A stretch of DNA of 64,000 nucleotides. Origin: Candidatus Omnitrophota bacterium. Lineage in GTDB: Bacteria; Omnitrophota; Gorgyraeia; 2-01-FULL-45-10. Both the position numbers and the translations under genes were made by a program. Shown in pieces: positions 1-64,000 of this stretch. The first letter of the stretch is position 1; the number at the start of each line of letters is the position of its first letter. Where the stretch lies: the NCBI GenBank assembly GCA_041650805.1, contig JBAZKM010000006.1, positions 17,837 through 81,836 of the forward strand, written 5' to 3'. The notes under the pieces were generated by a model. The model ran no database searches. It had not been told where the DNA came from and was given only the letters and a program-made list of their open reading frames with translations.

Positions 1-2
1 CC

Positions 3-497
3 GTCTCGGCTATGAAGCTCCCCATGGTCATACTGGCGGCGCTATGCGTCGTCTTCGGTATATTCGCGTTCAGCGTGCCGCTTTCGATCCTTATATTGCC
101 TGCCATAGGAGCCCGGGTCTCATACGAAGGGCTCTGGAGCCCCGCCATTGCGACGGCGCTTGTAGGCATAGGAGTATTCGCGGGCTTTCTCATTTACCGT
201 CTTTCCGGCAGAAAGTCGTTCCGTACGGTCTCAACGTTCGTGGGCGGGACAGACCAGGAAGATCTCGGCAGGATATCGGGTACGGAATTCTACGATACCA
301 TCAGGGACCTGAAAGGGCTCGGTGCGATATACAGGAAAGAGGAAGCGAAGACATTCGATATATACGAAATGGGCAGGAAGGCGGTGGGCATATTTACGCG
401 TATGGGGCAATATGCCCACAACGGGGTACTGCCGACATATATGGTGTGGTGCCTGCTGGGCATGGTGGGCATGTTCCTGGTACTCTTTTTAAGGTAG
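3..497 (+). CDS. 5'-partial membrane protein. Most likely the C-terminal part of an MrpA/NuoL-family antiporter subunit. The reading frame is open to the window edge.
   Basis: Frame is open upstream of the Met at 12. Hydrophobic TM segments. Sits at the head of an Mrp B-C-D-E-F-G gene series. Confidence 0.4.
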   Translation, partial: VSAMKLPMVILAALCVVFGIFAFSVPLSILILPAIGARVSYEGLWSPAIATALVGIGVFAGFLIYRLSGRKSFRTVSTFVGGTDQEDLGRISGTEFYDTIRDLKGLGAIYRKEEAKTFDIYEMGRKAVGIFTRMGQYAHNGVLPTYMVWCLLGMVGMFLVLFLR

Positions 498-504
498 GAT
501 AAAG

Positions 505-1044
505 ATGATAGAGATAAATTTTATACTCTTCTTCATGATCGTAGCCGCCATAGTAGCGGTCGAGGTGAAGGACCTGCTGTCGGGCGTCATCGCCGTAGGC
601 GCCGTAGGCATAGGGCTTTCCATGGCGTTCCTGGTCCTGAAGGCGCCGGACCTGGCCGTAATGCAGCTCGTGGTCGAGATACTCTGCCTTATCATATTGA
701 TACGGGCAACGGTGCGGAAAGACCTCCCGTTCAGCACCTCCGGAAGATGGTTCTTCAATACGCTCTCCACGCTATGCTTTCTGGCCGTATTCCTGGCGCT
801 AGCCTACCTTTCCATAAAAGAGATGCCGCCATTCGGCGAACCCGAGATGAGGGTGGGGAAGATGTATATTGCCGAGGCGCAGGCAAGGACAGGCGCGCTG
901 AACGTGGTGTCGGCCATAGCTTCCAATTTCCGGGTGTACGATACGCTCGGCGAGGTGGCGATAATATTTACGGCAGTCGTAGGAGTGCTCGCGATCGCGC
1001 GCAGCGTAGCTCACAGGAAGGAAGGGTCTCATGATGGGGCGTGA
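505..1044 (+). CDS. Mrp/Mnh antiporter membrane subunit with a DUF4040/MnhB-like domain (MbhD/MrpA-C-terminal-like)
   Basis: Polytopic membrane protein. C-terminal motif NVVSAIASNFRVYDTLGEVAIIFTA is typical of the MnhB domain. Stop overlaps the next gene. Confidence 0.55.
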   Translation: MIEINFILFFMIVAAIVAVEVKDLLSGVIAVGAVGIGLSMAFLVLKAPDLAVMQLVVEILCLIILIRATVRKDLPFSTSGRWFFNTLSTLCFLAVFLALAYLSIKEMPPFGEPEMRVGKMYIAEAQARTGALNVVSAIASNFRVYDTLGEVAIIFTAVVGVLAIARSVAHRKEGSHDGA

Positions 1045-1483
1045 CAGGGAGCCCGGGATGACGGTGATCGTCAAGACGATAACGCGCCTGACGCTGGGGT
1101 TCATCCTGCTTTACGGCATATATATATCGCTTAACGGGCATAACGCCCCGGGAGGCGGCTTCGCGGGCGGGGTCATCGTCGCGCTCTCTTTCGTCCATGT
1201 GATGCTCGCCTTCGGCAAGAAGGTCGCGCTGAAGCGCCTCCATTCATATGTGATGCGCGGGGCGATAAGCCTGGGCGCGCTCGCATTTCTCTATACGGTC
1301 ATGGTCAGCTTCGGCGGCGGATGCGTACCGCTTAACCTTTTATTCGGACAATTTAAGTCGTGCCCGGTCTTCAACAGCGAGGTGACCGTCCCGTTATGCG
1401 AAATGGTCGTTGTAGGCGCGGGGCTCTTCGCCCTGTTTACGGCGCTTGTTCTTCTGTCGAAAACCGATAAGGATTCGGAGTGA
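1031..1483 (+). CDS. mrpB: Na+/H+ antiporter subunit B (MrpB/MnhB domain protein)
   Basis: Signature GHNAPGGGFAGGVIVALSF (GxxxPGGGFxGG) of MrpB/MbhE. Four TM helices. Overlapping start and stop with neighbours. Confidence 0.7.
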   Translation: MMGRDREPGMTVIVKTITRLTLGFILLYGIYISLNGHNAPGGGFAGGVIVALSFVHVMLAFGKKVALKRLHSYVMRGAISLGALAFLYTVMVSFGGGCVPLNLLFGQFKSCPVFNSEVTVPLCEMVVVGAGLFALFTALVLLSKTDKDSE

Positions 1484-1487
1484 TCCT

Positions 1488-1826
1488 ATGACCGCGTATA
1501 TATTATGCCTCGTGCTCTTCTCGGTGGGGTTATACTGTGTCCTCAGGAAGAGGAACCTGATCAAGATAATAATCGGGATAGGTATCATGGAGTACGCGGT
1601 AAACCTCTTCCTGGTCCTGGTCGGTTATTCCTGGAGAGGGCGTTCCCCGATATTTGACCGCGCCCAGGTGATAGACAAGATGGTAGACCCGCTTCCGCAG
1701 GCCCTTGCCCTGACATCCATAGTAATAGGTCTTTCGGTAACGCTTCTCCTGGTGGCGCTCGCCATCCGGATATATGAAAAGTACGGGACATTTGATATAA
1801 CAAAGATAGACAGGCTTAAAGGATGA
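1488..1826 (+). CDS. mrpC: Na+/H+ antiporter subunit C (MrpC / NuoK-like)
   Basis: About 112 aa with three TM helices, matching the NuoK/MnhC pattern. GGAG RBS lies 8 nt upstream of ATG 1488; the ORF-track start at 1446 is probably too early. Confidence 0.65.
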   Translation: MTAYILCLVLFSVGLYCVLRKRNLIKIIIGIGIMEYAVNLFLVLVGYSWRGRSPIFDRAQVIDKMVDPLPQALALTSIVIGLSVTLLLVALAIRIYEKYGTFDITKIDRLKG

Positions 1827-3331
1827 ACTGCCCTAATACAGCATTATTGCCGTTCCTTGTCGCTATCCCGCTCGGGGCGGCGTTTATCATCACGTTCGCA
1901 GGAAAGAGGATAAAGGGAGCCGGCGAGGCAATGGCGACGGCCGCCGCATTCGCCGGACTGCTCATATCTATCAAGATGCTCTTTGCCCCAGGCGCCGGGG
2001 CATCCGCCATAGTATGTAAAGTGGGAAGCTGGGCGCAGCCGCTCGGTATATCCCTCGTAGCGGACGGCCTCTCGGTCTTCATGCTGGTCACGGTGAACCT
2101 GGTCGCCTTTATAGTATCGGTCTATTCGATAGATTACATGGGGCGGTATACGGACAGCTGGAAGTTCTTCGCGCTCTTTTCGATCATGCTCGCCGGCATA
2201 AACGGTGTCCTGGTAGCGGGCGATATATTCAACCTTTATCTATTCCTGGAGATGGCGGCCATATCCGGATATTTCCTCGTGGCTTTCGGGATAGACAGCG
2301 ACGGGCTTGAGGCATCCTTCAAGTACGCCGTCATGGGTTCCGTGGCGTCCTCATTCATACTGATGGGCATAGCTTTCCTTTATAGCTACACATCCACGCT
2401 TAATATGGCCGATATGGCCGGCGTGCTGGCGGTCAAGGGGGGAGGCAGGGTGGTGGATTTTGTGGCTGTACTCTTCCTTATGGGTTTCGGCCTGAAAGGG
2501 GCGCTCGTCCCGTTCCATTCATGGCTTCCGTATGCCCATTCGTCGGCGCCTGCGCCAGTGTCGGCGATGCTCTCGGGCGTTTCCATAAAGGTGCTCGGCA
2601 TATACGCCATCATGAGGATATTCTTCAACGTCTTCTCCATGCCGCCGGGGATATCCGCGATACTTATTACGCTTGCGGTAATGTCGATGGTCGTCGCGAG
2701 CATACTTGCCTTCGGCCAGACCGATATCAAGAGATTGTTCGCATATTCCAGCATCAGCCAGGTAGGTTATATAGCTCTCGGGCTGGGGGTGGCAACGCCG
2801 TTATCCGTCGCGGCCGCGCTGTTCCACCTCTTCAACCACAGTGTATTCAAATCGCTCCTCTTCCTGAATTCCGGTTCGGTGGAACGGGTGACCGGGACAA
2901 GGGACCTCTCAAAGATGTCCGGCATAATATCCGCTTCGCCGGTGGTCGGCTACACCAACCTGGCCGGCTCCCTGTCAATATGCGGCATGCCCCCTCTGGG
3001 AGGTTTCTGGAGCAAACTCCTTATCATACTGGCATGCATCCAGGCGCGCCACCCCATTTTAGCGCTGACAGCGGCGCTTGTGAGCATACTGACATTGGGC
3101 TACTATTTCATCGCGATGACGCCGGCGTTATTCGGCGTGGATCGCGGACCCGCCGCTAAGAAGATATCCTGGTCAACCGCCTGTGCGCTGATAGTGCTTT
3201 CTATAATAACCGTTGCAAGCGGGCTTATCCTCTTACCGGGCGCAGGCCGTTTGGTGATCACGAATACGGCCGCCGTGCTGACTTCCGGAGGGTCCGGATA
3301 CGTAAATGCCATTGCGGGGGCGCTGAAATGA
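1823..3331 (+). CDS. mrpD: Na+/H+ antiporter subunit D (MrpD / NuoN/NuoM-like proton-pumping subunit)
   Basis: 502-aa polytopic protein with NuoN/MnhD-like conserved blocks (WLPxAHSxAPxPVSA, FHLxxHxxFKSLLFL). Start overlaps the mrpC stop (ATGA). Confidence 0.8.
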   Translation: MNCPNTALLPFLVAIPLGAAFIITFAGKRIKGAGEAMATAAAFAGLLISIKMLFAPGAGASAIVCKVGSWAQPLGISLVADGLSVFMLVTVNLVAFIVSVYSIDYMGRYTDSWKFFALFSIMLAGINGVLVAGDIFNLYLFLEMAAISGYFLVAFGIDSDGLEASFKYAVMGSVASSFILMGIAFLYSYTSTLNMADMAGVLAVKGGGRVVDFVAVLFLMGFGLKGALVPFHSWLPYAHSSAPAPVSAMLSGVSIKVLGIYAIMRIFFNVFSMPPGISAILITLAVMSMVVASILAFGQTDIKRLFAYSSISQVGYIALGLGVATPLSVAAALFHLFNHSVFKSLLFLNSGSVERVTGTRDLSKMSGIISASPVVGYTNLAGSLSICGMPPLGGFWSKLLIILACIQARHPILALTAALVSILTLGYYFIAMTPALFGVDRGPAAKKISWSTACALIVLSIITVASGLILLPGAGRLVITNTAAVLTSGGSGYVNAIAGALK

Positions 3332-3825
3332 CCGCAAAGATCGTCCTTTTCATGCTCTGGCTGTTCGTATGGCTCTTCCTGTCATGGCCGCCCGACACTT
3401 CGCAGATAGTGACGGGGATACTCGTATCGCTCTTTGTGACTTTAATGACAGGGGACCTCTTTACACGGCGCGCCCGCGTATCCCGGGGCGCGGGACGGTA
3501 CCTGTGGTTTTTGTACTACGTCGCGGTATTCCTTACCGAGTGCGTCAAGGCCAATATCGATGTCGCATGGCGGGTGATACATCCCGACGTGCCGATAAGG
3601 CCGGGCACCCTGAGGGTCAAATTGGACCTGAAATCGGATACGGGCATCACATTCCTGGCCAATTCGCTTACCCTGACTCCCGGCACCACCAGCGTCGACA
3701 TAGACAGGTCCGGCGGCATTCTCTATATCCACTGTATCTCCATAAAAGAGTCGGCCGACGGTTCATATGCCAAGATGGCTGTGGTAAAGAAGTTTGAGGA
3801 TATTTTGAGGAGGATATTCGAGTGA
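3328..3825 (+). CDS. mrpE: Na+/H+ antiporter subunit E (MrpE)
   Basis: 165 aa with two N-terminal TM helices plus a soluble domain. Positioned after mrpD. Stop overlaps the next start. Confidence 0.6.
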   Translation: MTAKIVLFMLWLFVWLFLSWPPDTSQIVTGILVSLFVTLMTGDLFTRRARVSRGAGRYLWFLYYVAVFLTECVKANIDVAWRVIHPDVPIRPGTLRVKLDLKSDTGITFLANSLTLTPGTTSVDIDRSGGILYIHCISIKESADGSYAKMAVVKKFEDILRRIFE

Positions 3826-4187
3826 AGAACAGGCGCATCAGGTGGTTTGCGGGCGCGGCAGCGACGCTCATATTGCTGGGCGCGATACTCTTATCTCCTC
3901 TTCCCTCGATCCTAAAATGGCAGTCGGAGTTTTTGAGCCGCTCTCTGATGTGGCTGATCCTCTCCGCGTGCCTCTGCCTGTGGCGCATACTGCGCGGGCC
4001 GACCGCGCCTGACAGGGCGGTCGCCGTGGACATGCTCGGCATACTCATAGTCGGGTTCTGCGCCCTGCTGAGCATACCGACCGGAAGGGACTGGTATATC
4101 GATATAGGTATCGCGTGGGCGCTTCAGAGCTTTATCGGTATTATGGCGCTGGCTAAATATCTGGAAGGGAAAGATTTCGATGAATGA
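3822..4187 (+). CDS. mrpF: Na+/H+ antiporter subunit F (MrpF)
   Basis: About 120 aa with three TM helices. Position and size fit MrpF. Confidence 0.55.
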   Translation: MKNRRIRWFAGAAATLILLGAILLSPLPSILKWQSEFLSRSLMWLILSACLCLWRILRGPTAPDRAVAVDMLGILIVGFCALLSIPTGRDWYIDIGIAWALQSFIGIMALAKYLEGKDFDE

Positions 4188-4509
4188 GACGATCGGAAGC
4201 ATATTGATAGTCATAGGACTGGCATTCGATTTTCTGGGATGCCTGGGGCTGATCCGTTTCCCGGATGTCTATAACCGCCTCCAGGCGTCGGCGAAATGCG
4301 TTACGCTCGGCACGTGCGGCATACTGTTCGGGCTCTTCCTCTTTCAGGGGTTTACGGCGACGGGCATAAAGGCGCTCTTATGCCTGGCCTTCATACTGCT
4401 GACGGCGCCGGTATCCGCCCATGCGCTCGCCAGGGGCGCCTATCTCTCCGGCGTGAAGCCGTGGGAGGGGACCGTCGTAGATCAATACGGCGAAGACCTG
4501 AAAAAATAA
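4180..4509 (+). CDS. mrpG: Na+/H+ antiporter subunit G (MrpG)
   Basis: 109 aa with three TM helices. Motif LIRFPDVYNRLQASAK resembles MnhG. Last gene of the series. Confidence 0.6.
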   Translation: MNETIGSILIVIGLAFDFLGCLGLIRFPDVYNRLQASAKCVTLGTCGILFGLFLFQGFTATGIKALLCLAFILLTAPVSAHALARGAYLSGVKPWEGTVVDQYGEDLKK

Positions 4510-4518
4510 GAGGCAGAC

Positions 4519-5118
4519 ATGGATATGAACGGGATGAAAGAAGAGGTCGCAAAGATGGCCGGCACGGTATATTCGATGCTCGGTCTTATAGAGAAGGGTT
4601 TTATGGAGAATAAGCCGGAACCGCTCGCTGCCGCAATGAAGGAAGAGAAGGCGATAAATGGCATGGAGAAGGAGTTGACAGGCAATATCCTCGTCCTTTC
4701 GAAGGCATCGGGCAAATGCAGGGGGGAACTGGCGGTGCTGGCGGGCGTCATCGAGATGCTTGAGAGGATGGGGGACGAAGCGTTGAACCTGGTAGAGCGC
4801 ATAGAGATAAAGGTCGAAGAGCGGCTCCTCTTCAGCGACCTGGGCGTCGCGCAGTTCAATGAGACGTACGACGCCATGAAGCGCTCGGTAGAGATGATGG
4901 TCGAATTCCTGAAGTCGCGGAAGCCGGCGCTTAAAGAACGGGTCATCGATAACGGTTTCCATGTCAAGGACCTAGTTGAGCGTTACCGCAGGGAGCACAT
5001 GGACCGCTTCGTTAAAGGGTTGTGCACACCGATGTCGGCGAACATGTATTTCGACATGCTCGATTTCACGGGAAATCTCGCCAGGCATTCTTCGAATATA
5101 GTCAAACTTTTTGAATAA
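4519..5118 (+). CDS. PhoU/DUF47-like helical repeat protein
   Basis: Soluble, helical, charged-residue repeats reminiscent of the PhoU domain. Weak assignment. Confidence 0.35.
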   Translation: MDMNGMKEEVAKMAGTVYSMLGLIEKGFMENKPEPLAAAMKEEKAINGMEKELTGNILVLSKASGKCRGELAVLAGVIEMLERMGDEALNLVERIEIKVEERLLFSDLGVAQFNETYDAMKRSVEMMVEFLKSRKPALKERVIDNGFHVKDLVERYRREHMDRFVKGLCTPMSANMYFDMLDFTGNLARHSSNIVKLFE

Positions 5119-5740
5119 AATGCGATATCCGAAACTGAGAGAATTGAAAGAAGCGATAACGGCCCTGATATCCGGGCCTTATACTACGAAGTTCCCGCGC
5201 AAACCCCACATACCGGCGAAGAGGTTCAGGGGTAAGCCGGAATATTCGAATGACGGATGCATCGCCTGCGGCGCCTGTTCGCTGGTATGCCCGGCGAGGG
5301 CGATCGAGGCGAGGGATACCGTGACCAGGACGAAGGCCGTGCGGAAGATGATATTGCACCTGGACGAATGCCACTATTGCGGGCAATGCAGCGCCCTCTG
5401 TACCACAAAGGAAGATACCCCGCCGGGTATAAGGCATACCACGGAATTCGACCTTGCCGGTTTTGACAGGGCGACCATGGTCTCCCAGACGGACGAGAAA
5501 GAGCTTGCGCTATGCGAGGTCTGCGGCGATGCGATAACCGCGAAGGCACATCTAGAATGGCTCGCAAAGCGCCTGGGGCCGCTCGCCTTTTCCAACCCCA
5601 ACCTCTTCCTCTCGTCTATGAAGAGCATGAACTTTGCCGGAGACGTATCGAGGATCGCCAAAGAGGATCTCGTCCGGAGCGACCGGATAAAGGTGATCTG
5701 TGCGAAGTGCAGAAGAAGAGCGACGCTTGAAAAATTTTAA
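5111..5740 (+). CDS. 4Fe-4S dicluster ferredoxin-domain protein (NuoI/HycF/MbhN-like) with a C-terminal Cys-rich extension
   Basis: Two CxxCxxCxxxCP-type motifs (CIACGACSLVCP; CHYCGQCSALC). Additional CxxC...CxxC pair at the C-terminus. Confidence 0.65.
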   Translation: MNKMRYPKLRELKEAITALISGPYTTKFPRKPHIPAKRFRGKPEYSNDGCIACGACSLVCPARAIEARDTVTRTKAVRKMILHLDECHYCGQCSALCTTKEDTPPGIRHTTEFDLAGFDRATMVSQTDEKELALCEVCGDAITAKAHLEWLAKRLGPLAFSNPNLFLSSMKSMNFAGDVSRIAKEDLVRSDRIKVICAKCRRRATLEKF

Positions 5741-6224
5741 AGTCCTCTCCTCGCCCGAATTGAGATCGACCCTGAAAGACAGGATAAAAGGAAGGCCCGC
5801 CATAGTAGGGATAGGTAATATAATGCGCGGCGACGACGGCCTCGGGCCGCGCCTGGTGGAGCTCCTTAAGGCGCGGGCGGTCAATGCGCGCCTCTTCGAT
5901 TGCGGCACCGCGCCGGAAAATTATATCTTTCCTATACTATCTACGGATTGTAATACGATCATACTGGTCGACGCGGCCGATTTCAGCGAAAGGGCCGGCG
6001 ACATCAATATCTTTGACCTGGAAGAGATATCAAAAGTGAGCTTCTCGACGCATAATCCTTCTCCCCGTCTCCTGACGGATCTCCTGAGGACTGGAAGGGA
6101 CAATCTTGACATATTTGTCATCTCCGTACAGCCTAAGACGACAACTCTCGGGGAGGGTATAAGCCGGGAGGTCAATGACGGCCTGGATCTCCTGGCAGAC
6201 ATATTCCAGGAGATACTCAAATAG
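5700..6224 (+). CDS. hycI: Hydrogenase maturation protease (HycI/HyaD family)
   Basis: Motif VGIGNIMRGDDGLGPRLVELL, plus ILVDAADF (metal-binding Asp). True start may be the internal TTG near 5759, since ATG 5700 overlaps the ferredoxin by 40 nt. Confidence 0.7.
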   Translation: MRSAEEERRLKNFKVLSSPELRSTLKDRIKGRPAIVGIGNIMRGDDGLGPRLVELLKARAVNARLFDCGTAPENYIFPILSTDCNTIILVDAADFSERAGDINIFDLEEISKVSFSTHNPSPRLLTDLLRTGRDNLDIFVISVQPKTTTLGEGISREVNDGLDLLADIFQEILK

Positions 6225-6263
6225 CTGTCAGCTTTCAGCTTTTTAAATAATAAGACCATCGAA

Positions 6264-7724
6264 ATGAATAAGAGACGCTTCCAGCCGATCATAGAAGATA
6301 TAAAAGATCCTGCCCCGCCGGAAACTCTCTTTGCCGGAATAAAAAATAATCCGTACAGCTTCTTTCTCGACAGCTCATCCGACAGCGGGAAACTGGGGCG
6401 CTTCTCATTTTTCGGGTGTGACCCGTTCCTCATCTTCAGCAGTAAAGGCACTGCCATAACTTTGGAACGGACAGGGATAGGCCGGGAACATTTCAGCGCC
6501 GACCCGTTCATGGCGTTAAGAGATATCCTGAAAAGGTACGAAACGGCCGGGGCGGACGGCCTCCCGTTCACGTCCGGCGGCGTCGGATATTTTGCGTATG
6601 ATATGAAGGAATTTGTCGAGCGCTTACCGGCGAGCTCAGTCGACGACCTCGGCATACCCGACTGCATGATCGGTTTTTATGACAGGGTGGTGATATACGA
6701 TAACCTTGAGGGCAGATGCCGCATAGCGTCTTCCGGGCTGCCGGAGACGGACCAGTCCAGGCGTAACAGGCGTGCCGTAGGCCGGATAAAAGAATTTAAA
6801 GACATTATTGACACGGATGAACACGGATCAAAAACGGATATGCGCGGATCAAGTTACGGGCGCGGCCATCATTCTCCTTTACTGAAGTCGAACTTCTCTT
6901 TCGGATCTTATATCGAGGCGATAAGGAGGGCGAAGGAGTATATAAAGAAGGGCGATATCTACCAGGTGAACCTGTCGCAAAGGTTCGAGGCGGGGCTTGA
7001 TCACGATCCGTTCGAGCTTTATTCGCGGCTCAGGAGAGTAAGCCCGGCCCCCTTTTCCGCATACCTCGGCTTCGGCGGGGTCACTGTGGCGAGCTCATCG
7101 CCGGAGAGGTTCCTGATGAAACGGGGCGGCTATATAGAGACGAGGCCGATAAAGGGGACCCGCCCGCGCGGTGATGACACCGCGGAAGACGCGCGGCTGG
7201 AAGGCGAACTGCTTGCGAGCGCCAAGGACCGCGCAGAGCATGTTATGATCGTGGACCTGGAGCGGAATGACCTGGGTAGGATATGCGAATACGGCTCGAT
7301 AAGGCCGACCGAGTTCGTTATCCTGGAGAAGTACGCCACGGTATCCCATCTTGTATCGACGGTCAGCGGAAGACTGAGGGACGGTATCGACCCGATCGAT
7401 TGCCTCCTGGCAACGTTCCCCGGCGGTTCCATAACCGGCGCGCCCAAGATACGGTCCATGGAGATAATAGATGAGCTCGAACCGGTGAGGCGTTCGGTCT
7501 ATACCGGCTCGATAGGTTACATATCATTCGACGGGAATATGGATACATCGATAGCCATACGGACCTTTCTCATCAAGGGCGATAAGGCCTACTTCCAGGT
7601 AGGCGGCGGGATAGTCGCCGATTCCGACCCGGAGAGCGAATACCTCGAGACGCTCGACAAGGCGAAGGGGATGTTCCGGGCCCTCGGGGTCGCCATGCCT
7701 AAACGGGAGCATCTATGCGTATGA
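6264..7724 (+). CDS. pabB: Aminodeoxychorismate synthase component I (chorismate-binding enzyme, PabB/TrpE family)
   Basis: Chorismate-binding domain motifs (GDIYQVNLSQRF, SSSPERFL, TRPIKGT, VDLERNDL, GGGIVADSDPESEY). PabB is preferred because pabC is adjacent. Confidence 0.8.
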   Translation: MNKRRFQPIIEDIKDPAPPETLFAGIKNNPYSFFLDSSSDSGKLGRFSFFGCDPFLIFSSKGTAITLERTGIGREHFSADPFMALRDILKRYETAGADGLPFTSGGVGYFAYDMKEFVERLPASSVDDLGIPDCMIGFYDRVVIYDNLEGRCRIASSGLPETDQSRRNRRAVGRIKEFKDIIDTDEHGSKTDMRGSSYGRGHHSPLLKSNFSFGSYIEAIRRAKEYIKKGDIYQVNLSQRFEAGLDHDPFELYSRLRRVSPAPFSAYLGFGGVTVASSSPERFLMKRGGYIETRPIKGTRPRGDDTAEDARLEGELLASAKDRAEHVMIVDLERNDLGRICEYGSIRPTEFVILEKYATVSHLVSTVSGRLRDGIDPIDCLLATFPGGSITGAPKIRSMEIIDELEPVRRSVYTGSIGYISFDGNMDTSIAIRTFLIKGDKAYFQVGGGIVADSDPESEYLETLDKAKGMFRALGVAMPKREHLCV

Positions 7725-8590
7725 AGAACGGGATGGTCTGGATGAACGGCCGGTTCGTCGATATCGATAAGGCAAAGGTCCCGATATCCGACAGGGGTTT
7801 CTTATACGGCGACGGGGTCTTCGAGACGATGCGCTCATACGCGGGCGTCATATTCCGGCTCGACCGGCATCTGGACAGGTTATTCGGGGCATTCCGCGTC
7901 ATGAAGATGGACCCGCCGTACGCCAAAAAATATCTCCGCGGCATAGCTTACAGGGTGCTGAAGGCGAACAACCTGAAGAGCGCATATATACGCATGGCGG
8001 TGACCAGGGGGGAAGGCCGGTTCGGCATAGGATACAGGGACATCTTCACGCCCAACACGGTCGTCGTAGCAAAAGAGTTCGAAGAGTACCCGCGCTGGAT
8101 GCACAAAAGAGGCATAAGCGCGAAGGTGGTCGATCTCAGGCAGAACGAGCTCTCCCCGCTATCCGGCATAAAGTCGCTCAACTTCATGCCCTACATACTC
8201 GCGCGCCTACACGCAAAGGAAGAGGGTTTCGACGAAGCTATCCTGGCAAATACAAAAGGGCATATCGCCGAGGCGGCGACGAGCAATATCTTCATTGTCA
8301 GAGGATACTGCCTCATAACGCCTTCCCTCGAAAGCGGGATACTCCCGGGCATAACCCGCGGCGCAGTGATCGAGATAGCGAAACGGCTTAAGATGCGCGT
8401 CATAGAGAAGCCCGTGACGAGGGGCGAGCTCCTTGGCGCCGACGAGGTCTTTCTCACAAATTCGCTCGCCGAGGTCCTGCCCGTCCGTGCCGTCGATTCG
8501 AAGCGGATAGGGAAGGGCGCCCCCGGCGACGTCACCCGCCTCCTCCGCATCGCTTACCAGAAGCAGGTCATCGCAGAGACGGTGCTGTAG
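7715..8590 (+). CDS. pabC: Aminodeoxychorismate lyase / class IV (branched-chain/D-amino acid) aminotransferase
   Basis: Fold-type IV PLP enzyme motifs (GDGVFET, MAVTRGEG, EVFLTNS). Overlaps the pabB stop. Confidence 0.7.
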   Translation: MRMKNGMVWMNGRFVDIDKAKVPISDRGFLYGDGVFETMRSYAGVIFRLDRHLDRLFGAFRVMKMDPPYAKKYLRGIAYRVLKANNLKSAYIRMAVTRGEGRFGIGYRDIFTPNTVVVAKEFEEYPRWMHKRGISAKVVDLRQNELSPLSGIKSLNFMPYILARLHAKEEGFDEAILANTKGHIAEAATSNIFIVRGYCLITPSLESGILPGITRGAVIEIAKRLKMRVIEKPVTRGELLGADEVFLTNSLAEVLPVRAVDSKRIGKGAPGDVTRLLRIAYQKQVIAETVL

Positions 8591-8644
8591 AATTACGCCG
8601 GTCCTCCACGTCAATGTCAAATTTCCGATTCCAGATTTGATATT

Positions 8645-10465
8645 TCAAAACTCGAAACGGGCGCCGGAGCGAAACTCGCGGCCTGGCATGGGGATGTCGG
8701 ACTGCTCGGAGTAAGTGACATCGAAGAGGTTTGCTACGCTCAGGAATGCTTTCAGGGAGAGACCCTTCTTACGGAATATCTCCCTCTCGAACTTGGTATC
8801 GACGACTATATAGCCGGAATCGCCGGTACGCTTCTTGTAATTGAGCGTCCAATAGTTTTTAAAATCCAAGAGTGTATACTCAAGGCCGCAGGTGATATGC
8901 TGTTTCAGGTAATCGAGGGCATATTTTGAAAGATAGTCATGTTTCCTGCAGGAATCGACCGTTGTGTAGTCAAAGTATATCCTGTCGACCGGGATCGATC
9001 TGATGATCGCTTTGGGCATTATCTCGAGAGAGAACTCAACCCCGTTCGTTTCTATAGAACCGATATTGGAGACACGCCACGGCTCTTTCGATGAAGCGCG
9101 GGTCCAATCGATAGTATCTTGTGAGTCACGGTGGAAGAACGTGGCCGAACATTTTATTGCACCGTTTACATAGTCAGCACCGGCTTCGTATGACCATGCG
9201 TGTTCCGGGGTCAGGTCGGCACTGCCGATATTCGCCGCATCGCTGTAATAGAGGTCCGTGAATGTAGGGACCCTGTATGCCTTTCCGACGGAAGACCTCA
9301 CGCTGAGATCTTCGAAAAAACGGTAGATCACGCTCATGTACGGAGAGCACTCCCAGCCAAAATCAGAAAACCGGTCCTCCCTCATCCCTGCGATAAATGA
9401 TAGGTCGTCGGCGAGATGCGGCGAGGCCTCTATGTATATACCGTCTTTGGTCCGCCTGTGCCGCTGGATATTGGTAGAATCTATCGTGTCCCGCGAAAGC
9501 TCGAATCCGTAGGAGACGTCGCAGAAATCGTTTTCAAGGACGAACCCGAGCTCTCCGCCGTAATTATATGTGGTATGGTAATTCGTCTGCCATCCGGGCC
9601 TGTTCCTGTCGAGCGCAAATTTATCCTTGTGCCTTCTTAAGAAGAGTTTAGGCGCTATCTTTAAACTGCCGGTTTCGATAGAATAATCTGCCTTAAAGAA
9701 CCTCGTGTCGGTATCTTCCTCCTCGTTAGGATATAAGTTCGAATAGAAGCTGTCGGCGCCGAAGTCCTTTTTGGTATACCCGAAGAAGAAGCCGGCCGTC
9801 CCCTCGCCTATTTTCATGACGGCGCTGTCCGACAATGACAGTATATTATATTCTGTCTCCGGCATATACCCCGTCGAACGGCTCTCCTCGAACGAAAAAC
9901 GGTTGGCGATGGTCCCGAGATCCTGAGAGACGGAGACCACTCCGGAAAAATAGTCGAAGGACCCGCCTTGTGCCTCAGCCATGATCTTTCTTCCCCGGGG
10001 CTTTTTGGTTATTATATTTATGACGCCGCCGAAGGCGTTCGGGCCGTATAGACCCGACGCAGGGCCTTTCAGTATCTCTATCCTCTCTATATCTGCCCCG
10101 GTCACGGGGAGGTCCATATTGTAGTGGCCGGTCTGCGGGTCGTTAACCTTTATGCCGTCTATCATGACCGTATTCTGCTCAAACGTCGTGCCGCGTATAT
10201 TGACATCTGACTGGACACCGCCGACACCGCGCCTGCGCAGATCGATCCCGCCCAGGTCGCCTAACATATCCGGGATCGAGCTGTAGACGCAGCTGCCCAT
10301 AGCATCTTCATCCAGGATAGTGACGGAGCGGCCTGAACCGGTCGGCGAATATTCGAGACGGGAGGGGGTGACGACGATCTTTTCGAGAGTGCGCGCTTCT
10401 TCGGCACGCGCGGCAACTCCGGAGCATAACGAAACCAGTAATATAAGTGCGCCAATACGCCGCAT
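8645..10465 (-). CDS. TonB-dependent outer-membrane receptor
   Basis: N-terminal signal peptide. Plug domain (TPSRLEY, VDIRG, GTTFEQNTVMIDGIKVNDP). Beta-barrel with C-terminal aromatic residue (…RFEF). Confidence 0.85.
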   Translation of the reverse strand: MRRIGALILLVSLCSGVAARAEEARTLEKIVVTPSRLEYSPTGSGRSVTILDEDAMGSCVYSSIPDMLGDLGGIDLRRRGVGGVQSDVNIRGTTFEQNTVMIDGIKVNDPQTGHYNMDLPVTGADIERIEILKGPASGLYGPNAFGGVINIITKKPRGRKIMAEAQGGSFDYFSGVVSVSQDLGTIANRFSFEESRSTGYMPETEYNILSLSDSAVMKIGEGTAGFFFGYTKKDFGADSFYSNLYPNEEEDTDTRFFKADYSIETGSLKIAPKLFLRRHKDKFALDRNRPGWQTNYHTTYNYGGELGFVLENDFCDVSYGFELSRDTIDSTNIQRHRRTKDGIYIEASPHLADDLSFIAGMREDRFSDFGWECSPYMSVIYRFFEDLSVRSSVGKAYRVPTFTDLYYSDAANIGSADLTPEHAWSYEAGADYVNGAIKCSATFFHRDSQDTIDWTRASSKEPWRVSNIGSIETNGVEFSLEIMPKAIIRSIPVDRIYFDYTTVDSCRKHDYLSKYALDYLKQHITCGLEYTLLDFKNYWTLNYKKRTGDSGYIVVDTKFEREIFRKKGLSLKAFLSVANLFDVTYSEQSDIPMPGREFRSGARFEF

Positions 10466-10585
10466 CTCCGCATTTTAGCTCAAGAGCTGTCAATTGTCAA
10501 CCTATAATATACATATAAGTTTACAATGACAATAAAAGTGGTCAGGCACCTTTTTAGTTAGGGAGGAAAAAGGTAGCCGAGTTTC

Positions 10586-10636
10586 TGTTGACTTAACACC
10601 ATTATATGATATCATAATTGCTACTTTGCTAAAATT
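10586..10636 (+). promoter_or_regulatory. Candidate sigma70 promoter and RBS for the giant gene
   Basis: TTGACT, 17-nt spacer, then TATGATATCATAAT extended -10 in the AT-rich divergent intergenic region. Confidence 0.3.
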
Positions 10637-13600
10637 ATGAACTACATAATGACCAGCAGGATATATTTCCGGGCAATTGCTATCCTTATAGCATCATCGA
10701 TGCTCTTACAGGACGCTGCCTTTGCGCTCTCTCCCGCGTCCAGGTTTAAACCGATAGCGTCTGCCGGAGAAGAGGCGGCCCTTCGAGGATCATTCAGGGA
10801 AGGCGCCTCAACCGCGATAATTTTGACTACGATCGCCCACCACCTAAAACTCGGCGTATCCCAGCACACCCTTATCCCCGAACTGAAGAAGATCATATCC
10901 GCATCGGACCTTGCGGCGATAAAGGCGAAAGACCCTGTCCTTGCAGGCTGCGAGATCGATGAGCTTTCTTACGATGGCCCAAATAAGATCTACTCTCTTC
11001 CGATATACCGTGACGGAATAAAGTCCTTGCAATATAGATTCTACCTTGCCGAGAAGCCGCTGGAGAAGCGCGACAGCCGTATCCTCGCCGCGAGCGGCGA
11101 AGGGGAGCTTAGCGTTTATATGACGATCGAGCCGGCCGGAGCTGCGAGCCCCGGGCCACAAGCTGCTACGGAAGAAGACGACCTGGCAGATCTCAAAACA
11201 TGGCTTAAGGGAAGATCCGGCTTAGAGCTTGCGGTTGGATTATTGAAGATAGAGTCGGGAGGATTTACGGAAGATGAGCGCGTCCGCGCTATAGTGGACG
11301 GTATATACGAAGCCGGCGCGTGGCCGGAAGAGGCATTCCCGGGGCCCGGGAGAGAATTGACGGCGGAATATCTGCCCTTAATGGAAGAGAACGAGTCATT
11401 CGCTTCAAATATCCCGGCGATCCTGAATGGCGAAGAGAATTATTCCGTCCCCCTGCATCATTTTATCCCTGAAGGGAAATTGGGAAAGGTCCTGAAGAGG
11501 ATAACAAATGCCATGCGCATGACACCGCGCCACCTCTTCATCCCGCGCCCTATGCAGTTATTGGCTTATAAAGACAATGCGCAGCCTATAGGATATTCCC
11601 AGACGATCTCACAGCCGTCGCTTGTGGCGATGATCCTGGCGTTCCTCGATATAAAAGAAGACGAAAGGGTCCTTGAGGTAGGCGCCGGGAGCGGTTGGCT
11701 CTCTGCAGTGATGGCCCGCCTTGCCCGCGATGTGAAAGCGGTCGAGATAATACCTCAGCTTACCGCGCGCGCAAGGAGGACGATAAAAGCACTGGGCTTA
11801 AAAAATGTAGAGATCATGCAGGCCGGCGGGACGCTGGGCTATCCTCCCGGGGGCCCGTATGATGTCATAGTCGTTTCGGCCGGCGCGGGAAGCGAAGATG
11901 CGCCCGAGGTCCTGGCGGACCAGCTGGCCGTGAACGGCCGTATGATAATCCCCGTTTACAATAAGGAGATGTCGGCTGAACGCAATGAGACGATCTACGA
12001 CCTGACATTATTCACCAGGAAGAAGGCCCGGCTCTGGGGCGATCCGAGGTTGGTCAAGATCGGAGTTGTGCAGTACAGCTACTTCGTTCCGCTGATAGAG
12101 AAGACGCCCGGCGAGCCGAAGCCCCGCTCCCTCGGCGCGGCCGCGGCGGACGGGCCGGAGTTTGGGGATAAGATACCGGTCGTAGAGTCCCCGGTCGACG
12201 GTCCAAGGTCCACAAAATCGTCAGGTCCCGAGGGTGAGTTGCCCAAGCCCCCGCCCTTTATGGAAGAGACGATCTCCGCGCTGGAGAGGGCAGGCGGTAA
12301 ATGGACGAAGGCGGCCGATGATCTTGGCATAAGCAGACAGGACTTTTCTAAAAGGATAAAGGCGATAGGAAGGGCCGCTTACGAATTGGGCGACGAGGCC
12401 ACATTTGCCCGGCTCGATAGGGCGCACATATCATTGCCGTCCTTTACGGAAGAGACGATCTCCGCGCTGGAGAGGACGGGCGGTAACATGACCAGGGCCG
12501 CCGGGATCCTTAGCGTATCCGAGTCAGACGTCTCATACAGGGTAAAGACGATAAGAAATACCGCTTCCAGATCGGGCGACAAAGCCACGCTTGCCCGCCT
12601 CAATAGGGCGCTCGTATCATTACCGTCCTATACGGAAGATACGATAGCCGCACTGGATAGGGCAGACGGTAACCAGACGAAGGCGGCCGGTTACCTTGGT
12701 ATAAGAAGAGAGGCCTTTTTTAAAAGGATGGTAACGATCAGAAAGGCCGCTTCCAAATTGGGCGACGAGGCCACACTTGCCCGCCTCAATAAGGCGCGCA
12801 TATCATTACCGCCCTTTACGGAAGAGACGATCTCCGCGCTGGAGACGGCAGGCGGTAGTCAGGCAAAGGCCGTCGGCACCCTTGGCGTATCCGATTCAGA
12901 CGTATCCTACAGGACAAAGGTTATAAGAAAGGCCGCTTCCGAGAAAGGCGATGAGGCCACGCTTGCCCGCCTCAATAGGGCGCTCGTATCATTACCGTCC
13001 TATACGGAAGATACGATAGCTGCGCTGGAAAAGACAGACGGTAACATGACCAGGGCCGCCGCCGTTCTCGACATATCCAAGGTGGCCCTCACATACAGGG
13101 TCGGAAAGATAATAAAGGCCGCTTCCGGGAAAGGCGATGAGGCCACGCTTGCGCGGCTTAATGGGGTGCTCAAAAAGCGTAAAGGACCCGGGCGGCGTCC
13201 CCGCTCCCTCGGCGCGGCCGCGGCGGACGGACCGGAGTCCGGAGGCACGGCCATGGGCCGGATGCTTGCGCCGACAACATTCAGCTATCCCGGCGAGGCC
13301 GCCGGAGTTTATATTGTGGTGACAGAGGAAGCCGATAAGGCGGCCAACGAAGGGCTTCACTACATGAAAGTCGAAATTGACTATAACGATTATGCGAGGC
13401 CTGTCATTCTTAAGATGGAAGAACCGGCAGGGGTGAGCGGTAAGAATGTCCGTGATCTGATAGTTCAATTCATCGAACAAAAAGGCACCGAGTTTGAGGA
13501 TGGGCAGTTGAGCCACGATTATTTTAAGTCAGGGCTTCGGGAAGATATCGCGAATATTCTAAAGAGAAATTCCGCCGCAACAGGCATACAACGCATTATC

Positions 13601-16600
13601 GTGAGCGGCAACTACGAGGTGTATGAAGAGATCGTGCTGGAGGATGACCGGTCGAGCGAGGAAGAGAGGAAGGCCATTGCCGGGAGGATGGAGAGAGAGA
13701 TGCTTGGCACCTATTTCCTAATCTTCCACAAACACCTTAAGGATGAGGCGGGGTCGGATATCGTAAAACATGAGGTCTATGAGTTCAGGCATAGGGACCG
13801 CCAGATCGTGGAGAGGGCTATCGTATGGCGGGACAGGTCGGTTCCCGCGGAAGAAGATCTGGCCGCGATGATAAAAGATGACAGGACGAATTTCCTGGAT
13901 AATCTGGCGGCCCTTAAAAATGCTCCCATTACTACGCCGGAGAAGCTGCGCGAGAGGCCAGGCAGGATTCCGCCCGAAGCGTCCGGCCAGATAGGAATAC
14001 CGGGGCTATTGGACAGGATACGGAATTCGGTCTCTGCGGAAGATATCGAGATGCGGATACTGGAGGCAAGGTCGGAGATAGAGCTCGGGAAGATGACCGT
14101 AGAGGAATTTGCGGAAGCGCTCCTGGAGTTTGCAAATAGCGATGGCAGAGTTACGGAAAAGGCATATAGAGTTCTCGGCTCATTGCCATTACCGGATGAA
14201 ATGAAGACAAGATTTTTCTTCGTGAATTCGCTTTTGGAATGGGCGAGACAGACCGAAGAGGGCAAGGAGGCATTCCCGGTCCAACCGGTATGGAATGCGG
14301 ATGACACTATGCTCGGCAAACCCGATGAAAGAGGTGAGGTCGTTTCTCTGACCCCGGAAGTGGCGGTACTGCTTGACAGGGCGATGCATTATCCGGTCGA
14401 CATCTTTATGGAGGCGGTCCGAAGGCGTACAAATATCAGGCGGATGTCATCAGAATGGCAGTTTATCCGGAAGCTGCGGTGCGTAAGCGGATTTATCGTG
14501 TCGGAAGAGGCCGCCCAGGAATTCACTGCGCTGACAGATGACGGCAGGAGAAAGATCATGGGCGTATATGAGGAATATTCGAAAGCGGCGCTGCCGTTAC
14601 AATACGAGGCAGACCTTATCTCATATGATAACCTAACGCCGGCAGGTCATGACAGGTATGGTGATCTATTTGACCAATCTTTCTTCGGAAAGGCATCGGG
14701 TTCTCTGTTCTATTTTGCTGCCCGGGATTGTGCTGCTATGCGGGACGAGATCAAGGCGATCGATATGAGAATAGGCTATGAATCTTTCAATGCATCACGC
14801 ATGGCCGCCGCTATGGCCAATATAAAAAAGGGTCGTGCCGATATCGCGATAGGGCAATACAGGGCGGTTCTTGAGAAAGTGCCGTATTTTGCGGCAAAAG
14901 TGGCCAGGGATCTCGCGGATCTTATCATCGCGGAGGGAGAACGGCAGCTCGGGCCGGATGTGACCGTAGCCGGTGTGGTACGTCTGGTTGCGCTTGCCCT
15001 GCAGAAAGAAGGCGTCACCGATGAGTTCGACAGGTTACGGGCTCAGAGCCCTCAGGAGAAATGGCTCGCCGGCCTCGAAGACGAAGTCAGGAGGACGGGA
15101 GGACGCGTTAAGCTTACGATACCCCTGCGCACGCCAAAAGGGACGATAGATTCGCTGCTGGTGCATGACAGAGTATTCGCCCCGGACCATACGAGCGAAT
15201 ATCTGATAGCTGCTCTCGATGAGAATAACTTTATCAGAGAGGGGATGGAGGTCGGCGTGATCGGCGCCGGTTCCGGATATGATACGATCTTTGCGGCGAA
15301 CGACGTCGGTCCTAACGGGCACGTCGAGGCGACAGACAGAGGTGAGGGTTGGGCGGTCGCAAATGCCAGGGCCAATGTGAAGGATAGCGGTTTAAGTGAA
15401 CGGGCCAATATCTCCGTAAGAGACGGGTTGAATGGCCTGGGCAGATTTGACGTCATCATATCCAATTGTCCCGAAGTGTTGGAAGACGAAGTACCGATAG
15501 ATTCCATTATGAGCGCCGGTTTCATCTACCGCGCCGGTTTTGAAAGGATAATGAGATCTATGCGAGAGCACCTGAAGCCGGGCGGATTCGCCCTGGTCAG
15601 GCTCTTCAAGTCCGGTTATTATGACGAATTCTTTGATGAGGCAGGGTTTGATATAGAAGAGATAACGGTCCCGCGGCTCGATGAAAAGGCGGAAGAGGAG
15701 TATAGAGGGCAGGTCGTCTATAAACTTACGCCGAGGCCCACGGAGAGTGATGCGATAGCCGCATTCAATGCCTTCGATTCAGGCTTGGCGGCCACGGCGG
15801 ACAATTGCGAGATAGAGCGCGACTATACAGGCCATATCAATGTGACGTGGCGCCTCACGGATAAGGCGGCCGGCAGGAGATTCATCGTACAGAAACTGAA
15901 TACCATATTCGATATAGACGCCATAGGCCACAACCTGACGGTCCTGGAAGATACCCAGGCCAGGGCCGGCGAATTCCTGCCGGATCACTGGCAAAAGGTG
16001 AGTTACCTTGACAGAAAAGACGGAGGAGGCAAGATCTATTACGACGGGGCTGGCATGGCATGGCGCGTCATGGACTTCATACCGGGTGATATACTTATAT
16101 ATAGCTCATTCAGCGAGGTGCCCGAAGCAGACAGACAGTACGCAGCCCGTTCCCTGGGCGAGGCGATAGCCATATTCGGCAGGATGGTCGCGGACGTCCC
16201 GCAGGATTCGTGGCGAAACCCGCTTCCCAACTTTCACAATGCCGGATATCACCGCGGTTATCTTGACGCCATTCTGCGGGGAGAGGAGACGGTATTAAGT
16301 TTAAGCCACGATACCTCCAGAAAAGTAAGATTACAGGGCGCCTTCATGGCGAGATATAAAGACCGTGTAGACGCGCTCATGGCCAAGGTGCGGGAGAGAG
16401 ACGGACTTGCGGCATCCCTGAACGACCTCGGTAAGGCGCTGACCCATGGCGACACCAAGATAAATAATGCCGTCTTCGCCCGTGACGCGCAGGGCCGGAT
16501 ACGCTGTATATCACTGATAGACCTCGATACCATACAGGTGGGCGGCCTCCTGGACGATCTCGGTGACGCCTTACGTTCGGCCGGCAACCCGGCCGGCGAA

Positions 16601-17629
16601 GCGCCCGAGGATATAAATAGCGTGACCATAGATATGGAGGTAGTGAATGACATAATAGACGGATATCTGGATAAGACAGGAGAATTTTACGGCGCGGATA
16701 GGGCCGCAGAATTGCGGGGAGAGGCCGTAACGGCGTTCAAACAATTCCTCTATGTCCAATGTATCAGGTTCTTCGCGGATTCTCTCGTTGGTAACAGATA
16801 CTTTAAACCGGGGCCCGGCCAATCGGAAGATATTAACCTCTACAGGGCGGAGGTGCAGATGCGCGCCCTCGAGGAACTCGAGAAGATAGAGGGACGAAGG
16901 ATGAGGGATGAAAAACGACCGGAGGAAGCCCGGGAAGCGACGATGCTGACCGATAGGATACGGCTAATGGCGCATGCGGCGGAGGAGAAGAACGAGACTA
17001 TAGTGATAGGCCTTGAATCGAATGAGTGGATCCCTCCGCTCCAGCGGAAGCAAAACCTCATCCAGCCGCTCGTGAACGAGTTCACCAACCGCCTGGAGGC
17101 GGAATTGAAGAAGGCCGGTCATGATAACGTCAAGATAGTCGGCGGCGCAGGAGATGACCTGGCCCAGAACGTCCTGGCCAAGATCGCAGAATATAATGTG
17201 AAACCGCATAACGCTTTTGTAATAGCAAGCGAGGTGACCGTAAACAATAAAGATCTTGAGAAATTTAAAGAATTGATCGGCAGGGCGTTCATCGCAGGCA
17301 TGGATACTTCAAAACTGCAGGCGGAGTCGGGGGAGGAGCTTAATTACATACGGCTCTGTGAGATGGTCCGCATGGCGATGGAGCTTGCCGAATTCGTATC
17401 TAAGGCAAAAGAGAGAAGAGAGAGAGGTGAGCTGGCCCAGGAAGAGCTTGCCGGGGTAGTCAGCGAAATGCTCCGGGCGTTCAGAAAGAACCATCCCCAT
17501 ATAGGTATCGACGATAAAGAGATGCTCGAAAATGGCATGGTACTCTTCATGCCGGATATAGAGCCCAAAGATCCCGGTGAACTGAAAATTATCTACGACT
17601 CGCAGCAGACGGCGCTCATCGCCGCGTAA
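10637..17629 (+). CDS. Giant (2,330 aa) multidomain protein. Domain order: signal peptide; PCMT-like methyltransferase; 5 tandem Fis-type HTH-like repeats; class I SAM methyltransferase (HemK-like); APH/protein-kinase-like phosphotransferase domain; unassigned C-terminal region.
   Basis: Hydrophobic N-terminus. PCMT motifs (ISQPSLVA, LEVGAGSGWLSAVMA, DVIVVSAG) at about nt 11505-11960. Five 60-aa repeats (TEETISALERxGGNxTxAAxxLGxSxxDxSYRxKxIRKAAS) at about 12244-13150. MTase motif I/IV (VIGAGSGYD; ISNCP) at about 15180-15620. Kinase-like HGDTKINNAVF ... LIDLD at about 16440-16530. Confidence 0.75.
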   Translation: MNYIMTSRIYFRAIAILIASSMLLQDAAFALSPASRFKPIASAGEEAALRGSFREGASTAIILTTIAHHLKLGVSQHTLIPELKKIISASDLAAIKAKDPVLAGCEIDELSYDGPNKIYSLPIYRDGIKSLQYRFYLAEKPLEKRDSRILAASGEGELSVYMTIEPAGAASPGPQAATEEDDLADLKTWLKGRSGLELAVGLLKIESGGFTEDERVRAIVDGIYEAGAWPEEAFPGPGRELTAEYLPLMEENESFASNIPAILNGEENYSVPLHHFIPEGKLGKVLKRITNAMRMTPRHLFIPRPMQLLAYKDNAQPIGYSQTISQPSLVAMILAFLDIKEDERVLEVGAGSGWLSAVMARLARDVKAVEIIPQLTARARRTIKALGLKNVEIMQAGGTLGYPPGGPYDVIVVSAGAGSEDAPEVLADQLAVNGRMIIPVYNKEMSAERNETIYDLTLFTRKKARLWGDPRLVKIGVVQYSYFVPLIEKTPGEPKPRSLGAAAADGPEFGDKIPVVESPVDGPRSTKSSGPEGELPKPPPFMEETISALERAGGKWTKAADDLGISRQDFSKRIKAIGRAAYELGDEATFARLDRAHISLPSFTEETISALERTGGNMTRAAGILSVSESDVSYRVKTIRNTASRSGDKATLARLNRALVSLPSYTEDTIAALDRADGNQTKAAGYLGIRREAFFKRMVTIRKAASKLGDEATLARLNKARISLPPFTEETISALETAGGSQAKAVGTLGVSDSDVSYRTKVIRKAASEKGDEATLARLNRALVSLPSYTEDTIAALEKTDGNMTRAAAVLDISKVALTYRVGKIIKAASGKGDEATLARLNGVLKKRKGPGRRPRSLGAAAADGPESGGTAMGRMLAPTTFSYPGEAAGVYIVVTEEADKAANEGLHYMKVEIDYNDYARPVILKMEEPAGVSGKNVRDLIVQFIEQKGTEFEDGQLSHDYFKSGLREDIANILKRNSAATGIQRIIVSGNYEVYEEIVLEDDRSSEEERKAIAGRMEREMLGTYFLIFHKHLKDEAGSDIVKHEVYEFRHRDRQIVERAIVWRDRSVPAEEDLAAMIKDDRTNFLDNLAALKNAPITTPEKLRERPGRIPPEASGQIGIPGLLDRIRNSVSAEDIEMRILEARSEIELGKMTVEEFAEALLEFANSDGRVTEKAYRVLGSLPLPDEMKTRFFFVNSLLEWARQTEEGKEAFPVQPVWNADDTMLGKPDERGEVVSLTPEVAVLLDRAMHYPVDIFMEAVRRRTNIRRMSSEWQFIRKLRCVSGFIVSEEAAQEFTALTDDGRRKIMGVYEEYSKAALPLQYEADLISYDNLTPAGHDRYGDLFDQSFFGKASGSLFYFAARDCAAMRDEIKAIDMRIGYESFNASRMAAAMANIKKGRADIAIGQYRAVLEKVPYFAAKVARDLADLIIAEGERQLGPDVTVAGVVRLVALALQKEGVTDEFDRLRAQSPQEKWLAGLEDEVRRTGGRVKLTIPLRTPKGTIDSLLVHDRVFAPDHTSEYLIAALDENNFIREGMEVGVIGAGSGYDTIFAANDVGPNGHVEATDRGEGWAVANARANVKDSGLSERANISVRDGLNGLGRFDVIISNCPEVLEDEVPIDSIMSAGFIYRAGFERIMRSMREHLKPGGFALVRLFKSGYYDEFFDEAGFDIEEITVPRLDEKAEEEYRGQVVYKLTPRPTESDAIAAFNAFDSGLAATADNCEIERDYTGHINVTWRLTDKAAGRRFIVQKLNTIFDIDAIGHNLTVLEDTQARAGEFLPDHWQKVSYLDRKDGGGKIYYDGAGMAWRVMDFIPGDILIYSSFSEVPEADRQYAARSLGEAIAIFGRMVADVPQDSWRNPLPNFHNAGYHRGYLDAILRGEETVLSLSHDTSRKVRLQGAFMARYKDRVDALMAKVRERDGLAASLNDLGKALTHGDTKINNAVFARDAQGRIRCISLIDLDTIQVGGLLDDLGDALRSAGNPAGEAPEDINSVTIDMEVVNDIIDGYLDKTGEFYGADRAAELRGEAVTAFKQFLYVQCIRFFADSLVGNRYFKPGPGQSEDINLYRAEVQMRALEELEKIEGRRMRDEKRPEEAREATMLTDRIRLMAHAAEEKNETIVIGLESNEWIPPLQRKQNLIQPLVNEFTNRLEAELKKAGHDNVKIVGGAGDDLAQNVLAKIAEYNVKPHNAFVIASEVTVNNKDLEKFKELIGRAFIAGMDTSKLQAESGEELNYIRLCEMVRMAMELAEFVSKAKERRERGELAQEELAGVVSEMLRAFRKNHPHIGIDDKEMLENGMVLFMPDIEPKDPGELKIIYDSQQTALIAA
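12244..13150 (+). repeat. Five in-frame tandem 180-bp repeats inside the giant gene. They are bracketed by 40-nt near-identical direct repeats at 12121-12161 and 13199-13239.
   Basis: Stretches of about 65 nt are identical between repeat units (e.g. 12583-12650 vs 12958-13023). The flanking sequence ccccgctccctcggcgcggccgcggcggacgg(g/a)ccggagt occurs on both sides. Confidence 0.85.
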
Positions 17630-17648
17630 GATCTCAAACCAGAAATGG

Positions 17649-17677
17649 TTGACACTGCCCGCCATTTATAGTAATCT
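17649..17677 (+). promoter_or_regulatory. Candidate sigma70 promoter upstream of bioY
   Basis: TTGACA (17649-17654), 17-nt spacer, TAATCT (17672-17677). Confidence 0.35.
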
Positions 17678-17731
17678 TATAACAATATCAGGGTATATAA
17701 ACATATATAGTATATATAGGAGGCATTACAG

Positions 17732-18322
17732 ATGGGACATTCGCACACATTGGCTCTGGGCAGGGAAGTGATCTATAGTCGTCCAGCGAGCGCAGCGTTG
17801 GGGGTCGCATTCTTCATACTTGCCATGGTGCTTGGGGCTTATGTTCGGATACCGTTACCCGGGACGCCTGTCCCGATAACCCTGCAGACATTCTTTGTCG
17901 TCCTTTCAGGCGCCGTGCTCGGAAAGCGGCTGGGCCTCTACAGTCAGGCCGGATACCTCTTGCTCGGGGTTGTCGGCCTCCCGGTCTTCCAGGGGTACTC
18001 TTCCGGCATAAGCCATTTTATGGGTTCCACTGGCGGATATCTCATAGGGTTCGTCTTCGCGTCGTATATCGCCGGCCGTCTGACAGAGACAGCAGGACGA
18101 CCCGCGATATGGCGGATCATACTCGGATTCATTCTGGGAAATGCGGTTATCTATACATGCGGCATCGCATGGCTCATCTATCTATATCGCATACCATTAG
18201 AAAGCGCTTTCCTTATCGGTCTCCTGCCTTTCATCCCGGGCGAAGCGTTGAAGATATTGTGCGCGGCTTCCGTGTTTTCCGGGATATCATCCCGCACAAG
18301 CCGCATCTTCTCTGTAAAATAA
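17732..18322 (+). CDS. bioY: Biotin transporter BioY (ECF-type S component)
   Basis: Motif YVRIPLPGTPVPITLQTFFVVLSGAVLG, characteristic of BioY. Six TM helices. Confidence 0.8.
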   Translation: MGHSHTLALGREVIYSRPASAALGVAFFILAMVLGAYVRIPLPGTPVPITLQTFFVVLSGAVLGKRLGLYSQAGYLLLGVVGLPVFQGYSSGISHFMGSTGGYLIGFVFASYIAGRLTETAGRPAIWRIILGFILGNAVIYTCGIAWLIYLYRIPLESAFLIGLLPFIPGEALKILCAASVFSGISSRTSRIFSVK

Positions 18323-18333
18323 AAGTCACTGTT

Positions 18334-19992
18334 ATGAAACGACTATTAGAGCATCCGGCTACGTCCATATTCCTTCTTCTCATACTCTCAGGGTATCTCT
18401 TCTTCTTCCACCTGGGCGGCATGGCCCTATCCGACCCGGACGAGACGTTCTATGCACAGACCGCGAAGGAGATGCTGGAGAGGGGCGAATGGCTCACCCC
18501 GTATCTCTTCGGCAAACCGCAATTCGAAAAACCTATCCTCTTATACTGGTTCGTCGAGTCCTCTTATAAGCTATTCGGCGTGAACGAATTTGCCGCGCGC
18601 TTCCCTTCGGCCGTCTTCGGTTTTTTGGGCCTCGTTGCTGTATATCTCCTCGGCATGCTCTTATTCAATAAACGCGTCGGTATCCTCTCGGCCCTCATAC
18701 TTGCGACGAATGTCGAATATGTGATGCTCTCCCGGGCCTGTGTGACGGACATGATCCTGGCTACACTGATAGCGTACGGATTTCTCTTCTTCCTATACGG
18801 CCGCATGCGGGGGAAAGGCTATTTTTATATCTTATCGGCATCCTTCTTCGCCCTTGCAACGCTTACGAAAGGGCCTATAGGTGTCCTGTTGCCGGGCGTT
18901 GTCCTTCTGGTCTACCTGATACTCTTCAGGGACCTGAAGTCGGTCCTTAGGATACCCGTCATACCATGCCTTGCGGTATTCTTCGCGATAGCCCTCCCGT
19001 GGTATCTTGTCGAATACCGGCTCCACGGCATGAAGTTCGTAGACGCCTTCTTCGGGTTCCATAACGTGACGAGGTTCCTCGAATCCGAGCACGCGATAGG
19101 GTCCCAGTTCTACTATAACATCCCCATAATACTGGGCGGATTCTTCCCGTGGAGCGTCTTTCTGCCTTTCGGCTTCTGGTATATATTCACGAAGGCCTTT
19201 ACGAGATCCTCGGAATACAGGGGTCCCATCCTCTTCGTTCTTTCATGGTTTTTCGTGATATTCATCTTCTTCTCCATATCGAGCACTAAGCTGCCCACTT
19301 ACGTATTCCCGTTATTCCCGGCGCTTGCCCTGATAGTAGCCGTCGTCTGGGATAAATTCCTGAAGGACGGAGATCCGGGAGGTATATGGAAGGGCATGAG
19401 GATATCGTACTATATCCTCGATATCGCGGTGCTGGCGGGCGTGATAACTCTCTACATCCTCATCAAGATGAAGTTCCCCATGGTCCTGGGCGGGGCGGTC
19501 GTGTCGGCATCCTTCCTTGTCCTCGGGTTCGGCATGTCGCTCATCGCATTCAAGGCCAGGAATTTTATATTCGCTTTCTTCTTTATCGTGTTTTCGGTCG
19601 TGCTCTTCATATACCCCCTGAATAAGCTCGTTCTCGACGATATCGAGCGATATGAGACGAGCAAAGAGGTCGCGTTGAAACTCGCCTCGCTTATGAAGCC
19701 CCTGGAGAAGGTCGCCTGCGAGAGCAACTACCTTTCGGGGGTAGCCTTCTATACCGGCAAATTTCCCGACGATATAGACAAGCATGACAGGTTCGTAAAG
19801 TTCCTGGATGTCGAGGAAAGGGTATGGTGTGTGCTGAAAGAGAAGAACCATATACAGCTATATACGCTCGATACCAAGCCCTATTGCATGAGGCCTACAT
19901 ACATGGTCTACAAGATCGGCAAGCGGTGTATCATAACTAACAAGGTACCGGACGACGGCGTCTACCTGGTGAAGAGGGAGAGGAAGGAATGA
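18334..19992 (+). CDS. ArnT/PMT-like (GT39/GT83 family) membrane glycosyltransferase
   Basis: N-terminal DE motif (SDPDETFYAQTAKEM). Polytopic membrane protein. ATG 18334 has upstream context and is preferred over the long in-frame extension from 18109. Confidence 0.7.
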   Translation: MKRLLEHPATSIFLLLILSGYLFFFHLGGMALSDPDETFYAQTAKEMLERGEWLTPYLFGKPQFEKPILLYWFVESSYKLFGVNEFAARFPSAVFGFLGLVAVYLLGMLLFNKRVGILSALILATNVEYVMLSRACVTDMILATLIAYGFLFFLYGRMRGKGYFYILSASFFALATLTKGPIGVLLPGVVLLVYLILFRDLKSVLRIPVIPCLAVFFAIALPWYLVEYRLHGMKFVDAFFGFHNVTRFLESEHAIGSQFYYNIPIILGGFFPWSVFLPFGFWYIFTKAFTRSSEYRGPILFVLSWFFVIFIFFSISSTKLPTYVFPLFPALALIVAVVWDKFLKDGDPGGIWKGMRISYYILDIAVLAGVITLYILIKMKFPMVLGGAVVSASFLVLGFGMSLIAFKARNFIFAFFFIVFSVVLFIYPLNKLVLDDIERYETSKEVALKLASLMKPLEKVACESNYLSGVAFYTGKFPDDIDKHDRFVKFLDVEERVWCVLKEKNHIQLYTLDTKPYCMRPTYMVYKIGKRCIITNKVPDDGVYLVKRERKE

Positions 19993-20684
19993 GGAGCGTA
20001 TCGTTCGTCTTTCCCATGTTCAACGAGGCCGACAATATCAGGACGACGATAAAGCGGGCGTCGGACCTTGCCGGCAAGATGCGCGTCGATTACGAGATCA
20101 TAGTCGTCGATGATGCCTCCACCGATGGAAGCGCCGATATGGTGAGCGCCATTGCCGGGGCCGACCGGCACATAAGATTGATACGGCTTAAAAAGAATAC
20201 GAAGTTCGGCGGGGCTCTCAGGGAGGGGCTGAAGAACGCCTCGAAGGATGCCGTCCTGTACACGGATTCCGATCTCCCGGCGCGGGAAGAGGATATGAAG
20301 AAGGCCGTGGAGCTCCTGGATGAAGCGGATATAGTAACGGCGTATAGCCTGGTACTCAAGGACGCAAGCTTGAAACGCATCATCATGTCCAAGGTATACA
20401 ACTTCCTCGTCCGCGTTCTGTTCCATCTCGATATACGGGATATCAATTCAGGCCTCAAGGTATATAAGAGAGAGGCGATCTCGGGCCTCGACCTCAGGTC
20501 CAAGAGCCCGTTCATAGACGTTGAGATATTCGCCGAAGCGATCAAGAAAAATTACAGGATAAGGCAATTCGGCCTCATCTTCGAACTCCGTACCGGCGGC
20601 AGGTCCACCATATCGCGTCCCGCCATCGTGGCGCGCACGTTCTGGGATATGCTGGCATATAAATTCTCCTCCAAAAGGTCATGA
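19989..20684 (+). CDS. Family 2 glycosyltransferase (polyprenyl-phosphate sugar synthase, DPM1/ArnC-like)
   Basis: GT-A motifs FPMFNEADNI and IIVVDDASTDGS. Overlaps the previous stop. Confidence 0.75.
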   Translation: MRSVSFVFPMFNEADNIRTTIKRASDLAGKMRVDYEIIVVDDASTDGSADMVSAIAGADRHIRLIRLKKNTKFGGALREGLKNASKDAVLYTDSDLPAREEDMKKAVELLDEADIVTAYSLVLKDASLKRIIMSKVYNFLVRVLFHLDIRDINSGLKVYKREAISGLDLRSKSPFIDVEIFAEAIKKNYRIRQFGLIFELRTGGRSTISRPAIVARTFWDMLAYKFSSKRS

Positions 20685-21535
20685 AACGACTTATAGTCAC
20701 AGCCGACGATTTCGGGCTCACCAGGAGCATAAACGAAGGTATCGTAAAGGCCTGCCGGGAGGGCATAGTCACCAATATAAACGTCCTACCCTCGGGCGGC
20801 GCTTTCGGCGATGCCGTGCGGTTGTTGCAGGAGCTGAAGCCGAAGGATATAGGGGCCCATCTCTCTTTGACCGAGACGGATGCCGTCTCCGACCCCGGCA
20901 AGATACCCGCCCTTGTCACAAGGGGCAGCAGGTTCCATAAAGACCACAACCTATTTTTTATGAAGTTCAAGCTGGGGATGATACACCGCCACGATATATG
21001 CACCGAGCTTGAGCGGCAGCTCCGTATGGCTGAGAGCATAGGCATACCGATCTCGAACCTCAGCAGTCACGAGCATATCCACATGATGCCGAAACTTTTC
21101 GATATCTTTGTCGCCCTGGCGAAGGAGCACGGCATACCGGCGCTGAGGATGCCCGCCGACGATACATATGCGGCCGGGTTATCACCCGCGAAGATAGCCA
21201 AACGTATGATCGTCGCCTGTTTCGCCCCGGGCATGGAGAGACGGCTCAGGGCCGGAGGCATCCGTTACGCGGAGCACTTTGCAGGATTTCTCGATTCGGG
21301 CCGTCTGCGCGAAGAGGCGCTCCTCGGCATCCTGGCGTCCCTTAAAGACGGGACGACCGAGCTTGTTACGCATCCCGGTTTCATAGGCCCGGAAGTCATA
21401 TCTCGGTATAGGTTCCATCTCAACAGCGAATATGAACTTTATGCGCTCACCGGTAAACGCGCAAAGGATGCCTTAAAGACGGAAGGGATAAAGCTGAGCA
21501 CGTATGGCGAATTCGTTTCAGGGACCGGCGCCTAA
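20681..21535 (+). CDS. YdjC/ChbG-family carbohydrate deacetylase (HpnK-like)
   Basis: N-terminal ITADDFGLTRSINEGIV; His-rich motifs characteristic of the YdjC family. Confidence 0.7.
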   Translation: MKRLIVTADDFGLTRSINEGIVKACREGIVTNINVLPSGGAFGDAVRLLQELKPKDIGAHLSLTETDAVSDPGKIPALVTRGSRFHKDHNLFFMKFKLGMIHRHDICTELERQLRMAESIGIPISNLSSHEHIHMMPKLFDIFVALAKEHGIPALRMPADDTYAAGLSPAKIAKRMIVACFAPGMERRLRAGGIRYAEHFAGFLDSGRLREEALLGILASLKDGTTELVTHPGFIGPEVISRYRFHLNSEYELYALTGKRAKDALKTEGIKLSTYGEFVSGTGA

Positions 21536-23330
21536 ATTCCTGAAGGCGTTGATACTGCTTGCCTTCATATCCATCATCATCTATTCCAACTCTCTCGGCG
21601 GCGAGTTCATATGGGATGATGAGCTCTTCGTTGTGCGGAATATCTCCATAAGGAAGCTCGAAAATATCCCGTCCTTCTTCACCGACCCGTCTACCGTTGC
21701 CCTGGGCGCCCTGGCGAAAGACGTCTACAGGCCGTTCACCACCGTATCTTACTCGCTGGACTATTTCTTATGGAGGTTGAACGCGTTCGGTTATCACCTC
21801 TCCAATGTGCTCTTGCATTCGTGTAACGGCATACTCGTATGTGTCCTCCTCTGGCTCATATCCGGCAATTTTCTGGTCGCCTTCTTCAGCGCGCTCCTGT
21901 TCCTGGCGCATCCCGTTCAGACGGAGGTCGTTTCGTGGGTATCGGGCCGCTCGAGCGTCCTCTTCACCTTCTTTTATCTGGCCTCGCTCATCTCTTATGT
22001 CAGGTATTCGGCTTCTTCGAAGAAGAGGTTCCTGGCCCTGTCGATCGCATCCTGCGCAATAGCCCTCTTCTCGAAAGAGATGGCCGTTACGCTGCCCCTT
22101 GCCATCATCCTGTACGACGTCCATTTTGCCGGGAAGAAGGGATGGAAGCCGAGGGCCCTCGTATATGCGCCTTACTTTGCCCTGGCCGCTTTCTACGTCA
22201 TAACGAGGTCCGCCATGCTCGGACGGGTGAGCCAGATGGGGTGGTGGGGAGAGAGCCCGTACTACACATTCCTTACGATGCTCAAGGTCGTCGTCGATTA
22301 TGTGAGGGTGCTCTTCCTCCCGACGAAGTTGTATGCCGTATTCTACCTGATGCCGCTCTCCACATCCGTCGTGGAGAAGGACGTCCTGGTCGCCATAGCC
22401 CTCCTAGTCCTCGCCTGCGCGGCGCTCCTGGCGGCATACAGGCGCGAGCGGCTGATATCGTTTGCAATGGGATGGTTCTTCATATCGCTCCTGCCGGTGC
22501 TTAACATAGTCCCTCTCAAGGCGCTCGAGGCGGAGCGTTTCCTGTATCTGCCGTCGATAGGGTTCTGTATATTCCTTGCGGCCATGATGGAAAAGTTCAC
22601 CCGCGGCAGTGACGGCCGGGCCGGCCGGAGACGGCTTATCGCTATCGTCGCGGCAGTGCTCATAGCGTCGGCGTACTCCGTCAGGACGATGGAGAGGAAC
22701 GAGGACTGGAAGAATGCCGTTGCGATATGCGAGAAGAATATAGAGGTGACACCGCTCAACTCCTGGGTCTTCAATTCGCTGGGCACATATCTGACCGAAA
22801 AGGGCGATTACGAAAAGGCGCTCAGGTACCTGAAGAAGGCGGAGGTCATATCGGGCGGTTTCTATATAACGTACAATAACCTGGGCCACTGCTATCTGAA
22901 GATGGGAAAGGTCGACCGGGCGATAGAAGAGTTCAGGGTATCGATATCGTTAAAGCCGGATTTCGTGGAGTCGAGGAACGCCCTCGGCGTCGCCTACGCG
23001 AGCGCCGGAAGGTACGATGAGGCGGCCGCGGAATTCGAGGAAGCCCGTAAGATAAACCCGGAATTCCTGAATACCTACCTCAACATAGGGCGCATCTGGG
23101 AGAAGAGGGGCGAATACGATAAGGCGCGCGCCCAGTATTACCGGATCATAGCAAAGGCAAAGGAGAAGAGGGAGGCCGCGGTGGCGTACATGCGTATCGG
23201 CGATACCTACGCCGAGACAAAAGACGCCATAAGTGCTCTCGATCACTATAAGAGATCGCTTGCGGTATGCGACCGTTCCTCCGAAGACATACGGCAGGTG
23301 GTGGAGGGGAAGATGAGAGAACTGAAGTAG
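21504..23330 (+). CDS. Polytopic membrane protein with C-terminal TPR repeats (PMT_2/TMTC-like glycosyltransferase architecture)
   Basis: About 11 TM helices, then at least 5 TPR units (e.g. YNNLGHCYLKMGKVDRAIEEFRVSISLKPDF). Confidence 0.6.
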   Translation: MANSFQGPAPKFLKALILLAFISIIIYSNSLGGEFIWDDELFVVRNISIRKLENIPSFFTDPSTVALGALAKDVYRPFTTVSYSLDYFLWRLNAFGYHLSNVLLHSCNGILVCVLLWLISGNFLVAFFSALLFLAHPVQTEVVSWVSGRSSVLFTFFYLASLISYVRYSASSKKRFLALSIASCAIALFSKEMAVTLPLAIILYDVHFAGKKGWKPRALVYAPYFALAAFYVITRSAMLGRVSQMGWWGESPYYTFLTMLKVVVDYVRVLFLPTKLYAVFYLMPLSTSVVEKDVLVAIALLVLACAALLAAYRRERLISFAMGWFFISLLPVLNIVPLKALEAERFLYLPSIGFCIFLAAMMEKFTRGSDGRAGRRRLIAIVAAVLIASAYSVRTMERNEDWKNAVAICEKNIEVTPLNSWVFNSLGTYLTEKGDYEKALRYLKKAEVISGGFYITYNNLGHCYLKMGKVDRAIEEFRVSISLKPDFVESRNALGVAYASAGRYDEAAAEFEEARKINPEFLNTYLNIGRIWEKRGEYDKARAQYYRIIAKAKEKREAAVAYMRIGDTYAETKDAISALDHYKRSLAVCDRSSEDIRQVVEGKMRELK

Positions 23331-23365
23331 GGTATGGGGGTTAGGGTATAGGGTATAGAGATTGA

Positions 23366-23400
23366 AAAACCCGTCTCAAGAAATCGAGACGGGTTTTTTA
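23366..23400. terminator. Rho-independent terminator (bidirectional hairpin between the TPR gene and the convergent tRNA-Leu)
   Basis: aaaaacccgtctc-aagaaatc-gagacgggttttttaa: an 8-bp GC-rich stem followed by a T-run. Confidence 0.8.
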
Positions 23401-23402
23401 AT

Positions 23403-23487
23403 TGGTGCGGACGGAGAGAGTTGAACTCTCAAGGGTTGCCCCATACGGTCCTGAGCCGTACGCGTATGCCAGTTCCGCCACGTCCGC
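23403..23487 (-). tRNA. tRNA-Leu (anticodon CAG), class II with long variable arm, CCA encoded
   Basis: Reverse complement is GCGGACGTGGCGGAACTGGCATACGCG...CTCAGGA...GGTTCAACTCTCTCCGTCCGCACCA. The 7-bp acceptor stem pairs. Anticodon loop CUCAGGA. Confidence 0.85.
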
Positions 23488-23619
23488 CTGTGGAAAAGCG
23501 TATTTTTAAGAAATAAAAACGCTTATATATCCAAATAAGTTTATTTAGTATACAATAAAACGTTATAGGTGTCAATCTATGTTGATTTTATAACAAAATT
23601 ATGATATATATGACTTACA

Positions 23620-24072
23620 ATGGCGGATAAGGTCGTCGCAACAAACAGACAGGCGCGGTATAATTATACCATCCTGGAGAGCTTTGAGGCGGGGCTTGAA
23701 CTTAAGGGTACCGAGGTAAAGTCCCTAAGGTCGGGCCAGGCGGCCCTGAAGGACAGTTTCGCCAGGGTTGAAGGTAATGAACTTTTCCTGTATAATATGC
23801 ATATACCGCCTTACGAATTCGGCAACAGGGCCAACGTCGATCCGGTAAGGCCCAGGAAACTCCTTCTGCATAAAAGCCAAATAAGGCGGCTCATCGGGGA
23901 TATTGCCTCTAAACGCGTTGCATTGATACCTCTGAAATTATACTTTACGCGCGGTATCGCCAAGGTGGAGCTTGCCGTCGCAAAAGGGAAGAAAACGTAC
24001 GATAAACGCGAAACGATACGCCGCCGCGAGACAGAACGCGAGCTGCGGCGGGCTATGCACGATAAGGTCTAA
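23620..24072 (+). CDS. smpB: SsrA-binding protein SmpB
   Basis: Conserved N-terminus NRQARYNYTILESFEAGLELKGTEVKSLR; 150 aa. Confidence 0.9.
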   Translation: MADKVVATNRQARYNYTILESFEAGLELKGTEVKSLRSGQAALKDSFARVEGNELFLYNMHIPPYEFGNRANVDPVRPRKLLLHKSQIRRLIGDIASKRVALIPLKLYFTRGIAKVELAVAKGKKTYDKRETIRRRETERELRRAMHDKV

Positions 24073-24075
24073 CGT

Positions 24076-24487
24076 GGGGGTGACAGGCATCGACCTAGGT
24101 AAATACGGTAAGGGTGGCATGTAGAGGTTGCTAGGAGGCCTCTTTAAACACCTGGCAAAAATCAAATGCTGACAACGTAAAAGTGCCAGCTACGGTAAAC
24201 GAGCTTCTGGCTACCATGCAAGTGGTACCGGGGCCCGTTCTACCACAAGCGTTACCTTTATAAGGTAACCCGTTAACCGGCCTCTTCCTGCGGGGCCGGA
24301 TTAGCGTCGCTAGCAGGATGGTCTCTCCGGTTTATCCTTCGGCCGGTGAGATGAGATCGTCAAAGGATACCTTCGCGAAATTCCTCCTATTGAAGTTCGG
24401 GAAGGGAACTCAAAGATTAGGATAAACATGTAGATGCCTTTATTGTGGTATCTGGGGACGCGAGTTCGAATCTCGCCACCTCCACCA
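24076..24487 (+). ncRNA. ssrA: tmRNA (SsrA), one-piece
   Basis: Starts GGGGGUGACAGG...CGAC. Ends with a tRNA-like T-arm/acceptor: GGACGCGAGUUCGAAUCUCGCCACCUCCACCA. Lies immediately downstream of smpB. Confidence 0.85.
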
Positions 24488-24517
24488 TTATATTACGGGC
24501 TATCATAATATTATTTC

Positions 24518-25630
24518 ATGCTAAAGCATTCGAGACATAGCGCAGCGCTCATGATCTGCGGACTTATCGCCCTGGCCGGGTGCGCCGGGCCGTCATCATA
24601 TATCAGGCTCGACCCATCCCTGTCGAAAGATATACGGACATTCGACAGCATCCAGTATGTCCCGCTAACGCGGCTGTGCGATACCTACGGGCTTAGGTGC
24701 GCGTGGGACCAGTTCACCTCTACCGCCGTCATCGAGAGGAACGGCAAACGGGTCGTGGTGCGGGCAGGCAGTAAGGTCGGTCTCGTCAACGGGGAGGAGA
24801 GGTCGCTCGAAAAGCCGGTGCTGATCACCGGCGGCACGGCCTTCGTCCCGGTCTCGTTCGTGAAGAGCAGCTTCGGCGAGATAATATCGGTCCAGCCGCC
24901 ACCGCCTGTCGAGGTCCGAAGAAAATTTTCGATAAGGACTGTAGTGGTGGACGCGGGCCACGGCGGGAAGGACAGGGGGGCGACGGGCCGGAGGTTACGC
25001 CTCAAGGAGAAGGACCTTACGCTGGCCATGGCCAAAAAGCTGAGAGACAGGCTGGAGGCGAACGGCATACGGGTGATCATGACAAGGAGCGACGATACAT
25101 TTATACCGCTCCCGCGCAGGGCCGAGATAGCCAACAGGGCGGGCGCCGACCTCTTCGTCAGCGTCCATGTGAACGCATCGCGCTCGCGCTCGCTCAGGGG
25201 GTTCGAATGTTATTATCTGTCGAACGCGACCGACGATAACGCGCGGGCCGTGGCGGCGCTGGAGAACGCGCCTCTCAGCATGGAAGAGGGGACGATGCTG
25301 GCCCACTCGAAGGCCCTCGACAAGACGTTGTGGGATATGGCGCTGACCGAGAACAGGCAGGAATCGGCCGAGCTCGCCGGATACATATGCAAAGCCGTCG
25401 GTGACAGTCTGGCGATGAAGGACAGGGGGACGAGGTCGGCGAGATTTTATGTGCTGAAGGGTACGCGGATGCCGGCGGTGCTGGTAGAGATGGGATATAT
25501 CAGCAACAGGTATGAGGAGCTGAAGCTGAAGGACGGGCAGTATGTCGACAAGATGATCGACGCCGTCACGCAGGGTATATTGTCGTACAAGAGAGAGTTC
25601 GAACGGACGGAAGGATTTACGGAGATATGA
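24518..25630 (+). CDS. N-acetylmuramoyl-L-alanine amidase (Amidase_3, AmiC-like), probable lipoprotein
   Basis: Lipobox LIALAGCAG. Amidase_3 motifs VVVDAGHGGKDRGA and DLFVSVHVNAS. Confidence 0.85.
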   Translation: MLKHSRHSAALMICGLIALAGCAGPSSYIRLDPSLSKDIRTFDSIQYVPLTRLCDTYGLRCAWDQFTSTAVIERNGKRVVVRAGSKVGLVNGEERSLEKPVLITGGTAFVPVSFVKSSFGEIISVQPPPPVEVRRKFSIRTVVVDAGHGGKDRGATGRRLRLKEKDLTLAMAKKLRDRLEANGIRVIMTRSDDTFIPLPRRAEIANRAGADLFVSVHVNASRSRSLRGFECYYLSNATDDNARAVAALENAPLSMEEGTMLAHSKALDKTLWDMALTENRQESAELAGYICKAVGDSLAMKDRGTRSARFYVLKGTRMPAVLVEMGYISNRYEELKLKDGQYVDKMIDAVTQGILSYKREFERTEGFTEI

Positions 25631-26424
25631 GCGATCCCAGGCCCATAGGCGTCTTTGATTCGGGTGTAGGCGGACTTACGGTCGTGGCTGGGCTCGAGCG
25701 GATATTGCCGGGAGAGGATATCATATATTTCGGCGACACGGCACGCGTGCCGTACGGGACCAAATCGAAAGAGACGGTGACGAAGTTCTCGGTCGAGAAT
25801 GTTGAGTTCCTGATGGAGCATAACGTAAAGCTCGTCGTGGTGGCCTGCAATACGGCTTCGTCGCTCTCGCTCGATTTTCTAAAACGGTGTTTCAAGGTCC
25901 CGGTCACAGGCGTGATAGAACCCGGCGCCAGGGGCGCGGCCAGCGTTACCAGGAATAACAGGGTGGGTGTCATAGGGACTAATGCGACGGTATCGTCCGG
26001 CTCTTACGAGAAGGCGATACGGCGGATCAACCCGCGAATATCGTTCTACGGCCAGAGCTGCCCTCTCTTCGTCCCCCTGGTAGAAGAGGGATGGACGGGC
26101 AAAAAGGTGACCCGGGAGATAGCGGCATTATATCTCAGCGCATTAAGGAAGAAGGGGATAGATACTCTCATACTCGGCTGTACGCATTACCCGCTCCTCA
26201 AGGATGTGATAAAGGACGTCATGGGTAAAGGCGTCCTCCTTATCGATTCCGCGAGGGAGGTCGCCATGGAGGCGAAGGATATACTAGACGCGGGCGGGAT
26301 ACTTAACCGGTCCGGGAAGACCGGGCGGTACAAATTCTTTGTCAGCGATGAGCCGGCGCGTTTTGTGAAGATGGGCGAGAGGTTCCTGAGAAAGCGGATC
26401 GAGTGCGCGAAGAGGGCGGTTTGA
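25627..26424 (+). CDS. murI: Glutamate racemase
   Basis: IGVFDSGVGGLTV and VVACNTAS (catalytic Cys) motifs. Confidence 0.9.
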   Translation: MSDPRPIGVFDSGVGGLTVVAGLERILPGEDIIYFGDTARVPYGTKSKETVTKFSVENVEFLMEHNVKLVVVACNTASSLSLDFLKRCFKVPVTGVIEPGARGAASVTRNNRVGVIGTNATVSSGSYEKAIRRINPRISFYGQSCPLFVPLVEEGWTGKKVTREIAALYLSALRKKGIDTLILGCTHYPLLKDVIKDVMGKGVLLIDSAREVAMEAKDILDAGGILNRSGKTGRYKFFVSDEPARFVKMGERFLRKRIECAKRAV

Positions 26425-26461
26425 GCCTGGGGCCTGGAGCCGGGAGCTTGGAGGAAAAGAG

Positions 26462-26821
26462 ATGTACGAGATAAAAGTGAAGACGACGTTCAGCGCGGCG
26501 CACAACCTCAGGAATTACCGCGGCAAGTGCGAACTGCTCCACGGCCACAACTGGCAGGTGGAGGCGGTCTTCGCGTACGAGACGCTCGGCAAAGACGGAC
26601 TTGCGGTGGATTTCAGGGAAGCGAAGAAAGTCCTGCGCGGCGTAACGGAGAGACTTGACCACGGATATCTGAACAGGGCGCCGTTCTTCAAGAAGACGAA
26701 TCCCACGTCGGAAAATATAGCCCGTTTCATATACGGACGCGTGAAGGCCAAAAACGGCAATATCAGATCGGTCTCCGTATGGGAGAACGAGAACTCCTGT
26801 GCTACATACAGCGAGACATGA
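26462..26821 (+). CDS. queD: 6-carboxy-5,6,7,8-tetrahydropterin synthase QueD
   Basis: 119 aa. Motifs FSAAHNL, CELLHGHNWQVE (zinc-binding His) and the characteristic C-terminus. Confidence 0.85.
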   Translation: MYEIKVKTTFSAAHNLRNYRGKCELLHGHNWQVEAVFAYETLGKDGLAVDFREAKKVLRGVTERLDHGYLNRAPFFKKTNPTSENIARFIYGRVKAKNGNIRSVSVWENENSCATYSET

Positions 26822-26828
26822 GGGCTAT

Positions 26829-27500
26829 ATGAAGCGCAAGGCGGTAGTCCTTTTGTCGGGCGGGCTCGATTCGGCTGTGACGCTCTTTTATGCGGCGAAG
26901 AAAGGTTACGGGTGCCGTGCGCTCGCCTTCGATTACGGCCAGCGCCATAATAAGGAGCTGCTATCCGCTAAACGGCTGGCAGGGAGGGCCGGGGCGAAGC
27001 TCTTTATCGTGAAACTGGCCCTGCCGTGGAAGGGGTCGAGCCTTGTGGACAGCCGGATCCCCCTCCCGAAAGACAGGAGCTTAACGGAGATCGAAAAGGG
27101 GATACCGAGCACTTATGTCCCGGCCAGGAATACGATATTCCTGAGCATAGCCGTCTCTTATGCCGAAGCCATCGGGGCGGAGGCGATATTCATAGGCGCC
27201 CATTTTGAGGATTCGAGCGGTTATCCGGATTGCCGGCCGGAGTATCTCAAGGCGTTCGATAATGCGGCGCGGCTTGGTACGAGGGCAGGGCTCGAGGGAA
27301 GATTGCGGATAAAGTCTCCGCTTATCCGTAAGACGAAGAGAGAGATCATAAAACTCGGCGCGAGCCTGGGGGTACCGTTCCAGAGCACGTGGTCCTGTTA
27401 CAGCGGCGGACGCCTGCCGTGCATGCGGTGTGATTCCTGCCTCCTGAGGGCAAAGGGGTTCAGCGCGGCCGGGATGAAGGACCCGCTCATAAACCGGTAG
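26829..27500 (+). CDS. queC: 7-cyano-7-deazaguanine synthase QueC
   Basis: PP-loop motif VVLLSGGLDS. C-terminal Zn Cys cluster CxxC...CxxC. ATG 26829 has a GAGGG RBS and is preferred over 26799. Confidence 0.85.
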   Translation: MKRKAVVLLSGGLDSAVTLFYAAKKGYGCRALAFDYGQRHNKELLSAKRLAGRAGAKLFIVKLALPWKGSSLVDSRIPLPKDRSLTEIEKGIPSTYVPARNTIFLSIAVSYAEAIGAEAIFIGAHFEDSSGYPDCRPEYLKAFDNAARLGTRAGLEGRLRIKSPLIRKTKREIIKLGASLGVPFQSTWSCYSGGRLPCMRCDSCLLRAKGFSAAGMKDPLINR

Positions 27501-27506
27501 GTCACT

Positions 27507-28211
27507 ATGAGGATACGTACGGCGCATATCAAGGAGGTTTTTTCATCTATACAGGGCGAAGGTATATTCGTCGGCGCCAGGCAGATATTCGTCAGGTTCA
27601 GGGACTGCAATTTGCGCTGTATATTCTGCGACGAGCGCGATAATATGGATTCGCGGGACTATTCTCCGCAGGAGCTATTCGCAGAGGTGGGGCGCCTCGA
27701 GAGGATGAAGAGGCCGCACCACTCGGTATCCCTTACGGGAGGAGAGCCGCTTCTCTATACGCCGTTCCTTAAAGATTTTTTGGGGTTCCTTAAGAGGGGC
27801 GGCATCAAATCATACCTGGAGACGAACGGTACGCTGCCGGATAAGCTTGCCGATATAGTGGACCAGGTCGATATCATAGCGATGGATTTCAAATTGCCTT
27901 CGTCAACGGGTGACCGCCCTTACTGGGATGAACACAGGGAGTTCCTGAATATAGCCCTCAAGAGGAAGGTCTTCGTGAAGGCCGTCGTCACTCCCACGAC
28001 CAGGACGGAGGATATCGAAATGTCGCTCGATATAATAAAGAAGACGGGCGAAAAGATACCTTTCATAATACAGCCGGTGACGCCTCTCAGCAGTTCCGAG
28101 AAGAAGGTGGAGAAGACGGAGCTCCTCGGGTTTCTCGAATTTGCGCTGAAGAATAAATTTGAAGACGTTAGGATCGTGCCGCAGATGCATAAGACGTGGG
28201 GTATTAAATAA
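27507..28211 (+). CDS. queE: 7-carboxy-7-deazaguanine synthase QueE (radical SAM)
   Basis: FSSIQGEG ... CNLRCIFCDE radical-SAM cluster motif typical of QueE. Confidence 0.8.
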   Translation: MRIRTAHIKEVFSSIQGEGIFVGARQIFVRFRDCNLRCIFCDERDNMDSRDYSPQELFAEVGRLERMKRPHHSVSLTGGEPLLYTPFLKDFLGFLKRGGIKSYLETNGTLPDKLADIVDQVDIIAMDFKLPSSTGDRPYWDEHREFLNIALKRKVFVKAVVTPTTRTEDIEMSLDIIKKTGEKIPFIIQPVTPLSSSEKKVEKTELLGFLEFALKNKFEDVRIVPQMHKTWGIK

Positions 28212-28262
28212 GAAGGGTTTAGGTGTTAGGGTTTAGGGATTAGAAAAAAGAAAAAGAAAAAA

Positions 28263-28685
28263 ATGAAGAGATCGGAATACGAGGGATTGCAGGATAAGAT
28301 ACGGCACTTGAAGACGCCGAAGATAGAGGTCTGGAAGAACAGTTACCCCGACAGGGATTATGTCATAACGATAGACATACCCGAGTTCACATGTATATGC
28401 CCTAAGACGGGTCTTCCGGATTTTGCTACCATAGTCATACGTTATATACCGGACAGGTGGTGTCTCGAGTTGAAATCGCTGAAATATTACACCATATTCT
28501 ACAGGGATATCGGCATATTCAACGAAAATGCGGTCAATAAAATCCTCGATGATATTGTGAAGGCATCAGGACCTAGGTGGATCGAGGTGATCGGAGAATT
28601 CAATGCGCGCGGGGGGATAAAGACGACGGTGAAGGCAGAATACGGGAATCCTCCAAGCCCCAGGCCCCGAGCTCCAAGCCTATGA
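28263..28685 (+). CDS. queF: NADPH-dependent 7-cyano-7-deazaguanine reductase QueF (unimodular type)
   Basis: Motifs EFTCICPKTGLPDF (catalytic Cys) and QueF motif CLELKSLKYY. Confidence 0.85.
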   Translation: MKRSEYEGLQDKIRHLKTPKIEVWKNSYPDRDYVITIDIPEFTCICPKTGLPDFATIVIRYIPDRWCLELKSLKYYTIFYRDIGIFNENAVNKILDDIVKASGPRWIEVIGEFNARGGIKTTVKAEYGNPPSPRPRAPSL

Positions 28686-29524
28686 GAGAGATAAACGTTG
28701 CAAAAATACGCGACACGGTGCGGGACCTTTGCCTGAAGGCGAATTTCGAGCTGAGGCAGGATATCGTTCGTGCCCTTAAGGCCGCTCTCAAAAAGGAGAC
28801 GGACGGGCGCGCAAAGGGTATCCTGAAGACGATCATTGAGAACGCAAAGCTGGCCGGGAAGAGACGGATCGCAATATGCCAGGATACGGGCATGGCGGTC
28901 GTGTTCGTCGAGGTGGGGCAGGGTGCCGTCATAGCGGGCGGCGACCTTGAGAAGGCGGTCGATGAAGGCGTAGAGGAGGCTTACCGTAAAGGATATCTCA
29001 GGAAGTCGGTAGTGGACGACCCCATCCTGAGGAACAATACACGGACCAATGCCCCGGCCGTACTTATCACCGACATAGTGCGCGGAGATAATATAAGGAT
29101 AACGGTCGCGCCCAAAGGATTCGGCAGCGAGAATAAGAGCGCGATAAAGATGCTCAGGCCCATGGCGTCAACGGCCGATATAAAGGAGTTCGTTAAGGAT
29201 GTGGTGCGGCAGGCCGGTCCGGATGCGTGTCCGCCGCTCGTCCTGGGCATAGGGATCGGCGGGACGTTCGATGGGGCAGCCCATCTCGCGAAGAAGGCCC
29301 TCCTCCGCCCCATAGATGTCAGGAACGGCAAGGGTCACATAGCCAGGCTGGAGAGGGAGCTCCTGAAAGAGATAAACGGTATGGGGATAGGGCCCATGGG
29401 CTTAGGAGGCGATGCCACCGTTCTCGGTGTCAATATCATCGAGTCGCCGACCCATATCGCGGGCCTTCCGGTGGCCGTCAACGTCAGCTGTCACGCGACG
29501 AGGAGCGCGAGCGCGGTATTATGA
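28682..29524 (+). CDS. Class I (Fe-S) fumarate hydratase / tartrate dehydratase, alpha subunit
   Basis: N-terminal catalytic domain of the Fe-S hydro-lyase family (CQDTGMAVVFVEVGQ). ATG overlaps the queF stop (ATGA). Confidence 0.75.
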   Translation: MREINVAKIRDTVRDLCLKANFELRQDIVRALKAALKKETDGRAKGILKTIIENAKLAGKRRIAICQDTGMAVVFVEVGQGAVIAGGDLEKAVDEGVEEAYRKGYLRKSVVDDPILRNNTRTNAPAVLITDIVRGDNIRITVAPKGFGSENKSAIKMLRPMASTADIKEFVKDVVRQAGPDACPPLVLGIGIGGTFDGAAHLAKKALLRPIDVRNGKGHIARLERELLKEINGMGIGPMGLGGDATVLGVNIIESPTHIAGLPVAVNVSCHATRSASAVL

Positions 29525-30069
29525 AGACGATAAGACTGCAAACCCCTCTGGACGCAAAGACATTGAAAGGGCTGAAGGCCGGAGACGAAGTCCTGCTGAG
29601 CGGCACGATATTTACCGCGCGCGACGCGGCGCACAAAAGGATGGCGGATCTTGTAAAAAAAGGGAAGCGCATCCCGCTGAACCTGAAGGATGCCGTAATA
29701 TATTATGCCGGCCCGACCCCGGCCCGGCCGGGCCGCGCGATCGGCTCATGCGGCCCGACGACGAGCTCGCGGATGGACGCGTTCACGCCTTCTCTCCTTG
29801 ATCTGGGCGTGAGGGGCATGATAGGAAAGGGCGACAGGTCGGGAGAGGTGAAGAAGGCGATACGGAAGCACGGATGTGTATATTTTCTGGCGACCGGCGG
29901 CATAGGCGCGCTCCTCTCCGCGAGAGTCAAGTCCGCGAAGGTCGTATTGTACGGGGATCTCGGTCCCGAGGCTGTCCATAAGCTCGAGGTCAGCGATTTT
30001 CCTCTCATAGTGGGGATAGATACGAAAGGTAAAGATGTATATGGCGAGATCAAACGGAAGAAAAAGTAA
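29521..30069 (+). CDS. Class I (Fe-S) fumarate hydratase / tartrate dehydratase, beta subunit
   Basis: C-terminal domain of the family ([26 protein letters not shown]). ATGA overlap with the alpha subunit. Confidence 0.75.
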
Positions 30070-30769
30070 CGAGTTACGTGATGTTAAGATAACCAGGGAC
30101 TATATAGAATATGCCGAGGGCTCATGCCTCATCGAAGTGGGTTCCACCAGGGTCATATGCACGGCGTCGATCGAGAATACGGTCCCGCCGTTCCTGAAGA
30201 ATACCGGGACCGGCTGGGTCACGGCCGAATACGGCATGCTGCCGCGTTCGTGCAAGACGCGCGTCCAGAGAGAGGCCGCCAAGGGACGGCTTGGGGGCAG
30301 GACCCAGGAGATACAGCGCCTGATAGGCAGGGCCATGAGGGCAGTCGTCGACATGACCAAGCTGGGCGAAAGGACTATCATGCTCGACTGCGATGTAATG
30401 CAGGCTGACGGCGGCACGAGGTGCGCGAGCATCACGGGGAGCTTTATATCTCTCGCCCTTGCCCTGGAGAAGATGAAGAAGGACAGGATAGTCGAGAAGG
30501 TGCCGATCGCCGATTACGTGGCGGCCATAAGCGTCGGCATGATAAAGGGCGAACCGGTCCTGGACCTCGATTATTCGGAGGATTCGAGGGCGGAAGTGGA
30601 CATGAACGTAGTGATGACCGGCGCCGGGAAATTCATCGAGGTCCAGGGGACGGCAGAGAGGGAGCCGTTCAGCAAGAGTGAGATGGACCACCTCCTGGGG
30701 CTTGCCAAAAAAGGCACGGAGGAACTGATCGCTCACCAGAAGAAGGTCATTAAAGGTATAATGCGGTGA
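30035..30769 (+). CDS. rph: Ribonuclease PH
   Basis: RNase PH motifs (RxDGR-like N-terminus, [35 protein letters not shown]). Confidence 0.85.
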
Positions 30770-31362
30770 AGCGCGAACTTATCATAGCGACCAGGAATAA
30801 GAAGAAACTGGTCGAATTGAAGAAGTACCTGAAGGGTGTTAAGGCGGAGGTCCGTTCGCTCCTCGATCTGAAAGGCGCGCCGCGGATAGTGGAGAACGGC
30901 GATACGTTCAGGGAGAATGCCGTCAAGAAGGCGGCGGCCATTTCGAAATTTACAGGCGGCCTTGTCCTGGCGGACGACTCCGGCCTCTGTGTAGATATTC
31001 TCGGGGGCAGACCGGGCGTAAGGTCAGCAAGGTTCGCGGGGCCGGGCAAGCGGGACCCGGACAATAATCTTAAGCTCTTGAAACTGCTGGCTAAGACGCC
31101 CCTCCGGATGCGTAAAGCGCGTTTCATCTGCGCCATAGCCATAGCGGACAGGGGCAGGCCGGTCAGGGTCATAGAGAAGGATTGCAGGGGCCTCATCGCC
31201 TTTTCGACGCGCGGCGCTTACGGGTTCGGATACGATCCGCTCTTCCTCATACCGAAGCACGGTAAGACGTTCGGTGAGCTGGGGCCGAGGGTGAAGGACA
31301 GGATGAGCCATCGCTCGAAGGCGCTTAAGGAAGCCCGGAAGTTCCTGAGGCGATATATTTAG
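30766..31362 (+). CDS. rdgB: Non-canonical purine NTP pyrophosphatase (RdgB/HAM1 family)
   Basis: Motifs [20 protein letters not shown] near the C-terminus. Confidence 0.8.
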
Positions 31363-31376
31363 TTCTGTGATATAAT

Positions 31377-31453
31377 CGGGGCGTAGCGCAGTTGGCTAGC
31401 GCGCTTGGTTTGGGACCAAGAGGTCCTCGGTTCGAATCCGAGCGCCCCGACCA
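31377..31453 (+). tRNA. tRNA-Pro (anticodon TGG), CCA encoded
   Basis: CGGGGCG acceptor pairs with CGCCCCG. Anticodon stem-loop CUUGG-UUUGGGA-CCAAG. T-loop GGTTCGAATCC. Confidence 0.85.
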
Positions 31454-31761
31454 TAAGCCTGCCATTTGTTTACGTGTAGGCAGGCTATCCCCGCGAGTAT
31501 ATCGGAAATTTCGGAGAAATTTCCGATATGATTACGAGCGGGGATGATCTCACCGGCTGATGACGGTGATGAAAGTCACCTTCATCTTCTGGTCAGACGG
31601 ATTTCGAAGAAATCCGGCAGCCGCTTAGAAGATGGGGAAGCAGAGCCGGTAGGAAGTAGTCTTGTTCTTCCGAAAGCACTCTGCGAATTTCGTATATCGC
31701 AGGGCGATATCCGAAATTCAATGTTTCGCTTTCGGAAGGAAATTTGCAGAGCAAATTTCAC
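31454..31761 (+). other. 308-nt highly structured intergenic region between tRNA-Pro and tRNA-Arg (unassigned ncRNA or recombination/regulatory element)
   Basis: Several long hairpins. One has a perfect 13-bp palindrome (ATATCGGAAATTT-cggag-AAATTTCCGATAT) nested inside an ATCCCCGC/GCGGGGAT stem. Others include AGCCTGCC/GGCAGGCT and CGGATTTC/GAAATCCG. Confidence 0.4.
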
Positions 31762-31838
31762 GTCCCTGTAGCTCAGCTGGATAGAGCATCTGCCTTCTAA
31801 GCAGAGGGTCGCCTGTTCGAATCAGGCCAGGGACGCCA
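31762..31838 (+). tRNA. tRNA-Arg (anticodon TCT), CCA encoded
   Basis: GTCCCTG/CAGGGAC acceptor. Anticodon loop CUUCUAA. T-loop GTTCGAATC. Confidence 0.85.
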
Positions 31839-31986
31839 TCCGCCTTCGCAATCAACGCGGAAAGCGGCAAGGTGCTTCGGCGGATTTTATCCGCCATAGC
31901 CATCATGCTATAATATGCTGAAGGCGACGGCGGATGTGCCCGCCGAAGCATTCTGTTGCGCTCCGTTGAATGCGAAGGCGGGCCAC
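31839..31986 (+). repeat. Copy A of a ~148-nt MITE-like structured repeat with imperfect terminal inverted repeats, abutting the tRNA-Arg CCA end
   Basis: About 95% identical to 58920-59067. Termini TCCGCCTTCGCAATCAACG ... CGTTGAATGCGAAGGCGG are inverted. Internal long stem GCTTCGGCGG...CCGCCGAAGC. Contains TATAAT. Confidence 0.8.
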
Positions 31987-31996
31987 AAATAGGTGT

Positions 31997-32242
31997 ATGC
32001 ACTACGTTTACATCCTAAAAAGCCTTAAAGTAAGAGATAAAATATACGTTGGTATGACCAATAACCTGAACCGTCGTCTCAAAGAGCACGATGAAGCAGC
32101 AAGTGATAATTACACATATCGCCATCGTCCCTGGAAACTCGAAACATATATTTCATTTCAAAGTAATTTGGCTGCTAAGGAATTCGAAGCTTATTTAAAA
32201 ACAGGCTCAGGTAGAGCATTTATTAGACGACATCTTGTTTAA
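31997..32242 (+). CDS. Small GIY-YIG nuclease-domain protein (UPF0213/YhbQ-like)
   Basis: Motifs YVYILKS...YVGMTNNLNRRLKEH (GIY...YIG...R...H/E). Starts 10 nt after repeat copy A. Confidence 0.7.
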   Translation: MHYVYILKSLKVRDKIYVGMTNNLNRRLKEHDEAASDNYTYRHRPWKLETYISFQSNLAAKEFEAYLKTGSGRAFIRRHLV

Positions 32243-32410
32243 GTGTTTGAGGTACCTGTTAGTCTTCTGTTTTTATTCTTTCGCAAAAATCTTGCTAATA
32301 CTAGGCAATGACTATATAATAACGCTATCGAAATTGAAAAGACGACTATTAGAGAGTTTCGCTCATAATTCGAACCGATATACTTGTCTATAACAAAAAG
32401 CGAGGTGGGT

Positions 32411-33418
32411 ATGAGATTACGAAAATTGAAGTATGCTTTGGTTGCTTTAGCGGTGCTCTTCATATGCGGAGACGTCTGCGCGTTCACGTTCACGAAAGTC
32501 GACAAGGAGGAGCGCAAAAAGCAGGAGATAGACGATCTCCAGAAGAGGTTCGAATGGTGGCCGACCGACGCCCAGCCGCAACCGGTGAAGGACGAGAAGC
32601 GCGGCGGATACTGGTGGATGCCGCGCACCCCGGGCACGACGAGACCGTGGGGTAACCGCGGTTATATTTACGTATATAAGATCATATACGATTACAAAGA
32701 GGAAGAGCTACCGCCGGCTAAGGCCTCGGAGCCGCGCCCGTCGCTCCTCATCAAGAAGATCATAAAGAACGTCAAGGTCTACTTCGATTTCGATAAGGCG
32801 GAACTTCGCGACGATGCCGTATCGGTGCTGGAAGGGGCCGTCGCCTCTTTGCGCCGGAACCCGGAGACGAGCATCCTGATCACCGGTAACTGCGATATCC
32901 GCGGATCCGAACAGTATAACGAGAAACTCGGCCGGCGCCGCGGCGACAGCGTAAAGAAGTTCATGCTCGACAGCGGTGTCCCGGAGAAGAGGGTGATGAT
33001 CGTAAGCCGCGGTAAGCTCGATGCCATAGCGCCGGTGACGGACCTCGCCGGCATGGCAAAAGACAGGAATGCCCAGTTCATGATAGCAGAGGTGGAAGAG
33101 GTCATGATCCCTGCGCCGAGCACGCAGGGTGAGGCCGAAGGGGCCGTCCCGTCCCAGGAGGCGGAACAGATCCCCGAAGGTGCGACGCAGATCGAGGAAG
33201 GGAAGTATCTCATAGAAAAGGAAGAGATAGTCGAGTCGGAGGTCAAGGTCTCCACTAAGACGTACGTCACGAAGAAGGGCGATACGCTCTGGAAGATCGC
33301 AGAGAGGGAGCTCGGCGAGGGCAGAAGGTGGAATACAATATACGAGCTCAATAAGGATAAGATCAAGAACCCGAATAAGCTGAGCGCAGGGAAGAGGCTC
33401 GTTATTCCGGTCGAATAG
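32411..33418 (+). CDS. OmpA-family peptidoglycan-binding protein with C-terminal LysM domain, secreted
   Basis: Signal peptide. OmpA_C-like motif (YFDFDKAELRDDAVSVLE...NCDIRGSEQYNEKLGRRRGDSV). LysM (YVTKKGDTLWKIAE...GKRLVIP). GAGGTGGG RBS. Confidence 0.75.
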   Translation: MRLRKLKYALVALAVLFICGDVCAFTFTKVDKEERKKQEIDDLQKRFEWWPTDAQPQPVKDEKRGGYWWMPRTPGTTRPWGNRGYIYVYKIIYDYKEEELPPAKASEPRPSLLIKKIIKNVKVYFDFDKAELRDDAVSVLEGAVASLRRNPETSILITGNCDIRGSEQYNEKLGRRRGDSVKKFMLDSGVPEKRVMIVSRGKLDAIAPVTDLAGMAKDRNAQFMIAEVEEVMIPAPSTQGEAEGAVPSQEAEQIPEGATQIEEGKYLIEKEEIVESEVKVSTKTYVTKKGDTLWKIAERELGEGRRWNTIYELNKDKIKNPNKLSAGKRLVIPVE

Positions 33419-33424
33419 TTTTGC

Positions 33425-33497
33425 GGTGGGCGTAGCTCAGTCCGCCTTCGCAATCAACGCGTAATAGATTAGGTGCTTCGGCGGATTTCGCACGAAT
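33425..33497 (+). repeat. 16-nt duplicate of the tRNA-His 5' end (33425-33440) followed by a ~57-nt 5' fragment of the MITE-like repeat (partial copy B)
   Basis: ggtgggcgtagctcag is identical to tRNA-His positions 1-16. It is followed by tccgccttcgcaatcaacgcg...ggtgcttcggcggattt, matching the first part of copies A and C. Confidence 0.7.
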
Positions 33498-33505
33498 AGT
33501 TTTAT

Positions 33506-33584
33506 GGTGGGCGTAGCTCAGCTTGGATAGAGCACCTGGCTGTGGCCCAGGGTGTCGCCGGTTCAAATCCGGTCGCCTACCCCA
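33506..33584 (+). tRNA. tRNA-His (anticodon GTG) with G-1 and discriminator C, CCA encoded
   Basis: G-1 followed by GTGGGCG paired with CGCCTAC (one G-U). Anticodon loop CUGUGGC. T-loop GGTTCAAATCC. Confidence 0.8.
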
Positions 33585-33621
33585 ATCATTAACCTCTAAT
33601 AGACATAGGTTAGAGGTTCTA

Positions 33622-33657
33622 GGCTATGATCAGTAACCCTGATCATAGCCTTTTTTA
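33622..33657 (+). terminator. Rho-independent terminator after tRNA-His
   Basis: GGCTATGATCAG-taacc-CTGATCATAGCC 12-bp perfect stem, then TTTTTT. Confidence 0.8.
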
Positions 33658-33887
33658 TCTCTCGATGTCCCTAGGACTTAGGGCATTATTAAATTCCTAG
33701 GAACTTACAAATTTCGGCTTCGGTTTTGTGTGTATATAAACTCGCCTATTCCGCGCCACTATAGACCAAAATCGCCCAATTCCTATCTTATATACTGACG
33801 GCTATATAATGCGAATATCGTCGGTATTTGGAGTATTACTGCGGGGCTGAAAGGTCATTATATAGGACTAGAGACGAGAGGAGAGCT

Positions 33888-35489
33888 TTAGGCGAGCCCT
33901 GCGGTTAATGTCTGCCACATCTTTTTCTGCTTATTCCAGGATATTTCTCTGGTGATCTCATTCATTTTGTATTCGGGGATCAGTTGGATGATGTTATTAT
34001 CTGAAAAGAGAATCTCTTCCTGTATGCTAGGCGCGAGCATCAGCATATTTAGAAGAAGATACATTTTAGTGTGCGTTATATTGAGCCAATCAGCCACCTG
34101 TTTTAAATCTTTAGCCTTGCCGTCTTCAAGTAATCCTTGTATTTGATACGCTAATATTAAAAATTGGCGCAGCTTAGGCTCCTTTAGGATCGCCACAGCT
34201 TTAGGTGTCTCACGTACAAGGCTTGTTGCCAAATCTACATTGAATTCGTAAATTTTAGTAGAGCTTTGCAGTGTTATAAAGACCTTTTTACTCTCGGCTT
34301 CATAAAGTACAACTTTTACTAAGGCGAGAATCGTTTCACGTTGCCTCTCAAATGGCAGGTTCTCCCACGTTCCTGTAGCTATGTTTCTGTTGTCGGAGAT
34401 CTGGCGCAGACACAGCATGATCTGATTCTCGAATCTTAATGCGTTAACGGTCTTTGAAGGGCAATTCTCATAGCCTCGCTTTTGCGCGTTTAAACAAACG
34501 TAGTAAAAGTATTTCCATTTATGATTTTTGGTAGAGTATGCGTATATCATAGAGCTATCGCATGGCTTGCAGCGGACTATTTGGCTTAATAGGCCGATGT
34601 TTTTATGCGGTTTTACTTTTTTCTCGCGTCTATTCTCGTCCAAAATAGTTTGGACCTTATTAAAGACTTCTTCGCTGATTATCGCTTCATGCTGTCCCTG
34701 GTACACCTGCTTGCCTTTGTAGTTAATCTTGCCGATATAGAGCATATTACGCAGCATTAGCTGCATGCTCGTAGCCTTAAATGGAACACCGCCTGACATC
34801 TTACCCTTCCTTAGGTATTGTTTGGTTCGATAACCCCTTTTGTTGAGGATCATGGCTACGGAAAGGAGGGAGCGTTCCTTGGTATAAAGGTCAAACATTT
34901 CTCGGATAATTCGAGCCTCAGCCTCATTGATTACGATCTTATGATTTTCCTTATCGAGGTTATAGCCTAAGGCTGGCCTACCGCCCATCCACTGGCCTTT
35001 CTTGCGCGCAGCGCCCATTTTGTCGCGTGTGCGCTCGGATATGATCTCACGCTCGAACTGTGCGAAAGAGAGCAGAATATTGAGCGTAAGTCGTCCCATT
35101 GACGTATTTGTGTTAAAATGCTGCGTTACGGATACGAAGGCTACGTTATTTTGATCAAAAAATTCCAGCAGCTTACTAAAATCGAGCAATGAGCGCGATA
35201 GTCTGTCTACTTTGTAGACCACCACGCATCCTATTTTCCCAGACTTGATGTCTATTATCAGTTTTTGCAGCGAAGGACGTTCAGTAGTTGCGCCTGAAAA
35301 CCCTGCATCGTCATAGTGATCAGCTAACGTGATCAATCCTTCGGATTTTTGGCTTAGTATATAGCTTTCTGCTGCCTCGCGCTGCGCGTCAAGCGAGGTG
35401 AATTCCTGCTCCATGCCGTCATTCGTAGAAACACGCGTATAGATGGCGCAGGGGATAGGCTTCTTATCTTGTGTTAATTTGTCATCCAT
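33888..35489 (-). CDS. Large serine recombinase (resolvase/invertase N-terminal domain, recombinase domain, zinc-ribbon)
   Basis: Catalytic N-terminus (CAIYTRVSTNDG ... YKVDRLSRSL). 533 aa. C-terminal Cys cluster (CKPCDS...C). Confidence 0.85.
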   Translation of the reverse strand: MDDKLTQDKKPIPCAIYTRVSTNDGMEQEFTSLDAQREAAESYILSQKSEGLITLADHYDDAGFSGATTERPSLQKLIIDIKSGKIGCVVVYKVDRLSRSLLDFSKLLEFFDQNNVAFVSVTQHFNTNTSMGRLTLNILLSFAQFEREIISERTRDKMGAARKKGQWMGGRPALGYNLDKENHKIVINEAEARIIREMFDLYTKERSLLSVAMILNKRGYRTKQYLRKGKMSGGVPFKATSMQLMLRNMLYIGKINYKGKQVYQGQHEAIISEEVFNKVQTILDENRREKKVKPHKNIGLLSQIVRCKPCDSSMIYAYSTKNHKWKYFYYVCLNAQKRGYENCPSKTVNALRFENQIMLCLRQISDNRNIATGTWENLPFERQRETILALVKVVLYEAESKKVFITLQSSTKIYEFNVDLATSLVRETPKAVAILKEPKLRQFLILAYQIQGLLEDGKAKDLKQVADWLNITHTKMYLLLNMLMLAPSIQEEILFSDNNIIQLIPEYKMNEITREISWNKQKKMWQTLTAGLA

Positions 35490-35498
35490 AGTTTTCTC

Positions 35499-35969
35499 TT
35501 ATAGTTTAAAGAAATCAAACGCATTCCAATTTGTACCTGTTATAACCAAGGTAACGGCAGATATGGACTTATAAATCTTACCCTCATACTCAAAGCCTCG
35601 TTCAAGCACTTTTACCTCGAGTTTTTTGCCCTTATACATCCTTATGATTTTGCTTCCCGGGATAGGTAGCCTTTTATCTCTAAATGGCCTGTATGAATAG
35701 TTCTGATTAGCGGCTTCTGGGTCAGGCCGGAGAACCTTATTATTAATGGGATCATACTTAGCAATAAGTTCCTTAATGCGTTTTTGCGCCTTTTCTGATA
35801 TGCTGCCATATTCGAGCTCCTGAAGCCTGTAAGCTATCCGCCTGATCAGATATCTTCTGTTATGCGAGAACTCACCCGGCTCCTTAAAGAGGCCCTTATA
35901 GGCCTCTTGCAGCTCGTAGGCATTCAGCTTAGTTATGGCTGCAATTTTGGCTTCTATTGGCTTTTCCAT
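35499..35969 (-). CDS. Small recombinase-associated protein (DUF2924-like)
   Basis: 156 aa. Located immediately upstream of, and co-oriented with, the large serine recombinase, the arrangement typical for DUF2924. Confidence 0.45.
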   Translation of the reverse strand: MEKPIEAKIAAITKLNAYELQEAYKGLFKEPGEFSHNRRYLIRRIAYRLQELEYGSISEKAQKRIKELIAKYDPINNKVLRPDPEAANQNYSYRPFRDKRLPIPGSKIIRMYKGKKLEVKVLERGFEYEGKIYKSISAVTLVITGTNWNAFDFFKL

Positions 35970-36111
35970 AGGTATCTACCCTCAGTCATATATAGGCATA
36001 GGTTTCGAGGTATAGCAAGTCATATAGAGAGGTATTTTTGATTGTTAAAAGGGGTCAAAAGTAATATAATAAACTACGAGTTACTACATTTTGTTATAAG
36101 AGAGGGCGATT

Positions 36112-36288
36112 ATGGAAACTTTTACCGTAGAAGATTTAGCGAAATATCTTAAACTGCATACATTCACTGTCCGGCGCCTAGCCAGAGAAGGGAAGATACC
36201 ATCTTTCAAGGCTGGTGGGCAATGGCGGTTCCGCAAAGATGAGATAGAAAATTGGTCTCGAAATAACAGATCAGAAGGAAGTAAATGA
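36112..36288 (+). CDS. Excisionase-family helix-turn-helix DNA-binding protein (58 aa)
   Basis: METFTVEDLAKYLKLHTFTVRRLAREGKIPSFKAGGQWRFRKDEIENW matches the excisionase/MerR-like HTH pattern (…KVGGxWRFRKxDI). Stop overlaps the SNF2 start (ATGA). Not in the ORF track because it is under 60 aa. Confidence 0.7.
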   Translation: METFTVEDLAKYLKLHTFTVRRLAREGKIPSFKAGGQWRFRKDEIENWSRNNRSEGSK

Positions 36289-39227
36289 TCACCGATTATC
36301 ACGCTAAATATTTTGCATATGAATTAACAAAACGATGCGCTTCGGATAGCCTGGAAAAGCTTTCGTCCACGCTTTCTAACGCGCAAGTTGACCTTAATCC
36401 CCATCAAATCGAAGCTGCTCTTTTTGCTTTTCGCTCACCACTCTCAAAAGGCGCAATTCTGGCTGATGAGGTAGGTCTTGGTAAAACCATTGAAGCAGGA
36501 ATCGTTCTGTCTCAGAAATGGGCAGAAAGAAAACGTAAGATATTACTTATTGTTCCATCGAGTTTACGTAAACAGTGGAATGCAGAACTCCAAGAGAAGT
36601 TTTTTCTACCATCGATAATATTAGAAACGAAATCCTTTAATCGATATATTAAGGATGGTAATCTTAACCCCTTTGATCAGAAAGACGTAATAATTATTAG
36701 TTCTTATCATTTTGCACGGGCAAAGGCGTCATATTTAAAACAGACTAAATGGGATCTTGTAGTTATCGATGAAGCGCATCATTTGCGTAATGTCTATAAA
36801 AGTAGCAACAAGATTGCAAGAGAGATAAAAGATGCATTGAGTGAAATACCAAAGGTCTTATTAACAGCTACTCCTCTCCAGAATTCGTTGCTTGAATTGT
36901 ATGGTCTTACCAGCGTTCTTGATGAACATCTCTTTGGTGATTTGAAAAGTTTCAAAGCGAAATATGCTCGCGTTTCGCGTGAACAGGATATTTATGAGAG
37001 CGAATTAGGTTTAGTCGAACCCAAGCAGGAGATGTTTACAGAGCTTAGGAATCGTCTTAAACCGGTATGCACTCGTACATTACGTCGTCAGGTACTAGAG
37101 TATATAAAATATACAAAGCGTATTCCTCTGACACAGGACTATATTCCAACAGAGCAGGAAATCGAACTCTACAATGGTATGTCCGAATATCTGCAGCGCC
37201 CAAGACTCTTTGCATTACCTACAAGCCAGCGTCAATTAATTACACTTGTTTTGCGTAAACTCCTGGCCTCTTCGTCATTCGCTATTGCTAGCACTCTCGA
37301 CAGCTTAGTTTATAAGCTTAAGAGGCTTATAGAAGAAGCTGAGAAGCAGCAAGCTACACAGGAAGAAGGTATCCCTGGGCTTGAACAAAACTTTGAGGAA
37401 TATGACGAGCTATCGGATGAATGGAATGATAACGAAGAGGAGGATGAAGAGAAGGCCGATGAGAAAAAGAAATATACTAAAGAAGATATTGATTTAATGA
37501 AGCAGGAAAAGATCGATCTTGAGAAATTTCGTGAACTGGCTAAGAAGATATGGAAAAACTCAAAGGGGGAAGCCCTGCTTATTGCACTTAAAAAAGGTTT
37601 TGAGATGACGGCAGAGCTTGGGGCACAAAAGAAAGCCGTCATTTTTACAGAATCTACAGTTACCCAAAGTTATCTGTTAAAGTTGCTTTCGGAAAACGGA
37701 TATGAAGGTAAGATAGTTTTATTCAATGGCTCTAATAATGATGCTCGTTCAAAAGAAATCTATCAGGAGTGGATTAAGAAGAACAAAGATACAGATAAAA
37801 TTACGGGCTCTAAAACAGCGGATCTACGTGCGGCCCTAATAGAATACTTTAAAAATGATGCAGAAATAATGATTGCTACTGAAGCGGGTGCTGAGGGCGT
37901 TAATCTACAATTCAGCTCACTAGTTATTAATTATGATTTACCCTGGAACCCTCAAAGAATTGAGCAGCGCATTGGTCGCTGTCATCGATACGGCCAGAAG
38001 CACGATGTTGTGGTAATAAACTTTGTGAATCGAAAGAATGCAGCCGATCAACGTGTATATGAGCTATTGGATCAAAAGTTTAACTTATTCAAGGGTGTAT
38101 TCGGTGCAAGCGATGAGATCCTCGGTAGTATAGAATCTGGGGTAGACTTTGAGAAACGGATCGCAGCTATCTACCAGACTTGTCGAAGTGAAGAAGAAAT
38201 TAACTCTGCTTTTGATTCTCTTCAAGAAGAGATGGATGATAGTATAAAAAATAATCTTAGAGAAACACGCCAAAAACTTTTAGAAAACTTTGACGCAGAA
38301 GTTCATGAAAAACTCAAAGTCAATATTAGAGAAAGCCAGGCTTATCTGGACATTTACGAGCATTGGCTATGGGATACGACAAGACACTATCTTGGTGATG
38401 CTGCAGAGTTTTCAGAGCATGAATATTCTTTCTTACTTAAAAGGAACCCATTCCCTGGAGAAAGTAGCATAGATTCTGGCCCATACAAAATTGGGAAGAA
38501 CATAGAAGATGCACATATATATCGCCCAGGGCATCCTTTGGCACAAAGAATACTTGGCGAGGTCAAAAAAAAAGAATTAGAAGATGCCGAAGTAGTTTTT
38601 GATTACTCCAAGAATTCAACTATAATATCAGTTCTGAAGCCTCTTATAGGAAGATCTGGAATTTTAAAAGTGAGCAATTATACTTTAGAGGCGCTTGAAG
38701 CAGAAGATAGGGTATTGGTAATGGCTTTAGATGATAAGGATGATGTAATTCCTCAGGATGTTGCAAAGAAGCTATTCTCTCTCACTGCTGAATCTATCAT
38801 AGCTAAGAATAGCATTTCTGATGATGGAAATAAGAAATTAGATATACTTGAACAAGAATCTGTAGATCTTATCACTACGCGTTGTGCTGAGCGCAACAGT
38901 GAATTTTTTGACAGTGAAGTCGATAAGTTGGACAGGTGGGCAGATGATATGAAGACAGCCCTTGAATTGGAATTAAAAAAGTTGGATATCGATATCAAAG
39001 CTGCTAAGACATTGGCAAAGAAGAATGTGAATTTGGATGAAAAACTTAAAGCGCAACGCGCAGTCAAAGATATGGAAAAGAAGCGCAACGAGATGCGTAA
39101 AAAACTCTATGAAGCGCAAGATGAAGTCGATAATAGAAAAGAAGATTTGATTGCGCGTGTAGAGTCTCAGCTCAAACAAACAACGAGTTTAACCACGCTT
39201 TTTACAATTCGCTGGAAAGTAATATAA
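36285..39227 (+). CDS. SNF2-family helicase (DEAD/DEAH-box ATPase with helicase C domain)
   Basis: Helicase motifs I LADEVGLGKTIEAG, II DEAHHLRN, III TATPLQN, VI QRIGRCHRYGQ. 980 aa with a long coiled-coil C-terminus. Confidence 0.85.
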   Translation: MITDYHAKYFAYELTKRCASDSLEKLSSTLSNAQVDLNPHQIEAALFAFRSPLSKGAILADEVGLGKTIEAGIVLSQKWAERKRKILLIVPSSLRKQWNAELQEKFFLPSIILETKSFNRYIKDGNLNPFDQKDVIIISSYHFARAKASYLKQTKWDLVVIDEAHHLRNVYKSSNKIAREIKDALSEIPKVLLTATPLQNSLLELYGLTSVLDEHLFGDLKSFKAKYARVSREQDIYESELGLVEPKQEMFTELRNRLKPVCTRTLRRQVLEYIKYTKRIPLTQDYIPTEQEIELYNGMSEYLQRPRLFALPTSQRQLITLVLRKLLASSSFAIASTLDSLVYKLKRLIEEAEKQQATQEEGIPGLEQNFEEYDELSDEWNDNEEEDEEKADEKKKYTKEDIDLMKQEKIDLEKFRELAKKIWKNSKGEALLIALKKGFEMTAELGAQKKAVIFTESTVTQSYLLKLLSENGYEGKIVLFNGSNNDARSKEIYQEWIKKNKDTDKITGSKTADLRAALIEYFKNDAEIMIATEAGAEGVNLQFSSLVINYDLPWNPQRIEQRIGRCHRYGQKHDVVVINFVNRKNAADQRVYELLDQKFNLFKGVFGASDEILGSIESGVDFEKRIAAIYQTCRSEEEINSAFDSLQEEMDDSIKNNLRETRQKLLENFDAEVHEKLKVNIRESQAYLDIYEHWLWDTTRHYLGDAAEFSEHEYSFLLKRNPFPGESSIDSGPYKIGKNIEDAHIYRPGHPLAQRILGEVKKKELEDAEVVFDYSKNSTIISVLKPLIGRSGILKVSNYTLEALEAEDRVLVMALDDKDDVIPQDVAKKLFSLTAESIIAKNSISDDGNKKLDILEQESVDLITTRCAERNSEFFDSEVDKLDRWADDMKTALELELKKLDIDIKAAKTLAKKNVNLDEKLKAQRAVKDMEKKRNEMRKKLYEAQDEVDNRKEDLIARVESQLKQTTSLTTLFTIRWKVI

Positions 39228-39235
39228 GGAGTCCT

Positions 39236-40924
39236 ATGAACGGAAGAAAACAAAAATTAGAATTAACATGGATTGGAAAAGAAGAAGAGTTAAGGCTAGA
39301 GCCTAGAATATTAATTGAAGATCCAAAAAAATCTTATGGAGATCCGAAATCAGAAAACGTACTTATTCATGGCGATAATCTTCTAGCGCTTAAGGCACTA
39401 GAACAAGATTTTGCAGACAAAATTAAGTGTATTTATGTCGATCCACCCTTTAACACCGGAGCAGCTTTTGAGCATTATGATGATAGCATTGAACATTCAA
39501 TTTGGCTTCAGTTAATGCGACATCGCTTGGGGTTGTTACGTAATTTACTTAGAGACGATGGATGTATATTTATTCAGCTTGATGATAGCGAGGCATCTTA
39601 TTGTAAAGTCATGATGGATGAAATATTTGGAAGAAATAATTATCTCAATCAAATTTCCGTATCAACGAATAAGCCATTTGGATACAAAAGTACTGCCGCA
39701 TCATTATTTCAACAAGCGAACCAGTTACTTTTTTATGCAAAAAACAAGGATAGTTTTGTTCTAAACGAAAATAAACTATTTATTGAGCGCGAATACGATA
39801 CACAGTATAAATGGGTATTTGATAATATAACTAAACCTGAAAATCAATGGACTTGGAGAAGCATTAATGAAGTTGTTTCTGAAAAACTTGGTTTTTCTTC
39901 ATATGCAGAGGCCAAGAAAAAAATATCAAAGCAGGAAATTGAAACTGAAATTGCTATATTTGCTTTAAACAATGCTAACAAGGTGTTTAGGACTGCATCC
40001 GTAACGGGTGGGGCATTTCTAAAAAGAAAAGATACAATAAAACTATCAAAAGAAAATAAGGCAAAAATTATTAGACATCCAGGCGACGATATGAACTACA
40101 TATTTATTGGTGGAGAAAGAGTTATTTACTATTCAGAGAGATTAATTGAGATTGAAGGTAACCATGTGCCAGGAGAGCTTATTACAGATATGTGGACGGA
40201 TATATCTGTAGAAGGATTAGCAGCCGAAGGAGGGGTTGATTTTCCAAAAGGTAAAAAACCAGAAAAGTTGATTCAAAGATGTATTGAGCTAACGTCATCC
40301 ATAGGAGATTATGTGCTTGATAGTTTTTTGGGATCTGGCACAACATCTGCTGTCGCTCATAAAATAAATCGTCGTTGGATTGGCATAGAGTTAGGAAGCC
40401 AAGCCAATACTCATTGTTTGCCACGTCTGAAGTCGGTAGTTAATGGCTCGGATCAAAGCGGAATTTCAAAAGCAGTAATTTGGAAGGGCGGTGGCGGGTT
40501 TAAATTTTATGAACTTGCGCCAAGTTTACTTCGCAAAGACCAGCATGGAAACTGGGTTATCGATGAAAAATACAACGCCAATATGTTGGCTGCCGCAATG
40601 TGCAAGCATGAGGGGTTTAAATTCTTTCCCGATGAAACCGTATATTGGAAACAAGGTAAATCTACAGAGACTGATCATATTTTTGTTACAACTTCTTTCG
40701 TAACTGTTGAGCAACTGGATAAAATTCATGAAGAAATGAAACGTGGCGAAAGCCTGCTCATATGCGCAAAGTCATTTGCTCCGCCCTGTAAAGATAGACA
40801 TAATAACATTACAATCAAAAAGATTCCTCAGATGATTTTAGGAAGATGTGAATTCGGTAAAGATAACTACGATTTAAATATCATAAATATGTCTAAGGAT
40901 AGCTCTAAAGAATCCGAGGATTGA
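39236..40924 (+). CDS. mod: DNA methyltransferase (N6-adenine/N4-cytosine, beta-class), type III Mod-like
   Basis: Motif IV YVDPPFNTG precedes motif I DSFLGSGTTSAVA (circularly permuted beta order). A central variable region suggests a target-recognition domain. Confidence 0.8.
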   Translation: MNGRKQKLELTWIGKEEELRLEPRILIEDPKKSYGDPKSENVLIHGDNLLALKALEQDFADKIKCIYVDPPFNTGAAFEHYDDSIEHSIWLQLMRHRLGLLRNLLRDDGCIFIQLDDSEASYCKVMMDEIFGRNNYLNQISVSTNKPFGYKSTAASLFQQANQLLFYAKNKDSFVLNENKLFIEREYDTQYKWVFDNITKPENQWTWRSINEVVSEKLGFSSYAEAKKKISKQEIETEIAIFALNNANKVFRTASVTGGAFLKRKDTIKLSKENKAKIIRHPGDDMNYIFIGGERVIYYSERLIEIEGNHVPGELITDMWTDISVEGLAAEGGVDFPKGKKPEKLIQRCIELTSSIGDYVLDSFLGSGTTSAVAHKINRRWIGIELGSQANTHCLPRLKSVVNGSDQSGISKAVIWKGGGGFKFYELAPSLLRKDQHGNWVIDEKYNANMLAAAMCKHEGFKFFPDETVYWKQGKSTETDHIFVTTSFVTVEQLDKIHEEMKRGESLLICAKSFAPPCKDRHNNITIKKIPQMILGRCEFGKDNYDLNIINMSKDSSKESED

Positions 40925-40925
40925 T

Positions 40926-43601
40926 ATGGATCAAAAAGCACAAGCAATTAAGAATAGATTGAGTTTAAGAAAGCCACAAGCTGATAGCTTGGAGATATTG
41001 GCAAAGCTAGCGGATATGTTGGAACTCAAGAAATCTATTGATGTCAATGGTGAGCTAAGTAAAGTACGGGCGTTATACCCCACTTGTACTGATTTTGAAC
41101 GAGATTTTCCTTCCTTATGCTTCTCTTTGGCTACGGGTGTTGGTAAAACACGTCTTATGGGTGCATTTATTAGTTATTTATATGTGTCCAAGGGTATCCA
41201 GAATTTCTTTGTTTTGGCGCCCAACCTTACCATTTATAATAAACTAATTGATGATTTATCTAATCCCAGCAGTCCTAAATATGTTTTTAAGGGTATTGCT
41301 GAATTTACGGCTACGCCACCGCGCATAGTTACTGGGGATAATTACCAGGAGGTGCGTCAAGGGCAAGGGCTACTATTTAAGTCAGTAAATATTAATATAT
41401 TTAATATCTCTAAGATTAATTCTGAAGTACGCGGCGGGCGCGAGCCACGTATCAAGCGGTTATCAGAATATCTTGGGGAGTCTTATTTTAATTATCTGGC
41501 ATCTTTGCCTGATCTAGTTTTATTAATGGATGAATCTCACCACTATCGTGCCGATGCCGGATTACGTGCAATCAATGAATTGAAACCGATTATAGGTTTA
41601 GAATTAACTGCTACTCCGATTGATACGCACTCCAATAAATTCAAAAATGTTGTTTTTGACTATCCCTTAGCGTTAGCACTTCGTGATGGGTTCGTAAAAG
41701 AGCCTGCAGTAGCTACGCGTAAGAATTTTAACCCCGATCAATATCGCAGAGATCCAAAAGAGCTCGATCTAATAAAACTTGAAGATGGCGTACGTATTCA
41801 TGAAGATACAAAGGTTGCCCTTGATATTTATGCCCGCGACACGGGAAATAAGCTTGTGAGGCCTTTTGTATTAGTAGTTGCGCGAGATACGGATCATGCC
41901 AAAGAAATTAGAGCATTGATTGAATCCGATCGGTTTTTTGAAGGTCGATATCGTGGAAAGGTTATGGAGATTCACTCTAATCAACGTGGAGAAGAAAAGG
42001 AAGAAAATGTTCAGCGGCTCCTGGAGCTAGAAAAACCAGGCAATCCAATCGAGCTAGTAATTCACGTTAACATGCTTAAAGAAGGATGGGACGTTACCAA
42101 TCTGTATACTATAATTCCTTTACGTGCGGCAAATTCTCAGATTTTAACCGAACAAACAATAGGGCGTGGATTACGGCTTCCTTATGGTGCAAGAACCGGT
42201 GTTAGCAAGGTTGATAAACTCACTATTATTGCTCATGATCGTTTTCAAGCCATCGTAGATGCTGCCAATGACCCAAATTCCATCATTCGTAAGGAGAACA
42301 TCATTGAGATAGAACCAGAATCTTTACCTCCTTCCCAAGAAGTAGTTACGGCAAGTTCAACTATGGAAAGCGAACTTATTCAAAAGCGTCAAGAAATTTG
42401 CGACATAAAAAATGAAATCGAACGCCAAAAGGCGATTTTTACTCTTGACGCCCGGCAAACAATCGTGGAAACAGTAAATGCTCTTGGTGGGGAGGTTAAA
42501 AACTTAAACGATTTAAAGAGCGATGAAGGTCGTAAGATAGCTCTTGCTAGGATGGCTGAGCGTATTGAGAGTGCTCCCCAGCAAGATCTATTTAAAGGTG
42601 AAATGCTCGAAGCAATTAAAAAAGAGTATGAAGCGGTTATTGAAGAATTAATCGATAAGACTATTCCCATTCCTCGCGTTCTTATTCAGCAGAAAAATAC
42701 TGTTGAATGCGGATTCCATGATTTTGATTTGGATGTAGGTGGATTAAATTATCAACCAGTTTCAGAAGAGATAGTTAGAAGGACCTTACGTACTAATGAA
42801 AGTGAGACGTTAGCAAGTGATGGTGTTGGAGTAGTACGTGACACCGCAGAGAATATAATCGTTAACGAACTTATTAATTATTCGGATGTGGAGTATGATC
42901 GCGAAGCAGAGCTGCTCTATAAATTAACTAGGCAAGCAATCACCAGGCTCGGACAAGGGAAAAGGGAAGAGGATTTACGAAACATTGTGCTATATCATAA
43001 GCGCGAAATAGGTCAATATATCTATGTGCAGCTACAGAAAAATTTCTATCTAAAAAGCGCTGGATTTGAAGAGCCAGTCATTTATCCATTTACAAAGATT
43101 GAACCACATAACTTCTCAAAATATTCTGCAGATAGTGTGCATCATTTTACAGAGACCATTACACCAACGCATTCTATACCGACAAAGGTGTTTGGTGGCT
43201 TTAAGAAGGCTTGCCACAATTTATATAAGTTTGATTCCAAGGCAGAGAAGGACTTCTCAATGATTCTGGAGCAGGATAAAGACGTGATTAAATGGTTGCG
43301 CCCAGCTCAGGCGCAGTTTGCTATATACTGGAAACATAATTCTCATCGATATACACCAGATTTTGTGGTTGAAATGAACGAATCGATTTATCTAGTAGAG
43401 ATTAAGGCCGAGATAGACATTGATGAAGCTGATGTTAAGGAGAAAGCGCAGGCTGGCAACGAATATTGTAATATTGTCACCACATACTACAGAAGCAATA
43501 GAGGAAAGCAATGGAAGTATTCTCTAATTCCTCATACAGCAGTGACGCTTAGCATGAGCGCGCTCGGATTGCTTGAGGGAAATGTTATCAGGCTTCGATA
43601 A
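40926..43601 (+). CDS. res: Type III restriction endonuclease Res subunit (helicase plus PD-(D/E)xK nuclease)
   Basis: Walker A TGVGKTRLM, DEAH box LLMDESHHY, helicase C motifs. C-terminal PD-ExK (TPDFVV...YLVEIKAE). Separated from mod by 1 nt. Confidence 0.75.
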   Translation: MDQKAQAIKNRLSLRKPQADSLEILAKLADMLELKKSIDVNGELSKVRALYPTCTDFERDFPSLCFSLATGVGKTRLMGAFISYLYVSKGIQNFFVLAPNLTIYNKLIDDLSNPSSPKYVFKGIAEFTATPPRIVTGDNYQEVRQGQGLLFKSVNINIFNISKINSEVRGGREPRIKRLSEYLGESYFNYLASLPDLVLLMDESHHYRADAGLRAINELKPIIGLELTATPIDTHSNKFKNVVFDYPLALALRDGFVKEPAVATRKNFNPDQYRRDPKELDLIKLEDGVRIHEDTKVALDIYARDTGNKLVRPFVLVVARDTDHAKEIRALIESDRFFEGRYRGKVMEIHSNQRGEEKEENVQRLLELEKPGNPIELVIHVNMLKEGWDVTNLYTIIPLRAANSQILTEQTIGRGLRLPYGARTGVSKVDKLTIIAHDRFQAIVDAANDPNSIIRKENIIEIEPESLPPSQEVVTASSTMESELIQKRQEICDIKNEIERQKAIFTLDARQTIVETVNALGGEVKNLNDLKSDEGRKIALARMAERIESAPQQDLFKGEMLEAIKKEYEAVIEELIDKTIPIPRVLIQQKNTVECGFHDFDLDVGGLNYQPVSEEIVRRTLRTNESETLASDGVGVVRDTAENIIVNELINYSDVEYDREAELLYKLTRQAITRLGQGKREEDLRNIVLYHKREIGQYIYVQLQKNFYLKSAGFEEPVIYPFTKIEPHNFSKYSADSVHHFTETITPTHSIPTKVFGGFKKACHNLYKFDSKAEKDFSMILEQDKDVIKWLRPAQAQFAIYWKHNSHRYTPDFVVEMNESIYLVEIKAEIDIDEADVKEKAQAGNEYCNIVTTYYRSNRGKQWKYSLIPHTAVTLSMSALGLLEGNVIRLR

Positions 43602-43664
43602 TCTAATAAGTAATGAATATTTCCGAGAAATATATGAAAACAATAACTGTTAAAGAATGTTAGT

Positions 43665-44771
43665 ATGTCAAAAATTACTTCTACAATCTGGGAAATAGAG
43701 CCGCATACGGAAGCTAAGCATGCAATTTTAAGAAAATATTTAGATGCATGGTTGCCCATAATTAGCAGGTGGAATGGAAGGGTTGTTTACATTGATGGTT
43801 TCGCAGGGCCTGGCGAATATATAGGTGGTAAAGAAGGTTCCCCCATAATTGCAATTAAAGCCGTAATGGAGCATAGACTAAAGCTTCGGATGACCGCAGA
43901 ATTTATGTTTATTTTTATAGAAGCTGATACTGAAAGATGCGAGTATTTACAAACAAAACTTAGTGCGTTAAAATTGCCTTCTAATTTAAAATATGAATGT
44001 GTCTGTAAAAAATTTGAAGACGTAATAAAGAGTACGTTAAATAAGTTAGATGAGCAAAAAACGAGGCTTGCCCCCTCCTTTGTTTTTATTGATCCGTTTG
44101 GTTATTCAGGCATCCCATTTGTATTAATAAAACGTATTATGGAAAATCCTAATTGTGAAGTTTTAATTACTTTTATGTATGAAGAAATTAATAGATTTGC
44201 GCAAGATACCAGGTCTGACAATATTTTAGATGAGACTTTCGGGACTGATAAGTGGCGCGAGGTACGAAAAGAAACAGATCCGAATAAGCGCTGTTATTAT
44301 CTTCACGATCTTTACAAAGGTCAATTACAGCATGAAGCTGGAATAAAGTTTGTTCGTTCATTTAAGATGATTAATAGTATGAATAAACCAGATTACTTTC
44401 TTTTCTTTGGCACTAATGAAATTACAGGATTGAAGAAAATGAAGGAAGCAATGTGGAGAGTTGATGAAACGGGCTCATTTCAATTTTCAGATGCTACGTA
44501 TGACCCTAATCAAGCCTTTTTGTTTGAGTTAGAACCAAATTATGTTAAGCTGAAAAATATTATCGTAAAGAATTTTAAAGGTAAAACAGTTAGCGTGGAA
44601 GAGCTTGAGAATTTTATTCTCACAGAAACGCCTTTTACTCAGAATCATTATAAGCGAGCAATTTTAGCAAAAATGGAAAAAACTGATCCTCCAGAAATTA
44701 AGGTTCAAAGTAAAGGCGCTAAAAGAAAAAAGGGGACATTCCCAGGTCAAACTACTATACAGTTTATTTAG
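43665..44771 (+). CDS. TcmP-like protein (three-Cys-motif partner protein family), with SAM-MTase-like motifs
   Basis: N-terminal TIWEIEPHTEAKHAILRKYLDAWLPI...YIDGFAGPGEY and FVFIDPFGYSG resemble the TcmP family (motif I/IV-like). Assignment from memory of the family signature. Confidence 0.45.
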   Translation: MSKITSTIWEIEPHTEAKHAILRKYLDAWLPIISRWNGRVVYIDGFAGPGEYIGGKEGSPIIAIKAVMEHRLKLRMTAEFMFIFIEADTERCEYLQTKLSALKLPSNLKYECVCKKFEDVIKSTLNKLDEQKTRLAPSFVFIDPFGYSGIPFVLIKRIMENPNCEVLITFMYEEINRFAQDTRSDNILDETFGTDKWREVRKETDPNKRCYYLHDLYKGQLQHEAGIKFVRSFKMINSMNKPDYFLFFGTNEITGLKKMKEAMWRVDETGSFQFSDATYDPNQAFLFELEPNYVKLKNIIVKNFKGKTVSVEELENFILTETPFTQNHYKRAILAKMEKTDPPEIKVQSKGAKRKKGTFPGQTTIQFI

Positions 44772-44783
44772 GTGAATTAAACA

Positions 44784-45569
44784 ATGCAAACCATAGACAG
44801 AAAAACATTGCTGTACAAAAGTGGCGTAGAATATGCCGACTTTTGCTTAAACCATGTGGAAGGGTGTTCTCACGGCTGTAAATACCCCTGCTATGCGTAC
44901 ATGATGAAGAGACGCTGTGGCATTGTTAAAACATATGATGAATGGTGCAAGCCAAAACTAGTGGCTAATGCATTAGAACTCTTGGATAAAGAGATACCTA
45001 AATATAAAGATACTATAAAATATGTCCATATGTGCTTTTCTACAGACCCATTTATGTATCAACAGGAACGGGTATGTGATCTAAGTTTAAAAATAATAGA
45101 TAAGCTTAACTTAAATGAAATCAGATGCACCGTATTGACCAAAGGTATTTTCCCAAGAGAAATTGCCAAAATAAATGGTTTTAGTAGAAATAATGAGTAT
45201 GGCGTTACATTAGTTTCTTTGGATGAAAAATTCCGCCAGAGTTATGAACCGAATGCAGCTCCATTTAGGAATAGGATTCAATCGCTCAAATATCTTCATG
45301 ATAAAGGATATAAAACATGGGTAAGCATGGAGCCGTACCCAACGCCTAATTTTATTGAACAAGATTTGAGAGAGATTTTAGATGCCGTATCATTTGTCGA
45401 TAAAATTATATTCGGACGTATAAACTACAATGCCAAGGCGTCGGAGTTTAAACATACGAAGGAATTCTATAATAACCTAGCCTGTTCAGTGGTAAAATTT
45501 TGTAAGCATCATAAAATTAATTATCATATCAAGCAAGGAACTCATACTGAAAATGAGAACCCATTCTAA
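44784..45569 (+). CDS. Three-Cys-motif (CxxxCxxxC) radical-SAM/SPL-like protein, partner of the TcmP-like protein
   Basis: NHVEGCSHGCKYPCYAY gives a Cys triad with 3-residue spacing instead of the canonical CxxxCxxC. 13 nt downstream of the TcmP-like gene. Confidence 0.45.
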   Translation: MQTIDRKTLLYKSGVEYADFCLNHVEGCSHGCKYPCYAYMMKRRCGIVKTYDEWCKPKLVANALELLDKEIPKYKDTIKYVHMCFSTDPFMYQQERVCDLSLKIIDKLNLNEIRCTVLTKGIFPREIAKINGFSRNNEYGVTLVSLDEKFRQSYEPNAAPFRNRIQSLKYLHDKGYKTWVSMEPYPTPNFIEQDLREILDAVSFVDKIIFGRINYNAKASEFKHTKEFYNNLACSVVKFCKHHKINYHIKQGTHTENENPF

Positions 45570-47136
45570 TCATATAAATATCTATAGACTCAAGCATGAG
45601 ATATCTAAAATCCCAGGGATATCGCTCGCGAGTATTGAACAGTCATATGAGATAGAAAAAGAAGCAACCGTGAATGGTATAAAATATAGGTTATATATTC
45701 AGCGAAGTTTTCCGCATACACCAAAGTGGTGCAGATTTCTCGATCAATTAATTGACAAATCTAAGCCTAAAATTAGATCAAGCACTTCTAGTTTTATATT
45801 ATTCGCAGAATATAATAGCAGGGCTTACGCTCTAACGGGCGGTTTTGGCCATACAAAAATAAAAGATCTTATTGATGAAGAGTTTGGGCTACATATGGCG
45901 CTTAGGTTAATAGACCCAAAATTGATAACTGGCATTTTCCAGAAATCGATGAAAGGCGATACGCGTCAAATTTATAGAGCTGTTATAGGCTACAAGCCGG
46001 AGCTAGATCTCGAGAATTTCAATAGAATTTTGAGGGCAGTTGAAGGTAAAACATCCGATAGATTTTTTGGCATGCGAGTTTCTGGGAGGGCATCCCTCTC
46101 TTTCAATTGTATGGTACCACTTTCTGAATTAAGCGTTTTATTTGATAAGTTAGAAGAGGTGTATAAAAAAGACAGCCCAATTTATTTCCCAAAATCTTAC
46201 GAACTGATTACAGACGATAAGCTTCTAAGTAAACTGGACAATATGTTAATTAAAGAGACCAATGATTTTATGGCAGCCAGAGAAGATAGGGACAGGCTTT
46301 ATATTGAATTAAAAGATATTAATTTGCAATTTAGAAGCACAAGATTTGAGCTTAAGGTGAAAAGGACTAAAAATGAATTCAAATATTTCAGTTTAGAAGA
46401 TATTCGCGATGCCCTAGCCAAAAATCAAACGACGCATTTTAACAAATGCGATGATATGTTGCACATTAAAATTAGCGGATTTGATGAGTCAAATAATGTT
46501 GTATTTGAAGATGAGCCGTTGTTGAAAATGTTAGTGTTTGAAGTCGATCATAACAATAGATCCTACTTTTTTATTGATAAAAAATGGTATCACATTTACC
46601 CAGATTTCAAGAACCATGTAGATTCAGACATTGCTCGTATTAGTGTGGATCGTCGTCTTATGCCTGCATGGGACGACAGTAAGTTAGGCGTGGGCAAGGG
46701 GGAAAGAGAATATAACATATATACAAGCGGATTGAAGGGATGGAACAACTTAGATAGGGATTGCGTGCGAATGACGGATGAAACCCCTATAGAGGTTTGC
46801 GATTTATACAATAAGATAAATCGTCAATTAATTCATGTTAAAAAAGTATGGGGATCAAAGACAAGTTATTTATTTGCTCAAGGTGCCGTGTCAGCGGAGG
46901 TGCTCTATCAGTCGCAGGAATTCAGGGATGCGTGCATAACAAAATGGCCCTCATTATTTGATCATACGTTACCGCAAGGGCATAGAGTAGTCTATGCGAT
47001 TGCTGATAATAAAACCCAAGACGCAAGTTTTCCCAGAAATTTAACTTTTTTTTCAAAAGTTAATTTAATGCAAACAGTATCACGATTAGAGATACTAGGG
47101 TATGATGTTATTTTAGCATCGATACGGGTTGACTAA
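45553..47136 (+). CDS. Hypothetical 527-aa protein in the defence cluster
   Basis: Long ORF with AT-rich codon usage like its neighbours. No motif recognised. Overlaps the previous gene's stop. Confidence 0.5.
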   Translation: MRTHSNHINIYRLKHEISKIPGISLASIEQSYEIEKEATVNGIKYRLYIQRSFPHTPKWCRFLDQLIDKSKPKIRSSTSSFILFAEYNSRAYALTGGFGHTKIKDLIDEEFGLHMALRLIDPKLITGIFQKSMKGDTRQIYRAVIGYKPELDLENFNRILRAVEGKTSDRFFGMRVSGRASLSFNCMVPLSELSVLFDKLEEVYKKDSPIYFPKSYELITDDKLLSKLDNMLIKETNDFMAAREDRDRLYIELKDINLQFRSTRFELKVKRTKNEFKYFSLEDIRDALAKNQTTHFNKCDDMLHIKISGFDESNNVVFEDEPLLKMLVFEVDHNNRSYFFIDKKWYHIYPDFKNHVDSDIARISVDRRLMPAWDDSKLGVGKGEREYNIYTSGLKGWNNLDRDCVRMTDETPIEVCDLYNKINRQLIHVKKVWGSKTSYLFAQGAVSAEVLYQSQEFRDACITKWPSLFDHTLPQGHRVVYAIADNKTQDASFPRNLTFFSKVNLMQTVSRLEILGYDVILASIRVD

Positions 47137-47188
47137 ACGTTGTAACAGATAGATATATGTTAAAGAGTTCCGGCATAAGGAAGTAGCC

Positions 47189-47734
47189 ATGGTAAAACAT
47201 ATCGATCCTAATAAGATAAGGGTTGGGGATGTAATTCTTGTCGCGACCAAAACAAAAGTCACCATTGAAACTCAGCAAAAGCTTGGTTACGGTGAAAGTA
47301 GCAAATGGACTCACGTTGCTGGCAGTATTGGTGCTTATGATTTAGTGGAAGGGCAAATTCCAAAAGCGAGAGTTTGTGATCTGCAGAAAGACTATGTCGA
47401 AGCTGGATTTGAAATAAGAGTTATGCGTAGGAGTTATGAAAATGATGGGGACCGCATAAAAGTTGCGCTATGGTGGGCTACCATGAATAATATTCCTTAT
47501 GATTACCTTCAGTTATTATGGTTTCCAATAGCTGGGTACATCGGGAAAGCATTATTGACTATGAGGAATGTATTTAATGCAAAAAAACGACTGATCTGCT
47601 CTGAGTTAATAACCAACGGGTTTTATAAACAAGGCTATAATTTATTTAATAGACTAGCAGAAGGCGTTCTTCCAGCTGATTTCGACAATAATAAATTGTT
47701 TGATGAAATAACCGATATCTGGCTTAGCGAGTAA
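47189..47734 (+). CDS. Permuted papain-like (YiiX/DUF830-type, NlpC/P60 superfamily) putative amidase
   Basis: His (WTHVAG) precedes Cys (RLICSELI) in a small ~180-aa protein, the permuted arrangement. Confidence 0.35.
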   Translation: MVKHIDPNKIRVGDVILVATKTKVTIETQQKLGYGESSKWTHVAGSIGAYDLVEGQIPKARVCDLQKDYVEAGFEIRVMRRSYENDGDRIKVALWWATMNNIPYDYLQLLWFPIAGYIGKALLTMRNVFNAKKRLICSELITNGFYKQGYNLFNRLAEGVLPADFDNNKLFDEITDIWLSE

Positions 47735-47834
47735 GTAATCCTATACAGCCTCTAAATACGGTGCTAGCTCCCAGGAGTGAAAATTAGATTGACAAGATAT
47801 ACATGATATGTTATACAGTATACATGGTGAATGA

Positions 47835-48257
47835 ATGGCACTAATATTTGATAAGAGTGAATATACCCCTGCGCAACTTGCTAAAATCCTGAGCGAAGAA
47901 TACGGCCATAAAGTTACAGCTGCCGTAATTCGCAAATGGGATAACGAGATTTTTGATGGGATCTCAAGCAGGACAAGGGGGGAGGCTGAGGCGCGATCTT
48001 ATAGTGGCAGCGATATTCATTTCTTTAATGCAATTGCAGTATTAAGAAATTTGGGATATAGCGTCAATGACGTAAAGAATATTCTATTTCAAGTTGCTGC
48101 TTACGGAGCTAATAAAGACAGCAAAATGGCTAAACCGGACATAGTTATTGATACAGGCAAGCAAAGAATAGTTATAGAGATCAAAGGGCAGATGGAAAAG
48201 CAAAAGAAGGCTTTTAACGACCTTGAGAAGTATATTGAGATAGTAAAAAATAAATAG
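47835..48257 (+). CDS. MerR-family HTH transcriptional regulator-like protein
   Basis: N-terminal YTPAQLAKILSEEYGHKVTAAVIRKWDNE is a MerR-type HTH. Confidence 0.5.
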   Translation: MALIFDKSEYTPAQLAKILSEEYGHKVTAAVIRKWDNEIFDGISSRTRGEAEARSYSGSDIHFFNAIAVLRNLGYSVNDVKNILFQVAAYGANKDSKMAKPDIVIDTGKQRIVIEIKGQMEKQKKAFNDLEKYIEIVKNK

Positions 48258-48358
48258 GAATTTTTTTTGTCTAGTGGGTTATACGCTGTGTAACATGGTA
48301 TGTATAAGGTATACCTATCTTATACTCACCATATAACAACAAAATCTAAAAAAAGGGG

Positions 48359-48541
48359 GTGATTCGAGTGGAGCCTATGATTAAGGTCGAATGCGTTGAG
48401 TGTAATAGCAGGTACTACGTTCTCGCTGGCGATAGAAATTTACTGTTGCCAGGGGATATTAAGCAGGGCGAGGCATTTCCGAATAGATGTCCGCTATGCA
48501 AGGAAGGCGCATATGCAGTGTTAGCAGAAGAAGCGAAGTAG
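48359..48541 (+). CDS. Small zinc-ribbon protein
   Basis: CVEC...CPLC pair in 60 aa; GGGGG RBS upstream. Confidence 0.4.
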   Translation: MIRVEPMIKVECVECNSRYYVLAGDRNLLLPGDIKQGEAFPNRCPLCKEGAYAVLAEEAK

Positions 48542-48609
48542 CAGAGATTGATCGGCCCCGGGCGTCTATATTCCCGGGGCTGGTCAGCATAACATTAAAG
48601 GAGGTAGCA

Positions 48610-48939
48610 ATGTCACATTATTTCTTATGTGGATTGGAGTACAAGTGGGACTTGATTAGAGAAACATCCTCTAGCCAAAAGTTTATTGTTGATGTTGGCG
48701 ATTATTGGGGACTTAAAGCCACGTTCGATATCCATTACACAAAGCCTGAAATAGCGTATGTAACCGTATGTCTTATCGGGCCAAAGGAGTATTTTACTGA
48801 TGGGCTAAGCCATTGGTTGTTTGCTGATTTAGAAAAAATAATCGAAAAGCACGGTGACTATGGCGTCATAGATTATGCTCTCGTTTTCAGTGATCATTTG
48901 TGTAATGGAAATTACAGTATGGAGTCATTTTCAGCATAA
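48610..48939 (+). CDS. Hypothetical protein (109 aa)
   Basis: GGAGG RBS 7 nt upstream of ATG 48610. The long ORF-track start at 48487 is probably an upstream extension. Confidence 0.4.
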   Translation: MSHYFLCGLEYKWDLIRETSSSQKFIVDVGDYWGLKATFDIHYTKPEIAYVTVCLIGPKEYFTDGLSHWLFADLEKIIEKHGDYGVIDYALVFSDHLCNGNYSMESFSA

Positions 48940-48952
48940 AAAGGAGGACAAA

Positions 48953-50224
48953 ATGATAATAAGAAAAGTACCTGTGTCAGAGATCAATCCCGCTACTTAC
49001 AATCCGCGCGTGGATCTCAAGCCGAGCGATCCAGAGTACCAAAAGCTTAAAAAAAGCATAGATACTTTTGGATATATCGATCCGATTGTCTGGAATGAAA
49101 AGACAGGAAATTTGGTAGGGGGGCATCAAAGATTAAAAATTCTTATTGCATACGGCTTAAAGGAGATCGAGGCAAGCATAGTAAGCTTAGGTCTGGAGAA
49201 AGAGAAGTTGCTCAATCTCGCTTTAAACAAAGCATCCGGCCTATGGGATGAGGATAAACTTGCAGCGTTATTGGATGAGCTTATGAAGATGCCGGACTTG
49301 GATATTTCTATATCCGGTTTTGATTTGCCGGAAATCAGCCACTATATTGACCAGGCGCGTGATTTGGCAGATGACGATGACCTGGACTATCAGAAAGAGG
49401 CTGAGGCTATCATAACGCCTGAAACAAAAGAGGGGGAGCTGATTATTTTGGGTCCGCACAGGATATTATGTGGAGACTCAGCGAACCCGGAAGACCTAGC
49501 AAGGCTTATGAACGGTGAAAAGGCGGATATGGTCGATACAGACTATCCTTATAATGTGAACTATGGCGGAGGGGATAAGCCTGATCCTAATACGCGTCCC
49601 AAAGACTCGCGGAAATGGCCTCAGATCTATGCTGATAACATGCCTCAGGCAGAATATGAGATATGGATGAAGAAGGTGCTTACCAATATCAAGCACTGTG
49701 TAAGACCAGGGGCTGCGTTTTACATTTGGCAGGGATTACGCCAAATACCACCATTATGCCAAAGTCTAATTGACCTAAACTTTCACGTTTCGTGCATCAT
49801 CTGCTGGTTGAAGGAGTCGCCGGCAATCACATATGCAGATTACTGCTACAGGACGGAACAGTGTTTGTACGGATGGCTTGAGGGAGCGCCTCACTATTGG
49901 GCAGGTAAGCCTGCCGAAAGCAATGTCTGGGAGGTGCATAGAGACTCAACTAAGGCTTATAGCCATCCTACGCAAAAACCTGTGCAGTTAGGTCAGCACG
50001 CCATCAGAAATAGCTCCAAGATTAACGATATTGTCTTGGATGTATTTCTCGGAGGCGGAGGGATCCTTTTGGCAGCGGAAAGCCTTGGCAGGCGCTGTTA
50101 CGGCTGCGATAGAGATGCACGCTACATTGACGTCTGCGTAAAAAGGTATGGAAACCTAGTAAACATCGATAAGCTTTCACCTGAAATCCGTGAACGCTAC
50201 TTTTCTAAGGAGGTTACAAAATGA
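48953..50224 (+). CDS. ParB-like nuclease domain fused to a DNA (N6-adenine/N4-cytosine) methyltransferase (phage-type)
   Basis: ParB/Srx motif VGGHQRLKIL at the N-terminus. MTase motifs DTDYPYNV (DPPY-like) and SHPTQKPVQL. AAGGAGG RBS before ATG 48953. Confidence 0.75.
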   Translation: MIIRKVPVSEINPATYNPRVDLKPSDPEYQKLKKSIDTFGYIDPIVWNEKTGNLVGGHQRLKILIAYGLKEIEASIVSLGLEKEKLLNLALNKASGLWDEDKLAALLDELMKMPDLDISISGFDLPEISHYIDQARDLADDDDLDYQKEAEAIITPETKEGELIILGPHRILCGDSANPEDLARLMNGEKADMVDTDYPYNVNYGGGDKPDPNTRPKDSRKWPQIYADNMPQAEYEIWMKKVLTNIKHCVRPGAAFYIWQGLRQIPPLCQSLIDLNFHVSCIICWLKESPAITYADYCYRTEQCLYGWLEGAPHYWAGKPAESNVWEVHRDSTKAYSHPTQKPVQLGQHAIRNSSKINDIVLDVFLGGGGILLAAESLGRRCYGCDRDARYIDVCVKRYGNLVNIDKLSPEIRERYFSKEVTK

Positions 50225-50907
50225 CTTCAGAAACCGTAAATCAAAATCCTGATGAGCAGCCAATACTGGCGCTTATTCAACGCATTAAGGACGGTCTCTT
50301 TGATCCGAAGTTTCTTGCTAAGGATCAAAGAATTCAGTGTGTTGAGGTCTTGTCGGGCGAAGCAATGACAGAAGCTGTTATCGCGCAGTACCTAAAGGTC
50401 AGTATAAAAACGGTTACTCGAGATATCCAGGCTATCAGAGAACGGAACGCTCTGACACCGAATGTTAATTTTGCGAAGCAGATTATTGGTGAGCTTGTTC
50501 ACAAGGCGCGTTTACATCATGGACATCTCATGCGCCTTGCACGCAATAAAGAAACTTCAGCTGTAGCGAAGGTTCAGGCCGAGTTTTCCGCTTGGAGGGT
50601 CCTAAACGAAATGATCGAGCGACTGCAAACATTAGGTTATCTTCCGCAGCGTCCTACGGAAATCACCGGAGATCTATACCATCATCTTTCTGATGATTCT
50701 GAGAAGTCTATTGAGGAAATCAAAAAGATGATAATTGAGATTGAGGTGGTAAGTAAGGAAGCCGGTCAAGCGTCTCCAGAGGTAGAAGAGGAGCTTAAGC
50801 GCCTCAAGGATAAGATTGAGAAAGCAGAGATTATACAGCAGGTAAATAAATTATCTCAAAAGCAGCAGGAACCCAAACAAGACAAGGAGAATCAAAATGA
50901 CAAATAA
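50221..50907 (+). CDS. Putative terminase small subunit / HTH DNA-binding protein
   Basis: HTH (AQYLKVSIKTVTRDI), coiled-coil C-terminus. Immediately precedes and overlaps the large terminase. Confidence 0.45.
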   Translation: MTSETVNQNPDEQPILALIQRIKDGLFDPKFLAKDQRIQCVEVLSGEAMTEAVIAQYLKVSIKTVTRDIQAIRERNALTPNVNFAKQIIGELVHKARLHHGHLMRLARNKETSAVAKVQAEFSAWRVLNEMIERLQTLGYLPQRPTEITGDLYHHLSDDSEKSIEEIKKMIIEIEVVSKEAGQASPEVEEELKRLKDKIEKAEIIQQVNKLSQKQQEPKQDKENQNDK

Positions 50908-52522
50908 TCTATTTAATGATACATATTCTGTGATGCGTAAGGCAGGGGAGAAATCTATATATGCTTTTGCTAAGTATTTCATGCCGGAACATTTAAAGTA
51001 CCCACCTTCCCGGGCCCACCATGAGATATATGACTTGCTTCAGGAAATTACTCAGAAGCGTAACTGTAAGCTCGCCATAGCAGCGCCTAGAGATTTTGGT
51101 AAGTCGACTCTAATTACCCTCATCTATGTAATTTACACTATCTGCTATGCAAAAGAAAAGTTTATCGTGATATTAAGCAATACCTCATCGCAGGCAAAGC
51201 AGATTCTTGAGAACATCAGAAAGGAGCTAACCGAGAATGAGCGCTTGAAGGCTGCTTTTCCTAATATATTCGAGGCAGATGGCAGGCCTAAGCCACCGCG
51301 CTGGAGACAGGATGATATTATCACCAGAAATGGAGTTGAAATATTAGCTTTAGGTAGTGGCCAGCAGATCAGAGGAAGAAGATATGGCTCTGCCAGGCCT
51401 ACGCTTATTGTCGCTGATGACGTGGAAAGCCCTGAGAATACATTCTCATCTGAATCAAGAGACAAGCTAAAGGATTGGTTTAGTAAGTCGGTATTGCGAG
51501 CAGGCTCGGAATCAACCAATATCCTATATATAGGTAATTTGTACCACCCATACTGCCTTTTGAGCGAATATGTTAACCCCGAACTAAACCCGGGGTGGGT
51601 AAGTAAGGTTTATAAGGCACTTATTGCCTGGCCTACTCGCATAGATCTCTGGGAGAAGTGGCGTAATATCTATAACAACCGTGAGAAGGTCGACAATATA
51701 AGCGGTATAGAGGCAGCGCTAAAGTATTATCAGGCTAATACGCAGGCTATGGATGAAGGAGCTGTGCTTCTTTGGCCTGAGCGTCACTCGCTGCATAATC
51801 TCATGATTGCACGTGAGGAGAACGAGATTTCCTTCATGAGCGAGCTAATGAACAGCCCACTTGACTCGAAGCTATGTATCTTTAATGCCGATGATCTTCA
51901 CTATTGGGACGGCATATACCATAGCGTTGAGAATCTACTACATGCTTTGGGTGATAATGCGGAATTTTATGGAGCGTGCGATCCGTCTCTAGGGGGTCAA
52001 AACTTTAAAGGTGATTACTCGGCAATTGTTATTGTGGTTCGAGACAAACGAGATGGTATTTTGTACGTTATCGAAGCGGATATCAAGCGCCGGACTCCAA
52101 CCGAGACAATAGATGACATCCTGGCCTATTGCCAGCGTTATAAATTCGTACGTTTCGCAGTTGAAATAAATCAGTTTCAGAAGATGTTGTATGACCAGCT
52201 CGTTGAGAGCGCAAGAAAGCAGAGCAAGTATGCACCATTTGAGCAAGTGACTAACACAAGCGACAAGGTAAAGCGCATACAAGCGTTGCAGCCGTTAGTG
52301 AAGAATGGTACGATCAAATTCGCTAAGTTCTTAAGGCTTTTGCTTGAGCAGATGAGATACTTTCCAAAAGGAAAGTATGATGACGGATTAGATGCGCTTG
52401 AGATGGCCGTACAGGTAGCTGCGGAGAAACCAAGGACGATAACTATGACAATAGTTGGAGGTGACAGAGACGATTGGTATGGCGACTACCATAGAAATCT
52501 TGGGTGGCCAAAAATATTCTAA
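50897..52522 (+). CDS. Phage terminase large subunit
   Basis: Walker A AAPRDFGKST and Walker B LIVADDVE ATPase motifs. C-terminal nuclease-like region. 541 aa. Confidence 0.75.
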   Translation: MTNNLFNDTYSVMRKAGEKSIYAFAKYFMPEHLKYPPSRAHHEIYDLLQEITQKRNCKLAIAAPRDFGKSTLITLIYVIYTICYAKEKFIVILSNTSSQAKQILENIRKELTENERLKAAFPNIFEADGRPKPPRWRQDDIITRNGVEILALGSGQQIRGRRYGSARPTLIVADDVESPENTFSSESRDKLKDWFSKSVLRAGSESTNILYIGNLYHPYCLLSEYVNPELNPGWVSKVYKALIAWPTRIDLWEKWRNIYNNREKVDNISGIEAALKYYQANTQAMDEGAVLLWPERHSLHNLMIAREENEISFMSELMNSPLDSKLCIFNADDLHYWDGIYHSVENLLHALGDNAEFYGACDPSLGGQNFKGDYSAIVIVVRDKRDGILYVIEADIKRRTPTETIDDILAYCQRYKFVRFAVEINQFQKMLYDQLVESARKQSKYAPFEQVTNTSDKVKRIQALQPLVKNGTIKFAKFLRLLLEQMRYFPKGKYDDGLDALEMAVQVAAEKPRTITMTIVGGDRDDWYGDYHRNLGWPKIF

Positions 52523-52534
52523 GCCACGAAAAAT

Positions 52535-52563
52535 ATTGACAAATGATACAAGCGTGGTATACT
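52535..52563 (+). promoter_or_regulatory. Candidate sigma70 promoter
   Basis: TTGACA, 16-nt spacer, then TATACT. Confidence 0.35.
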
Positions 52564-52871
52564 TATATCCACAGATAGAAGTCGTCCCGATGTTGGAAGG
52601 GGTAAATCCCGGACGTTAAAAAAGAAAAACCTTCGAGTGGGTAAGTATGCCACCGAGGGTTTTTGTGTTTTATAAGACATATACGGCTTGTAGTTTAAGC
52701 CGATAACATAATTTCACAAGTTTTTGCACCTGGCGGATTGTTTCAATGGACAGTTTCATTTGTAGTAGCAGTCCTGTGTTTCAAGGGGGAACCTGGACTT
52801 TAAAAAAGTAAAACCTTCGCTAGCCATAATTTTGTGGCTGGCGGAGGTTTTTCTATTTTGAGGAGGGCGAT

Positions 52872-53330
52872 ATGGGAAGAATAGCAGGCATAACATTAGT
52901 TATGGTATTAGCTTGTTCATTAGCTTTTGCCGAAGAAAAGTATTTGGGAAGATTAAGTACAAACAAGATTGCCTCAGATTCTACAAGTAATCCTGTTGGT
53001 CAATACGGCAGCACTGTATCGCCAACTAGTATAAATAATCCTGTAGGCCAATTTGGAAGCTCTGTAAGCCCGAATAGCGCCCGTAATTCGCTTGCTACAG
53101 ATACACCTAAGCTATATAGTCAGGATGGGCACTATTTAGGTAAGGTGAGCAGTAATACGCTAGATCCAGACTCGATAAGTAATCCTGTGGGAAGATATGG
53201 CAGTTCCGTATCTCCCGATAGCGTACATAATCCAGTAGGTCGTTATGGAAGCAGCGTCAGTTCTGAAAGCGCTAATAACCCATTAGCTACTAACGCACCG
53301 AAGATAATCTATGGAGGAAATGATGAGTAA
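52872..53330 (+). CDS. Secreted repeat protein (4 x S-NPVGxYGSSVSP-S units)
   Basis: Signal peptide, then four ~30-aa repeats with core NPVG(Q/R)YGS(T/S)VSP. Confidence 0.55.
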   Translation: MGRIAGITLVMVLACSLAFAEEKYLGRLSTNKIASDSTSNPVGQYGSTVSPTSINNPVGQFGSSVSPNSARNSLATDTPKLYSQDGHYLGKVSSNTLDPDSISNPVGRYGSSVSPDSVHNPVGRYGSSVSSESANNPLATNAPKIIYGGNDE

Positions 53331-54300
53331 AAGTAAAGACGTGTATATGAAGATAATGGCGTTGGTTGTATTGGGGGTCATGGTTGCAGTTCCGATGTAT
53401 GCTCAAAACGCTGCAATCGATCAGGAGTTAGACGCGATTTATCAAAAAGCGTCGCATGCAATTGCCGAAAACAACATTGAGAAATCAGATTTTTATCTTG
53501 CTCGATATATGGGCCTCGCATTTACCAATGAAGATTCAAAGCATGGCTATAACGATCTAATTCCGCTATTTAAGCAGAGGAAAGATTTGGCCGGGTCAAC
53601 CGCATTCATATCAGGTCAGTATACCGATGAATTCTTAGACTTCTATTTTCGCGCGCCGGGTTTAATGTGGAGCATTCCAGATGAAGGAGTCGATGAGAAC
53701 ACTCTTGAGTTTGAGGTAAACGCTAGTTCTGATGGCAAATATTTCGCATCGCTTGTTATTTCACCACGCCTTGAGACTTGGTCGGTAATAAAAAAAGATA
53801 TCATGATTTCCGTAGTGCCTCTGGGCTCTAGTGTAAAACAGCCACGCATTGTTTCAGGCATTCTGAAGGACAATAAACCCTTAAGGCGGTTTCCGATAGT
53901 TGACCTTAATACTGATGATCACTTTTTGCATTATGTATGGCCTATTGAATTTTATGATTTGGATGGTGATGGTATCCCCGAAATATGGCTACGATATAAT
54001 CTCGCATGGGCGGATGGTTTTTCTCAGCGCCTTGATATTTATAAGATCATAAACGATAGCAAGCTAGTGTTATTGAAACGATTTGAGGGGGAAGCTGAAG
54101 GTATTGCGCGAAGACTGCCTGATAATAAAGTTGAAGTCGGATATGGGTTTTCTGATAAACCTGGCGGGCATTTGTACTTTGACCAATACCATTTTGATAT
54201 ATTTGAATATAAAAATGGAGATTTTGTGAAGGCCTCCGAAAGGAACGAGCCCCACATACTGAGAAGCGATAGCTGGCATAAATATTATGGCTTTGATTAA
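53311..54300 (+). CDS. Secreted hypothetical protein
   Basis: N-terminal signal peptide (VLGVMVAVPMYAQNA); 329 aa. Confidence 0.5.
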   Translation: MEEMMSKSKDVYMKIMALVVLGVMVAVPMYAQNAAIDQELDAIYQKASHAIAENNIEKSDFYLARYMGLAFTNEDSKHGYNDLIPLFKQRKDLAGSTAFISGQYTDEFLDFYFRAPGLMWSIPDEGVDENTLEFEVNASSDGKYFASLVISPRLETWSVIKKDIMISVVPLGSSVKQPRIVSGILKDNKPLRRFPIVDLNTDDHFLHYVWPIEFYDLDGDGIPEIWLRYNLAWADGFSQRLDIYKIINDSKLVLLKRFEGEAEGIARRLPDNKVEVGYGFSDKPGGHLYFDQYHFDIFEYKNGDFVKASERNEPHILRSDSWHKYYGFD

Positions 54301-54319
54301 ACGGAGGAAAGGAAACAAT

Positions 54320-55339
54320 ATGCGTAATGTATTATTGATTTTAATAATTGTAAGCTGTATCGCGTCAAACTCATTTGCTAGTGGCATGAGTAGTATGGAG
54401 AAAGGGATCATTAGGCTTGAATATATAGGTAGGCAAGTTCAAGCAATAGAGAATGAACTGCGCTTATACTACATGGCTAAAATTGAGGACCGCCCTGACG
54501 TTGAGCCTGTTGATGATGTTAACCAATTAATTAAATTAAAGCAGGAACTAAGTGCGCTGGATTTGCCTCAAGAAATCGCCGATTTAAAACCAGACCTATT
54601 AGGGGTTATTGATAAGTTAATAGATAATTGTAATGGCATTCTAAAGAAGGATGAGAAAGCGCGAGACAAAGAATTTGATGATTTTTGGAAGGAGGTAGGC
54701 GCTTTTAATGACAAGCTGAAGTCGAAAATTGATAAGTACCTATCTATCCCGGAGCTCGGCATAGATTTTAGTTTGGCAAATGAAGAAACGCGGCTTTTTA
54801 CTGATAGCAAAGACCAGACTGCATTTAAGCAGGCACTATCATATATTGACAAGAAAAAATATCAAGATGCTGTTAAGATCTTGGAGCCTCTTTTAAGCAA
54901 ATATAAAAACAAGCCTGCCGAAGGCAGTATCATTGTTAGAATTGCTGATTGTTATATTGTTAAGGATAGCCCTTTGAGCCAGCGTGGAGGCAATGAAGAA
55001 TATCTAATAGGCCTTCTGATCGATTTTATCAATCGAAAACAATATACTCCACAGATTCAACGCATTTATCTACAGTGGCGTACGCTAGAGCAATCTTATA
55101 ACAACGGTGCTTCGAACTGGTCGACTATGCCAAACGATCATTATAACGAAGTACTATTGGGGGTGGCTGAGGCTATCGAGAGACATATAGACCAGCACCC
55201 AGATGATTATTGGGCAAAATATCAGCTATTATTGCTTATGGATACCCCAATAATCGAAAGGTGGGGTAGGGGTTATCAATATGGTAATACAATGGCCCTA
55301 GACTATGCATTCTTAAATGGAATGCTTAACAAGGAGTGA
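54320..55339 (+). CDS. Secreted hypothetical protein
   Basis: GGAGG RBS before ATG 54320. Signal peptide LLILIIVSCIASNSFASG. Confidence 0.5.
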   Translation: MRNVLLILIIVSCIASNSFASGMSSMEKGIIRLEYIGRQVQAIENELRLYYMAKIEDRPDVEPVDDVNQLIKLKQELSALDLPQEIADLKPDLLGVIDKLIDNCNGILKKDEKARDKEFDDFWKEVGAFNDKLKSKIDKYLSIPELGIDFSLANEETRLFTDSKDQTAFKQALSYIDKKKYQDAVKILEPLLSKYKNKPAEGSIIVRIADCYIVKDSPLSQRGGNEEYLIGLLIDFINRKQYTPQIQRIYLQWRTLEQSYNNGASNWSTMPNDHYNEVLLGVAEAIERHIDQHPDDYWAKYQLLLLMDTPIIERWGRGYQYGNTMALDYAFLNGMLNKE

Positions 55340-55346
55340 GTGAACA

Positions 55347-56114
55347 ATGCCTATATTAAGAAAGATGTGCGCTGCTATGGCTTTAGCGAGTCTGTTGATT
55401 TGTGCAGAGGTTTATGCAGCGTCTGTTAGTGTTAAAGACGGCAACATTTTTTATATTAATAATGGAAAGAGCATGCAAATCACATCAAGTAATCATGATA
55501 ATAACCCTATGCTACATCCAGATGGCAGGTGGATATACTTCATTCGTGGCTCTGAAGGTAAATGGGTTGGGGAAAAGTTCTATCCACGCGAAGGGGCAGT
55601 AGTTAAAGATGGGTTACTTCATGATGAGCTCTGGCGCGTTAAAACTGATGGTACCGGCGCAATTATGTTGTTTCGCTCAGAGCACGCAGCTATTGACGGT
55701 CCGGATCCAGACTACTCTGTTGCGCATATAAATAGTATGCAGCTTTCACCAGATGGCGATAAGGTATATTTCGAAGCCTCTGAGTGGGTGACATCAGATG
55801 CTTTATATGTAATGAACGCAGACGGTTCAAATGCAAAGATGTTAGGCCCTGGTAATGATACAAAGATAATTTTATCAGCTAGAACATTCGATGATCGAGA
55901 GAGTGACTATAAGGGGTACATTATCACAAATCAACACAGATATTTCCTATACGGTGGTTCTTATGATTGGTATTATTTGTTCACGCCTGACCTAAAAAAA
56001 GAAATAGCGCCTTTGGGAGATGATTTTGATTATTTTACAGAAATGGGTGATATAATATATACAGATCATAGTGAAAAGACCATTCAAAGAAGCGAAAAGA
56101 TAAAGGGCTTATGA
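55347..56114 (+). CDS. Secreted TolB-like beta-propeller (PD40-repeat) protein
   Basis: Signal peptide. Repeated DG(R/D)xxYF / SPDGDKVYF / MNADGSNAKML motifs typical of PD40 repeats. Confidence 0.5.
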   Translation: MPILRKMCAAMALASLLICAEVYAASVSVKDGNIFYINNGKSMQITSSNHDNNPMLHPDGRWIYFIRGSEGKWVGEKFYPREGAVVKDGLLHDELWRVKTDGTGAIMLFRSEHAAIDGPDPDYSVAHINSMQLSPDGDKVYFEASEWVTSDALYVMNADGSNAKMLGPGNDTKIILSARTFDDRESDYKGYIITNQHRYFLYGGSYDWYYLFTPDLKKEIAPLGDDFDYFTEMGDIIYTDHSEKTIQRSEKIKGL

Positions 56115-56584
56115 AAGAATATTGTCACTATCGGATGATTCTTTTAAATAGAAAAATATCATTCCTAGAATACAAAACCAAGGGCGAGGCATTTGCTAAA
56201 ACCGAAACATTTCTACGGCCAGTTACATCCAAAAGCTTACCCAAGATTTATATTATAAAAAATCGCGGTGAAATCATATATATAGGGATTGCGTCACAAA
56301 GCATTGCAAACCGGCTGCGTTATGGGTTTAGTGCTAAGGGGAGAGGTGGATACCACGGATATCGATGGAGGGATTTAGTCGATAAAATTGATCTTCTGGT
56401 GTGGTGTTTTCCAGGCCAATCTATGCATTATGTAGAATCGATTGAAGCAGAAATAGTTTTTGCATTGCGTCGCGATACTGGTAAATGGCCAGCATTTCAG
56501 ACAGAGATCCATTTTCATAATGTGACAGATGAAGAAAAGAAGCTGGCTTCTTCAATTTATAGTGAAGCGTCCAAAACTGCGTAG
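56111..56584 (+). CDS. Hypothetical protein with a GIY-YIG-like motif
   Basis: KIYIIKNRGEIIYIGIASQSIANRLRYGF resembles the GIY...YIG...R core. Weak. Confidence 0.35.
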   Translation: MKEYCHYRMILLNRKISFLEYKTKGEAFAKTETFLRPVTSKSLPKIYIIKNRGEIIYIGIASQSIANRLRYGFSAKGRGGYHGYRWRDLVDKIDLLVWCFPGQSMHYVESIEAEIVFALRRDTGKWPAFQTEIHFHNVTDEEKKLASSIYSEASKTA

Positions 56585-56592
56585 AAAATCTT

Positions 56593-57609
56593 ATGCTAAC
56601 CGACAATATATTCAAGTTGCTAAAGAAAGTAAGCAAAGACGAAGATCAGCTTTCCGCGGCTTTTGGTTTTTTGCTTAAAGAGGATAGTGAGATTCTGCGT
56701 CATTTCTTAAGCAAATTAGGGATTCAGCTTAATAAACAGGAACTAAAAAGAGTTGATATCGAAACGCTAGTTCCATATGTGTTTAAATCAAAAACTAGTA
56801 TTATTGATCTCCAGTTAGAGATACCGGGCAAATATCTTATTTTTCTTGAGTCGAAAATAGTTCCAACCAAGACCGAGAGAATCATAGCTCAAATTAAGCC
56901 TTATAACGATATTCTCAGGCATAAAGAAGATGGGTACGAAGGCGGTACGCACTTAGTATATGTGGCGAAGGATTCGATAGATAAGCGGCAAATAGATAGC
57001 ATACAAAGAAGCTTGTGTAGAAGCGCTAATGAATTTGAATTCTTTTCATGGGAAAATCTGTTAGCGCTAGTGGTGAGTTGTAAAAGAAAAAATAGGCGAC
57101 TAATAGAATTATTTAGTGATTACATAGGAGACGCTATGCATAGTAAAAAAGTTATAAATGAGCAAAAAATCAAAAACATATCAGACGTTCTCGTCGTATT
57201 TACAAATCCCGCATTCTGGCAAATGACTCTCCAAAGAAATATAGTAGTGCAAAGCCGAAGTGGTCCTGATGCTCGCTACATAGCATTCCTTAGAACGCAT
57301 TTACCTCGGGAAAGAAGCGGGATTACACATATAGCCGAAGTTGATTATACAGAATTAAGGCCAAGAAATGAGATGTTTGAAAAGGTAGACAAGGAAACAA
57401 GGTGTCAACTCGAGCAGCATATGAAAGCTCGAGATATCGATCTTGAAGGCCTACACAAAGCTTATATCCTAAAGCCAGGCTCATTAAAAAAGCTGCATCA
57501 TAAAATTGATCATTACGGATCGGGGCCAATGGTTAAGTTTAGCGCAAAGATGGGTGACTTACTATGCGCGAAAACCACCAAAGATATCAAAAAAGGTAAA
57601 AAAGTATAA
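56593..57609 (+). CDS. Hypothetical protein with a PD-(D/E)xK-like nuclease motif
   Basis: SIIDLQLEIPGKYLIFLESKIV fits the D...E-x-K pattern. Confidence 0.35.
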   Translation: MLTDNIFKLLKKVSKDEDQLSAAFGFLLKEDSEILRHFLSKLGIQLNKQELKRVDIETLVPYVFKSKTSIIDLQLEIPGKYLIFLESKIVPTKTERIIAQIKPYNDILRHKEDGYEGGTHLVYVAKDSIDKRQIDSIQRSLCRSANEFEFFSWENLLALVVSCKRKNRRLIELFSDYIGDAMHSKKVINEQKIKNISDVLVVFTNPAFWQMTLQRNIVVQSRSGPDARYIAFLRTHLPRERSGITHIAEVDYTELRPRNEMFEKVDKETRCQLEQHMKARDIDLEGLHKAYILKPGSLKKLHHKIDHYGSGPMVKFSAKMGDLLCAKTTKDIKKGKKV

Positions 57610-57615
57610 ATTCCT

Positions 57616-58695
57616 ATGTCGATGAATAAAATAGCATGTTTCATAGCTATGGCTTTCGACCATCCTGATACAGACAAAATCTACGATAGTATTTTGTTAC
57701 CCATGTTAAAAAGCAAGAATATTGCTGCTCGAAGGATTGATCGCATACAGCATAATGATGATATTACTACTCGAATTATAGAAGAAATTAATTCTGCAGA
57801 CTTTTGTATTGCAGACTTAACATTCGCGCGACCAAGCGTGTATTATGAGGCTGGGTATGCAGAGAGAGGCATACCCGTTATCTATATTATGCGAAAAGAT
57901 CATTTTAAGCATAAGCCGGAGGATGAGCACGGTAATTTTAGAGCGCATTTTGACGTACAGGTAAAGAATATTATACCGTGGGTTAGTTACAATGACGCTG
58001 TCTTTAAAAAGAAGCTCAGGAAAAGAATAGAATACATAATGAGGCCCATTGAGAAGATGCGGAAAGAAATAGCAGTTCTAGATAACGAAAAACTTCATTT
58101 TGCTTCTTTATCGTTATTCGAAAAAGTTCAATATTGTAAGACAGAATTAGAAAGTTATTTTAGGAAATATAAATTTCATAAGTTTCCTAGAGAAAGGGAA
58201 GGGGATAGGCATAGTACTAGAGAAGAGAAAAGAGATGCGCAGTATTTAGTCAAAGGGCAAACTGGTTTTTATTCCGATAATCTGGTTTTTTGGAAACCAT
58301 CCAAAAGTATTCTTCGCAATATTGGGTCTCACTATACCTACTGGTTTGGTGTAGGGAGTATTTATAAAACAATCCTAGAGAAATGCAGGAAGAATATCAC
58401 TGGTCTCATATATTTTAGTGTAATAGTTTCTCCTAACAAGGTTTTAGCTAGTAGTATCGCAGAAGCCCTGAGTGGATATAGAAATGCAGCCTATAAAGAT
58501 CTAAAGTACTTTTTTGTTGATGTTCGTAAAGAGCCGATCGAAATATCGAAAAATAAGACAGTCAAACTGAAAATAACCTCTCTATTCATTGTAATAGATA
58601 ATGTTCAGTCCAAGCGAGATTTATCGCTAAAATATAACCAAATATTTGATTTTGTTGTTGATCAATCCGATAGGCTATTATCGAGAAGGTATTAG
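57616..58695 (+). CDS. Nucleoside 2-deoxyribosyltransferase-like / TIR-like (SLOG-type) domain protein with unknown C-terminal domain
   Basis: N-terminal CFIAMAFDHP...ADFCIADLTFARPSVYYEAGYAERGIPVIYI matches the PF05014-like pattern (DLS...NV.fElGyA...KPvi). Confidence 0.4.
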   Translation: MSMNKIACFIAMAFDHPDTDKIYDSILLPMLKSKNIAARRIDRIQHNDDITTRIIEEINSADFCIADLTFARPSVYYEAGYAERGIPVIYIMRKDHFKHKPEDEHGNFRAHFDVQVKNIIPWVSYNDAVFKKKLRKRIEYIMRPIEKMRKEIAVLDNEKLHFASLSLFEKVQYCKTELESYFRKYKFHKFPREREGDRHSTREEKRDAQYLVKGQTGFYSDNLVFWKPSKSILRNIGSHYTYWFGVGSIYKTILEKCRKNITGLIYFSVIVSPNKVLASSIAEALSGYRNAAYKDLKYFFVDVRKEPIEISKNKTVKLKITSLFIVIDNVQSKRDLSLKYNQIFDFVVDQSDRLLSRRY

Positions 58696-58919
58696 TATGT
58701 TGAAATGTCCACCTATTTGAAGAGGACATTAGCTATCAATTTGTATCTAAAAGAGTTGCATCATTCCTGGACAAAAAAGACAGGACAAATCGGACATTTT
58801 TCATAGGGACCATACTATGAGAATAGCGGAATTTCATTGATAACAAGGGTATTTCGGCTATAATAGATACTTGAGGATTTACATAGGTCTGTCCCCAGGT
58901 GAGAAGGGGAGCGACCCCA

Positions 58920-59067
58920 TCCGCCTTCGCATTCAAGGCGTAAAGTGACAGAATGCTTCGGCGGATTTTATCCGCCATAGCCATCATGCTATAATATGCT
59001 GAAGGCGACGGCGGATGAGCCCGCCGAAGCATTCTGTTGCGCTCCGTTGAATGCGAAGGCGGGCCAC
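58920..59067 (+). repeat. Copy C of the ~148-nt MITE-like structured repeat
   Basis: Near-identical to 31839-31986 with about 6 substitutions. Same terminal inverted repeats. Confidence 0.8.
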
Positions 59068-59070
59068 TAA

Positions 59071-59141
59071 ACTTCGTCGGATTGACTAATAATCTCGATC
59101 GACGCATCGAAGAACACGACAAAACCTCGAGCGCACATTAA
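59071..59141 (+). pseudogene. 5'-truncated remnant of a GIY-YIG gene (homologue of 31997-32242)
   Basis: Translates to FVGLTNNLDRRIEEHDKTSSAH*, matching YVGMTNNLNRRLKEHDEAAS of the intact copy. The first ~25 codons and the start codon are absent. Confidence 0.6.
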
Positions 59142-59212
59142 CTCATGCGAGTGGGACCCCAATTTTAAGAACCCGTTTAATTCAACCGGATAATTAAGAA
59201 GGGAGGGTTGTT

Positions 59213-59716
59213 ATGCAGGCAACGTTAGATAAGGTATATGGCTATATAATACAGTATGGCTTAAGCTTATTAGCGGCCATATTGATCTTTGTGATCGGTA
59301 AATGGGTCGCTAAAATTGTCGCCGGCCTTATCGAGAAAACGATGCAGAAATCAAAGGTGGAAACTACCCTCGCCTCGTTTGCAAAAAATATGATTTACTA
59401 TGCAATACTGATATTTGTGATAATTGCCGCTCTCGGCAAGCTCGGTATACAGACTAGTTCCTTTGTCGCAATTATCGGCGCGGCAGGCTTGGCTGTAGGT
59501 TTGGCGCTTCAGGGATCACTTGCGAATTTTGCGGCGGGAGTTATGATCATCATGTTTGAACCATTTAAAGCGGGCGATGCTATAGAAGCAGGAGGGGCAA
59601 GTGGTACGGTCAAGGAGATTCAGATATTCAGCACGATCCTGACAGCCGAAGATAAGAAGATCATCGTGCCGAATTCCAAAATTACCGGCGATAAGATAGT
59701 AGTACACAAAAAATAA
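59213..59716 (+). CDS. Small MscS-family mechanosensitive channel-like protein
   Basis: TM3-like GAAGLAVGLALQGSLANFAAGVMII, followed by the beginning of the beta domain. 167 aa, shorter than canonical MscS. Confidence 0.5.
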   Translation: MQATLDKVYGYIIQYGLSLLAAILIFVIGKWVAKIVAGLIEKTMQKSKVETTLASFAKNMIYYAILIFVIIAALGKLGIQTSSFVAIIGAAGLAVGLALQGSLANFAAGVMIIMFEPFKAGDAIEAGGASGTVKEIQIFSTILTAEDKKIIVPNSKITGDKIVVHKK

Positions 59717-59742
59717 AATTCGGTAACAGAAAGGAGGCAACC

Positions 59743-60066
59743 ATGATGAAAAGGATAGCCGTATGGATCATAGCAGTTATGTTTTTTGCCGGCACGACGC
59801 CGATATTTGCTGCAGATGAAAGCAAAGGCGGCCCCGATCCCAACAAAGAAGCATATGAACACGCCAGTGAAAAAGCAAGATTTAAGAGAACTGAAGATTT
59901 GAAGGATAAAGATGCTATAAAAGCCGCAAAGAAAGCAGAGAAGGAAGCGGAAAGAGCCAAGAGGGAAGCCGAGAAGGCAAAAAGAAAGGCCGAGAAAGAA
60001 GCGAAGAAAAAACAAAAAGAGATGGAAAGAAAAGCTAAGAAGACGAAGAAAGAATTTGGTAAATAA
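59743..60066 (+). CDS. Secreted Lys/Glu/Ala-rich low-complexity protein
   Basis: Signal peptide. KAEKEAERAKREAEKAKRKAEKEAKKK charged repeats. Confidence 0.4.
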   Translation: MMKRIAVWIIAVMFFAGTTPIFAADESKGGPDPNKEAYEHASEKARFKRTEDLKDKDAIKAAKKAEKEAERAKREAEKAKRKAEKEAKKKQKEMERKAKKTKKEFGK

Positions 60067-60215
60067 AATTTTCATGGAGGGCATCAGGAAGCGCGCGCAT
60101 TGCTCGAGAAGGCAAAGAACGCATTAGCTGCGCAGGCGAAAGCTAAGATGGAAGATGTGAAGAAACAGCTCGGCAGTTTTGGTAAGTAACATCCGAAATC
60201 GAAGAGGAGGTAGCT

Positions 60216-60383
60216 ATGGGGGCATTGATAGGGCTTGTTGTATTGGTATTGGATATTATTGCTATCGTTGATGTCGCGAAGAGCTCCGTAGATACAGGGA
60301 AAAAAGCGTTATGGATCATATTGGTGCTCGTATTGCCTGTTATAGGCATGGTCCTCTACTTCCTGATCGGAAAGAAGAAATAG
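60216..60383 (+). CDS. Small membrane protein with a PLD-nuclease N-terminal (PLDc_N/YxlE-like) domain, 55 aa
   Basis: GAGGAGG RBS. MGALIGLVVLVLDIIAIVDVAKSS...KKALWIILVLVLPVIGMVLYFLIGKKK matches the PLDc_N pattern. Below the ORF-track size cutoff. Confidence 0.5.
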   Translation: MGALIGLVVLVLDIIAIVDVAKSSVDTGKKALWIILVLVLPVIGMVLYFLIGKKK

Positions 60384-60485
60384 TTTAGGATCGTTTTAGT
60401 AGAATGGCAAAATGTCCGCCTATATATCCAAAATTTTTTGCTGCTTGAAATAAAAATGATTTCGTGATTTAATAGGAACGTTGTT

Positions 60486-60690
60486 ATGTGGGGAGGTCGT
60501 AAAGCGGCCTGAGAGTTCCGCACGCGCTCTTCAAGCGCAGAGCGGATTACCCGATGAACCTGATTCTGCTATGCCCGTCACCGGTTAGGCGGTGGTAGGG
60601 CTTCGCAGGAATCATTACTACGAAGCTCAAAGCCGGATGGCTTTGAGCGAAGTAGAATGATCTGGATAATACCAGCGGAGGGAGAGGGGG
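60486..60690 (+). ncRNA. TPP (THI-box) riboswitch with a ~95-nt insertion, upstream of thi4
   Basis: Contains GGGGAGG...CUGAGA (J3-2), ACCCGAUGAACCUGAU and AUCUGGAUAAUACCAGCGGAGGGA. A long internal hairpin interrupts the P4/P5 region. Confidence 0.6.
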
Positions 60691-60779
60691 CATGAGAACT
60701 GATAACCTTTATGCGATCGGCATAAGGGTTTTTTATTTTTCCGCAGCTATTCTCCGGATCTACTGAAATAGGGGGGGAT

Positions 60780-61550
60780 ATGTTTAAGAAGATAACGGAG
60801 TCTCAGGTAAGCAGGGCTATCGTAGGTGAGTTTACCAAGTGGTTTAATGAGTATATCGTTTCTGACGTTATGGTGGTAGGTGGCGGCCCCAGCGGCCTTA
60901 TCGCAGCGCGCGATTTAGCTAATGCAGGCCTCAAAACGCTTATCATAGAAAGTAACAACTATATAGGAGGCGGCTTCTGGATCGGTGGTTATTTTATGAA
61001 TACCCTGACCTTCAGGGCTCCGTCAGACACTATCCTTGATGAATTAAAGATAACTTATAAAGAGGTAGAGGACGGCTTATTCGTTGCGGATGGTCCTACC
61101 GCTTGCTCAAAGCTTATCTCCGCGACTTGCGATTCAGGCGCTAAAATACTGAACCTGACCAAGTTTGACGATGTTGTCCATCGCAATAACAGGGTTGAGG
61201 GTGCGGTCATTAACTGGTCGCCGGTCTCAGCCCTGCCAAGGCAGATCACCTGCGTAGATCCTATCGCCTTGGAGTCAAAGGTTGTGATTGATGCCACAGG
61301 CCACGATGCCTGGGTAGCCAAGAGCCTTGAGAAGAGAGGGCTCTTAAAGATCCAGACATACGGGCCTATGGATGTGTGTACATCGGAAGATCTCGTGGTC
61401 GAAAAGACAGGCGAAGTATATCCGGGCTTATATGTCATGGGTATGGCCGCGGCCACCGTTTATGGCATACCCCGCATGGGTCCCACGTTTGGAGGGATGC
61501 TCTTCTCCGGCAGGAAGGCGGCAGGAGAGATAATAAAAAGATTGACCTAA
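60780..61550 (+). CDS. thi4: Thiazole synthase, Thi4 family
   Basis: FAD-binding VVVGGGPSGL. Thi4 motifs (catalytic Cys region MDVCTSEDLVVEKTGEVYPGLYVMGMAA). Downstream of the TPP riboswitch. Confidence 0.8.
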   Translation: MFKKITESQVSRAIVGEFTKWFNEYIVSDVMVVGGGPSGLIAARDLANAGLKTLIIESNNYIGGGFWIGGYFMNTLTFRAPSDTILDELKITYKEVEDGLFVADGPTACSKLISATCDSGAKILNLTKFDDVVHRNNRVEGAVINWSPVSALPRQITCVDPIALESKVVIDATGHDAWVAKSLEKRGLLKIQTYGPMDVCTSEDLVVEKTGEVYPGLYVMGMAAATVYGIPRMGPTFGGMLFSGRKAAGEIIKRLT

Positions 61551-61578
61551 TCCCGAACAAAATATTTTAAATAAAGAG

Positions 61579-61624
61579 TTGACATATCTCAAAAATGGTG
61601 TATACTCTACTATGTTAGTAGAGA
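61579..61624 (+). promoter_or_regulatory. Candidate sigma70 promoter with an overlapping palindromic operator upstream of the Rrf2 regulator
   Basis: TTGACA (61579-84), 16-nt spacer, TATACT (61601-06). Perfect palindrome CTCTACTA-tgt-TAGTAGAG at 61605-61623, overlapping the -10 and +1. Confidence 0.5.
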
Positions 61625-61645
61625 TAGTAGATATGGGAGGTTACT

Positions 61646-62086
61646 ATGCGAGTAACATATAGAGGAGATTATGCCCTTAAGGCAGTTCTCGATTTGGCCC
61701 TGAACTATGGCAAAGATGTAGTGACGATCCATGAGTTGGCCAAACACATAGACGCGCCTATCAAGTTCCTGGAACAGGTCCTGCTGGATCTGAAGAAGGG
61801 CGGTTTTGTGGAGTCCAGGCGCGGCAGTGTAGGCGGCTATTTATTATCCAGGCCGCCCGGTAAGATAACGGTGGGAGAGGTGATAAGATTTATCGATGGT
61901 CCCATAGAGCCCGTTTCATGCGCAAGACAGGGATATTCCAACTGTGGCGATATGCATAAATGTGCGTTTAGAAAGGTGTGGCAGGATGTCACTAAGGCGA
62001 CTTCAGATATTATCGACAACGTGACTTTTGAAGCCCTGGCTTTCGAGGTCAGTATGGCCCAACAAATACCGGCTTATTCTATTTAG
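61646..62086 (+). CDS. Rrf2-family transcriptional regulator (IscR/CymR-like, with Cys ligands)
   Basis: Rrf2 HTH (MRVTYRGDYALKAVLDLA...TIHELAK). Cys residues (C92, C101, C107) suggest an Fe-S cluster. Confidence 0.8.
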   Translation: MRVTYRGDYALKAVLDLALNYGKDVVTIHELAKHIDAPIKFLEQVLLDLKKGGFVESRRGSVGGYLLSRPPGKITVGEVIRFIDGPIEPVSCARQGYSNCGDMHKCAFRKVWQDVTKATSDIIDNVTFEALAFEVSMAQQIPAYSI

Positions 62087-62207
62087 AGGAACAGCGAGAT
62101 GACAGTTTATTCTTACAGTATGATGATGTGTAGTATGGACATGCGATGCCCTCGCGGCGCGGAGGGACATTTTATGCGATAGAGTGTATTATCACATAGG
62201 AATGATC

Positions 62208-62250
62208 AACCCGCTGCTTGAGGGCAAATTGTAAAGCAGCGGGTTTTTTG
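62208..62250 (+). terminator. Rho-independent terminator
   Basis: AACCCGCTGCTT-gagggcaaattgta-AAGCAGCGGGTT 12-bp stem, then TTTTT. Confidence 0.7.
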
Positions 62251-62301
62251 TTGAAAATAAATGATATAGATTGTGAGCAGTAGAAATGAGGAGGGCTTTT
62301 C

Positions 62302-62526
62302 GTGATTTTTGATAAGCATTGGCGCAGCATAGCTAAAGCCGCATCCTGGAGGTTGACCGGTACAATCGATACAATAGTTGTATCGTGGATTATTACAGGT
62401 CATTTCAAGATGGCGCTTTCGATCGGGTTCGTCGAAGTTTTTACGAAGATAACCTTGTATTATCTCCATGAGCGGTTCTGGAACAGGGTGAAGGCTGGAC
62501 GTGTCGTTGCCGACTATCAAATATAA
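62302..62526 (+). CDS. DUF2061 small membrane protein
   Basis: SWRLTGTIDT...GFVEVFTKITLYYLHERFW matches the DUF2061 signature. This family is frequently linked to sulfate-assimilation genes. Confidence 0.55.
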   Translation: MIFDKHWRSIAKAASWRLTGTIDTIVVSWIITGHFKMALSIGFVEVFTKITLYYLHERFWNRVKAGRVVADYQI

Positions 62527-62539
62527 AAAGGAGGATAAG

Positions 62540-63250
62540 ATGAGTATTTTGGACAATAAATATGATTTGAAGCATCTGGTGGAAACATTGAACTTCAAAG
62601 AAAAGGTGGAAAGATCAAAGCAGTTGATAAAGGAAGCCTATGCGCGTTATGGCGATGGGCTCGTGGTAGCGAATTCGCTAGGAAAGGATTCCGTCGCCGT
62701 ATGGGACCTTGCAAAACGGGTGAATACAAAAATACGAGGGTTTATTGTCACAACAAGGTTTAAGCCTAAAGAAACAGTGCGGTTCATGGATGAGATCGTA
62801 AAAAAATACCCTGAGACGAAGGTGTATAAGAACGATCTTCCGATTGCGGATAAGCTCTACGAAACCGATCCGGACAGGTGTTGCGATATATTGAAAGTAG
62901 AACCGGTAAAACGCGCAATAGAGGAGATGGGTGTCAATTGTTGGGTTACGGGCCTTCGTTGCACCGAGGGAAGGACGCGCACCGATTTCCAGGAGGTAGA
63001 GGAGAGAGATAAGGGGTTGATAAAGCTCAATCCGATACTGATCTGGAAAGAACGGGAGGTCTGGCAGTATCTGGCTCTCTACAGGGTGCCCGTTAATCAG
63101 CTTTACGCGGAAGGCTACCGGTCACTCGGCTGCTCTCCGTGTACCAAGATCACGAACGACGACAACGAGCGCGCCGGCCGCTGGATAGGTACATCGAAGT
63201 GCGGTGGCGAGTGCGGTATACATACTAGACCTTTGAAATCAAGGAAATGA
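62540..63250 (+). CDS. cysH: Phosphoadenosine phosphosulfate (PAPS/APS) reductase family protein
   Basis: PP-loop-like VVANSLGKDSVAVWDL. C-terminal Cys pairs (CS..C; CGGEC). AAGGAGG RBS before ATG 62540. Confidence 0.7.
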   Translation: MSILDNKYDLKHLVETLNFKEKVERSKQLIKEAYARYGDGLVVANSLGKDSVAVWDLAKRVNTKIRGFIVTTRFKPKETVRFMDEIVKKYPETKVYKNDLPIADKLYETDPDRCCDILKVEPVKRAIEEMGVNCWVTGLRCTEGRTRTDFQEVEERDKGLIKLNPILIWKEREVWQYLALYRVPVNQLYAEGYRSLGCSPCTKITNDDNERAGRWIGTSKCGGECGIHTRPLKSRK

Positions 63251-63254
63251 TTGA

Positions 63255-63743
63255 ATGAAATGCTATCCGATAGCGGTAAAGATAAACGATAAGAAAGCTA
63301 TAGTGGCCGGAGGAGGAAAGATCGCGACACGCAAAGCCTTGTCACTGATAAGTGCCGGCGCTTGCGTTACGGTAATCGCGCCCGAAACAACGGAAAGACT
63401 GCGCGGTCTGGTAAAAATGGGCCGTATCAAATGGGTAAGACGGCTGGTCAAGAGACAGGACGTGAAAAGTGCGTATATGGTGATAGCGGCCACGTCGGAC
63501 AAACTTGTTAACAGAGAAGTGAGCGCATGGGCGCGCGAAGAAAGAATGCTGGTAAATGCAGTGGACGATCCGAAGTGGAGCAATTTCGTATCACCGGCCG
63601 TGTTAAAGAAAAAGAGAGCGATAGTAGCTGTTTATACTGATGGGAGGGATCCGGTATTGAGCCGGGATCTCAAAAATTTTCTGAAGGAGCACTGGGATGT
63701 ATTTCTATCTTATAGGAATAGACCACAAAATAGCGCCCATTGA
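63255..63743 (+). CDS. Precorrin-2 dehydrogenase / sirohydrochlorin ferrochelatase (SirC/Met8/CysG N-terminal domain-like)
   Basis: Rossmann GGGKIATRK motif. Size and context (siroheme synthesis next to sulfite-reduction genes and hemA). Confidence 0.6.
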   Translation: MKCYPIAVKINDKKAIVAGGGKIATRKALSLISAGACVTVIAPETTERLRGLVKMGRIKWVRRLVKRQDVKSAYMVIAATSDKLVNREVSAWAREERMLVNAVDDPKWSNFVSPAVLKKKRAIVAVYTDGRDPVLSRDLKNFLKEHWDVFLSYRNRPQNSAH

Positions 63744-64000
63744 TATACGGGAAGCCGTATACTGGAAACGGGCAGAGATAAACGGATTTTTGGCGGAACA
63801 TACCAAGGGCCGCGCAGAAACATTTTCTACCTGCAACCGTTTTGAGGTCTACGGCACTGCCGAGAACGCCGCTGATGTAGAAAAGACGGCCAATGCTTTA
63901 AAAAGCCGCTTCGCTCCGCTCTTTAAAAGGGCCTATGTTTCCTATGGCGAAAATAACGTTTTAAGGCATTTGGTGCGTCTTGCCGCAGGCCTTGAGTCCG
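63697..64000 (+). CDS. hemA: Glutamyl-tRNA reductase HemA (3'-partial; runs off the window)
   Basis: N-terminus MYFYLIGIDHKIAPIDIREAV...TCNRFEVY matches HemA (GxxHKxAPxxxRE; catalytic Cys in TCNR). Frame open to the window end. Confidence 0.6.
   Translation, partial: MYFYLIGIDHKIAPIDIREAVYWKRAEINGFLAEHTKGRAETFSTCNRFEVYGTAENAADVEKTANALKSRFAPLFKRAYVSYGENNVLRHLVRLAAGLES

What the first reader, a model, noticed from the sequence alone, without database searches (positions are those of the whole stretch)
33425..33584. tRNA-His preceded by a 16-nt duplicate of its own 5' end plus a fragment of the MITE-like repeat
The sequence ggtgggcgtagctcag (33425-33440) repeats tRNA-His nt 1-16. It is followed by ~57 nt matching the 5' part of the structured repeat, then the complete tRNA-His.

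This looks like the scar of an insertion/excision, or a recombination event within the tRNA gene that regenerated an intact tRNA, as integrative elements do. It ties the repeat family to tRNA-targeted integration. It also sits at the left edge of the AT-rich island.
Basis: seen in the sequence. Interest (0 to 1): 0.5.

Follow-up and report, generated by a model that had tools for sequence, protein, structure and literature searches.

The report
Hairpin repeat inserted into tRNA-His
A 52-base hairpin repeat common in Omnitrophota genomes sits inside the start of a histidine tRNA gene, flanked by a 29-base duplication that leaves a dead stub upstream and an intact gene downstream; the same layout at a threonine tRNA in two other Omnitrophota suggests a recurring process, and it is separate from the neighbouring mobile island.

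Summary
The 16-mer duplicate is real (33425-33440 = 33506-21), but it is only part of the repeat. The true direct repeat is 29 nt (33412-40 vs 33493-521, 27/29). It includes the native stop codon of the upstream OmpA-LysM gene, so the duplication arose in place.

The 52 nt between the copies are not a fragment. They are one complete unit of a ~45-nt two-stem hairpin motif that occurs singly in intergenic DNA of many Omnitrophota MAGs. The two ~145-nt "MITE-like" copies in the window are inverted doublets of this unit, each followed by a GIY-YIG gene.

The layout stub + hairpin + spacer + whole tRNA recurs at tRNA-Thr(CGT) in two other Omnitrophota contigs that share no flanking genes. A relative has tRNA-His with no stub and no hairpin.

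The 25-kb AT-rich island has a large serine recombinase and defence genes. It starts at least 107 nt downstream of tRNA-His. No matching half-site lies near 58.7-58.9 kb.

Best reading: the hairpin element inserted into the tRNA D-arm region with a long target duplication that regenerated the gene. The insertion mechanism is inferred. The island link is not supported.

No Rfam family or paper found describes the element. Interest is moderate.

The parts
33412..33440 (+). Direct-repeat copy 1 (29 nt). It holds the last codons and TAG stop of OmpA-LysM, then TTTTGC, then the dead tRNA-His 5' stub (33425-33440 = G-1 to nt 15).
   Evidence: OmpA-LysM homologues end ...IP(V/I)E*, so GAATAG is native to that gene.
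33441..33492 (+). One complete unit of the Omnitrophota hairpin motif: TCCGCC-TTC-GCA...TGC-TTC-GGCGGA plus a TTTCGCA tail. It lies between the two repeat copies.
   Evidence: The predicted fold is a basal stem, a 3x3 internal loop and a second stem (-14.9 kcal/mol; z-score only -0.97, so this copy's fold is not distinguishable from shuffles).
33493..33521 (+). Direct-repeat copy 2 (CGAATAGTTTTAT plus the first 16 nt of the functional tRNA-His).
   Evidence: upstream-part similarity: 0 of 2000 shuffles reach the observed score.
33506..33584 (+). Intact tRNA-His(GTG), with encoded G-1 and CCA.
   Evidence: ARAGORN. (Rfam tRNA, 58.2 bits).
33585..33691 (+). Conserved 3' flank of tRNA-His: two hairpins, including a terminator-like site at 33621-33651. 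It is homologous to relative L144, and the island must begin after it.
   Evidence: 79.6% identity over 191 nt, 33502-33691.
32411..33418 (+). OmpA-LysM gene. Its native stop codon lies inside the duplicated 29 nt.
31762..31838 (+). tRNA-Arg(TCT). The hairpin doublet A starts at the base after its CCA.
   Evidence: 100% identical to the tRNA-Arg of L142.
31839..31982 (+). Doublet A. It consists of a motif unit (+) at 31839-31884, a middle hairpin, and a motif unit (-) at 31939-31982. Together they form a ~145-nt hairpin.
   Evidence: (-92.8 kcal/mol, z -9.6).
31997..32242 (+). Small GIY-YIG nuclease gene (81 aa) directly after doublet A.
   Evidence: (PF01541, 4e-15).
58920..59063 (+). Doublet B, just beyond the right edge of the AT-rich island. 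It has 1 mismatch to A in the 3' 100 nt and about 8 mismatches in the first 47 nt.
59070..59141 (+). Truncated remnant of a GIY-YIG gene after doublet B.
   Evidence: 12/20 identical, 19/20 similar to residues 17-36 of the intact protein.
33888..35489 (-). Large serine recombinase at the left end of the ~25-kb AT-rich island (about 33.7-58.9 kb). It is a neighbour of the tRNA-His rearrangement and not part of it.

Best explanation
A 52-bp unit of a dispersed, REP-like hairpin element of Omnitrophota was inserted into the D-arm coding region of tRNA-His, between nt 15 and 16. The insertion came with a 29-bp duplication of the target: the OmpA-LysM stop codon, a 6-nt spacer, and tRNA G-1 to nt 15.

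The downstream copy of the duplicate is joined to the rest of the gene and gives an intact tRNA-His. The upstream copy is a non-functional 5' stub fused to the foot of the hairpin.

Shown:
- The X-E-X anatomy (duplicate, element, duplicate).
- The duplicate arose in situ.
- E is a whole family unit.
- The layout recurs at tRNA-Thr.
- A relative has an unoccupied tRNA-His.
- The arrangement is independent of the island.

Inferred: the mechanism. The most likely route is a break or widely staggered cut in the conserved D-arm sequence GTAGCTCAG(Y)TGG. Repair would then be by fill-in or template switching that copied a hairpin unit from another locus. Events that happened to duplicate the 5' end survive because they restore an essential tRNA.

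The small GIY-YIG nuclease genes that accompany the hairpin doublets next to tRNA genes are candidates for making the break. This is speculative.
For: 1. The exact 16-mer is present twice. The repeat extends 13 nt upstream through GAATAG, and similarity of that upstream part was reached by 0 of 2000 shuffles.

2. All 60 OmpA-LysM homologues inspected end IP(V/I)E or similar, so the stop region is native. The second copy of it must be an in-place duplicate.

3. The intervening 45-52 nt match a motif found singly in at least 11 other loci from Omnitrophota MAGs. It has conserved stems and a variable loop.

4. L007 has tRNA-Thr(CGT) preceded by its own first 19-20 nt, then the motif, then a spacer. 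L007 was found by the motif alone. L134 has the same layout. Their flanking genes are unrelated.

5. Of 19 tRNAs in all sequence held, only the tRNA-His locus (scored in both the window and its duplicate assembly L001) and L007's tRNA-Thr have a 5' duplicate within 300 nt. No tRNA has any other partial copy.

6. L144, a relative with 68% identical RdgB, has tRNA-His with an AT-rich upstream region and neither stub nor motif. Homology to the window starts 4 nt before the tRNA.

7. The motif or a covarying variant starts at the base after CCA of tRNA-Arg (window), tRNA-Pro (L142) and tRNA-Thr (L007). The family therefore has an affinity for tRNA gene borders.
Against: - None of about 12 other singlet copies has flanking direct repeats of 8 nt or more. 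A long target duplication is therefore not the family's normal insertion signature.
- The duplicate lengths differ: 29 nt against 19-20 nt.
- No transposase or RAYT gene is present in the window.
- The GIY-YIG protein is a bare 81-aa catalytic domain with no DNA-binding domain.
- No strain of this species with an empty site was found. The only unoccupied comparison, L144, is a distant relative in a different gene context.
- In the Thr loci the stub is 20/20 identical in both lineages, while the motif loop is about 35% diverged and the spacer is scrambled. A neutral scar should have decayed, so something more (selection or conversion) is needed.
Confidence: 0.5

Rival explanations
1. The stub plus hairpin is a selected leader module of the tRNA transcript. 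It could act as a terminator or insulator after the upstream gene, or as a processing or alternative-folding element. The stub can replace the true 5' strand in the acceptor and D stems, which would give a tRNA with the hairpin displayed in an expanded D-loop. On this view the arrangement is kept because it does something, whatever its origin. This is compatible with an insertional origin.
For: - In L007 and L134 the stub is identical to the tRNA over 20/20 nt, although the spacers (28 vs 40 nt) are barely alignable (shuffle p about 0.05) and 7 of 45 motif positions differ.
- Both Thr copies share a derived 3' stem, GGCGAGAC, that pairs with the tRNA-derived G(G). This extends the hairpin into the stub.
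- Direct repeats of 20-29 nt bracketing a hairpin should be lost easily by slippage (established knowledge), yet the layout persists in two lineages.
- Minimum-energy folds of both precursors use the stub for the acceptor stem.
- Elsewhere the motif usually lies in the same orientation as its neighbours, often 18-45 nt before start codons of unrelated genes. It is therefore probably transcribed.
Against: - There are only three loci, representing two independent tRNAs.
- In the window the two mismatches fall next to the stub, and 16/16 identity is not significant on its own.
- Whole-region folds are not more stable than shuffles (z -1.1 and -1.7).
- Use of the stub in the predicted folds follows automatically from the duplication.
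- No promoter-like or terminator-like site was found in the insert.
- Stub identity could instead come from gene conversion or transient misalignment with the nearby true copy.
Confidence: 0.2
2. One reading: the duplicate is an att-type scar of an integrative element, either the adjacent island or one now deleted, that recombined within tRNA-His and carried a replacement for the displaced part of the gene.
For: - tRNA-His lies at the left edge of a 25-kb low-GC island that has a recombinase, an HTH_17 excisionase-like gene and defence genes.
- In the Thr loci the repeat begins at tRNA nt +1. This is what an element supplying a replacement 5' end would give.
Against: - The repeats bracket 52 nt, not the island.
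- The island starts at least 107 nt 3' of the tRNA.
- The recombinase is a large serine recombinase, a class that leaves no long repeats (and established knowledge).
- No half-site or tRNA remnant lies at 58.7-58.9 kb.
- The His repeat includes the host gene's own stop codon, which an incoming attP would not carry.
- L007 has no integrase nearby.
Confidence: 0.07
3. An ancestral tandem pair tRNA-hairpin-tRNA, in which the hairpin followed the first CCA as it does at tRNA-Arg, lost nt 16-77 of the first copy by deletion.
For: - The hairpin often starts exactly after a tRNA CCA.
- Tandem tRNA genes are common in bacteria (established knowledge).
Against: - It needs deletions that end exactly at the hairpin's first base and start in the D-loop, independently for His and Thr. 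There is no microhomology at the junctions.
- The His repeat extends 13 nt upstream, into the OmpA-LysM stop codon.
- It requires more steps than insertion with duplication.
Confidence: 0.08
4. An assembly or binning artefact created the 81-nt repeat structure.
For: The source is a metagenome-assembled genome.
Against: - A second assembler's contig (Logan, L001) is identical across the region.
- The structure is shorter than a typical short read.
- The same architecture is found in two unrelated datasets.
Confidence: 0.02

Closest known systems
REP elements and REPIN doublets (RAYT-associated repetitive extragenic palindromes; PMC3733652, PMC8049555)
   Same: - A short imperfect palindrome dispersed in intergenic DNA.
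- It occurs as singlets and as inverted doublets that fold into a long hairpin.
- It is inherited at orthologous sites in related genomes. L035 and L076 carry it in near-identical upstream sequence; their aminoacyl-tRNA synthetase gene context was confirmed only for L035.
   Different: - No GTAG or CGTC tag.
- No RAYT gene in the window.
- A two-stem architecture with a conserved 3x3 TTC/TTC internal loop.
- Doublets are paired with GIY-YIG genes.
- A marked association with tRNA gene borders.
- Two cases of insertion inside a tRNA gene with a 20-29-nt duplication, which REP/IS200-type transposition does not produce.
tRNA-targeting integrative elements (partial tRNA duplicate marking the far end of a prophage or island; examples in PMC3119063)
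   Same: A partial copy of the tRNA gene lies next to an intact, regenerated gene.
   Different: - Classical cases duplicate the 3' part, bracket kilobases of element DNA and use tyrosine integrases.
- Here a 5' part is duplicated and only 52 nt are bracketed.
- The duplicate contains host-specific sequence, and the neighbouring island uses a serine recombinase.
Free-standing GIY-YIG homing endonucleases in tRNA clusters (phage T4 SegB, PMC2330249)
   Same: - A GIY-YIG gene sits between tRNA genes.
- SegB recognises a conserved tRNA sequence (the T-psi-C motif) and cuts tRNA genes. A tRNA-directed break is therefore a known activity of this enzyme class.
   Different: - The proteins here are 81-92 aa catalytic domains without a DNA-binding domain.
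- No cleavage data exist for them.
- The implied target would be the D-arm, not the T-arm.
- SegB homing gives co-conversion, not stub duplication.
Bacterial MITEs
   Same: A small non-coding element with inverted termini (in the doublet form) and a stable fold, present in multiple copies.
   Different: - No fixed-length target duplication at other copies.
- No parent IS identified.
- The singlet, not the doublet, is the common form.

Membership tests
tRNA-integrating genomic island (tyrosine integrase type) | A partial tRNA copy (normally the 3' part) marks the distal end of the element, and the element lies between the two repeats. | tested here: not met
   The repeats are 81 nt apart and are 5' pieces. 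No tRNA-His fragment or 16-mer lies at 58.7-58.9 kb.
tRNA-integrating genomic island (tyrosine integrase type) | A tyrosine recombinase gene next to the att site. | tested here: not met
   The adjacent recombinase has Resolvase, Recombinase and Zn_ribbon_recom domains, so it is a large serine recombinase.
Large-serine-recombinase island | A serine recombinase with C-terminal recombinase and zinc-ribbon domains at the element's edge, and no long direct repeats at the junctions. | tested here: met
   This applies to the island only, not to the tRNA-His duplication. Exact junctions were not determined (left at or beyond 33692; right between 58696 and 58919).
REP / REPIN | A short imperfect palindrome repeated in extragenic DNA, with singlets and inverted doublets. 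| tested here: met
   There are 5 units in the window, as 2 doublets and 1 singlet. At least 11 singlets occur in other Omnitrophota MAG contigs, all intergenic by crude ORF calls.
REP / REPIN | A conserved GTAG or CGTC tetranucleotide tag at one end. | tested here: not met
   Units begin (A)TCCGCC and end GGCGGA(T). No such tag is seen in alignments A2-A4.
REP / REPIN | A cognate RAYT (Y1 HUH transposase) gene in the genome. | tested here: inconclusive
   No Y1 transposase was found among the window ORFs scanned with Pfam. The rest of the genome was not available.
MITE | Terminal inverted repeats plus a short target-site duplication of fixed length, and a related autonomous IS. | tested here: not met
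   No flanking repeat of 8 nt or more at other copies. The duplicates are 29 and 19-20 nt at the tRNAs. No parent IS was seen.
Free-standing GIY-YIG homing endonuclease cassette | A GIY-YIG catalytic domain. | tested here: met
   PF01541, E = 4e-15. A 36%-identical homologue follows the same tRNA-Arg in L142.
Free-standing GIY-YIG homing endonuclease cassette | A linked DNA-binding domain, and demonstrated site-specific cleavage near the insertion site. | not testable with these tools
   The protein is 81 aa and Pfam detects no further domain. Cleavage needs an experiment.
Known structured RNA families (Rfam 15) | A match at or above the gathering score. | tested here: not met
   Only tRNA and tmRNA were found. 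Sub-threshold hits to miRNA hairpin models on the doublets are noise.

The most novel reading that the evidence does not exclude
The tRNA 5' stub plus hairpin is not a dead scar. It would be the signature of a previously undescribed Omnitrophota system in which a structured hairpin element specifically enters the conserved D-arm sequence and 3' borders of tRNA genes. The accompanying small GIY-YIG nucleases might drive this. The stub is then retained under selection as a functional leader, for example giving an alternative pre-tRNA fold or a processing or insulation signal.
Probability: 0.2. Interest if true: 0.7.

Novelty: new variant of a known kind. Interest (0 to 1): 0.45.

Why it matters
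Partial tRNA copies are routinely read as footprints of integrases. This case shows a different route to the same picture. A tiny hairpin repeat entered the 5' part of a tRNA gene, and the gene was rescued by a long local duplication.

The finding also defines an undescribed repeat family in Omnitrophota, an uncultured phylum. The family occurs as singlets, as doublets, and together with GIY-YIG genes, and it clusters at tRNA gene borders.

If the stub proves to be conserved by selection, it would point to a new kind of tRNA leader element, or to a tRNA-directed mobile hairpin. In practical terms, it warns against calling island boundaries from any partial tRNA repeat.

Tried and rejected
- **Orthologous OmpA-LysM loci.** I looked at L002-L004 for an empty site. 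Synteny is not conserved and no tRNA-His is nearby.
- **RdgB-anchored relatives.** These gave one unoccupied tRNA-His (L144) and one tRNA-Pro/Arg/GIY-YIG locus (L142), but no close relative.
- **Empty tRNA-Thr site.** I searched via the nitroreductase gene next to L007's tRNA-Thr. There was no tRNA in any of the four loci returned.
- **Other loci for the GIY-YIG protein.** An exact-protein look-up found only the same contig.
- **Genome scan with the 16-mer.** About 11 hits were true.
- **Metagenome scan for motif plus tRNA D-arm.** It gave 16 hits, of which only L134 was true.
- **Viral contigs.** No motif was found.
- **tRNA remnant upstream of doublet B.** Nothing was significant. A weak resemblance to a tRNA-Pro 3' half has p about 0.07.
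- **att-like repeats between the island junction regions.** None were found.
- **Promoter or terminator in the insert.** None were detected.
- **Extension of the Thr duplicate upstream of +1.** Not significant.
- **Covariation in the motif.** It is weak, because the copies were ascertained with an exact 16-mer. Only 2 of 13 pairs show double changes. Two variant copies with stems TTCTGC/GCAGGA and GCC/GGC add compensatory changes by eye, but MAFFT misaligned them.
- **Literature.** No paper on such an element in Omnitrophota, or on tRNA 5' stubs with hairpins, turned up.

Full report
**Source and setting**

The window comes from a Candidatus Omnitrophota MAG. The OmpA-LysM and RdgB proteins are 100% identical to NCBI entries with that name, on a 169-kb contig.

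The region reads as follows:
- RNase PH, then RdgB.
- tRNA-Pro (31377-31453).
- tRNA-Arg (31762-31838).
- A long hairpin repeat, doublet A (31839-31982).
- A small GIY-YIG gene (31997-32242).
- OmpA-LysM (32411-33418).
- The finding itself (33412-33584).
- A low-GC island of about 25 kb.
- A second long hairpin repeat, doublet B (58920-59063).
- A GIY-YIG remnant (59070-59141).
- Housekeeping genes.

**Checking the observation**

GGTGGGCGTAGCTCAG occurs at 33425-33440 and 33506-33521 and nowhere else, even with 2 mismatches allowed. The chance expectation is 0.02. tRNA-His(GTG) is 33507-33584, so the 16-mer is the encoded G-1 plus nt 1-15.

The repeat is longer than reported. The repeat finder gives 37 nt at 86% identity. 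The secure part is CGAATAGTTTT[GC/AT]GGTGGGCGTAGCTCAG: 33412-33440 against 33493-33521, 27 of 29 identical. Similarity of the part upstream of the 16-mer was reached by 0 of 2000 shuffles.

GAATAG in the first copy is the last codon and stop of OmpA-LysM. All 60 homologues I inspected end ...IP(V/I)E or close to it, so this stop region is native to the gene. Its second copy, just before the real tRNA, must therefore come from a duplication that happened at this locus after the two genes became neighbours.

An independent Logan assembly contig (L001) is identical through the region.

**What lies between the copies**

The 52 nt at 33441-33492 align with the first 48 nt of the long repeats A and B. 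They are not a fragment.

A scan of species-representative genomes with a 16-mer from the repeat returned mostly chance hits. About 11 hits were real, nearly all labelled Omnitrophota MAGs, with one labelled Planctomycetia. In each, a single unit stands alone: (A)TCCGCC-TTC-GCA[W]TCAA - about 15 variable nt, often containing ATAG - RTGC-TTC-GGCGGA(T).

The predicted fold is a 6-8-bp basal stem, a 3x3 TTC/TTC internal loop, and a second stem of 3-7 bp with a variable top. For the window's own singlet the fold is weak and not distinguishable from shuffled sequence (-14.9 kcal/mol, z -0.97); the two Thr-locus copies score better (z -2.4 and -4.1).

Long repeats A and B are two such units in opposite orientation around a middle hairpin. 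Together they form a ~145-nt hairpin (-92.8 kcal/mol, z -9.6). This singlet/doublet relation is the one seen between REP and REPIN elements.

Pair counts support the two stems: 88% of cells are paired, against 28-50% when the partner column is slid. Covariation is thin, because the copies were found with an exact 16-mer. Two variant copies have stems TTCTGC/GCAGGA and GCC/GGC around the same TTC loops. By eye they add compensatory changes.

No Rfam family matches. No copy was found in IMG/VR contigs.

In the other genomes the unit is intergenic. It is usually co-oriented with its neighbours, and often lies 18-45 nt before the start of unrelated genes. These include a class II aminoacyl-tRNA synthetase, TrpE, a response regulator, MnmG and a hyp operon. 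None of these copies has flanking direct repeats.

**Recurrence at another tRNA**

L007 (Omnitrophota STD1_50) was picked up by the motif alone. Its tRNA-Thr(CGT) is preceded by GCTGGCGTAGCTCAGTTGG(T), which is its own nt 1-19/20. This stub is fused to the same motif, followed by a 28-nt spacer and the whole tRNA.

A targeted metagenome scan found the same layout in L134. There the spacer is 40 nt, and the tRNA is itself interrupted in the anticodon loop by an IS30-like element.

L007 and L134 share only the stub-motif-spacer-tRNA stretch, at 78% identity over 144 nt. Their flanking genes are unrelated. L007 has no integrase nearby.

In both loci the stub is 20/20 identical to the tRNA. By contrast, 7 of 45 motif positions differ and the spacers barely align (shuffle p about 0.05). 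Both share a derived 3' stem, GGCGAGAC, which pairs with the tRNA-derived G(G). The foot of the hairpin therefore runs into the stub.

Of 19 tRNAs in all sequence I held, only the tRNA-His locus (scored in both the window and its duplicate assembly L001) and L007's tRNA-Thr have a copy of their own 5' end within 300 nt. L134's truncated tRNA-Thr is not detected by ARAGORN and is not among the 19.

**Association with tRNA borders**

The motif starts at the base after the CCA of tRNA-Arg in the window. The variant motif starts at the base after the CCA of tRNA-Pro in L142 and of tRNA-Thr in L007.

L142 has a tRNA-Arg 100% identical to the window's. It also carries hairpins (of a different family) and a GIY-YIG gene (36% identical) right after that tRNA. 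L144 has neither.

**An unoccupied tRNA-His**

L144 comes from a relative with 68% identical RdgB and conserved upstream synteny. Its tRNA-His is preceded by AT-rich sequence ending ...GTTATTAT, with no stub and no motif. Homology to the window begins 4 nt before the tRNA and runs to 33691. This covers two downstream hairpins, one of them terminator-like.

**The island**

The island contains:
- a large serine recombinase (33888-35489, minus strand), a DUF2924 protein and an HTH_17 protein;
- a DrmD-like SNF2 helicase and a type III restriction-modification pair;
- PDC-M30A, a radical-SAM protein and DUF6119;
- a ParB-methyltransferase and a terminase-like protein.

Its left junction must lie at or beyond 33692, that is 3' of the tRNA and its terminator. 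No direct or inverted repeat links the two junction regions. No tRNA fragment or 16-mer lies near 58.7-58.9 kb. The 5' duplication is therefore a separate event from island integration.

**Explanation**

The anatomy is X-E-X: a 29-nt local sequence, a complete 52-nt family unit, and the same 29 nt again, the second running on into an intact tRNA.

The simplest history is insertion of the unit between nt 15 and 16 of tRNA-His together with a duplication of the 29 nt to the left of the insertion point. That duplication regenerates the gene.

The alternative of tandem tRNA genes followed by decay needs two independent deletions with the same exact endpoints and no microhomology. An att-site scar cannot explain a repeat that contains the host gene's own stop codon, nor a 52-nt 'element'.

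How the insertion happened is inferred. Other copies show no target duplication, so the long duplicates are probably not the element's regular signature. They look more like the product of a break in the D-arm sequence repaired by copying, and they are seen at tRNA genes because only gene-restoring outcomes survive.

GIY-YIG nucleases that cut conserved tRNA sequence are known (T4 SegB, PMC2330249), and small GIY-YIG genes accompany the doublets here. These, however, are bare catalytic domains, and nothing ties them to the D-arm.

The perfect conservation of the stub in two diverged Thr loci is not explained by a neutral scar. Either the stub is under selection (leader function, alternative pre-tRNA fold), or it is homogenised with the nearby true copy. 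I rate insertion with duplication at 0.5 and a selected leader role, which is not exclusive of it, at 0.2.

**Novelty**

I found no description of this repeat family, or of hairpin-linked 5' tRNA stubs, in Rfam or in the paper library.

It is best filed as a new variant of known kinds: REP/REPIN-like repeats, and partial tRNA duplications. It fails the defining tests for RAYT-type REPs (no tag, no RAYT seen), for MITEs, and for integrase att scars.

Noticed in passing
window 33692-58900: The ~25-kb low-GC island carries a large serine recombinase, DUF2924, an HTH_17 protein, a DrmD-like SNF2 helicase, a type III methyltransferase and restriction enzyme, PDC-M30A, a radical-SAM protein, DUF6119, a ParB-methyltransferase and a terminase-like protein. 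It also has a second weak GIY-YIG ORF (56111-56584) and a PD-(D/E)XK protein. It looks like a defence or phage-derived island. Exact att sites were not found.
   Followed up: partly
window 10637-17629 (repeats 12251-13171): A 2330-aa ORF contains five tandem 186-nt (62-aa) repeats at 70-89% identity. 40-nt near-identical boxes lie at 12122 and 13199. No family search was run on it.
   Followed up: no
window 24076-24487: The tmRNA lies next to smpB. ARAGORN predicts an unusually long 31-residue tag, ADNVKVPATVNELLATMQVVPGPVLPQALPL. The tag call was not checked.
   Followed up: no
window 31454-31761: The tRNA-Pro to tRNA-Arg spacer is 308 nt and is full of other, unrelated palindromes. The same spacer is 68 nt in L142, where it is one variant hairpin motif, and 7 nt in L144. 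This tRNA cluster accumulates hairpin DNA.
   Followed up: partly
L134 10585-11900: In this metagenome contig the tRNA-Thr that carries the stub and hairpin is also cut in its anticodon loop, after GGTTTCGTAA. An insertion encoding an IS30-like transposase (HTH_38 + rve) lies there. The 3' part of the tRNA is not within the 14-kb locus.
   Followed up: partly
L142 5851-6078: A different palindromic repeat set, built on GTACC...GGTAC units, fills the gap between an identical tRNA-Arg and a GIY-YIG gene in a related genome. The pairing of hairpins with a GIY-YIG gene after tRNA-Arg is conserved although the hairpin family differs.
   Followed up: no
L035 1213-1254 and L076 (minus strand, about 880-930): The hairpin motif sits in near-identical upstream sequence in two different MAGs. 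In L035 the next ORF, 18 nt downstream, is a class II aminoacyl-tRNA synthetase (GlyRS-like N-terminus). At that site the motif appears to be vertically inherited and probably lies in the 5' UTR. The L076 downstream ORF was not scanned with Pfam.
   Followed up: partly
window 58886-58919: The 34 nt before doublet B (GTCCCCAGGTGAGAAGGGGAGCGACCCCA) have the outline of a tRNA T-arm, acceptor 3' strand and CCA. They weakly resemble the 3' half of tRNA-Pro (p about 0.07). This may be a decayed tRNA end, but it is not significant.
   Followed up: partly

Follow-up and report, generated by a model that had tools for sequence, protein, structure and literature searches.

What is a complete phage packaging enzyme doing in a genomic island that has no capsid genes? 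The question is raised by a stretch of 64,000 nt from a Candidatus Omnitrophota bacterium (GCA_041650805.1, contig JBAZKM010000006.1, forward-strand positions 17,837-81,836; hereafter the window), in which an earlier note had described an AT-rich mobile island with defence genes and 'prophage remnants'. Omnitrophota are abundant, largely uncultivated and often ultra-small bacteria, and to our knowledge almost nothing has been reported on their mobile elements and phages. We find that positions 33585-58919 are a single integrated copy of a 25.3-kb modular mobile element, which adjoins a tRNA-His gene at its 3' end (Table 1). The island belongs to a widespread and apparently undescribed family whose members combine anti-phage genes with a complete packaging enzyme, but lack capsid genes; the literature that we searched held no description of this family.

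Table 1. Features of the island and its borders (window coordinates)
Feature	Position	Strand	Basis
tRNA-His (GTG), integration target	33507..33584	+	ARAGORN, Rfam
Conserved non-coding left end (P' arm side)	33585..33887	.	76-81% nucleotide identity to ends of L074, L076, L079-L081
Large serine recombinase (integrase), 533 aa	33888..35489	-	Pfam Resolvase, Recombinase, Zn_ribbon_recom
DUF2924 protein, 156 aa	35499..35969	-	Pfam 4.5e-35
Promoter-like site (36042-70) and 58-aa HTH_17 gene (excisionase/AlpA-type), opening the cargo operon	36042..36288	+	Promoter scan, Pfam
Cargo 1a: SNF2 helicase (DrmD-like), type III Mod methyltransferase, type III Res with TnsA-like nuclease end	36285..43601	+	PADLOC, Pfam
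Cargo 1b: TcmP (PDC-M30A), small radical SAM protein, TIGR04141/DUF6119 protein	43665..47136	+	NCBIfam, PADLOC, Pfam
Three small element-specific genes (181 aa; MerR-like, 140 aa; 150 aa)	47189..48939	+	Weak or no Pfam, PHROG, NCBIfam matches
ParB-N/DNA methyltransferase fusion, trio gene 1	48875..50224	+	Pfam N6_N4_Mtase and ParB_N; PHROG 498 1.5e-113
228-aa HTH and long-helix protein, small-terminase position	50221..50907	+	Cluster C2
Large terminase (TerL), 541 aa, apparently intact	50897..52522	+	PHROG 38 1e-105; Pfam Terminase_6C
Promoter, then two tandem RNA-like motif copies, each with terminator; leader of cargo 2	52536..52860	+	Promoter/terminator scan
Cargo 2 block	52872..58695	+	Pfam, PADLOC, translations
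Conserved right end (P arm)	58740..58919	+	80% identical to L087 20716-20896
Host side of attR: hairpin repeat copy C and truncated small GIY-YIG gene	58920..59135	+	Repeat family D1/D4/D8, sequence reading

Borders and composition

The island was acquired horizontally and integrated site-specifically beside tRNA-His, and it combines the usual signs of a tRNA-integrated genomic island: it lies at a tRNA, its composition deviates, an integrase gene marks its border, and its content varies among relatives. The G+C fraction is 0.545 at 1-31.3 kb, 0.51 at 31.8-33.5 kb, 0.38-0.43 at 33.6-58.9 kb and 0.46 at 59.1-64 kb, the drop falling exactly after the tRNA (33584) and the rise after 58919. Tetranucleotide usage correlates at 0.72-0.81 among island segments but only at 0.33-0.47 between the island and the left flank; both flanks are close to L003, the closest Omnitrophota relative (0.82-0.87 and 0.85). 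The sharp switch in composition that had been proposed is confirmed by these computed profiles.

Comparison with related elements allowed us to fix both ends. The conserved block on the left, shared with five related islands, starts from 33578; the one on the right stops at 58919/58920, where homology to L087 breaks off exactly after GACCCCAT; the borders given previously, 33585 and 58919, are thus right within a few bases. The att core that the earlier note had suggested looking for does exist, but is only 6 bp long: ACCCCA, the last six nucleotides of tRNA-His (33579-33584), is common to attL, formed by the tRNA 3' end, and to attR, where it lies at 58914-58919. It is the only sequence common to both junctions, and no longer repeat between the ends was found. 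So short a core is expected for a serine recombinase, since serine-integrase att sites share a few identical bases at the crossover without long direct repeats.

The tRNA-His and terminator said to mark the left border were both found, the terminator having a 13-bp stem (33621-33651, terminator scan) and following a hairpin at 33593-33617. The right end contains an outward promoter (58837-58864, 11 of 12 matches in a promoter scan) and a hairpin (58891-58908). Just beyond lie the two features by which the right border had been described: repeat copy C (58905/58920-59070), 92% identical to copy A (31824-31989), and a GIY-YIG reading frame without its N-terminus. We infer that this segment is the original sequence downstream of tRNA-His; it was absent from every related island locus compared. 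No empty site was found, the predicted attB joint being CGCCTACCCCA joined to TCCGCCTTCG. When IMG/VR was scanned for the recombinase, for TerL and for the attP joint expected from the two ends (GAGCGACCCCA joined to ATCATTAACC), nothing close was returned, and no circular or encapsidated form was seen.

A conserved backbone

The family backbone is made of the serine recombinase/DUF2924/HTH_17 module, a ParB-methyltransferase/HTH protein/TerL trio and the conserved non-coding right end. The recombinase has the domains of a large serine recombinase, namely a resolvase domain with the nucleophilic serine (1e-38; YTRVST motif in the translation), a recombinase domain (2e-18) and a zinc ribbon (2e-9). 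Its sequence matches in the PDB are the TP901-1, A118 and SPbeta integrases, and its homologues in related islands are 84-86% identical. DUF2924 always partners this recombinase clade, and adjoins the recombinase in L074, L076, L079, L092, L094, L097, L102 and L147. The HTH_17 gene (Pfam 1.4e-15) follows a promoter-like site with 10 of 12 matches, and a gene of the same family occupies the same position in L076 and L079. The recombinase, small partner and 58-aa HTH gene had all been named correctly from the outset. Our guess is that the HTH_17 protein, the DUF2924 protein or both are candidate directionality factors.

The ParB-methyltransferase fusion was found upstream of TerL in 37 related loci. 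The gene of the 228-aa protein overlaps its neighbours at both ends, and in all 32 loci of its cluster it lies between the methyltransferase and TerL. This protein has an N-terminal LuxR/GerE-type HTH (profile search against the PDB) and an all-helical model; searches of PHROG, Pfam, NCBIfam, the PDB and folds gave no match to a terminase family or fold. Therefore, while the ParB-methyltransferase and large terminase of the earlier note stand, its 'small terminase' is supported by neither profile nor fold searches. The Walker A, Walker B and nuclease motifs are intact in the TerL translation, and TerL dN/dS is 0.042 (against L083). The block is thus under strong purifying selection. TerLs of the trio are monophyletic and form a separate deep clade.

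Relatives of the island

The suggested comparison with related genomes revealed kindred elements, one of them at the same tRNA-His, whose cargo is quite unlike that of the island; among relatives the backbone is kept and only the cargo differs. In GCA_028711865.1, the syntenic flank QueC/E/F-fumarase-RNase PH-Ham1-tRNA-Pro-tRNA-Arg-tRNA-His is followed by a related island that carries CBASS and other genes. Its backbone genes are 82-85% identical to ours, against 47-64% for host genes. Backbone dN is 0.09-0.11, far below that of syntenic host genes (0.32-0.56), which shows that the backbone has passed between Omnitrophota hosts that are only distant relatives.

Homologues of the recombinase and TerL occur together on at least 10 contigs. 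The complete trio was found in 37 metagenome loci, with a serine recombinase within 10 kb in 13 of them. In the 19 loci informative for what follows TerL (at least 3 kb downstream), head genes were found 3' of it in none, whereas the same scan of control Mu-like phage loci detected Portal_Mu, Mu_F, protease and capsid genes in 14 of 20. In L076 and L079, remains of decayed element ends and a piece of the 3' part of tRNA-His adjoin the recombinase, indicating that the tRNA-His site has been used repeatedly.

Cargo genes and a leader RNA

Cargo varies greatly across the family and includes many restriction and defence domains. In the present island it fills two variable slots, the first holding anti-phage systems and the second signal-bearing proteins and nucleases. 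PADLOC and Pfam/NCBIfam matches bear out the restriction-modification/defence operon noticed earlier. Mod lies beside a Res helicase-nuclease, as in type III restriction-modification (PADLOC MTase_III 4e-173, REase_III 3e-192), and cargo 1b scores with TIGR04474 (NCBIfam, 4.7e-67), TIGR04141 (2e-83) and PDC-M30A (PADLOC, 2e-73). The SNF2 helicase scores as DrmD (1e-209). We considered and rejected DISARM, which needs DrmA, DrmB and DrmC (or DrmE) plus a methylase and DrmD: only the DrmD-like helicase is present, and the best scores of its partners are those of type III Mod and Res. A tblastn search of related islands gave no match to the three small genes preceding the trio.

The second slot opens with a leader that has a promoter (11 of 12 matches), a terminator and an RNA-like motif. 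An alignment of 10 copies from 8 elements contains compensatory pairs; the motif recurs 3' of TerL in at least seven family members and matched no Rfam family. Four of the cargo 2 proteins have signal-like N-termini, and one of these four contains PD40 repeats; the others are a GIY-YIG protein, a PD-(D/E)XK protein and a protein of 359 aa whose N-terminus is weakly TIR-like (weak PADLOC match). That this block is secreted, as had been proposed, is plausible solely from N-terminal hydrophobic segments read in the translations. No homologues of cargo 2 were found in the corresponding block of L087. Capsid, portal and tail families were found in no island ORF, in line with the initial reading, and no primase, replicase, Rep or helicase-primase family was recognised in any of them.

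Comparison with known systems

Like PICIs, the element is a site-specific island in the 10-30 kb range with an integrase at one end, an AlpA/excisionase-type HTH gene, accessory and defence cargo and terminase gene(s), without tail or lysis genes. It differs in its integrase, a large serine recombinase paired with DUF2924, in having a full-length large terminase and a ParB-methylase with no primase-replicase or capsid-size gene found, and in its hosts, which belong to Omnitrophota and to further uncultivated phyla. The SatelliteFinder definition of PICIs would exclude it (PMC10085698). PICIs have a primase-replicase module, of which no family is present here. They also have a small terminase and/or a capsid morphogenesis gene; a candidate for such a gene is that of the 228-aa protein, which lies in the position of TerS and has an N-terminal HTH and long helices, with no match to a terminase family or fold. 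Capsid-forming PICIs (cfPICIs) are satellites that encode both TerS and TerL, but they also encode the major capsid protein, portal, protease and head-tail connectors (PMC10085698); these head genes are absent here and in 19 of 19 related loci.

The PLEs of Vibrio cholerae are likewise satellites that integrate through a large serine recombinase and protect their host from phage. They differ in having their own replication initiator and capsid-remodelling genes and in integrating at integron repeats; they are not known to have terminase genes or to occur outside Vibrio. In sequence, the comparison with PLEs covered the recombinase superfamily. Tycheposons and phage defence elements resemble the island in their use of tRNA 3' ends, their modular backbone with swappable cargo and the tandem decay products at the site. 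However, the recombinases of tycheposons are mostly of the tyrosine type, replication genes are part of their content, and PICI-like tycheposons carry a capsid gene or TerS, not TerL (bioRxiv 10.1101/2020.12.28.424599). The nearest cultured relatives of the island's TerL are those of Mu-like transposable phages (FP_Mushu, D3112, B3 group), which share the family PHROG 38, headful-type packaging enzymes (35-37% identity to FP_Mushu and D3112). Unlike these phages, the island has a site-specific serine recombinase and no transposase. It also lacks the portal, Mu F, protease and capsid genes that follow TerL in a functional Mu-like prophage, as well as tail and lysis genes.

Does the island package itself?

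With a packaging enzyme but no capsid genes, members of this family are probably carried inside capsids that other phages make. On balance we favour a recombinase-integrated island with anti-phage cargo whose own terminase would package it into helper-phage capsids. The serine recombinase would integrate the circular element by recombining attP with attB within ACCCCA, leaving tRNA-His intact, and would excise it again with the aid of a directionality factor (possibly HTH_17 and/or DUF2924). Once excised, or perhaps while still in the chromosome, as happens in Mu-like headful packaging, the element's own DNA would be recognised by the HTH protein and TerL and packaged into procapsids that a co-infecting helper phage provides, and the ParB-methylase may modify the packaged DNA. 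The element would thus be a satellite of phages that rewards its host by bringing defence genes, the better of the two readings offered initially.

More tentatively, the family might be a new class of phage satellites, common in Omnitrophota and neighbouring uncultivated phyla, with a serine integrase and a complete, lineage-specific terminase (ParB-methylase, DNA-binding subunit and TerL) but no capsid or replication genes. Such satellites would hijack only empty helper procapsids, possibly by Mu-like headful packaging from the chromosome, and serve as a two-slot defence shuttle whose second slot is under a new structured RNA leader. This would be a testable satellite strategy, in which the parasite supplies the whole packaging motor and no shell. 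The island also shows that a terminase found without a capsid in a genome is not to be scored automatically as prophage decay. The conserved and easily recognised backbone can serve as a marker for defence cargo in Omnitrophota and neighbouring phyla, and the family's serine integrases, a natural set whose attB is defined at tRNA-His, are possible tools for genome engineering.

Could the trio itself be a weapon? In an integrative defence island it would act against phages, competing for or mis-cutting DNA at packaging, or serve in other DNA processing, and transfer would occur otherwise. The cargo consists mostly of defence systems, interference with helper terminases by satellites and prophages is on record, and the island, without an encapsidated form in the IMG/VR scans, has no recognised replication module, while most known satellites have a replication gene. 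However, the trio is not among PADLOC's systems, it keeps a fixed position alongside two different serine recombinase clades, as a mobility backbone would and swappable cargo would not, and it is constant across the family, unlike the real defence cargo. We regard this alternative as unlikely, though serious.

A tandem insertion of at least two elements, recombinase to TerL (33.6-52.5 kb) and a separate low-G+C block (52.5-58.9 kb), seems distinctly improbable. The island of GCA_028711865.1 seemingly ends directly after TerL, without the conserved right end, so that even on the favoured reading cargo 2 may be an accretion and not a constant component. A promoter and a leader of its own precede the second block, and tandem decay products occur at the site in other genomes. 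Yet in L087, too, some 9 kb of cargo, unrelated to that of the island, separates TerL from the same conserved 180-nt right end, the leader follows TerL in at least seven family members, and the second block contains neither a recombinase nor a second att-like joint.

That the island is a degraded prophage, a temperate Mu-like phage whose integrase and terminase are decaying after deletion of its head, tail and lysis genes, would explain the missing structural genes and the Mu-like family of TerL. We consider it very improbable, and the 'prophage remnants' of the earlier note do not hold up: the trio is a conserved backbone, TerL is intact and constrained (dN/dS 0.04) within a deep clade of its own, the backbone is far better conserved than host genes, and the layout without capsid genes recurs in all 19 informative loci, whereas related phage TerLs precede portal and capsid genes.

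Finally, a chimeric contig joining organisms of 55% and 40% G+C at conserved tRNA or repeat sequences, conceivable for a metagenome-assembled genome whose composition switches just where a tRNA and the repeats A, B and C lie, has a negligible probability: both flanks resemble one Omnitrophota lineage, a relative joins the same left flank to a related island, and both junctions are crossed at 100% identity by Logan contigs from independent assembly of the same sample, L002 spanning window positions 31957-35214 and L170 positions 52783-58982.

Borders and attachment sites

No direct or inverted repeat longer than chance was found between the island ends that could serve as att sites, and the borders were set by comparison with related elements instead. 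Nucleotide homology among the islands begins at 33578, within the last bases of tRNA-His, and ends at 36026; this left block comprises a 300-nt non-coding stretch, the recombinase and DUF2924. At the right end, positions 58740-58920 match 20716-20896 of L087, one of the loci fetched for comparison, with 80% identity, and divergence starts directly past GACCCCAT. L079, another such locus, and L087 jointly rebuild one island with the layout seen in the window. This comparison upholds the extent proposed in the earlier note, 33585-58919, and the search for an attL/attR core suggested there turned up a 6-nt match near both ends. A short core without a longer end-to-end repeat is what is expected of a serine integrase, and tRNA-His is kept intact because the crossover falls in bases identical in both partners. 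At 59153-59161, 55 nt upstream of an MscS-type channel gene, GGGACCCCA occurs a second time, with AT behind it, and resembles the att core; about one chance match of this kind is expected per window, and this one may be meaningless.

Features of the island, its relatives and its host flanks (a slash marks the junction in att sequences)
Feature	Sequence	Position	Details
tRNA-His	window	33507-33584	integration site
Terminator	window	33621-33651	13-bp stem, 3' of tRNA-His
attL	window		…GTCGCCTACCCCA/ATCATT…
attR	window		…GGAGCGACCCCA/TCCGCC…
Shared att core	window	33579-33584 and 58914-58919	ACCCCA
Predicted attP joint			…GGGGAGCGACCCCA/ATCATTAACCTCT…
Predicted empty attB			…GGTCGCCTACCCCA/TCCGCCTTCGCATT…
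Leader promoter, motif and terminator	window	52536-52860	
Leader motif	L085	11949-12033	
Leader motif	L087	11681-11724	
Leader motif	L089	10803-10900	
Leader motif	L094	2802-2852	
Leader motif	L096	8035-8346	
Leader motif	L098	9849-9936	
Leader motif	L120	2700-2749	
Leader motif	L134	12994-13083	
Hairpin/GIY-YIG copy A	window	31839-32242	
Hairpin/GIY-YIG copy B	window	33441-33488	
Hairpin/GIY-YIG copy C	window	58920-59135	

At the right end, a hairpin precedes GCGACCCCA, which looks like a degenerate tRNA 3' half; ARAGORN detected no tRNA across the reconstructed attP joint. It also holds an outward promoter-like site (58837-58864, TTGATA-16-TATAAT, 11 of 12 matches) that is kept in L087. When the element is integrated, this promoter would read into the host flank, through the hairpin of repeat copy C and then MscS; in the circular state it would cross attP to the left-end terminator and give an RNA of about 125 nt.

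Joints resembling attP, in which the GCGACCCCA core is followed by the left-end hairpins and terminator of the family without a tRNA, occur on two metagenomic contigs: Ga0209515_10002892 (L092, at about 1080-1200) and Ga0247841_10004076 (L147, at about 70-200). At 25,349 and 25,719 nt in total, both are close in length to the window island (25,335 nt), and they could represent circular excised forms or else tandem copies. Scanning IMG/VR with the recombinase gave one distant match and nothing close, and scans with the left-end motif, the predicted attP joint and TerL gave zero matches each; no circular or encapsidated copy of the island was found in these four scans.

Composition and integrity of the island

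The sharp switch in composition claimed in the earlier note is borne out by both G+C and tetranucleotide profiles, which set the island apart from both flanks. In 1-kb steps, G+C ranges over 0.50-0.60 in the first 34 kb, 0.35-0.46 between 34 and 59 kb, and 0.44-0.50 beyond; by segment, it is 0.545 in the left flank, 0.38-0.43 in three island segments and 0.46 in the right flank. After correction of tetranucleotide usage for base composition, the island segments correlate at 0.72-0.81 among themselves and at 0.33-0.47 with the left flank, and L003, the closest available Omnitrophota relative, correlates at 0.82-0.87 with the left flank and at 0.85 with the right. The two host flanks (1-31300 and 59100-64000) differ in G+C, yet both resemble this same relative in their tetranucleotides.

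Two independent Logan contigs, L002 (window 31957-35214) and L170 (52783-58982), span both junctions at 100% identity, so the break in composition does not come from a chimeric assembly. Exact-protein look-ups found matches only on short Logan contigs of sample SRR8542065. In the right flank, Thi4, Rrf2 and CysH share 82-95% identity and synteny with Omnitrophota metagenome-assembled genomes. A search of 185,579 genomes anchored on this Thi4 recovered the Thi4-Rrf2-CysH synteny and no empty site, because nothing upstream of Thi4 is common to the relatives. That the region is an integrative island we regard as very probable.

Relatives at the same site

Close homologues of the recombinase number in the hundreds, and many are labelled Omnitrophota. 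In three fetched contexts (L074, L076 and L079), DUF2924 and the recombinase form the same divergent pair, and the cargo operon begins with a small gene; this gene encodes an HTH_17 protein in two of the three and, in L074, a 74-aa protein with no family match. Their cargo is wholly different, L074 carrying HATPase, Dam and SAVED-SMODS (CBASS), and L076 and L079 carrying UvrD, PD-(D/E)XK, a methylase and a Res-type enzyme. As for the window's own defence genes, DISARM was rejected, since DrmA, DrmB and DrmC are absent.

The comparison with L074 (GCA_028711865.1) is decisive; there, the same tRNA-His holds a related island with different cargo. Its flank is syntenic with the left flank of the window (QueC, QueE, QueF, fumarase, RNase PH, Ham1, tRNA-Pro, tRNA-Arg and tRNA-His). 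These host proteins are 47-64% identical, against 82-85% for the recombinase, DUF2924, the 228-aa HTH protein and TerL, and dN is 0.32-0.56 for host genes and only 0.09-0.11 for the backbone. Horizontal exchange of the backbone hence took place long after the split of the hosts, and it led to the same tRNA-His. In GCA_028711865.1, cargo is followed by the ParB-methylase, the 228-aa protein (at 82% identity) and TerL (at 85%); past TerL, G+C returns to that of the host and host-type genes such as FUR and AhpC take over, so that this island seems to end directly after TerL. In L087 the same trio of genes precedes 9 kb of unrelated cargo and the conserved right end.

L076/L077 (13033-13200, 15076-15240 and 19029-19294) and L079 (11913-13348) contain fragments of island left and right ends with a 25-nt piece of the tRNA-His 3' end. 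These lie in the stretch that separates the recombinase from the true tRNA-His or from host genes, and are a graveyard of earlier insertions at this site.

The terminase block as backbone

The earlier note read the terminase genes as those of a degraded prophage or a satellite-like element. TerL and recombinase homologues share a contig in at least 10 cases, with contigs matched by size. We then scanned metagenomes with a TerL alignment, which yielded 80 loci whose ORFs were clustered and representatives named with Pfam. In 37 of these, the methylase and/or the 228-aa protein lies immediately upstream of TerL, and in 13 of the 37 a serine recombinase lies no more than 10 kb away, either of the DUF2924-paired type upstream or of a 615-680-aa type directly after TerL. 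This latter variant (L104, L111, L113, L119, L121, L122, L125, L128 and L135) places the recombinase in the same orientation as the trio and lacks DUF2924.

Nineteen trio loci extend 3 kb or more past TerL, and a head gene is present in none of them; a head-gene cluster is absent from all 37 at any position. Of 20 non-trio loci that reach equally far, 14 carry head genes directly after TerL (Portal_Mu, Mu F, Mu protease and gpT, or Phage_portal, S78 protease and capsid). When 73 TerLs were placed in a neighbour-joining tree, those of trio loci formed one clade and every phage-context TerL fell outside it. The window TerL has a dN/dS of 0.042 and, in translation, retains Walker A (AAPRDFGKST), Walker B (LIVADDVE) and the nuclease motifs. 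The terminase block is thus backbone, not debris. Its closest cultured relatives are TerLs of Mu-like phages (35-37% identity); a Mu-like prophage was rejected, as trio loci lack head genes and their TerLs form a clade of their own. Among 113 cargo proteins from 13 trio loci, no family occurs in more than two loci, and restriction/defence domains are common.

The genes named in the earlier note are all present, with one exception in labelling: 'small terminase' for the 228-aa protein rested on position only. Pfam, PHROG, NCBIfam and PADLOC gave no match, hhalign against the Mu-like DUF1804 gave a probability of 3%, and a PDB profile search matched the HTH and nothing else. Foldseek with its AlphaFold2 model (pLDDT 75) returned no match with E <0.27.

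A possible mode of transfer

Site-specific insertion at tRNA-His, a two-part conserved backbone, horizontal spread, selection on TerL and the family-wide absence of capsid genes are established by these comparisons. Among known systems, the closest functional parallel is a phage satellite of the kind that diverts packaging. The serine integrase would carry out attP x attB integration, and excision would involve the integrase with a directionality factor, for which the HTH_17 and DUF2924 proteins are candidates. The 228-aa protein and TerL would load element DNA into procapsids of a helper, and the methylase may shield the packaged DNA. Candidate locations for a pac site are the conserved ends and the stretch after TerL. 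Such satellite-type transfer is a tentative proposal, to which we give slightly less than even chances.

PICIs are defined by a primase-replicase, which the island lacks (no replication gene was found in it), cfPICIs by capsid genes, also lacking, and the content of PLEs is unrelated. The terminases described in papers on satellites, VEIMEs and tycheposons are small terminases, or TerL accompanied by capsids, and this combination appears in none of these papers; full-text literature searches found no published description of the architecture.

A leader element downstream of TerL

After TerL comes a near-consensus promoter (52536-52563) and then a conserved motif in two tandem copies. Each copy has a short stem, P1, in which compensatory changes are seen, as well as an inner hairpin (P2) and the invariant UUAAAAAAG(A/U)AAAACC, which runs into a terminator. 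We found this motif in at least seven family members and one IMG/VR contig, mostly downstream of TerL and upstream of unrelated cargo genes; it is in tandem in the window and L096. No Rfam family corresponds to it. It is a candidate for a new cis-regulatory RNA or small RNA, and the leader probably gates the second cargo block, between TerL and the right end.

Other elements of the host flanks

A small element distinct from the island has shaped the host side of the insertion site: it joins a near-perfect hairpin of 150 nt (-96.5 kcal/mol, z -9.25) to a small GIY-YIG gene downstream. The hairpin has no Rfam family and no copy in the 169 fetched loci. Copy A directly follows the CCA end of tRNA-Arg, copy B is a left-arm fragment before tRNA-His, and copy C, after the island, is truncated, its GIY-YIG frame lacking the N-terminus; 58905-59070 at copy C is 92% identical to 31824-31989 at copy A. 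The unit looks like a small selfish element aimed at tRNA ends. Around fragment B, the tRNA-His leader and first 17 nt are duplicated (33404-33440 and 33485-33521, 86% identity), perhaps as a scar of repair or through an earlier insertion. The upstream copy and the stop codon of an OmpA-LysM gene overlap.

Beside the insertion site, 59213-60066 holds a short MscS-type gene, which stops within the beta domain after 167 aa, and behind it a lysine-rich ORF of 107 aa; the channel gene may be truncated or split. Further upstream in the window, a tmRNA gene (24076-24487, Rfam 169 bits) has an ARAGORN-predicted tag peptide that is unusually long and ends in a motif other than the usual LAA type.

Follow-up and report, generated by a model that had tools for sequence, protein, structure and literature searches.

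An SNF2-family ATPase gene joined to a type III-like Mod-Res restriction-modification pair

Classical type III restriction-modification (R-M) systems, EcoP15I and EcoP1I, act with Mod and Res only, and type III restriction has for decades been treated as a two-protein machine. Type III cleavage depends on ATP and on a pair of unmethylated sites in inverse orientation, and modification leaves the asymmetric site hemimethylated. RapA (HepA), an RNA-polymerase-associated bacterial SNF2 protein, displaces protein and releases stalled protein-DNA complexes. The pairing of an SNF2 protein with a methylase is recurrent and is found in DISARM class 1 (10.1101/2021.12.28.474362), in BREX-related systems (PMC12839542) and in ARMADA II (PMC12458937). 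No account of SNF2 together with type III Mod and Res turned up in a full-text search of the literature, although an earlier mention is possible, and the term "SNF2" has zero occurrences in the full text of a review on R-M biology that appeared in EcoSal in 2025. The three-gene SNF2-Mod-Res unit described here, which was analysed in a stretch of 64,000 nucleotides (the window), looks like an apparently undescribed variant of type III restriction.

Layout and components of the operon

The operon and the features next to it are the following:

33888-35489, minus strand: large serine recombinase (label from reading the translation; context, outside the system)
35499-35969, minus strand: DUF2924-like protein (label from reading the translation; context, outside the system)
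36042-36070, plus strand: best sigma-70-like promoter match upstream of the operon, TTGTTA-17-TATAAT, with 10 of 12 consensus positions
36112-36288, plus strand: HTH_17 (excisionase/MerR-like) protein, MAD1-like, 58 aa (Pfam and NCBIfam matches)
36285-39227, plus strand: SNF2-family ATPase, DrmD/RapA-like, 980 aa (SNF2-rel_dom and Helicase_C)
39236-40924, plus strand: type III Mod, beta-class N6_N4 methyltransferase, 562 aa (PF01555, 139 bits)
40926-43601, plus strand: Res, SF2 helicase with C-terminal PD-ExK nuclease, 891 aa (ResIII and Tn7_TnsA-like_N)

The HTH, SNF2, Mod and Res genes share a single strand, with frames that overlap or almost abut. When open reading frames, gaps and overlaps were checked again, all coordinates given for them in the original prediction held, including the 980-residue SNF2, the 8-nt gap to a beta-class Mod and the 1-nt gap to a Res with a C-terminal PD-ExK domain. 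The TGA stop of the HTH gene (36286-36288) overlaps the ATG of SNF2 (36285-36287) in the sequence ATGA, a gene geometry from which we infer probable translational coupling of the two. Ahead of the Mod start, AAGGAG overlaps the SNF2 stop. The minus strand also holds a 72-aa reading frame (36084-36302), the HTH being the plus-strand reading. The promoter-like site, good as a match to the consensus, sits 42 nt ahead of the HTH start codon. The region has fewer promoter-consensus matches than shuffled sequence, so the evidence for a promoter is weak. The same type of scan, equally weak, found no terminator after Res, and the downstream neighbours in a family scan are TcmP, a radical SAM protein and DUF6119.

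The recombinase/DUF2924 pair, which lies 140 nt upstream of the operon and is transcribed divergently, is the mobile-element module carrying the operon in the window, and it is also found beside HTH-SNF2 in six other loci (L001, L005, L040, L058, L059 and L071). A low-GC island extends from about 33.6 to 59 kb, beginning at a tRNA-His (33507-33584). The search for long direct repeats flanking it yielded just a duplicated 5' segment of the tRNA-His and, close to either end, a 24-nt element. In the window, the system, which is cargo-free, would ride a phage-like island bearing a serine recombinase.

The small HTH protein scores 57.7 bits with Pfam HTH_17 and 52 bits with TIGR01764 "excise" (cut-off 28.8). 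It reaches 59.6 bits with NCBIfam MAD1, under the cut-off of 80, and 31.8 bits with the PADLOC mads model, while its E. coli orthologue, named mads1 by NCBI PGAP, exceeds the MAD1 cut-off with 81.3 bits. The initial label of excisionase is better replaced by that of a MAD1-like small HTH regulator. Of 117 loci, 11 have an HTH homologue abutting SNF2; the homologues of E. coli and Cupriavidus accompany it without any adjacent recombinase, and on a Salmonella plasmid there is just a small recombinase-family gene about 0.9 kb upstream. MAD1 is described as a widespread accessory regulator, the deletion of which had limited effect (10.1101/2023.03.30.534895). The HTH is not a core part of the unit but an optional component, probably a MAD1-like transcriptional regulator of the operon.

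The motor of the SNF2 protein comprises aa 28-697, with an acidic insert at about aa 358-395, and because it begins at about aa 28 there is no N-terminal domain. Across 46 homologues, GLGKT, DEAH and motif VI do not vary. For the C-terminal region (aa 690-980), a beta-domain with a coiled-coil hairpin of about 110 aa is predicted (model pLDDT 84.5). This domain belongs to a family of 1752 clusters at 50% identity, in which it is invariably located at the protein C-terminus; a fold search with the model returned nothing informative. A full-length AF2 model built from the 46 close homologues was set aside (pLDDT 60, pTM 0.35). Neither the family scan nor the C-terminal model contains a nuclease or other effector domain. 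Among the PADLOC and NCBIfam matches listed, the closest named relatives are the DrmD models of DISARM, namely PADLOC PDLC02619 (697 bits), NCBIfam DrmD_b NF038318 (704.9 bits against a cut-off of 950, match confined to the motor) and NCBIfam DrmD NF038317 (238.9 bits against a cut-off of 610, match extending into the C-terminal region). The PADLOC models of BrxH (211 bits) and HmaA (171 bits) score well under that of DrmD. The best solved-structure match of the motor is RapA (E 8e-39), and DDM1 and LSH are also among the PDB matches.

In Mod, the motifs DPPF (about aa 69-72) and FLGSGTT (about aa 363) can be read from the translation on either side of a target recognition domain (TRD, about aa 120-360), and this order of motif IV, TRD and motif I defines it as a beta-class enzyme. 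PF01555 is its sole Pfam match. It reaches 575 bits with PADLOC MTase_III PDLC03636, and its PDB matches include the Mod of H. pylori (6k0w) and that of EcoP15I (4zcf_A, E 9e-24). Swapped TRDs distinguish loci that are 92-94% identical in SNF2 and Res, as would be expected, judged from sequence, of a working R-M system. Res carries an N-terminal ResIII domain and a TnsA-like PD-ExK domain at aa 803-849, and it scores 639 bits with PADLOC REase_III PDLC03648. Its sequence match to EcoP15I Res is weak (E 1e-4, aa 366-421). In 115 Res homologues there is no variation at the motifs GVGKT and GRGLR or at residues D202/E203/H205, P811/D812 and E825/K827. SNF2, Mod and Res have all their ATPase, methylase and nuclease motifs intact. 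As Res retains an intact ATPase of its own, the need for a second motor is not obvious.

Recurrence of the SNF2-Mod-Res unit

Related loci were gathered with peptide seeds from the window locus, a sampling that is biased towards relatives. The forward test comprised 53 loci anchored on SNF2, each with 7 kb or more of downstream DNA: Res is present on the same strand in all 53, the strict Mod criterion was passed in 49, and three of the remaining four show partial Mod matches. Conversely, SNF2 is located upstream in 46 of the 50 Res-anchored metagenome loci that have sufficient upstream DNA. One of the four exceptions (L096) has cargo up to the contig edge and is uninformative. L089 and L151 are Mod-Res pairs without SNF2 in which Res aligns uninterrupted over its full length, and L153 retains a 46-aa SNF2 remnant. 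No case of SNF2 without a type III Res was found among the retrieved loci. Gene order and strand are constant over 109 loci, and the gap between SNF2 and Mod is at most 150 nt in 40 of them.

By these counts, 53/53 forward and 46/50 in reverse, the triplet is a conserved unit, as the proposed check of gene-neighbourhood conservation had asked, and SNF2-linked type III systems are not two-gene systems of Mod and Res only. Chance juxtaposition, for which SNF2 should be missing beside orthologous Mod-Res pairs, is rejected by its presence in 46 of 50 informative loci. Nor is the window locus unique, the arrangement being widespread. The SNF2 clade, with identities of 46-94%, is partnered by at least three type III Mod/Res families (PDLC03636/03648, PDLC03634/03647 and PDLC03646/03654), the second of which includes a full-length homologue of EcoP15I Res (L062, E 6e-61). 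The hosts are bacteria of the candidate phyla radiation (CPR), Omnitrophota, Planctomycetota and Proteobacteria. The operon is found on Salmonella and Cupriavidus plasmids, with Klebsiella plasmid matches known by count only, and the SNF2 clade occurs in 30 of 5426 complete E. coli genomes. Examples are the locus of E. coli CFSAN004176 (NZ_CP014583.1, 2972014-2982559) and a compact one on the Cupriavidus plasmid NZ_CP016951.1.

Within this conserved arrangement, the termini of Mod co-vary with Res, and these two behave as a unit from which SNF2 is decoupled: SNF2 keeps 72-80% identity both where Res is 60-93% identical and where it is 35-38% identical. A lack of co-evolution between SNF2 and Mod-Res is also compatible with an independently acting neighbour. 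The junction between SNF2 and Mod holds cargo in 64 of 109 loci (59%), including Abi, AIPR, RhuM, OLD and SMC-like genes, which argues that the flanks are held together by selection; the window locus represents the compact, cargo-free form. This cargo slot is a practical hunting ground for new defence genes.

Proposed function and alternatives

With confidence slightly above even, the window operon is read as a three-component, type III-like R-M system in which SNF2 is an accessory motor for restriction. Mod, probably as Mod2, would recognise a short asymmetric site and methylate one strand, thereby marking self, and Res would, in the manner of EcoP15I, provide an ATP-triggered switch and cut unmethylated foreign DNA with its PD-ExK domain. 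The DrmD/RapA-like SNF2 would act as an accessory translocase on double-stranded DNA, in the service of restriction and not of methylation. By analogy with RapA, its most likely roles would be clearing roadblocks by stripping bound proteins off DNA, or recycling Mod-Res complexes, either of which would let site-to-site communication work on phage DNA. It would plug in via DNA or a conserved contact and not through a co-evolving interface. Mod-Res loci that lack SNF2 exist with a full-length Res, so loss of SNF2 appears not to be self-restricting, and SNF2 therefore appears unneeded for protective methylation.

This last point bears on the opposite assignment, in which SNF2 serves modification by helping Mod to reach or scan host DNA and so to maintain hemimethylated sites, like the eukaryotic DDM1 and LSH; a comparable role is suspected for the SNF2-methylase pairs of DISARM class 1, BREX type 3 and ARMADA. 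SNF2 adjoins Mod, not Res, in cargo-free loci, DDM1 and LSH are among its PDB matches, and its pairing with methylases is recurrent (10.1101/2021.12.28.474362; PMC12839542; PMC12458937). However, a requirement for SNF2 in protective methylation should make its loss lethal except where Res is lost too, and yet SNF2-less pairs persist with an uninterrupted Res (L089 and L151) or with a deletion remnant of SNF2 (L153). SNF2 also shows no co-variation with the conserved termini of Mod, and a function in modification is considered unlikely. Improbable to a similar degree is an SNF2 that works alone, as a single-gene defence or a housekeeping helicase, and shares with type III systems a preferred insertion site or a defence island but no functional dependence. 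Its evolutionary decoupling from Mod-Res and the frequent presence of other genes between SNF2 and Mod would suit such independence, and single-gene SNF2 defences such as HmaA are known (PMC11232893), but the protein itself lacks any nuclease or other effector domain. Against it also stand an order and strand fixed over 109 loci, with gaps of at most 150 nt in 40, and a pairing (53/53 forward, 46/50 in reverse) that extends over distant phyla and three Mod/Res families.

A guard function, modelled on EcoprrI with PrrC, has been considered as well: SNF2 and Mod-Res would restrain the embedded Abi, AIPR or OLD cargo, which would be freed upon phage anti-restriction attack, and the compact window locus would be an empty scaffold. 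Although known or candidate defence genes fill the slot in 59% of loci, SNF2 is kept in 40 of 109 that are cargo-free, the window included, and must therefore have a cargo-independent role; moreover, the cargo families are very heterogeneous, and their embedding may merely reflect a recombination hotspot. Little probability is given to this explanation, and next to none to the one that places SNF2 and the HTH outside the R-M unit, as recombination or excision functions of a serine-recombinase mobile element. The latter draws on the match of the HTH to the excisionase-family domain TIGR01764 and on the divergent recombinase and DUF2924-like genes 140 nt upstream, a module present in six other loci. 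More than 90% of SNF2-Mod-Res loci have no such recombinase, and the HTH-SNF2 pairs of E. coli and Cupriavidus lack an adjacent one, the Salmonella plasmid having the small recombinase-family gene about 0.9 kb away. The large serine recombinase with DUF2924 occurs in only about 7 of 160 loci, which refutes the assignment of SNF2 to the recombination module.

A broader version of the accessory-motor reading is put forward tentatively and is more doubtful than credible: SNF2-Mod-Res would be a distinct, widespread class of ATP-dependent restriction, in which SNF2 is required for type III restriction of phage DNA and the operon is a docking site that controls Abi/AIPR/OLD cargo in a PrrC-like guard arrangement. 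If true, it would link type III R-M and DISARM-type systems in evolution and mechanism. A conserved third motor suggests that a sizeable fraction of "type III" loci may function unlike EcoP15I, and that DrmD of DISARM, itself unexplained, may have a simpler and more tractable relative. What a bacterial SNF2 remodeller does in immunity can be probed directly, as E. coli and Salmonella plasmids carry the system.

Comparison with described systems

The operon had been likened to DISARM and BREX. In a PADLOC search, SNF2 matches DrmD, Mod matches MTase_III and Res matches REase_III, with no DISARM or BREX partner genes; the lists for SNF2 and Mod comprise the best 25 families each. The DISARM resemblance stands insofar as DrmD models are nearest to SNF2, and as in DISARM class 1 a DrmD-like SNF2 lies directly upstream of an N6-adenine-type methylase predicted to act on asymmetric sites. 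It does not extend to a DISARM hybrid, SNF2 being below both DrmD cut-offs. The methylase of the window is of the PF01555 kind, whereas DrmMI is pfam13659 (10.1101/2021.12.28.474362), and the effector is a type III Res. DUF1998 and PLD proteins are absent, as originally stated: DrmA, DrmB (DUF1998) and DrmC (PLD) are encoded by none of the nine plus-strand reading frames scanned from 36.1 to 48.3 kb.

The known SNF2-plus-methylase modules are BrxHII/PglX of BREX type 3, the BREX-related "BR" systems, ArmA/ArmB of ARMADA II, and Hma. Their methylases are PglX/YeeA-like or DUF1156 proteins and their effectors PglZ, fused REase or HKD domains, or YprA helicases, while the window has a type III Mod and Res. 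A BREX-like hybrid is not supported, with no PglZ and a methylase of the PF01555 type III kind; membership in BREX is rejected as neither PglZ nor PglX is among the matches listed and BrxH reaches only 211 bits. The SNF2 of BR systems carries a Tudor domain at its N-terminus and has a nuclease fused to it or associated with it, whereas the window SNF2 has no N-terminal domain. For Hma, HmaA reaches 171 bits, and NOV_C, DUF1156 (HmaB) and DUF499 (HmaC) are missing from the operon. With MADS (mad1-8) the operon shares the small MAD1-like HTH. Among the matches listed for the window genes, this HTH is the only one to hit a mads model, the mandatory MAD6, MAD7 and MAD8 being absent from the PADLOC listing, and neither "SNF2" nor "helicase" occurs in the text of the MADS preprint (10.1101/2023.03.30.534895).

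RapA is the best solved-structure match to the SNF2 motor and a precedent for a bacterial SNF2 that frees stalled complexes. The window SNF2 differs from it in lacking an N-terminal Tudor-like region, in its C-terminal region, a beta-domain with a coiled-coil hairpin, and in a gene context of defence rather than transcription.

The likeness to EcoP15I and EcoP1I (Mod2Res) includes a beta-class Mod with a central TRD, the mod-res order, TRD shuffling and, encoded directly after mod, a Res that combines an SF2 ATPase with a PD-ExK nuclease at its C-terminus. The window Res is only marginally similar to that of EcoP15I, whereas some sister SNF2-linked loci carry an EcoP15I-type Res (L062). In contrast to these two-gene systems, the window unit adds a conserved upstream SNF2 ATPase, and cargo is often embedded in the operon.

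The operon and its parts

The HTH-SNF2-Mod-Res locus is a conserved, co-oriented SNF2-Mod-Res unit, in which the catalytic motifs are intact and the specificity domains are shuffled. The window carries it in a compact, cargo-free form, and the coordinates originally assigned to the operon are correct on re-reading of the sequence:

36112-36288, + strand: HTH_17 protein, 58 aa (Pfam-type domain match)
36285-39227, + strand: SNF2-family gene, 980 aa (SNF2-rel_dom and Helicase_C)
39236-40924, + strand: Mod, type III methyltransferase, 562 aa (PF01555; PADLOC MTase_III, 575 bits)
40926-43601, + strand: Res, type III helicase-nuclease, 891 aa (ResIII and a TnsA-like PD-ExK at aa 803-849; PADLOC REase_III, 639 bits)

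The tight spacing reported for these genes also holds: the HTH stop codon (TGA) overlaps the SNF2 start in ATGA, 8 nt containing AAGGAG separate SNF2 from Mod, and 1 nt separates Mod from Res. The best promoter-like site of the region, a consensus match only, is located 42 nt 5' of the HTH gene, and a consensus scan found no terminator-like site 3' of Res. The motif order in Mod, with DPPF (around aa 69) ahead of FLGSGTT (around aa 363), is that of the beta class, as is usual for type III Mods. Among solved structures, Mod matches those of H. pylori (E 2e-25) and EcoP15I (E 9e-24), Res marginally matches EcoP15I Res (E 1e-4), and the closest to SNF2 is RapA (E 8e-39). The ATPase motifs of SNF2 are invariant in 46 homologues, as are Walker A, DExH, motif VI, PD and ExK of Res in 115. 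A protein of the window is 100% identical to one from a Candidatus Omnitrophota metagenome-assembled genome.

Conservation, cargo and breadth of the unit

With the SNF2 protein as query, 80 genome loci of 46-94% identity were retrieved from Omnitrophota, Planctomycetota, many CPR lineages, Proteobacteria, Nitrospirota, Chlorobium, Thermosulfurimonas and others. In 53 of them SNF2 is complete and followed by 7 kb or more of sequence, and all 53 carry a same-strand Res; 49 also match Mod over more than 300 aa, and in three of the other four the Mod match is shorter because a diverged target-recognition domain (TRD) splits it. The reverse search with Res yielded 80 metagenome loci (46-92% identity), 50 of them with 3.5 kb or more of sequence before Mod. 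SNF2 stands upstream in 46 of these 50, contrary to the chance juxtaposition that the original prediction had considered. The exceptions are L096, where a Gabija-like OLD/UvrD pair and Abi_2 reach the contig edge, so that the locus is uninformative for SNF2 presence; L121, where another kind of SNF2 accompanies a DUF1156 methylase; and L089 and L151, where SNF2 is genuinely missing and, in the latter, a tRNA synthetase gene directly abuts Mod. In L153, SNF2 is reduced to residues 2-47 immediately 5' of Mod, a deletion scar. SNF2 without a type III Res was never seen among the loci of either search, and Mod-Res occasionally persists without SNF2, the Res there aligning at full length and uninterrupted.

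Separately, at 1464-8092 of L121, a 1090-aa DUF1156-type (Hma-like) methylase precedes the 936-aa helicase that replaces the usual SNF2, and a truncated Mod follows; two SNF2-methylase systems seem to have recombined here.

Among the 109 loci with SNF2, Mod and Res all present, the SNF2-Mod gap is at most 150 nt in 40 and exceeds 600 nt in 64, the long gaps having a median of 2.1 kb and a maximum of 6 kb. The Mod-Res gap is at most 250 nt in 86 and exceeds 600 nt in 20, so that a SNF2|Mod slot is occupied in 64/109 loci and a second, rarer Mod|Res slot in 20/109. The inserted genes are known or candidate defence genes. Those at the SNF2|Mod junction, a hotspot of such insertions, are Bro-N/PDC-S13, RhuM/PDC-S05, AIPR/AbiU and PDC-S06, as well as SMC-like ATPases, HEPN AbiV, DUF2130 together with an OLD nuclease, Schlafen/AlbA_2, a Gabija-like pair with Abi_2 and, in Salmonella, IS256 (loci L008, L010, L016, L019, L039, L050, L051, L055, L096, L161 and L163).

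In loci that share 92-94% identity with the window in SNF2 and Res, both termini of Mod are 80-90% identical and aa 120-360 only 15-40%. This is TRD replacement, by which working type III systems characteristically switch specificity. The conserved Mod termini co-vary with Res: at a Res identity of 60-93% they are 72-84% and 66-86% identical, and at 35-38% they are 58-64% and 48-53%, SNF2 remaining at 72-80% in both groups. Mod and Res thus evolve as a complex, and SNF2, which is more conserved, is an exchangeable module; the recombination breakpoint between them lies at the cargo slot.

Three type III families accompany this one SNF2 clade.

PADLOC MTase_III / REase_III families found with the SNF2 clade
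PDLC03636 / PDLC03648: window locus
PDLC03634 / PDLC03647: L062 (Zoogloea) and L047
PDLC03646 / PDLC03654: L076 (Thermosulfurimonas, both) and L078 (Mod only)

In L062, the alignment of Res with its EcoP15I counterpart covers the full length (E 6e-61). All SNF2-clade members tested score about 700 bits, over the motor only, against NCBIfam DrmD_b (cut-off 950) and 240-305 bits against DrmD, the C-terminal region being reached in three of four matches; these sub-cut-off scores define a distinct subfamily resembling DrmD, the SNF2 of DISARM. The C-terminal domain (aa 690-980) is modelled, with a pLDDT of 84.5, as a beta-domain and a long coiled-coil hairpin, and its family comprises 1752 clusters at 50% identity, always at the protein C-terminus.

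Cultured hosts have the operon too. Among 5426 complete E. coli genomes it occurs in 30, of which CFSAN004176 was examined; there it lies in an island adjoining tRNA-Sec in the order 'mads1'-SNF2-Abi-AIPR-methylase-DEAD/DEAH helicase, with generic names from NCBI's PGAP annotation pipeline. A Salmonella IncFIB plasmid has the order HTH-SNF2-IS256-Abi-hypothetical-methylase-helicase, and a Cupriavidus plasmid carries the compact form.

The low-GC island and the small HTH protein

A stretch from about 33.6 to 59 kb has its GC content lowered to 0.35-0.45 from about 0.55; the drop begins immediately past tRNA-His, the left edge of the island. The host part of higher GC upstream (23403-33584) contains tRNA-Leu, tRNA-Pro, tRNA-Arg and tRNA-His genes and a tmRNA gene (24076-24487).

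33507-33584: tRNA-His
33888-35489, divergent from the operon: large serine recombinase (label from translation)
on the island, divergent from the operon: DUF2924-like gene (label from translation)
first gene after Res, + strand: TcmP three-Cys-motif partner protein (TIGR04474, 227 bits; PADLOC candidate PDC-M30A, 245 bits)
44784-45569, + strand: radical SAM protein
45553-47136, + strand: DUF6119/TIGR04141 protein, overlapping the radical SAM gene by 17 nt
48875-50224, + strand: ParB_N-N6_N4 methyltransferase fusion
50221-50907, + strand: HTH protein
50897-52522, + strand: terminase large subunit (Terminase_6C)
56111-57609, + strand: GIY-YIG and PDDEXK_4 proteins, nuclease-like

The tRNA-His leader and 5' end recur in a 37-nt copy 81 nt upstream (33404-33440, 86% identical), and a 24-nt element, TCCGCCTTCGCAATCAACGCGTAA, is found at 33441 and again at 58920-58943 (92% identical), near both island ends; attachment-site remnants and a small repeat family are candidate readings of these copies. 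The ParB_N fusion, HTH, terminase, GIY-YIG and PDDEXK_4 genes are phage-like and point to a degraded prophage or a satellite-like element that the serine recombinase would have mobilised. The three genes directly 3' of Res (43665-47136) share its strand, with no terminator found between, and may form a second candidate defence module. Further on, a 152-aa ORF (52872-53330, + strand) begins with what resembles a signal peptide, repeats the motif NPVGxYGSxVSP and matches no Pfam family, and the ORFs at 53311-56114 also look secreted, with weak or no Pfam matches.

Of 117 informative loci, 11 have an HTH_17 homologue abutting SNF2. Elsewhere this position is taken by small regulators of other kinds, labelled by eye as XRE-type, a 66-aa HTH and a WYL-like protein of about 300 aa. 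In E. coli and Cupriavidus, the HTH stands beside SNF2 with no adjacent recombinase, and the Salmonella plasmid has just a small recombinase-family gene about 0.9 kb upstream of HTH-SNF2. The E. coli copy scores above the NCBI cut-off for MAD1 (81.3 bits), a widespread accessory regulator of MADS with limited effect on deletion (10.1101/2023.03.30.534895). Given this match, the minority of loci and the recombinase-free contexts, an optional operon regulator is preferred to the excisionase first proposed; on the window island the protein may combine both roles.

Role of SNF2 and relation to known systems

By extension from EcoP15I, Mod would mark self DNA through hemimethylation of an asymmetric site, and Res would undergo an ATP-triggered switch and cut unmethylated DNA. 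SNF2 is probably an accessory motor that translocates on double-stranded DNA and serves restriction. Its constant association with a type III Res, its tolerated loss and the lack of an effector domain point this way, as does its closest solved relative, RapA, which releases stalled protein-DNA complexes; since it does not co-evolve with Mod-Res, it probably acts via DNA or a conserved contact. It could clear roadblocks or recycle the Mod-Res complex, which fits the evidence, by analogy only.

SNF2 might instead help methylation; its loss is tolerated with Res uninterrupted, which argues that it is dispensable for protective methylation. It might also be an independent neighbour of Mod-Res, but its constant association with a type III Res speaks against a stand-alone role. 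The unit could also be a guard scaffold for cargo, a reading that the many occupied slots favour and the compact loci disfavour. That SNF2 serves the mobile element is very unlikely in view of the recombinase-free contexts. The accessory motor for restriction is the preferred reading.

The SNF2-Mod-Res unit is not described in the literature searched, in which older papers are incompletely covered. It is of moderate to good interest: it is widespread, it has a link to DrmD, which is unexplained, and E. coli allows direct tests. Membership in MADS, whose preprint text does not contain the terms 'SNF2' and 'helicase' (10.1101/2023.03.30.534895), was rejected, as was membership in Hma. Neither of the affinities first suggested was retained: the BREX-like reading was rejected, and the unit differs from DISARM in that SNF2 is below both DrmD cut-offs, the methylase belongs to another family and DrmABC are missing. 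It works like a type III restriction-modification system, and largely is one, but its third gene, SNF2, departs from the definition of such systems as two genes only.
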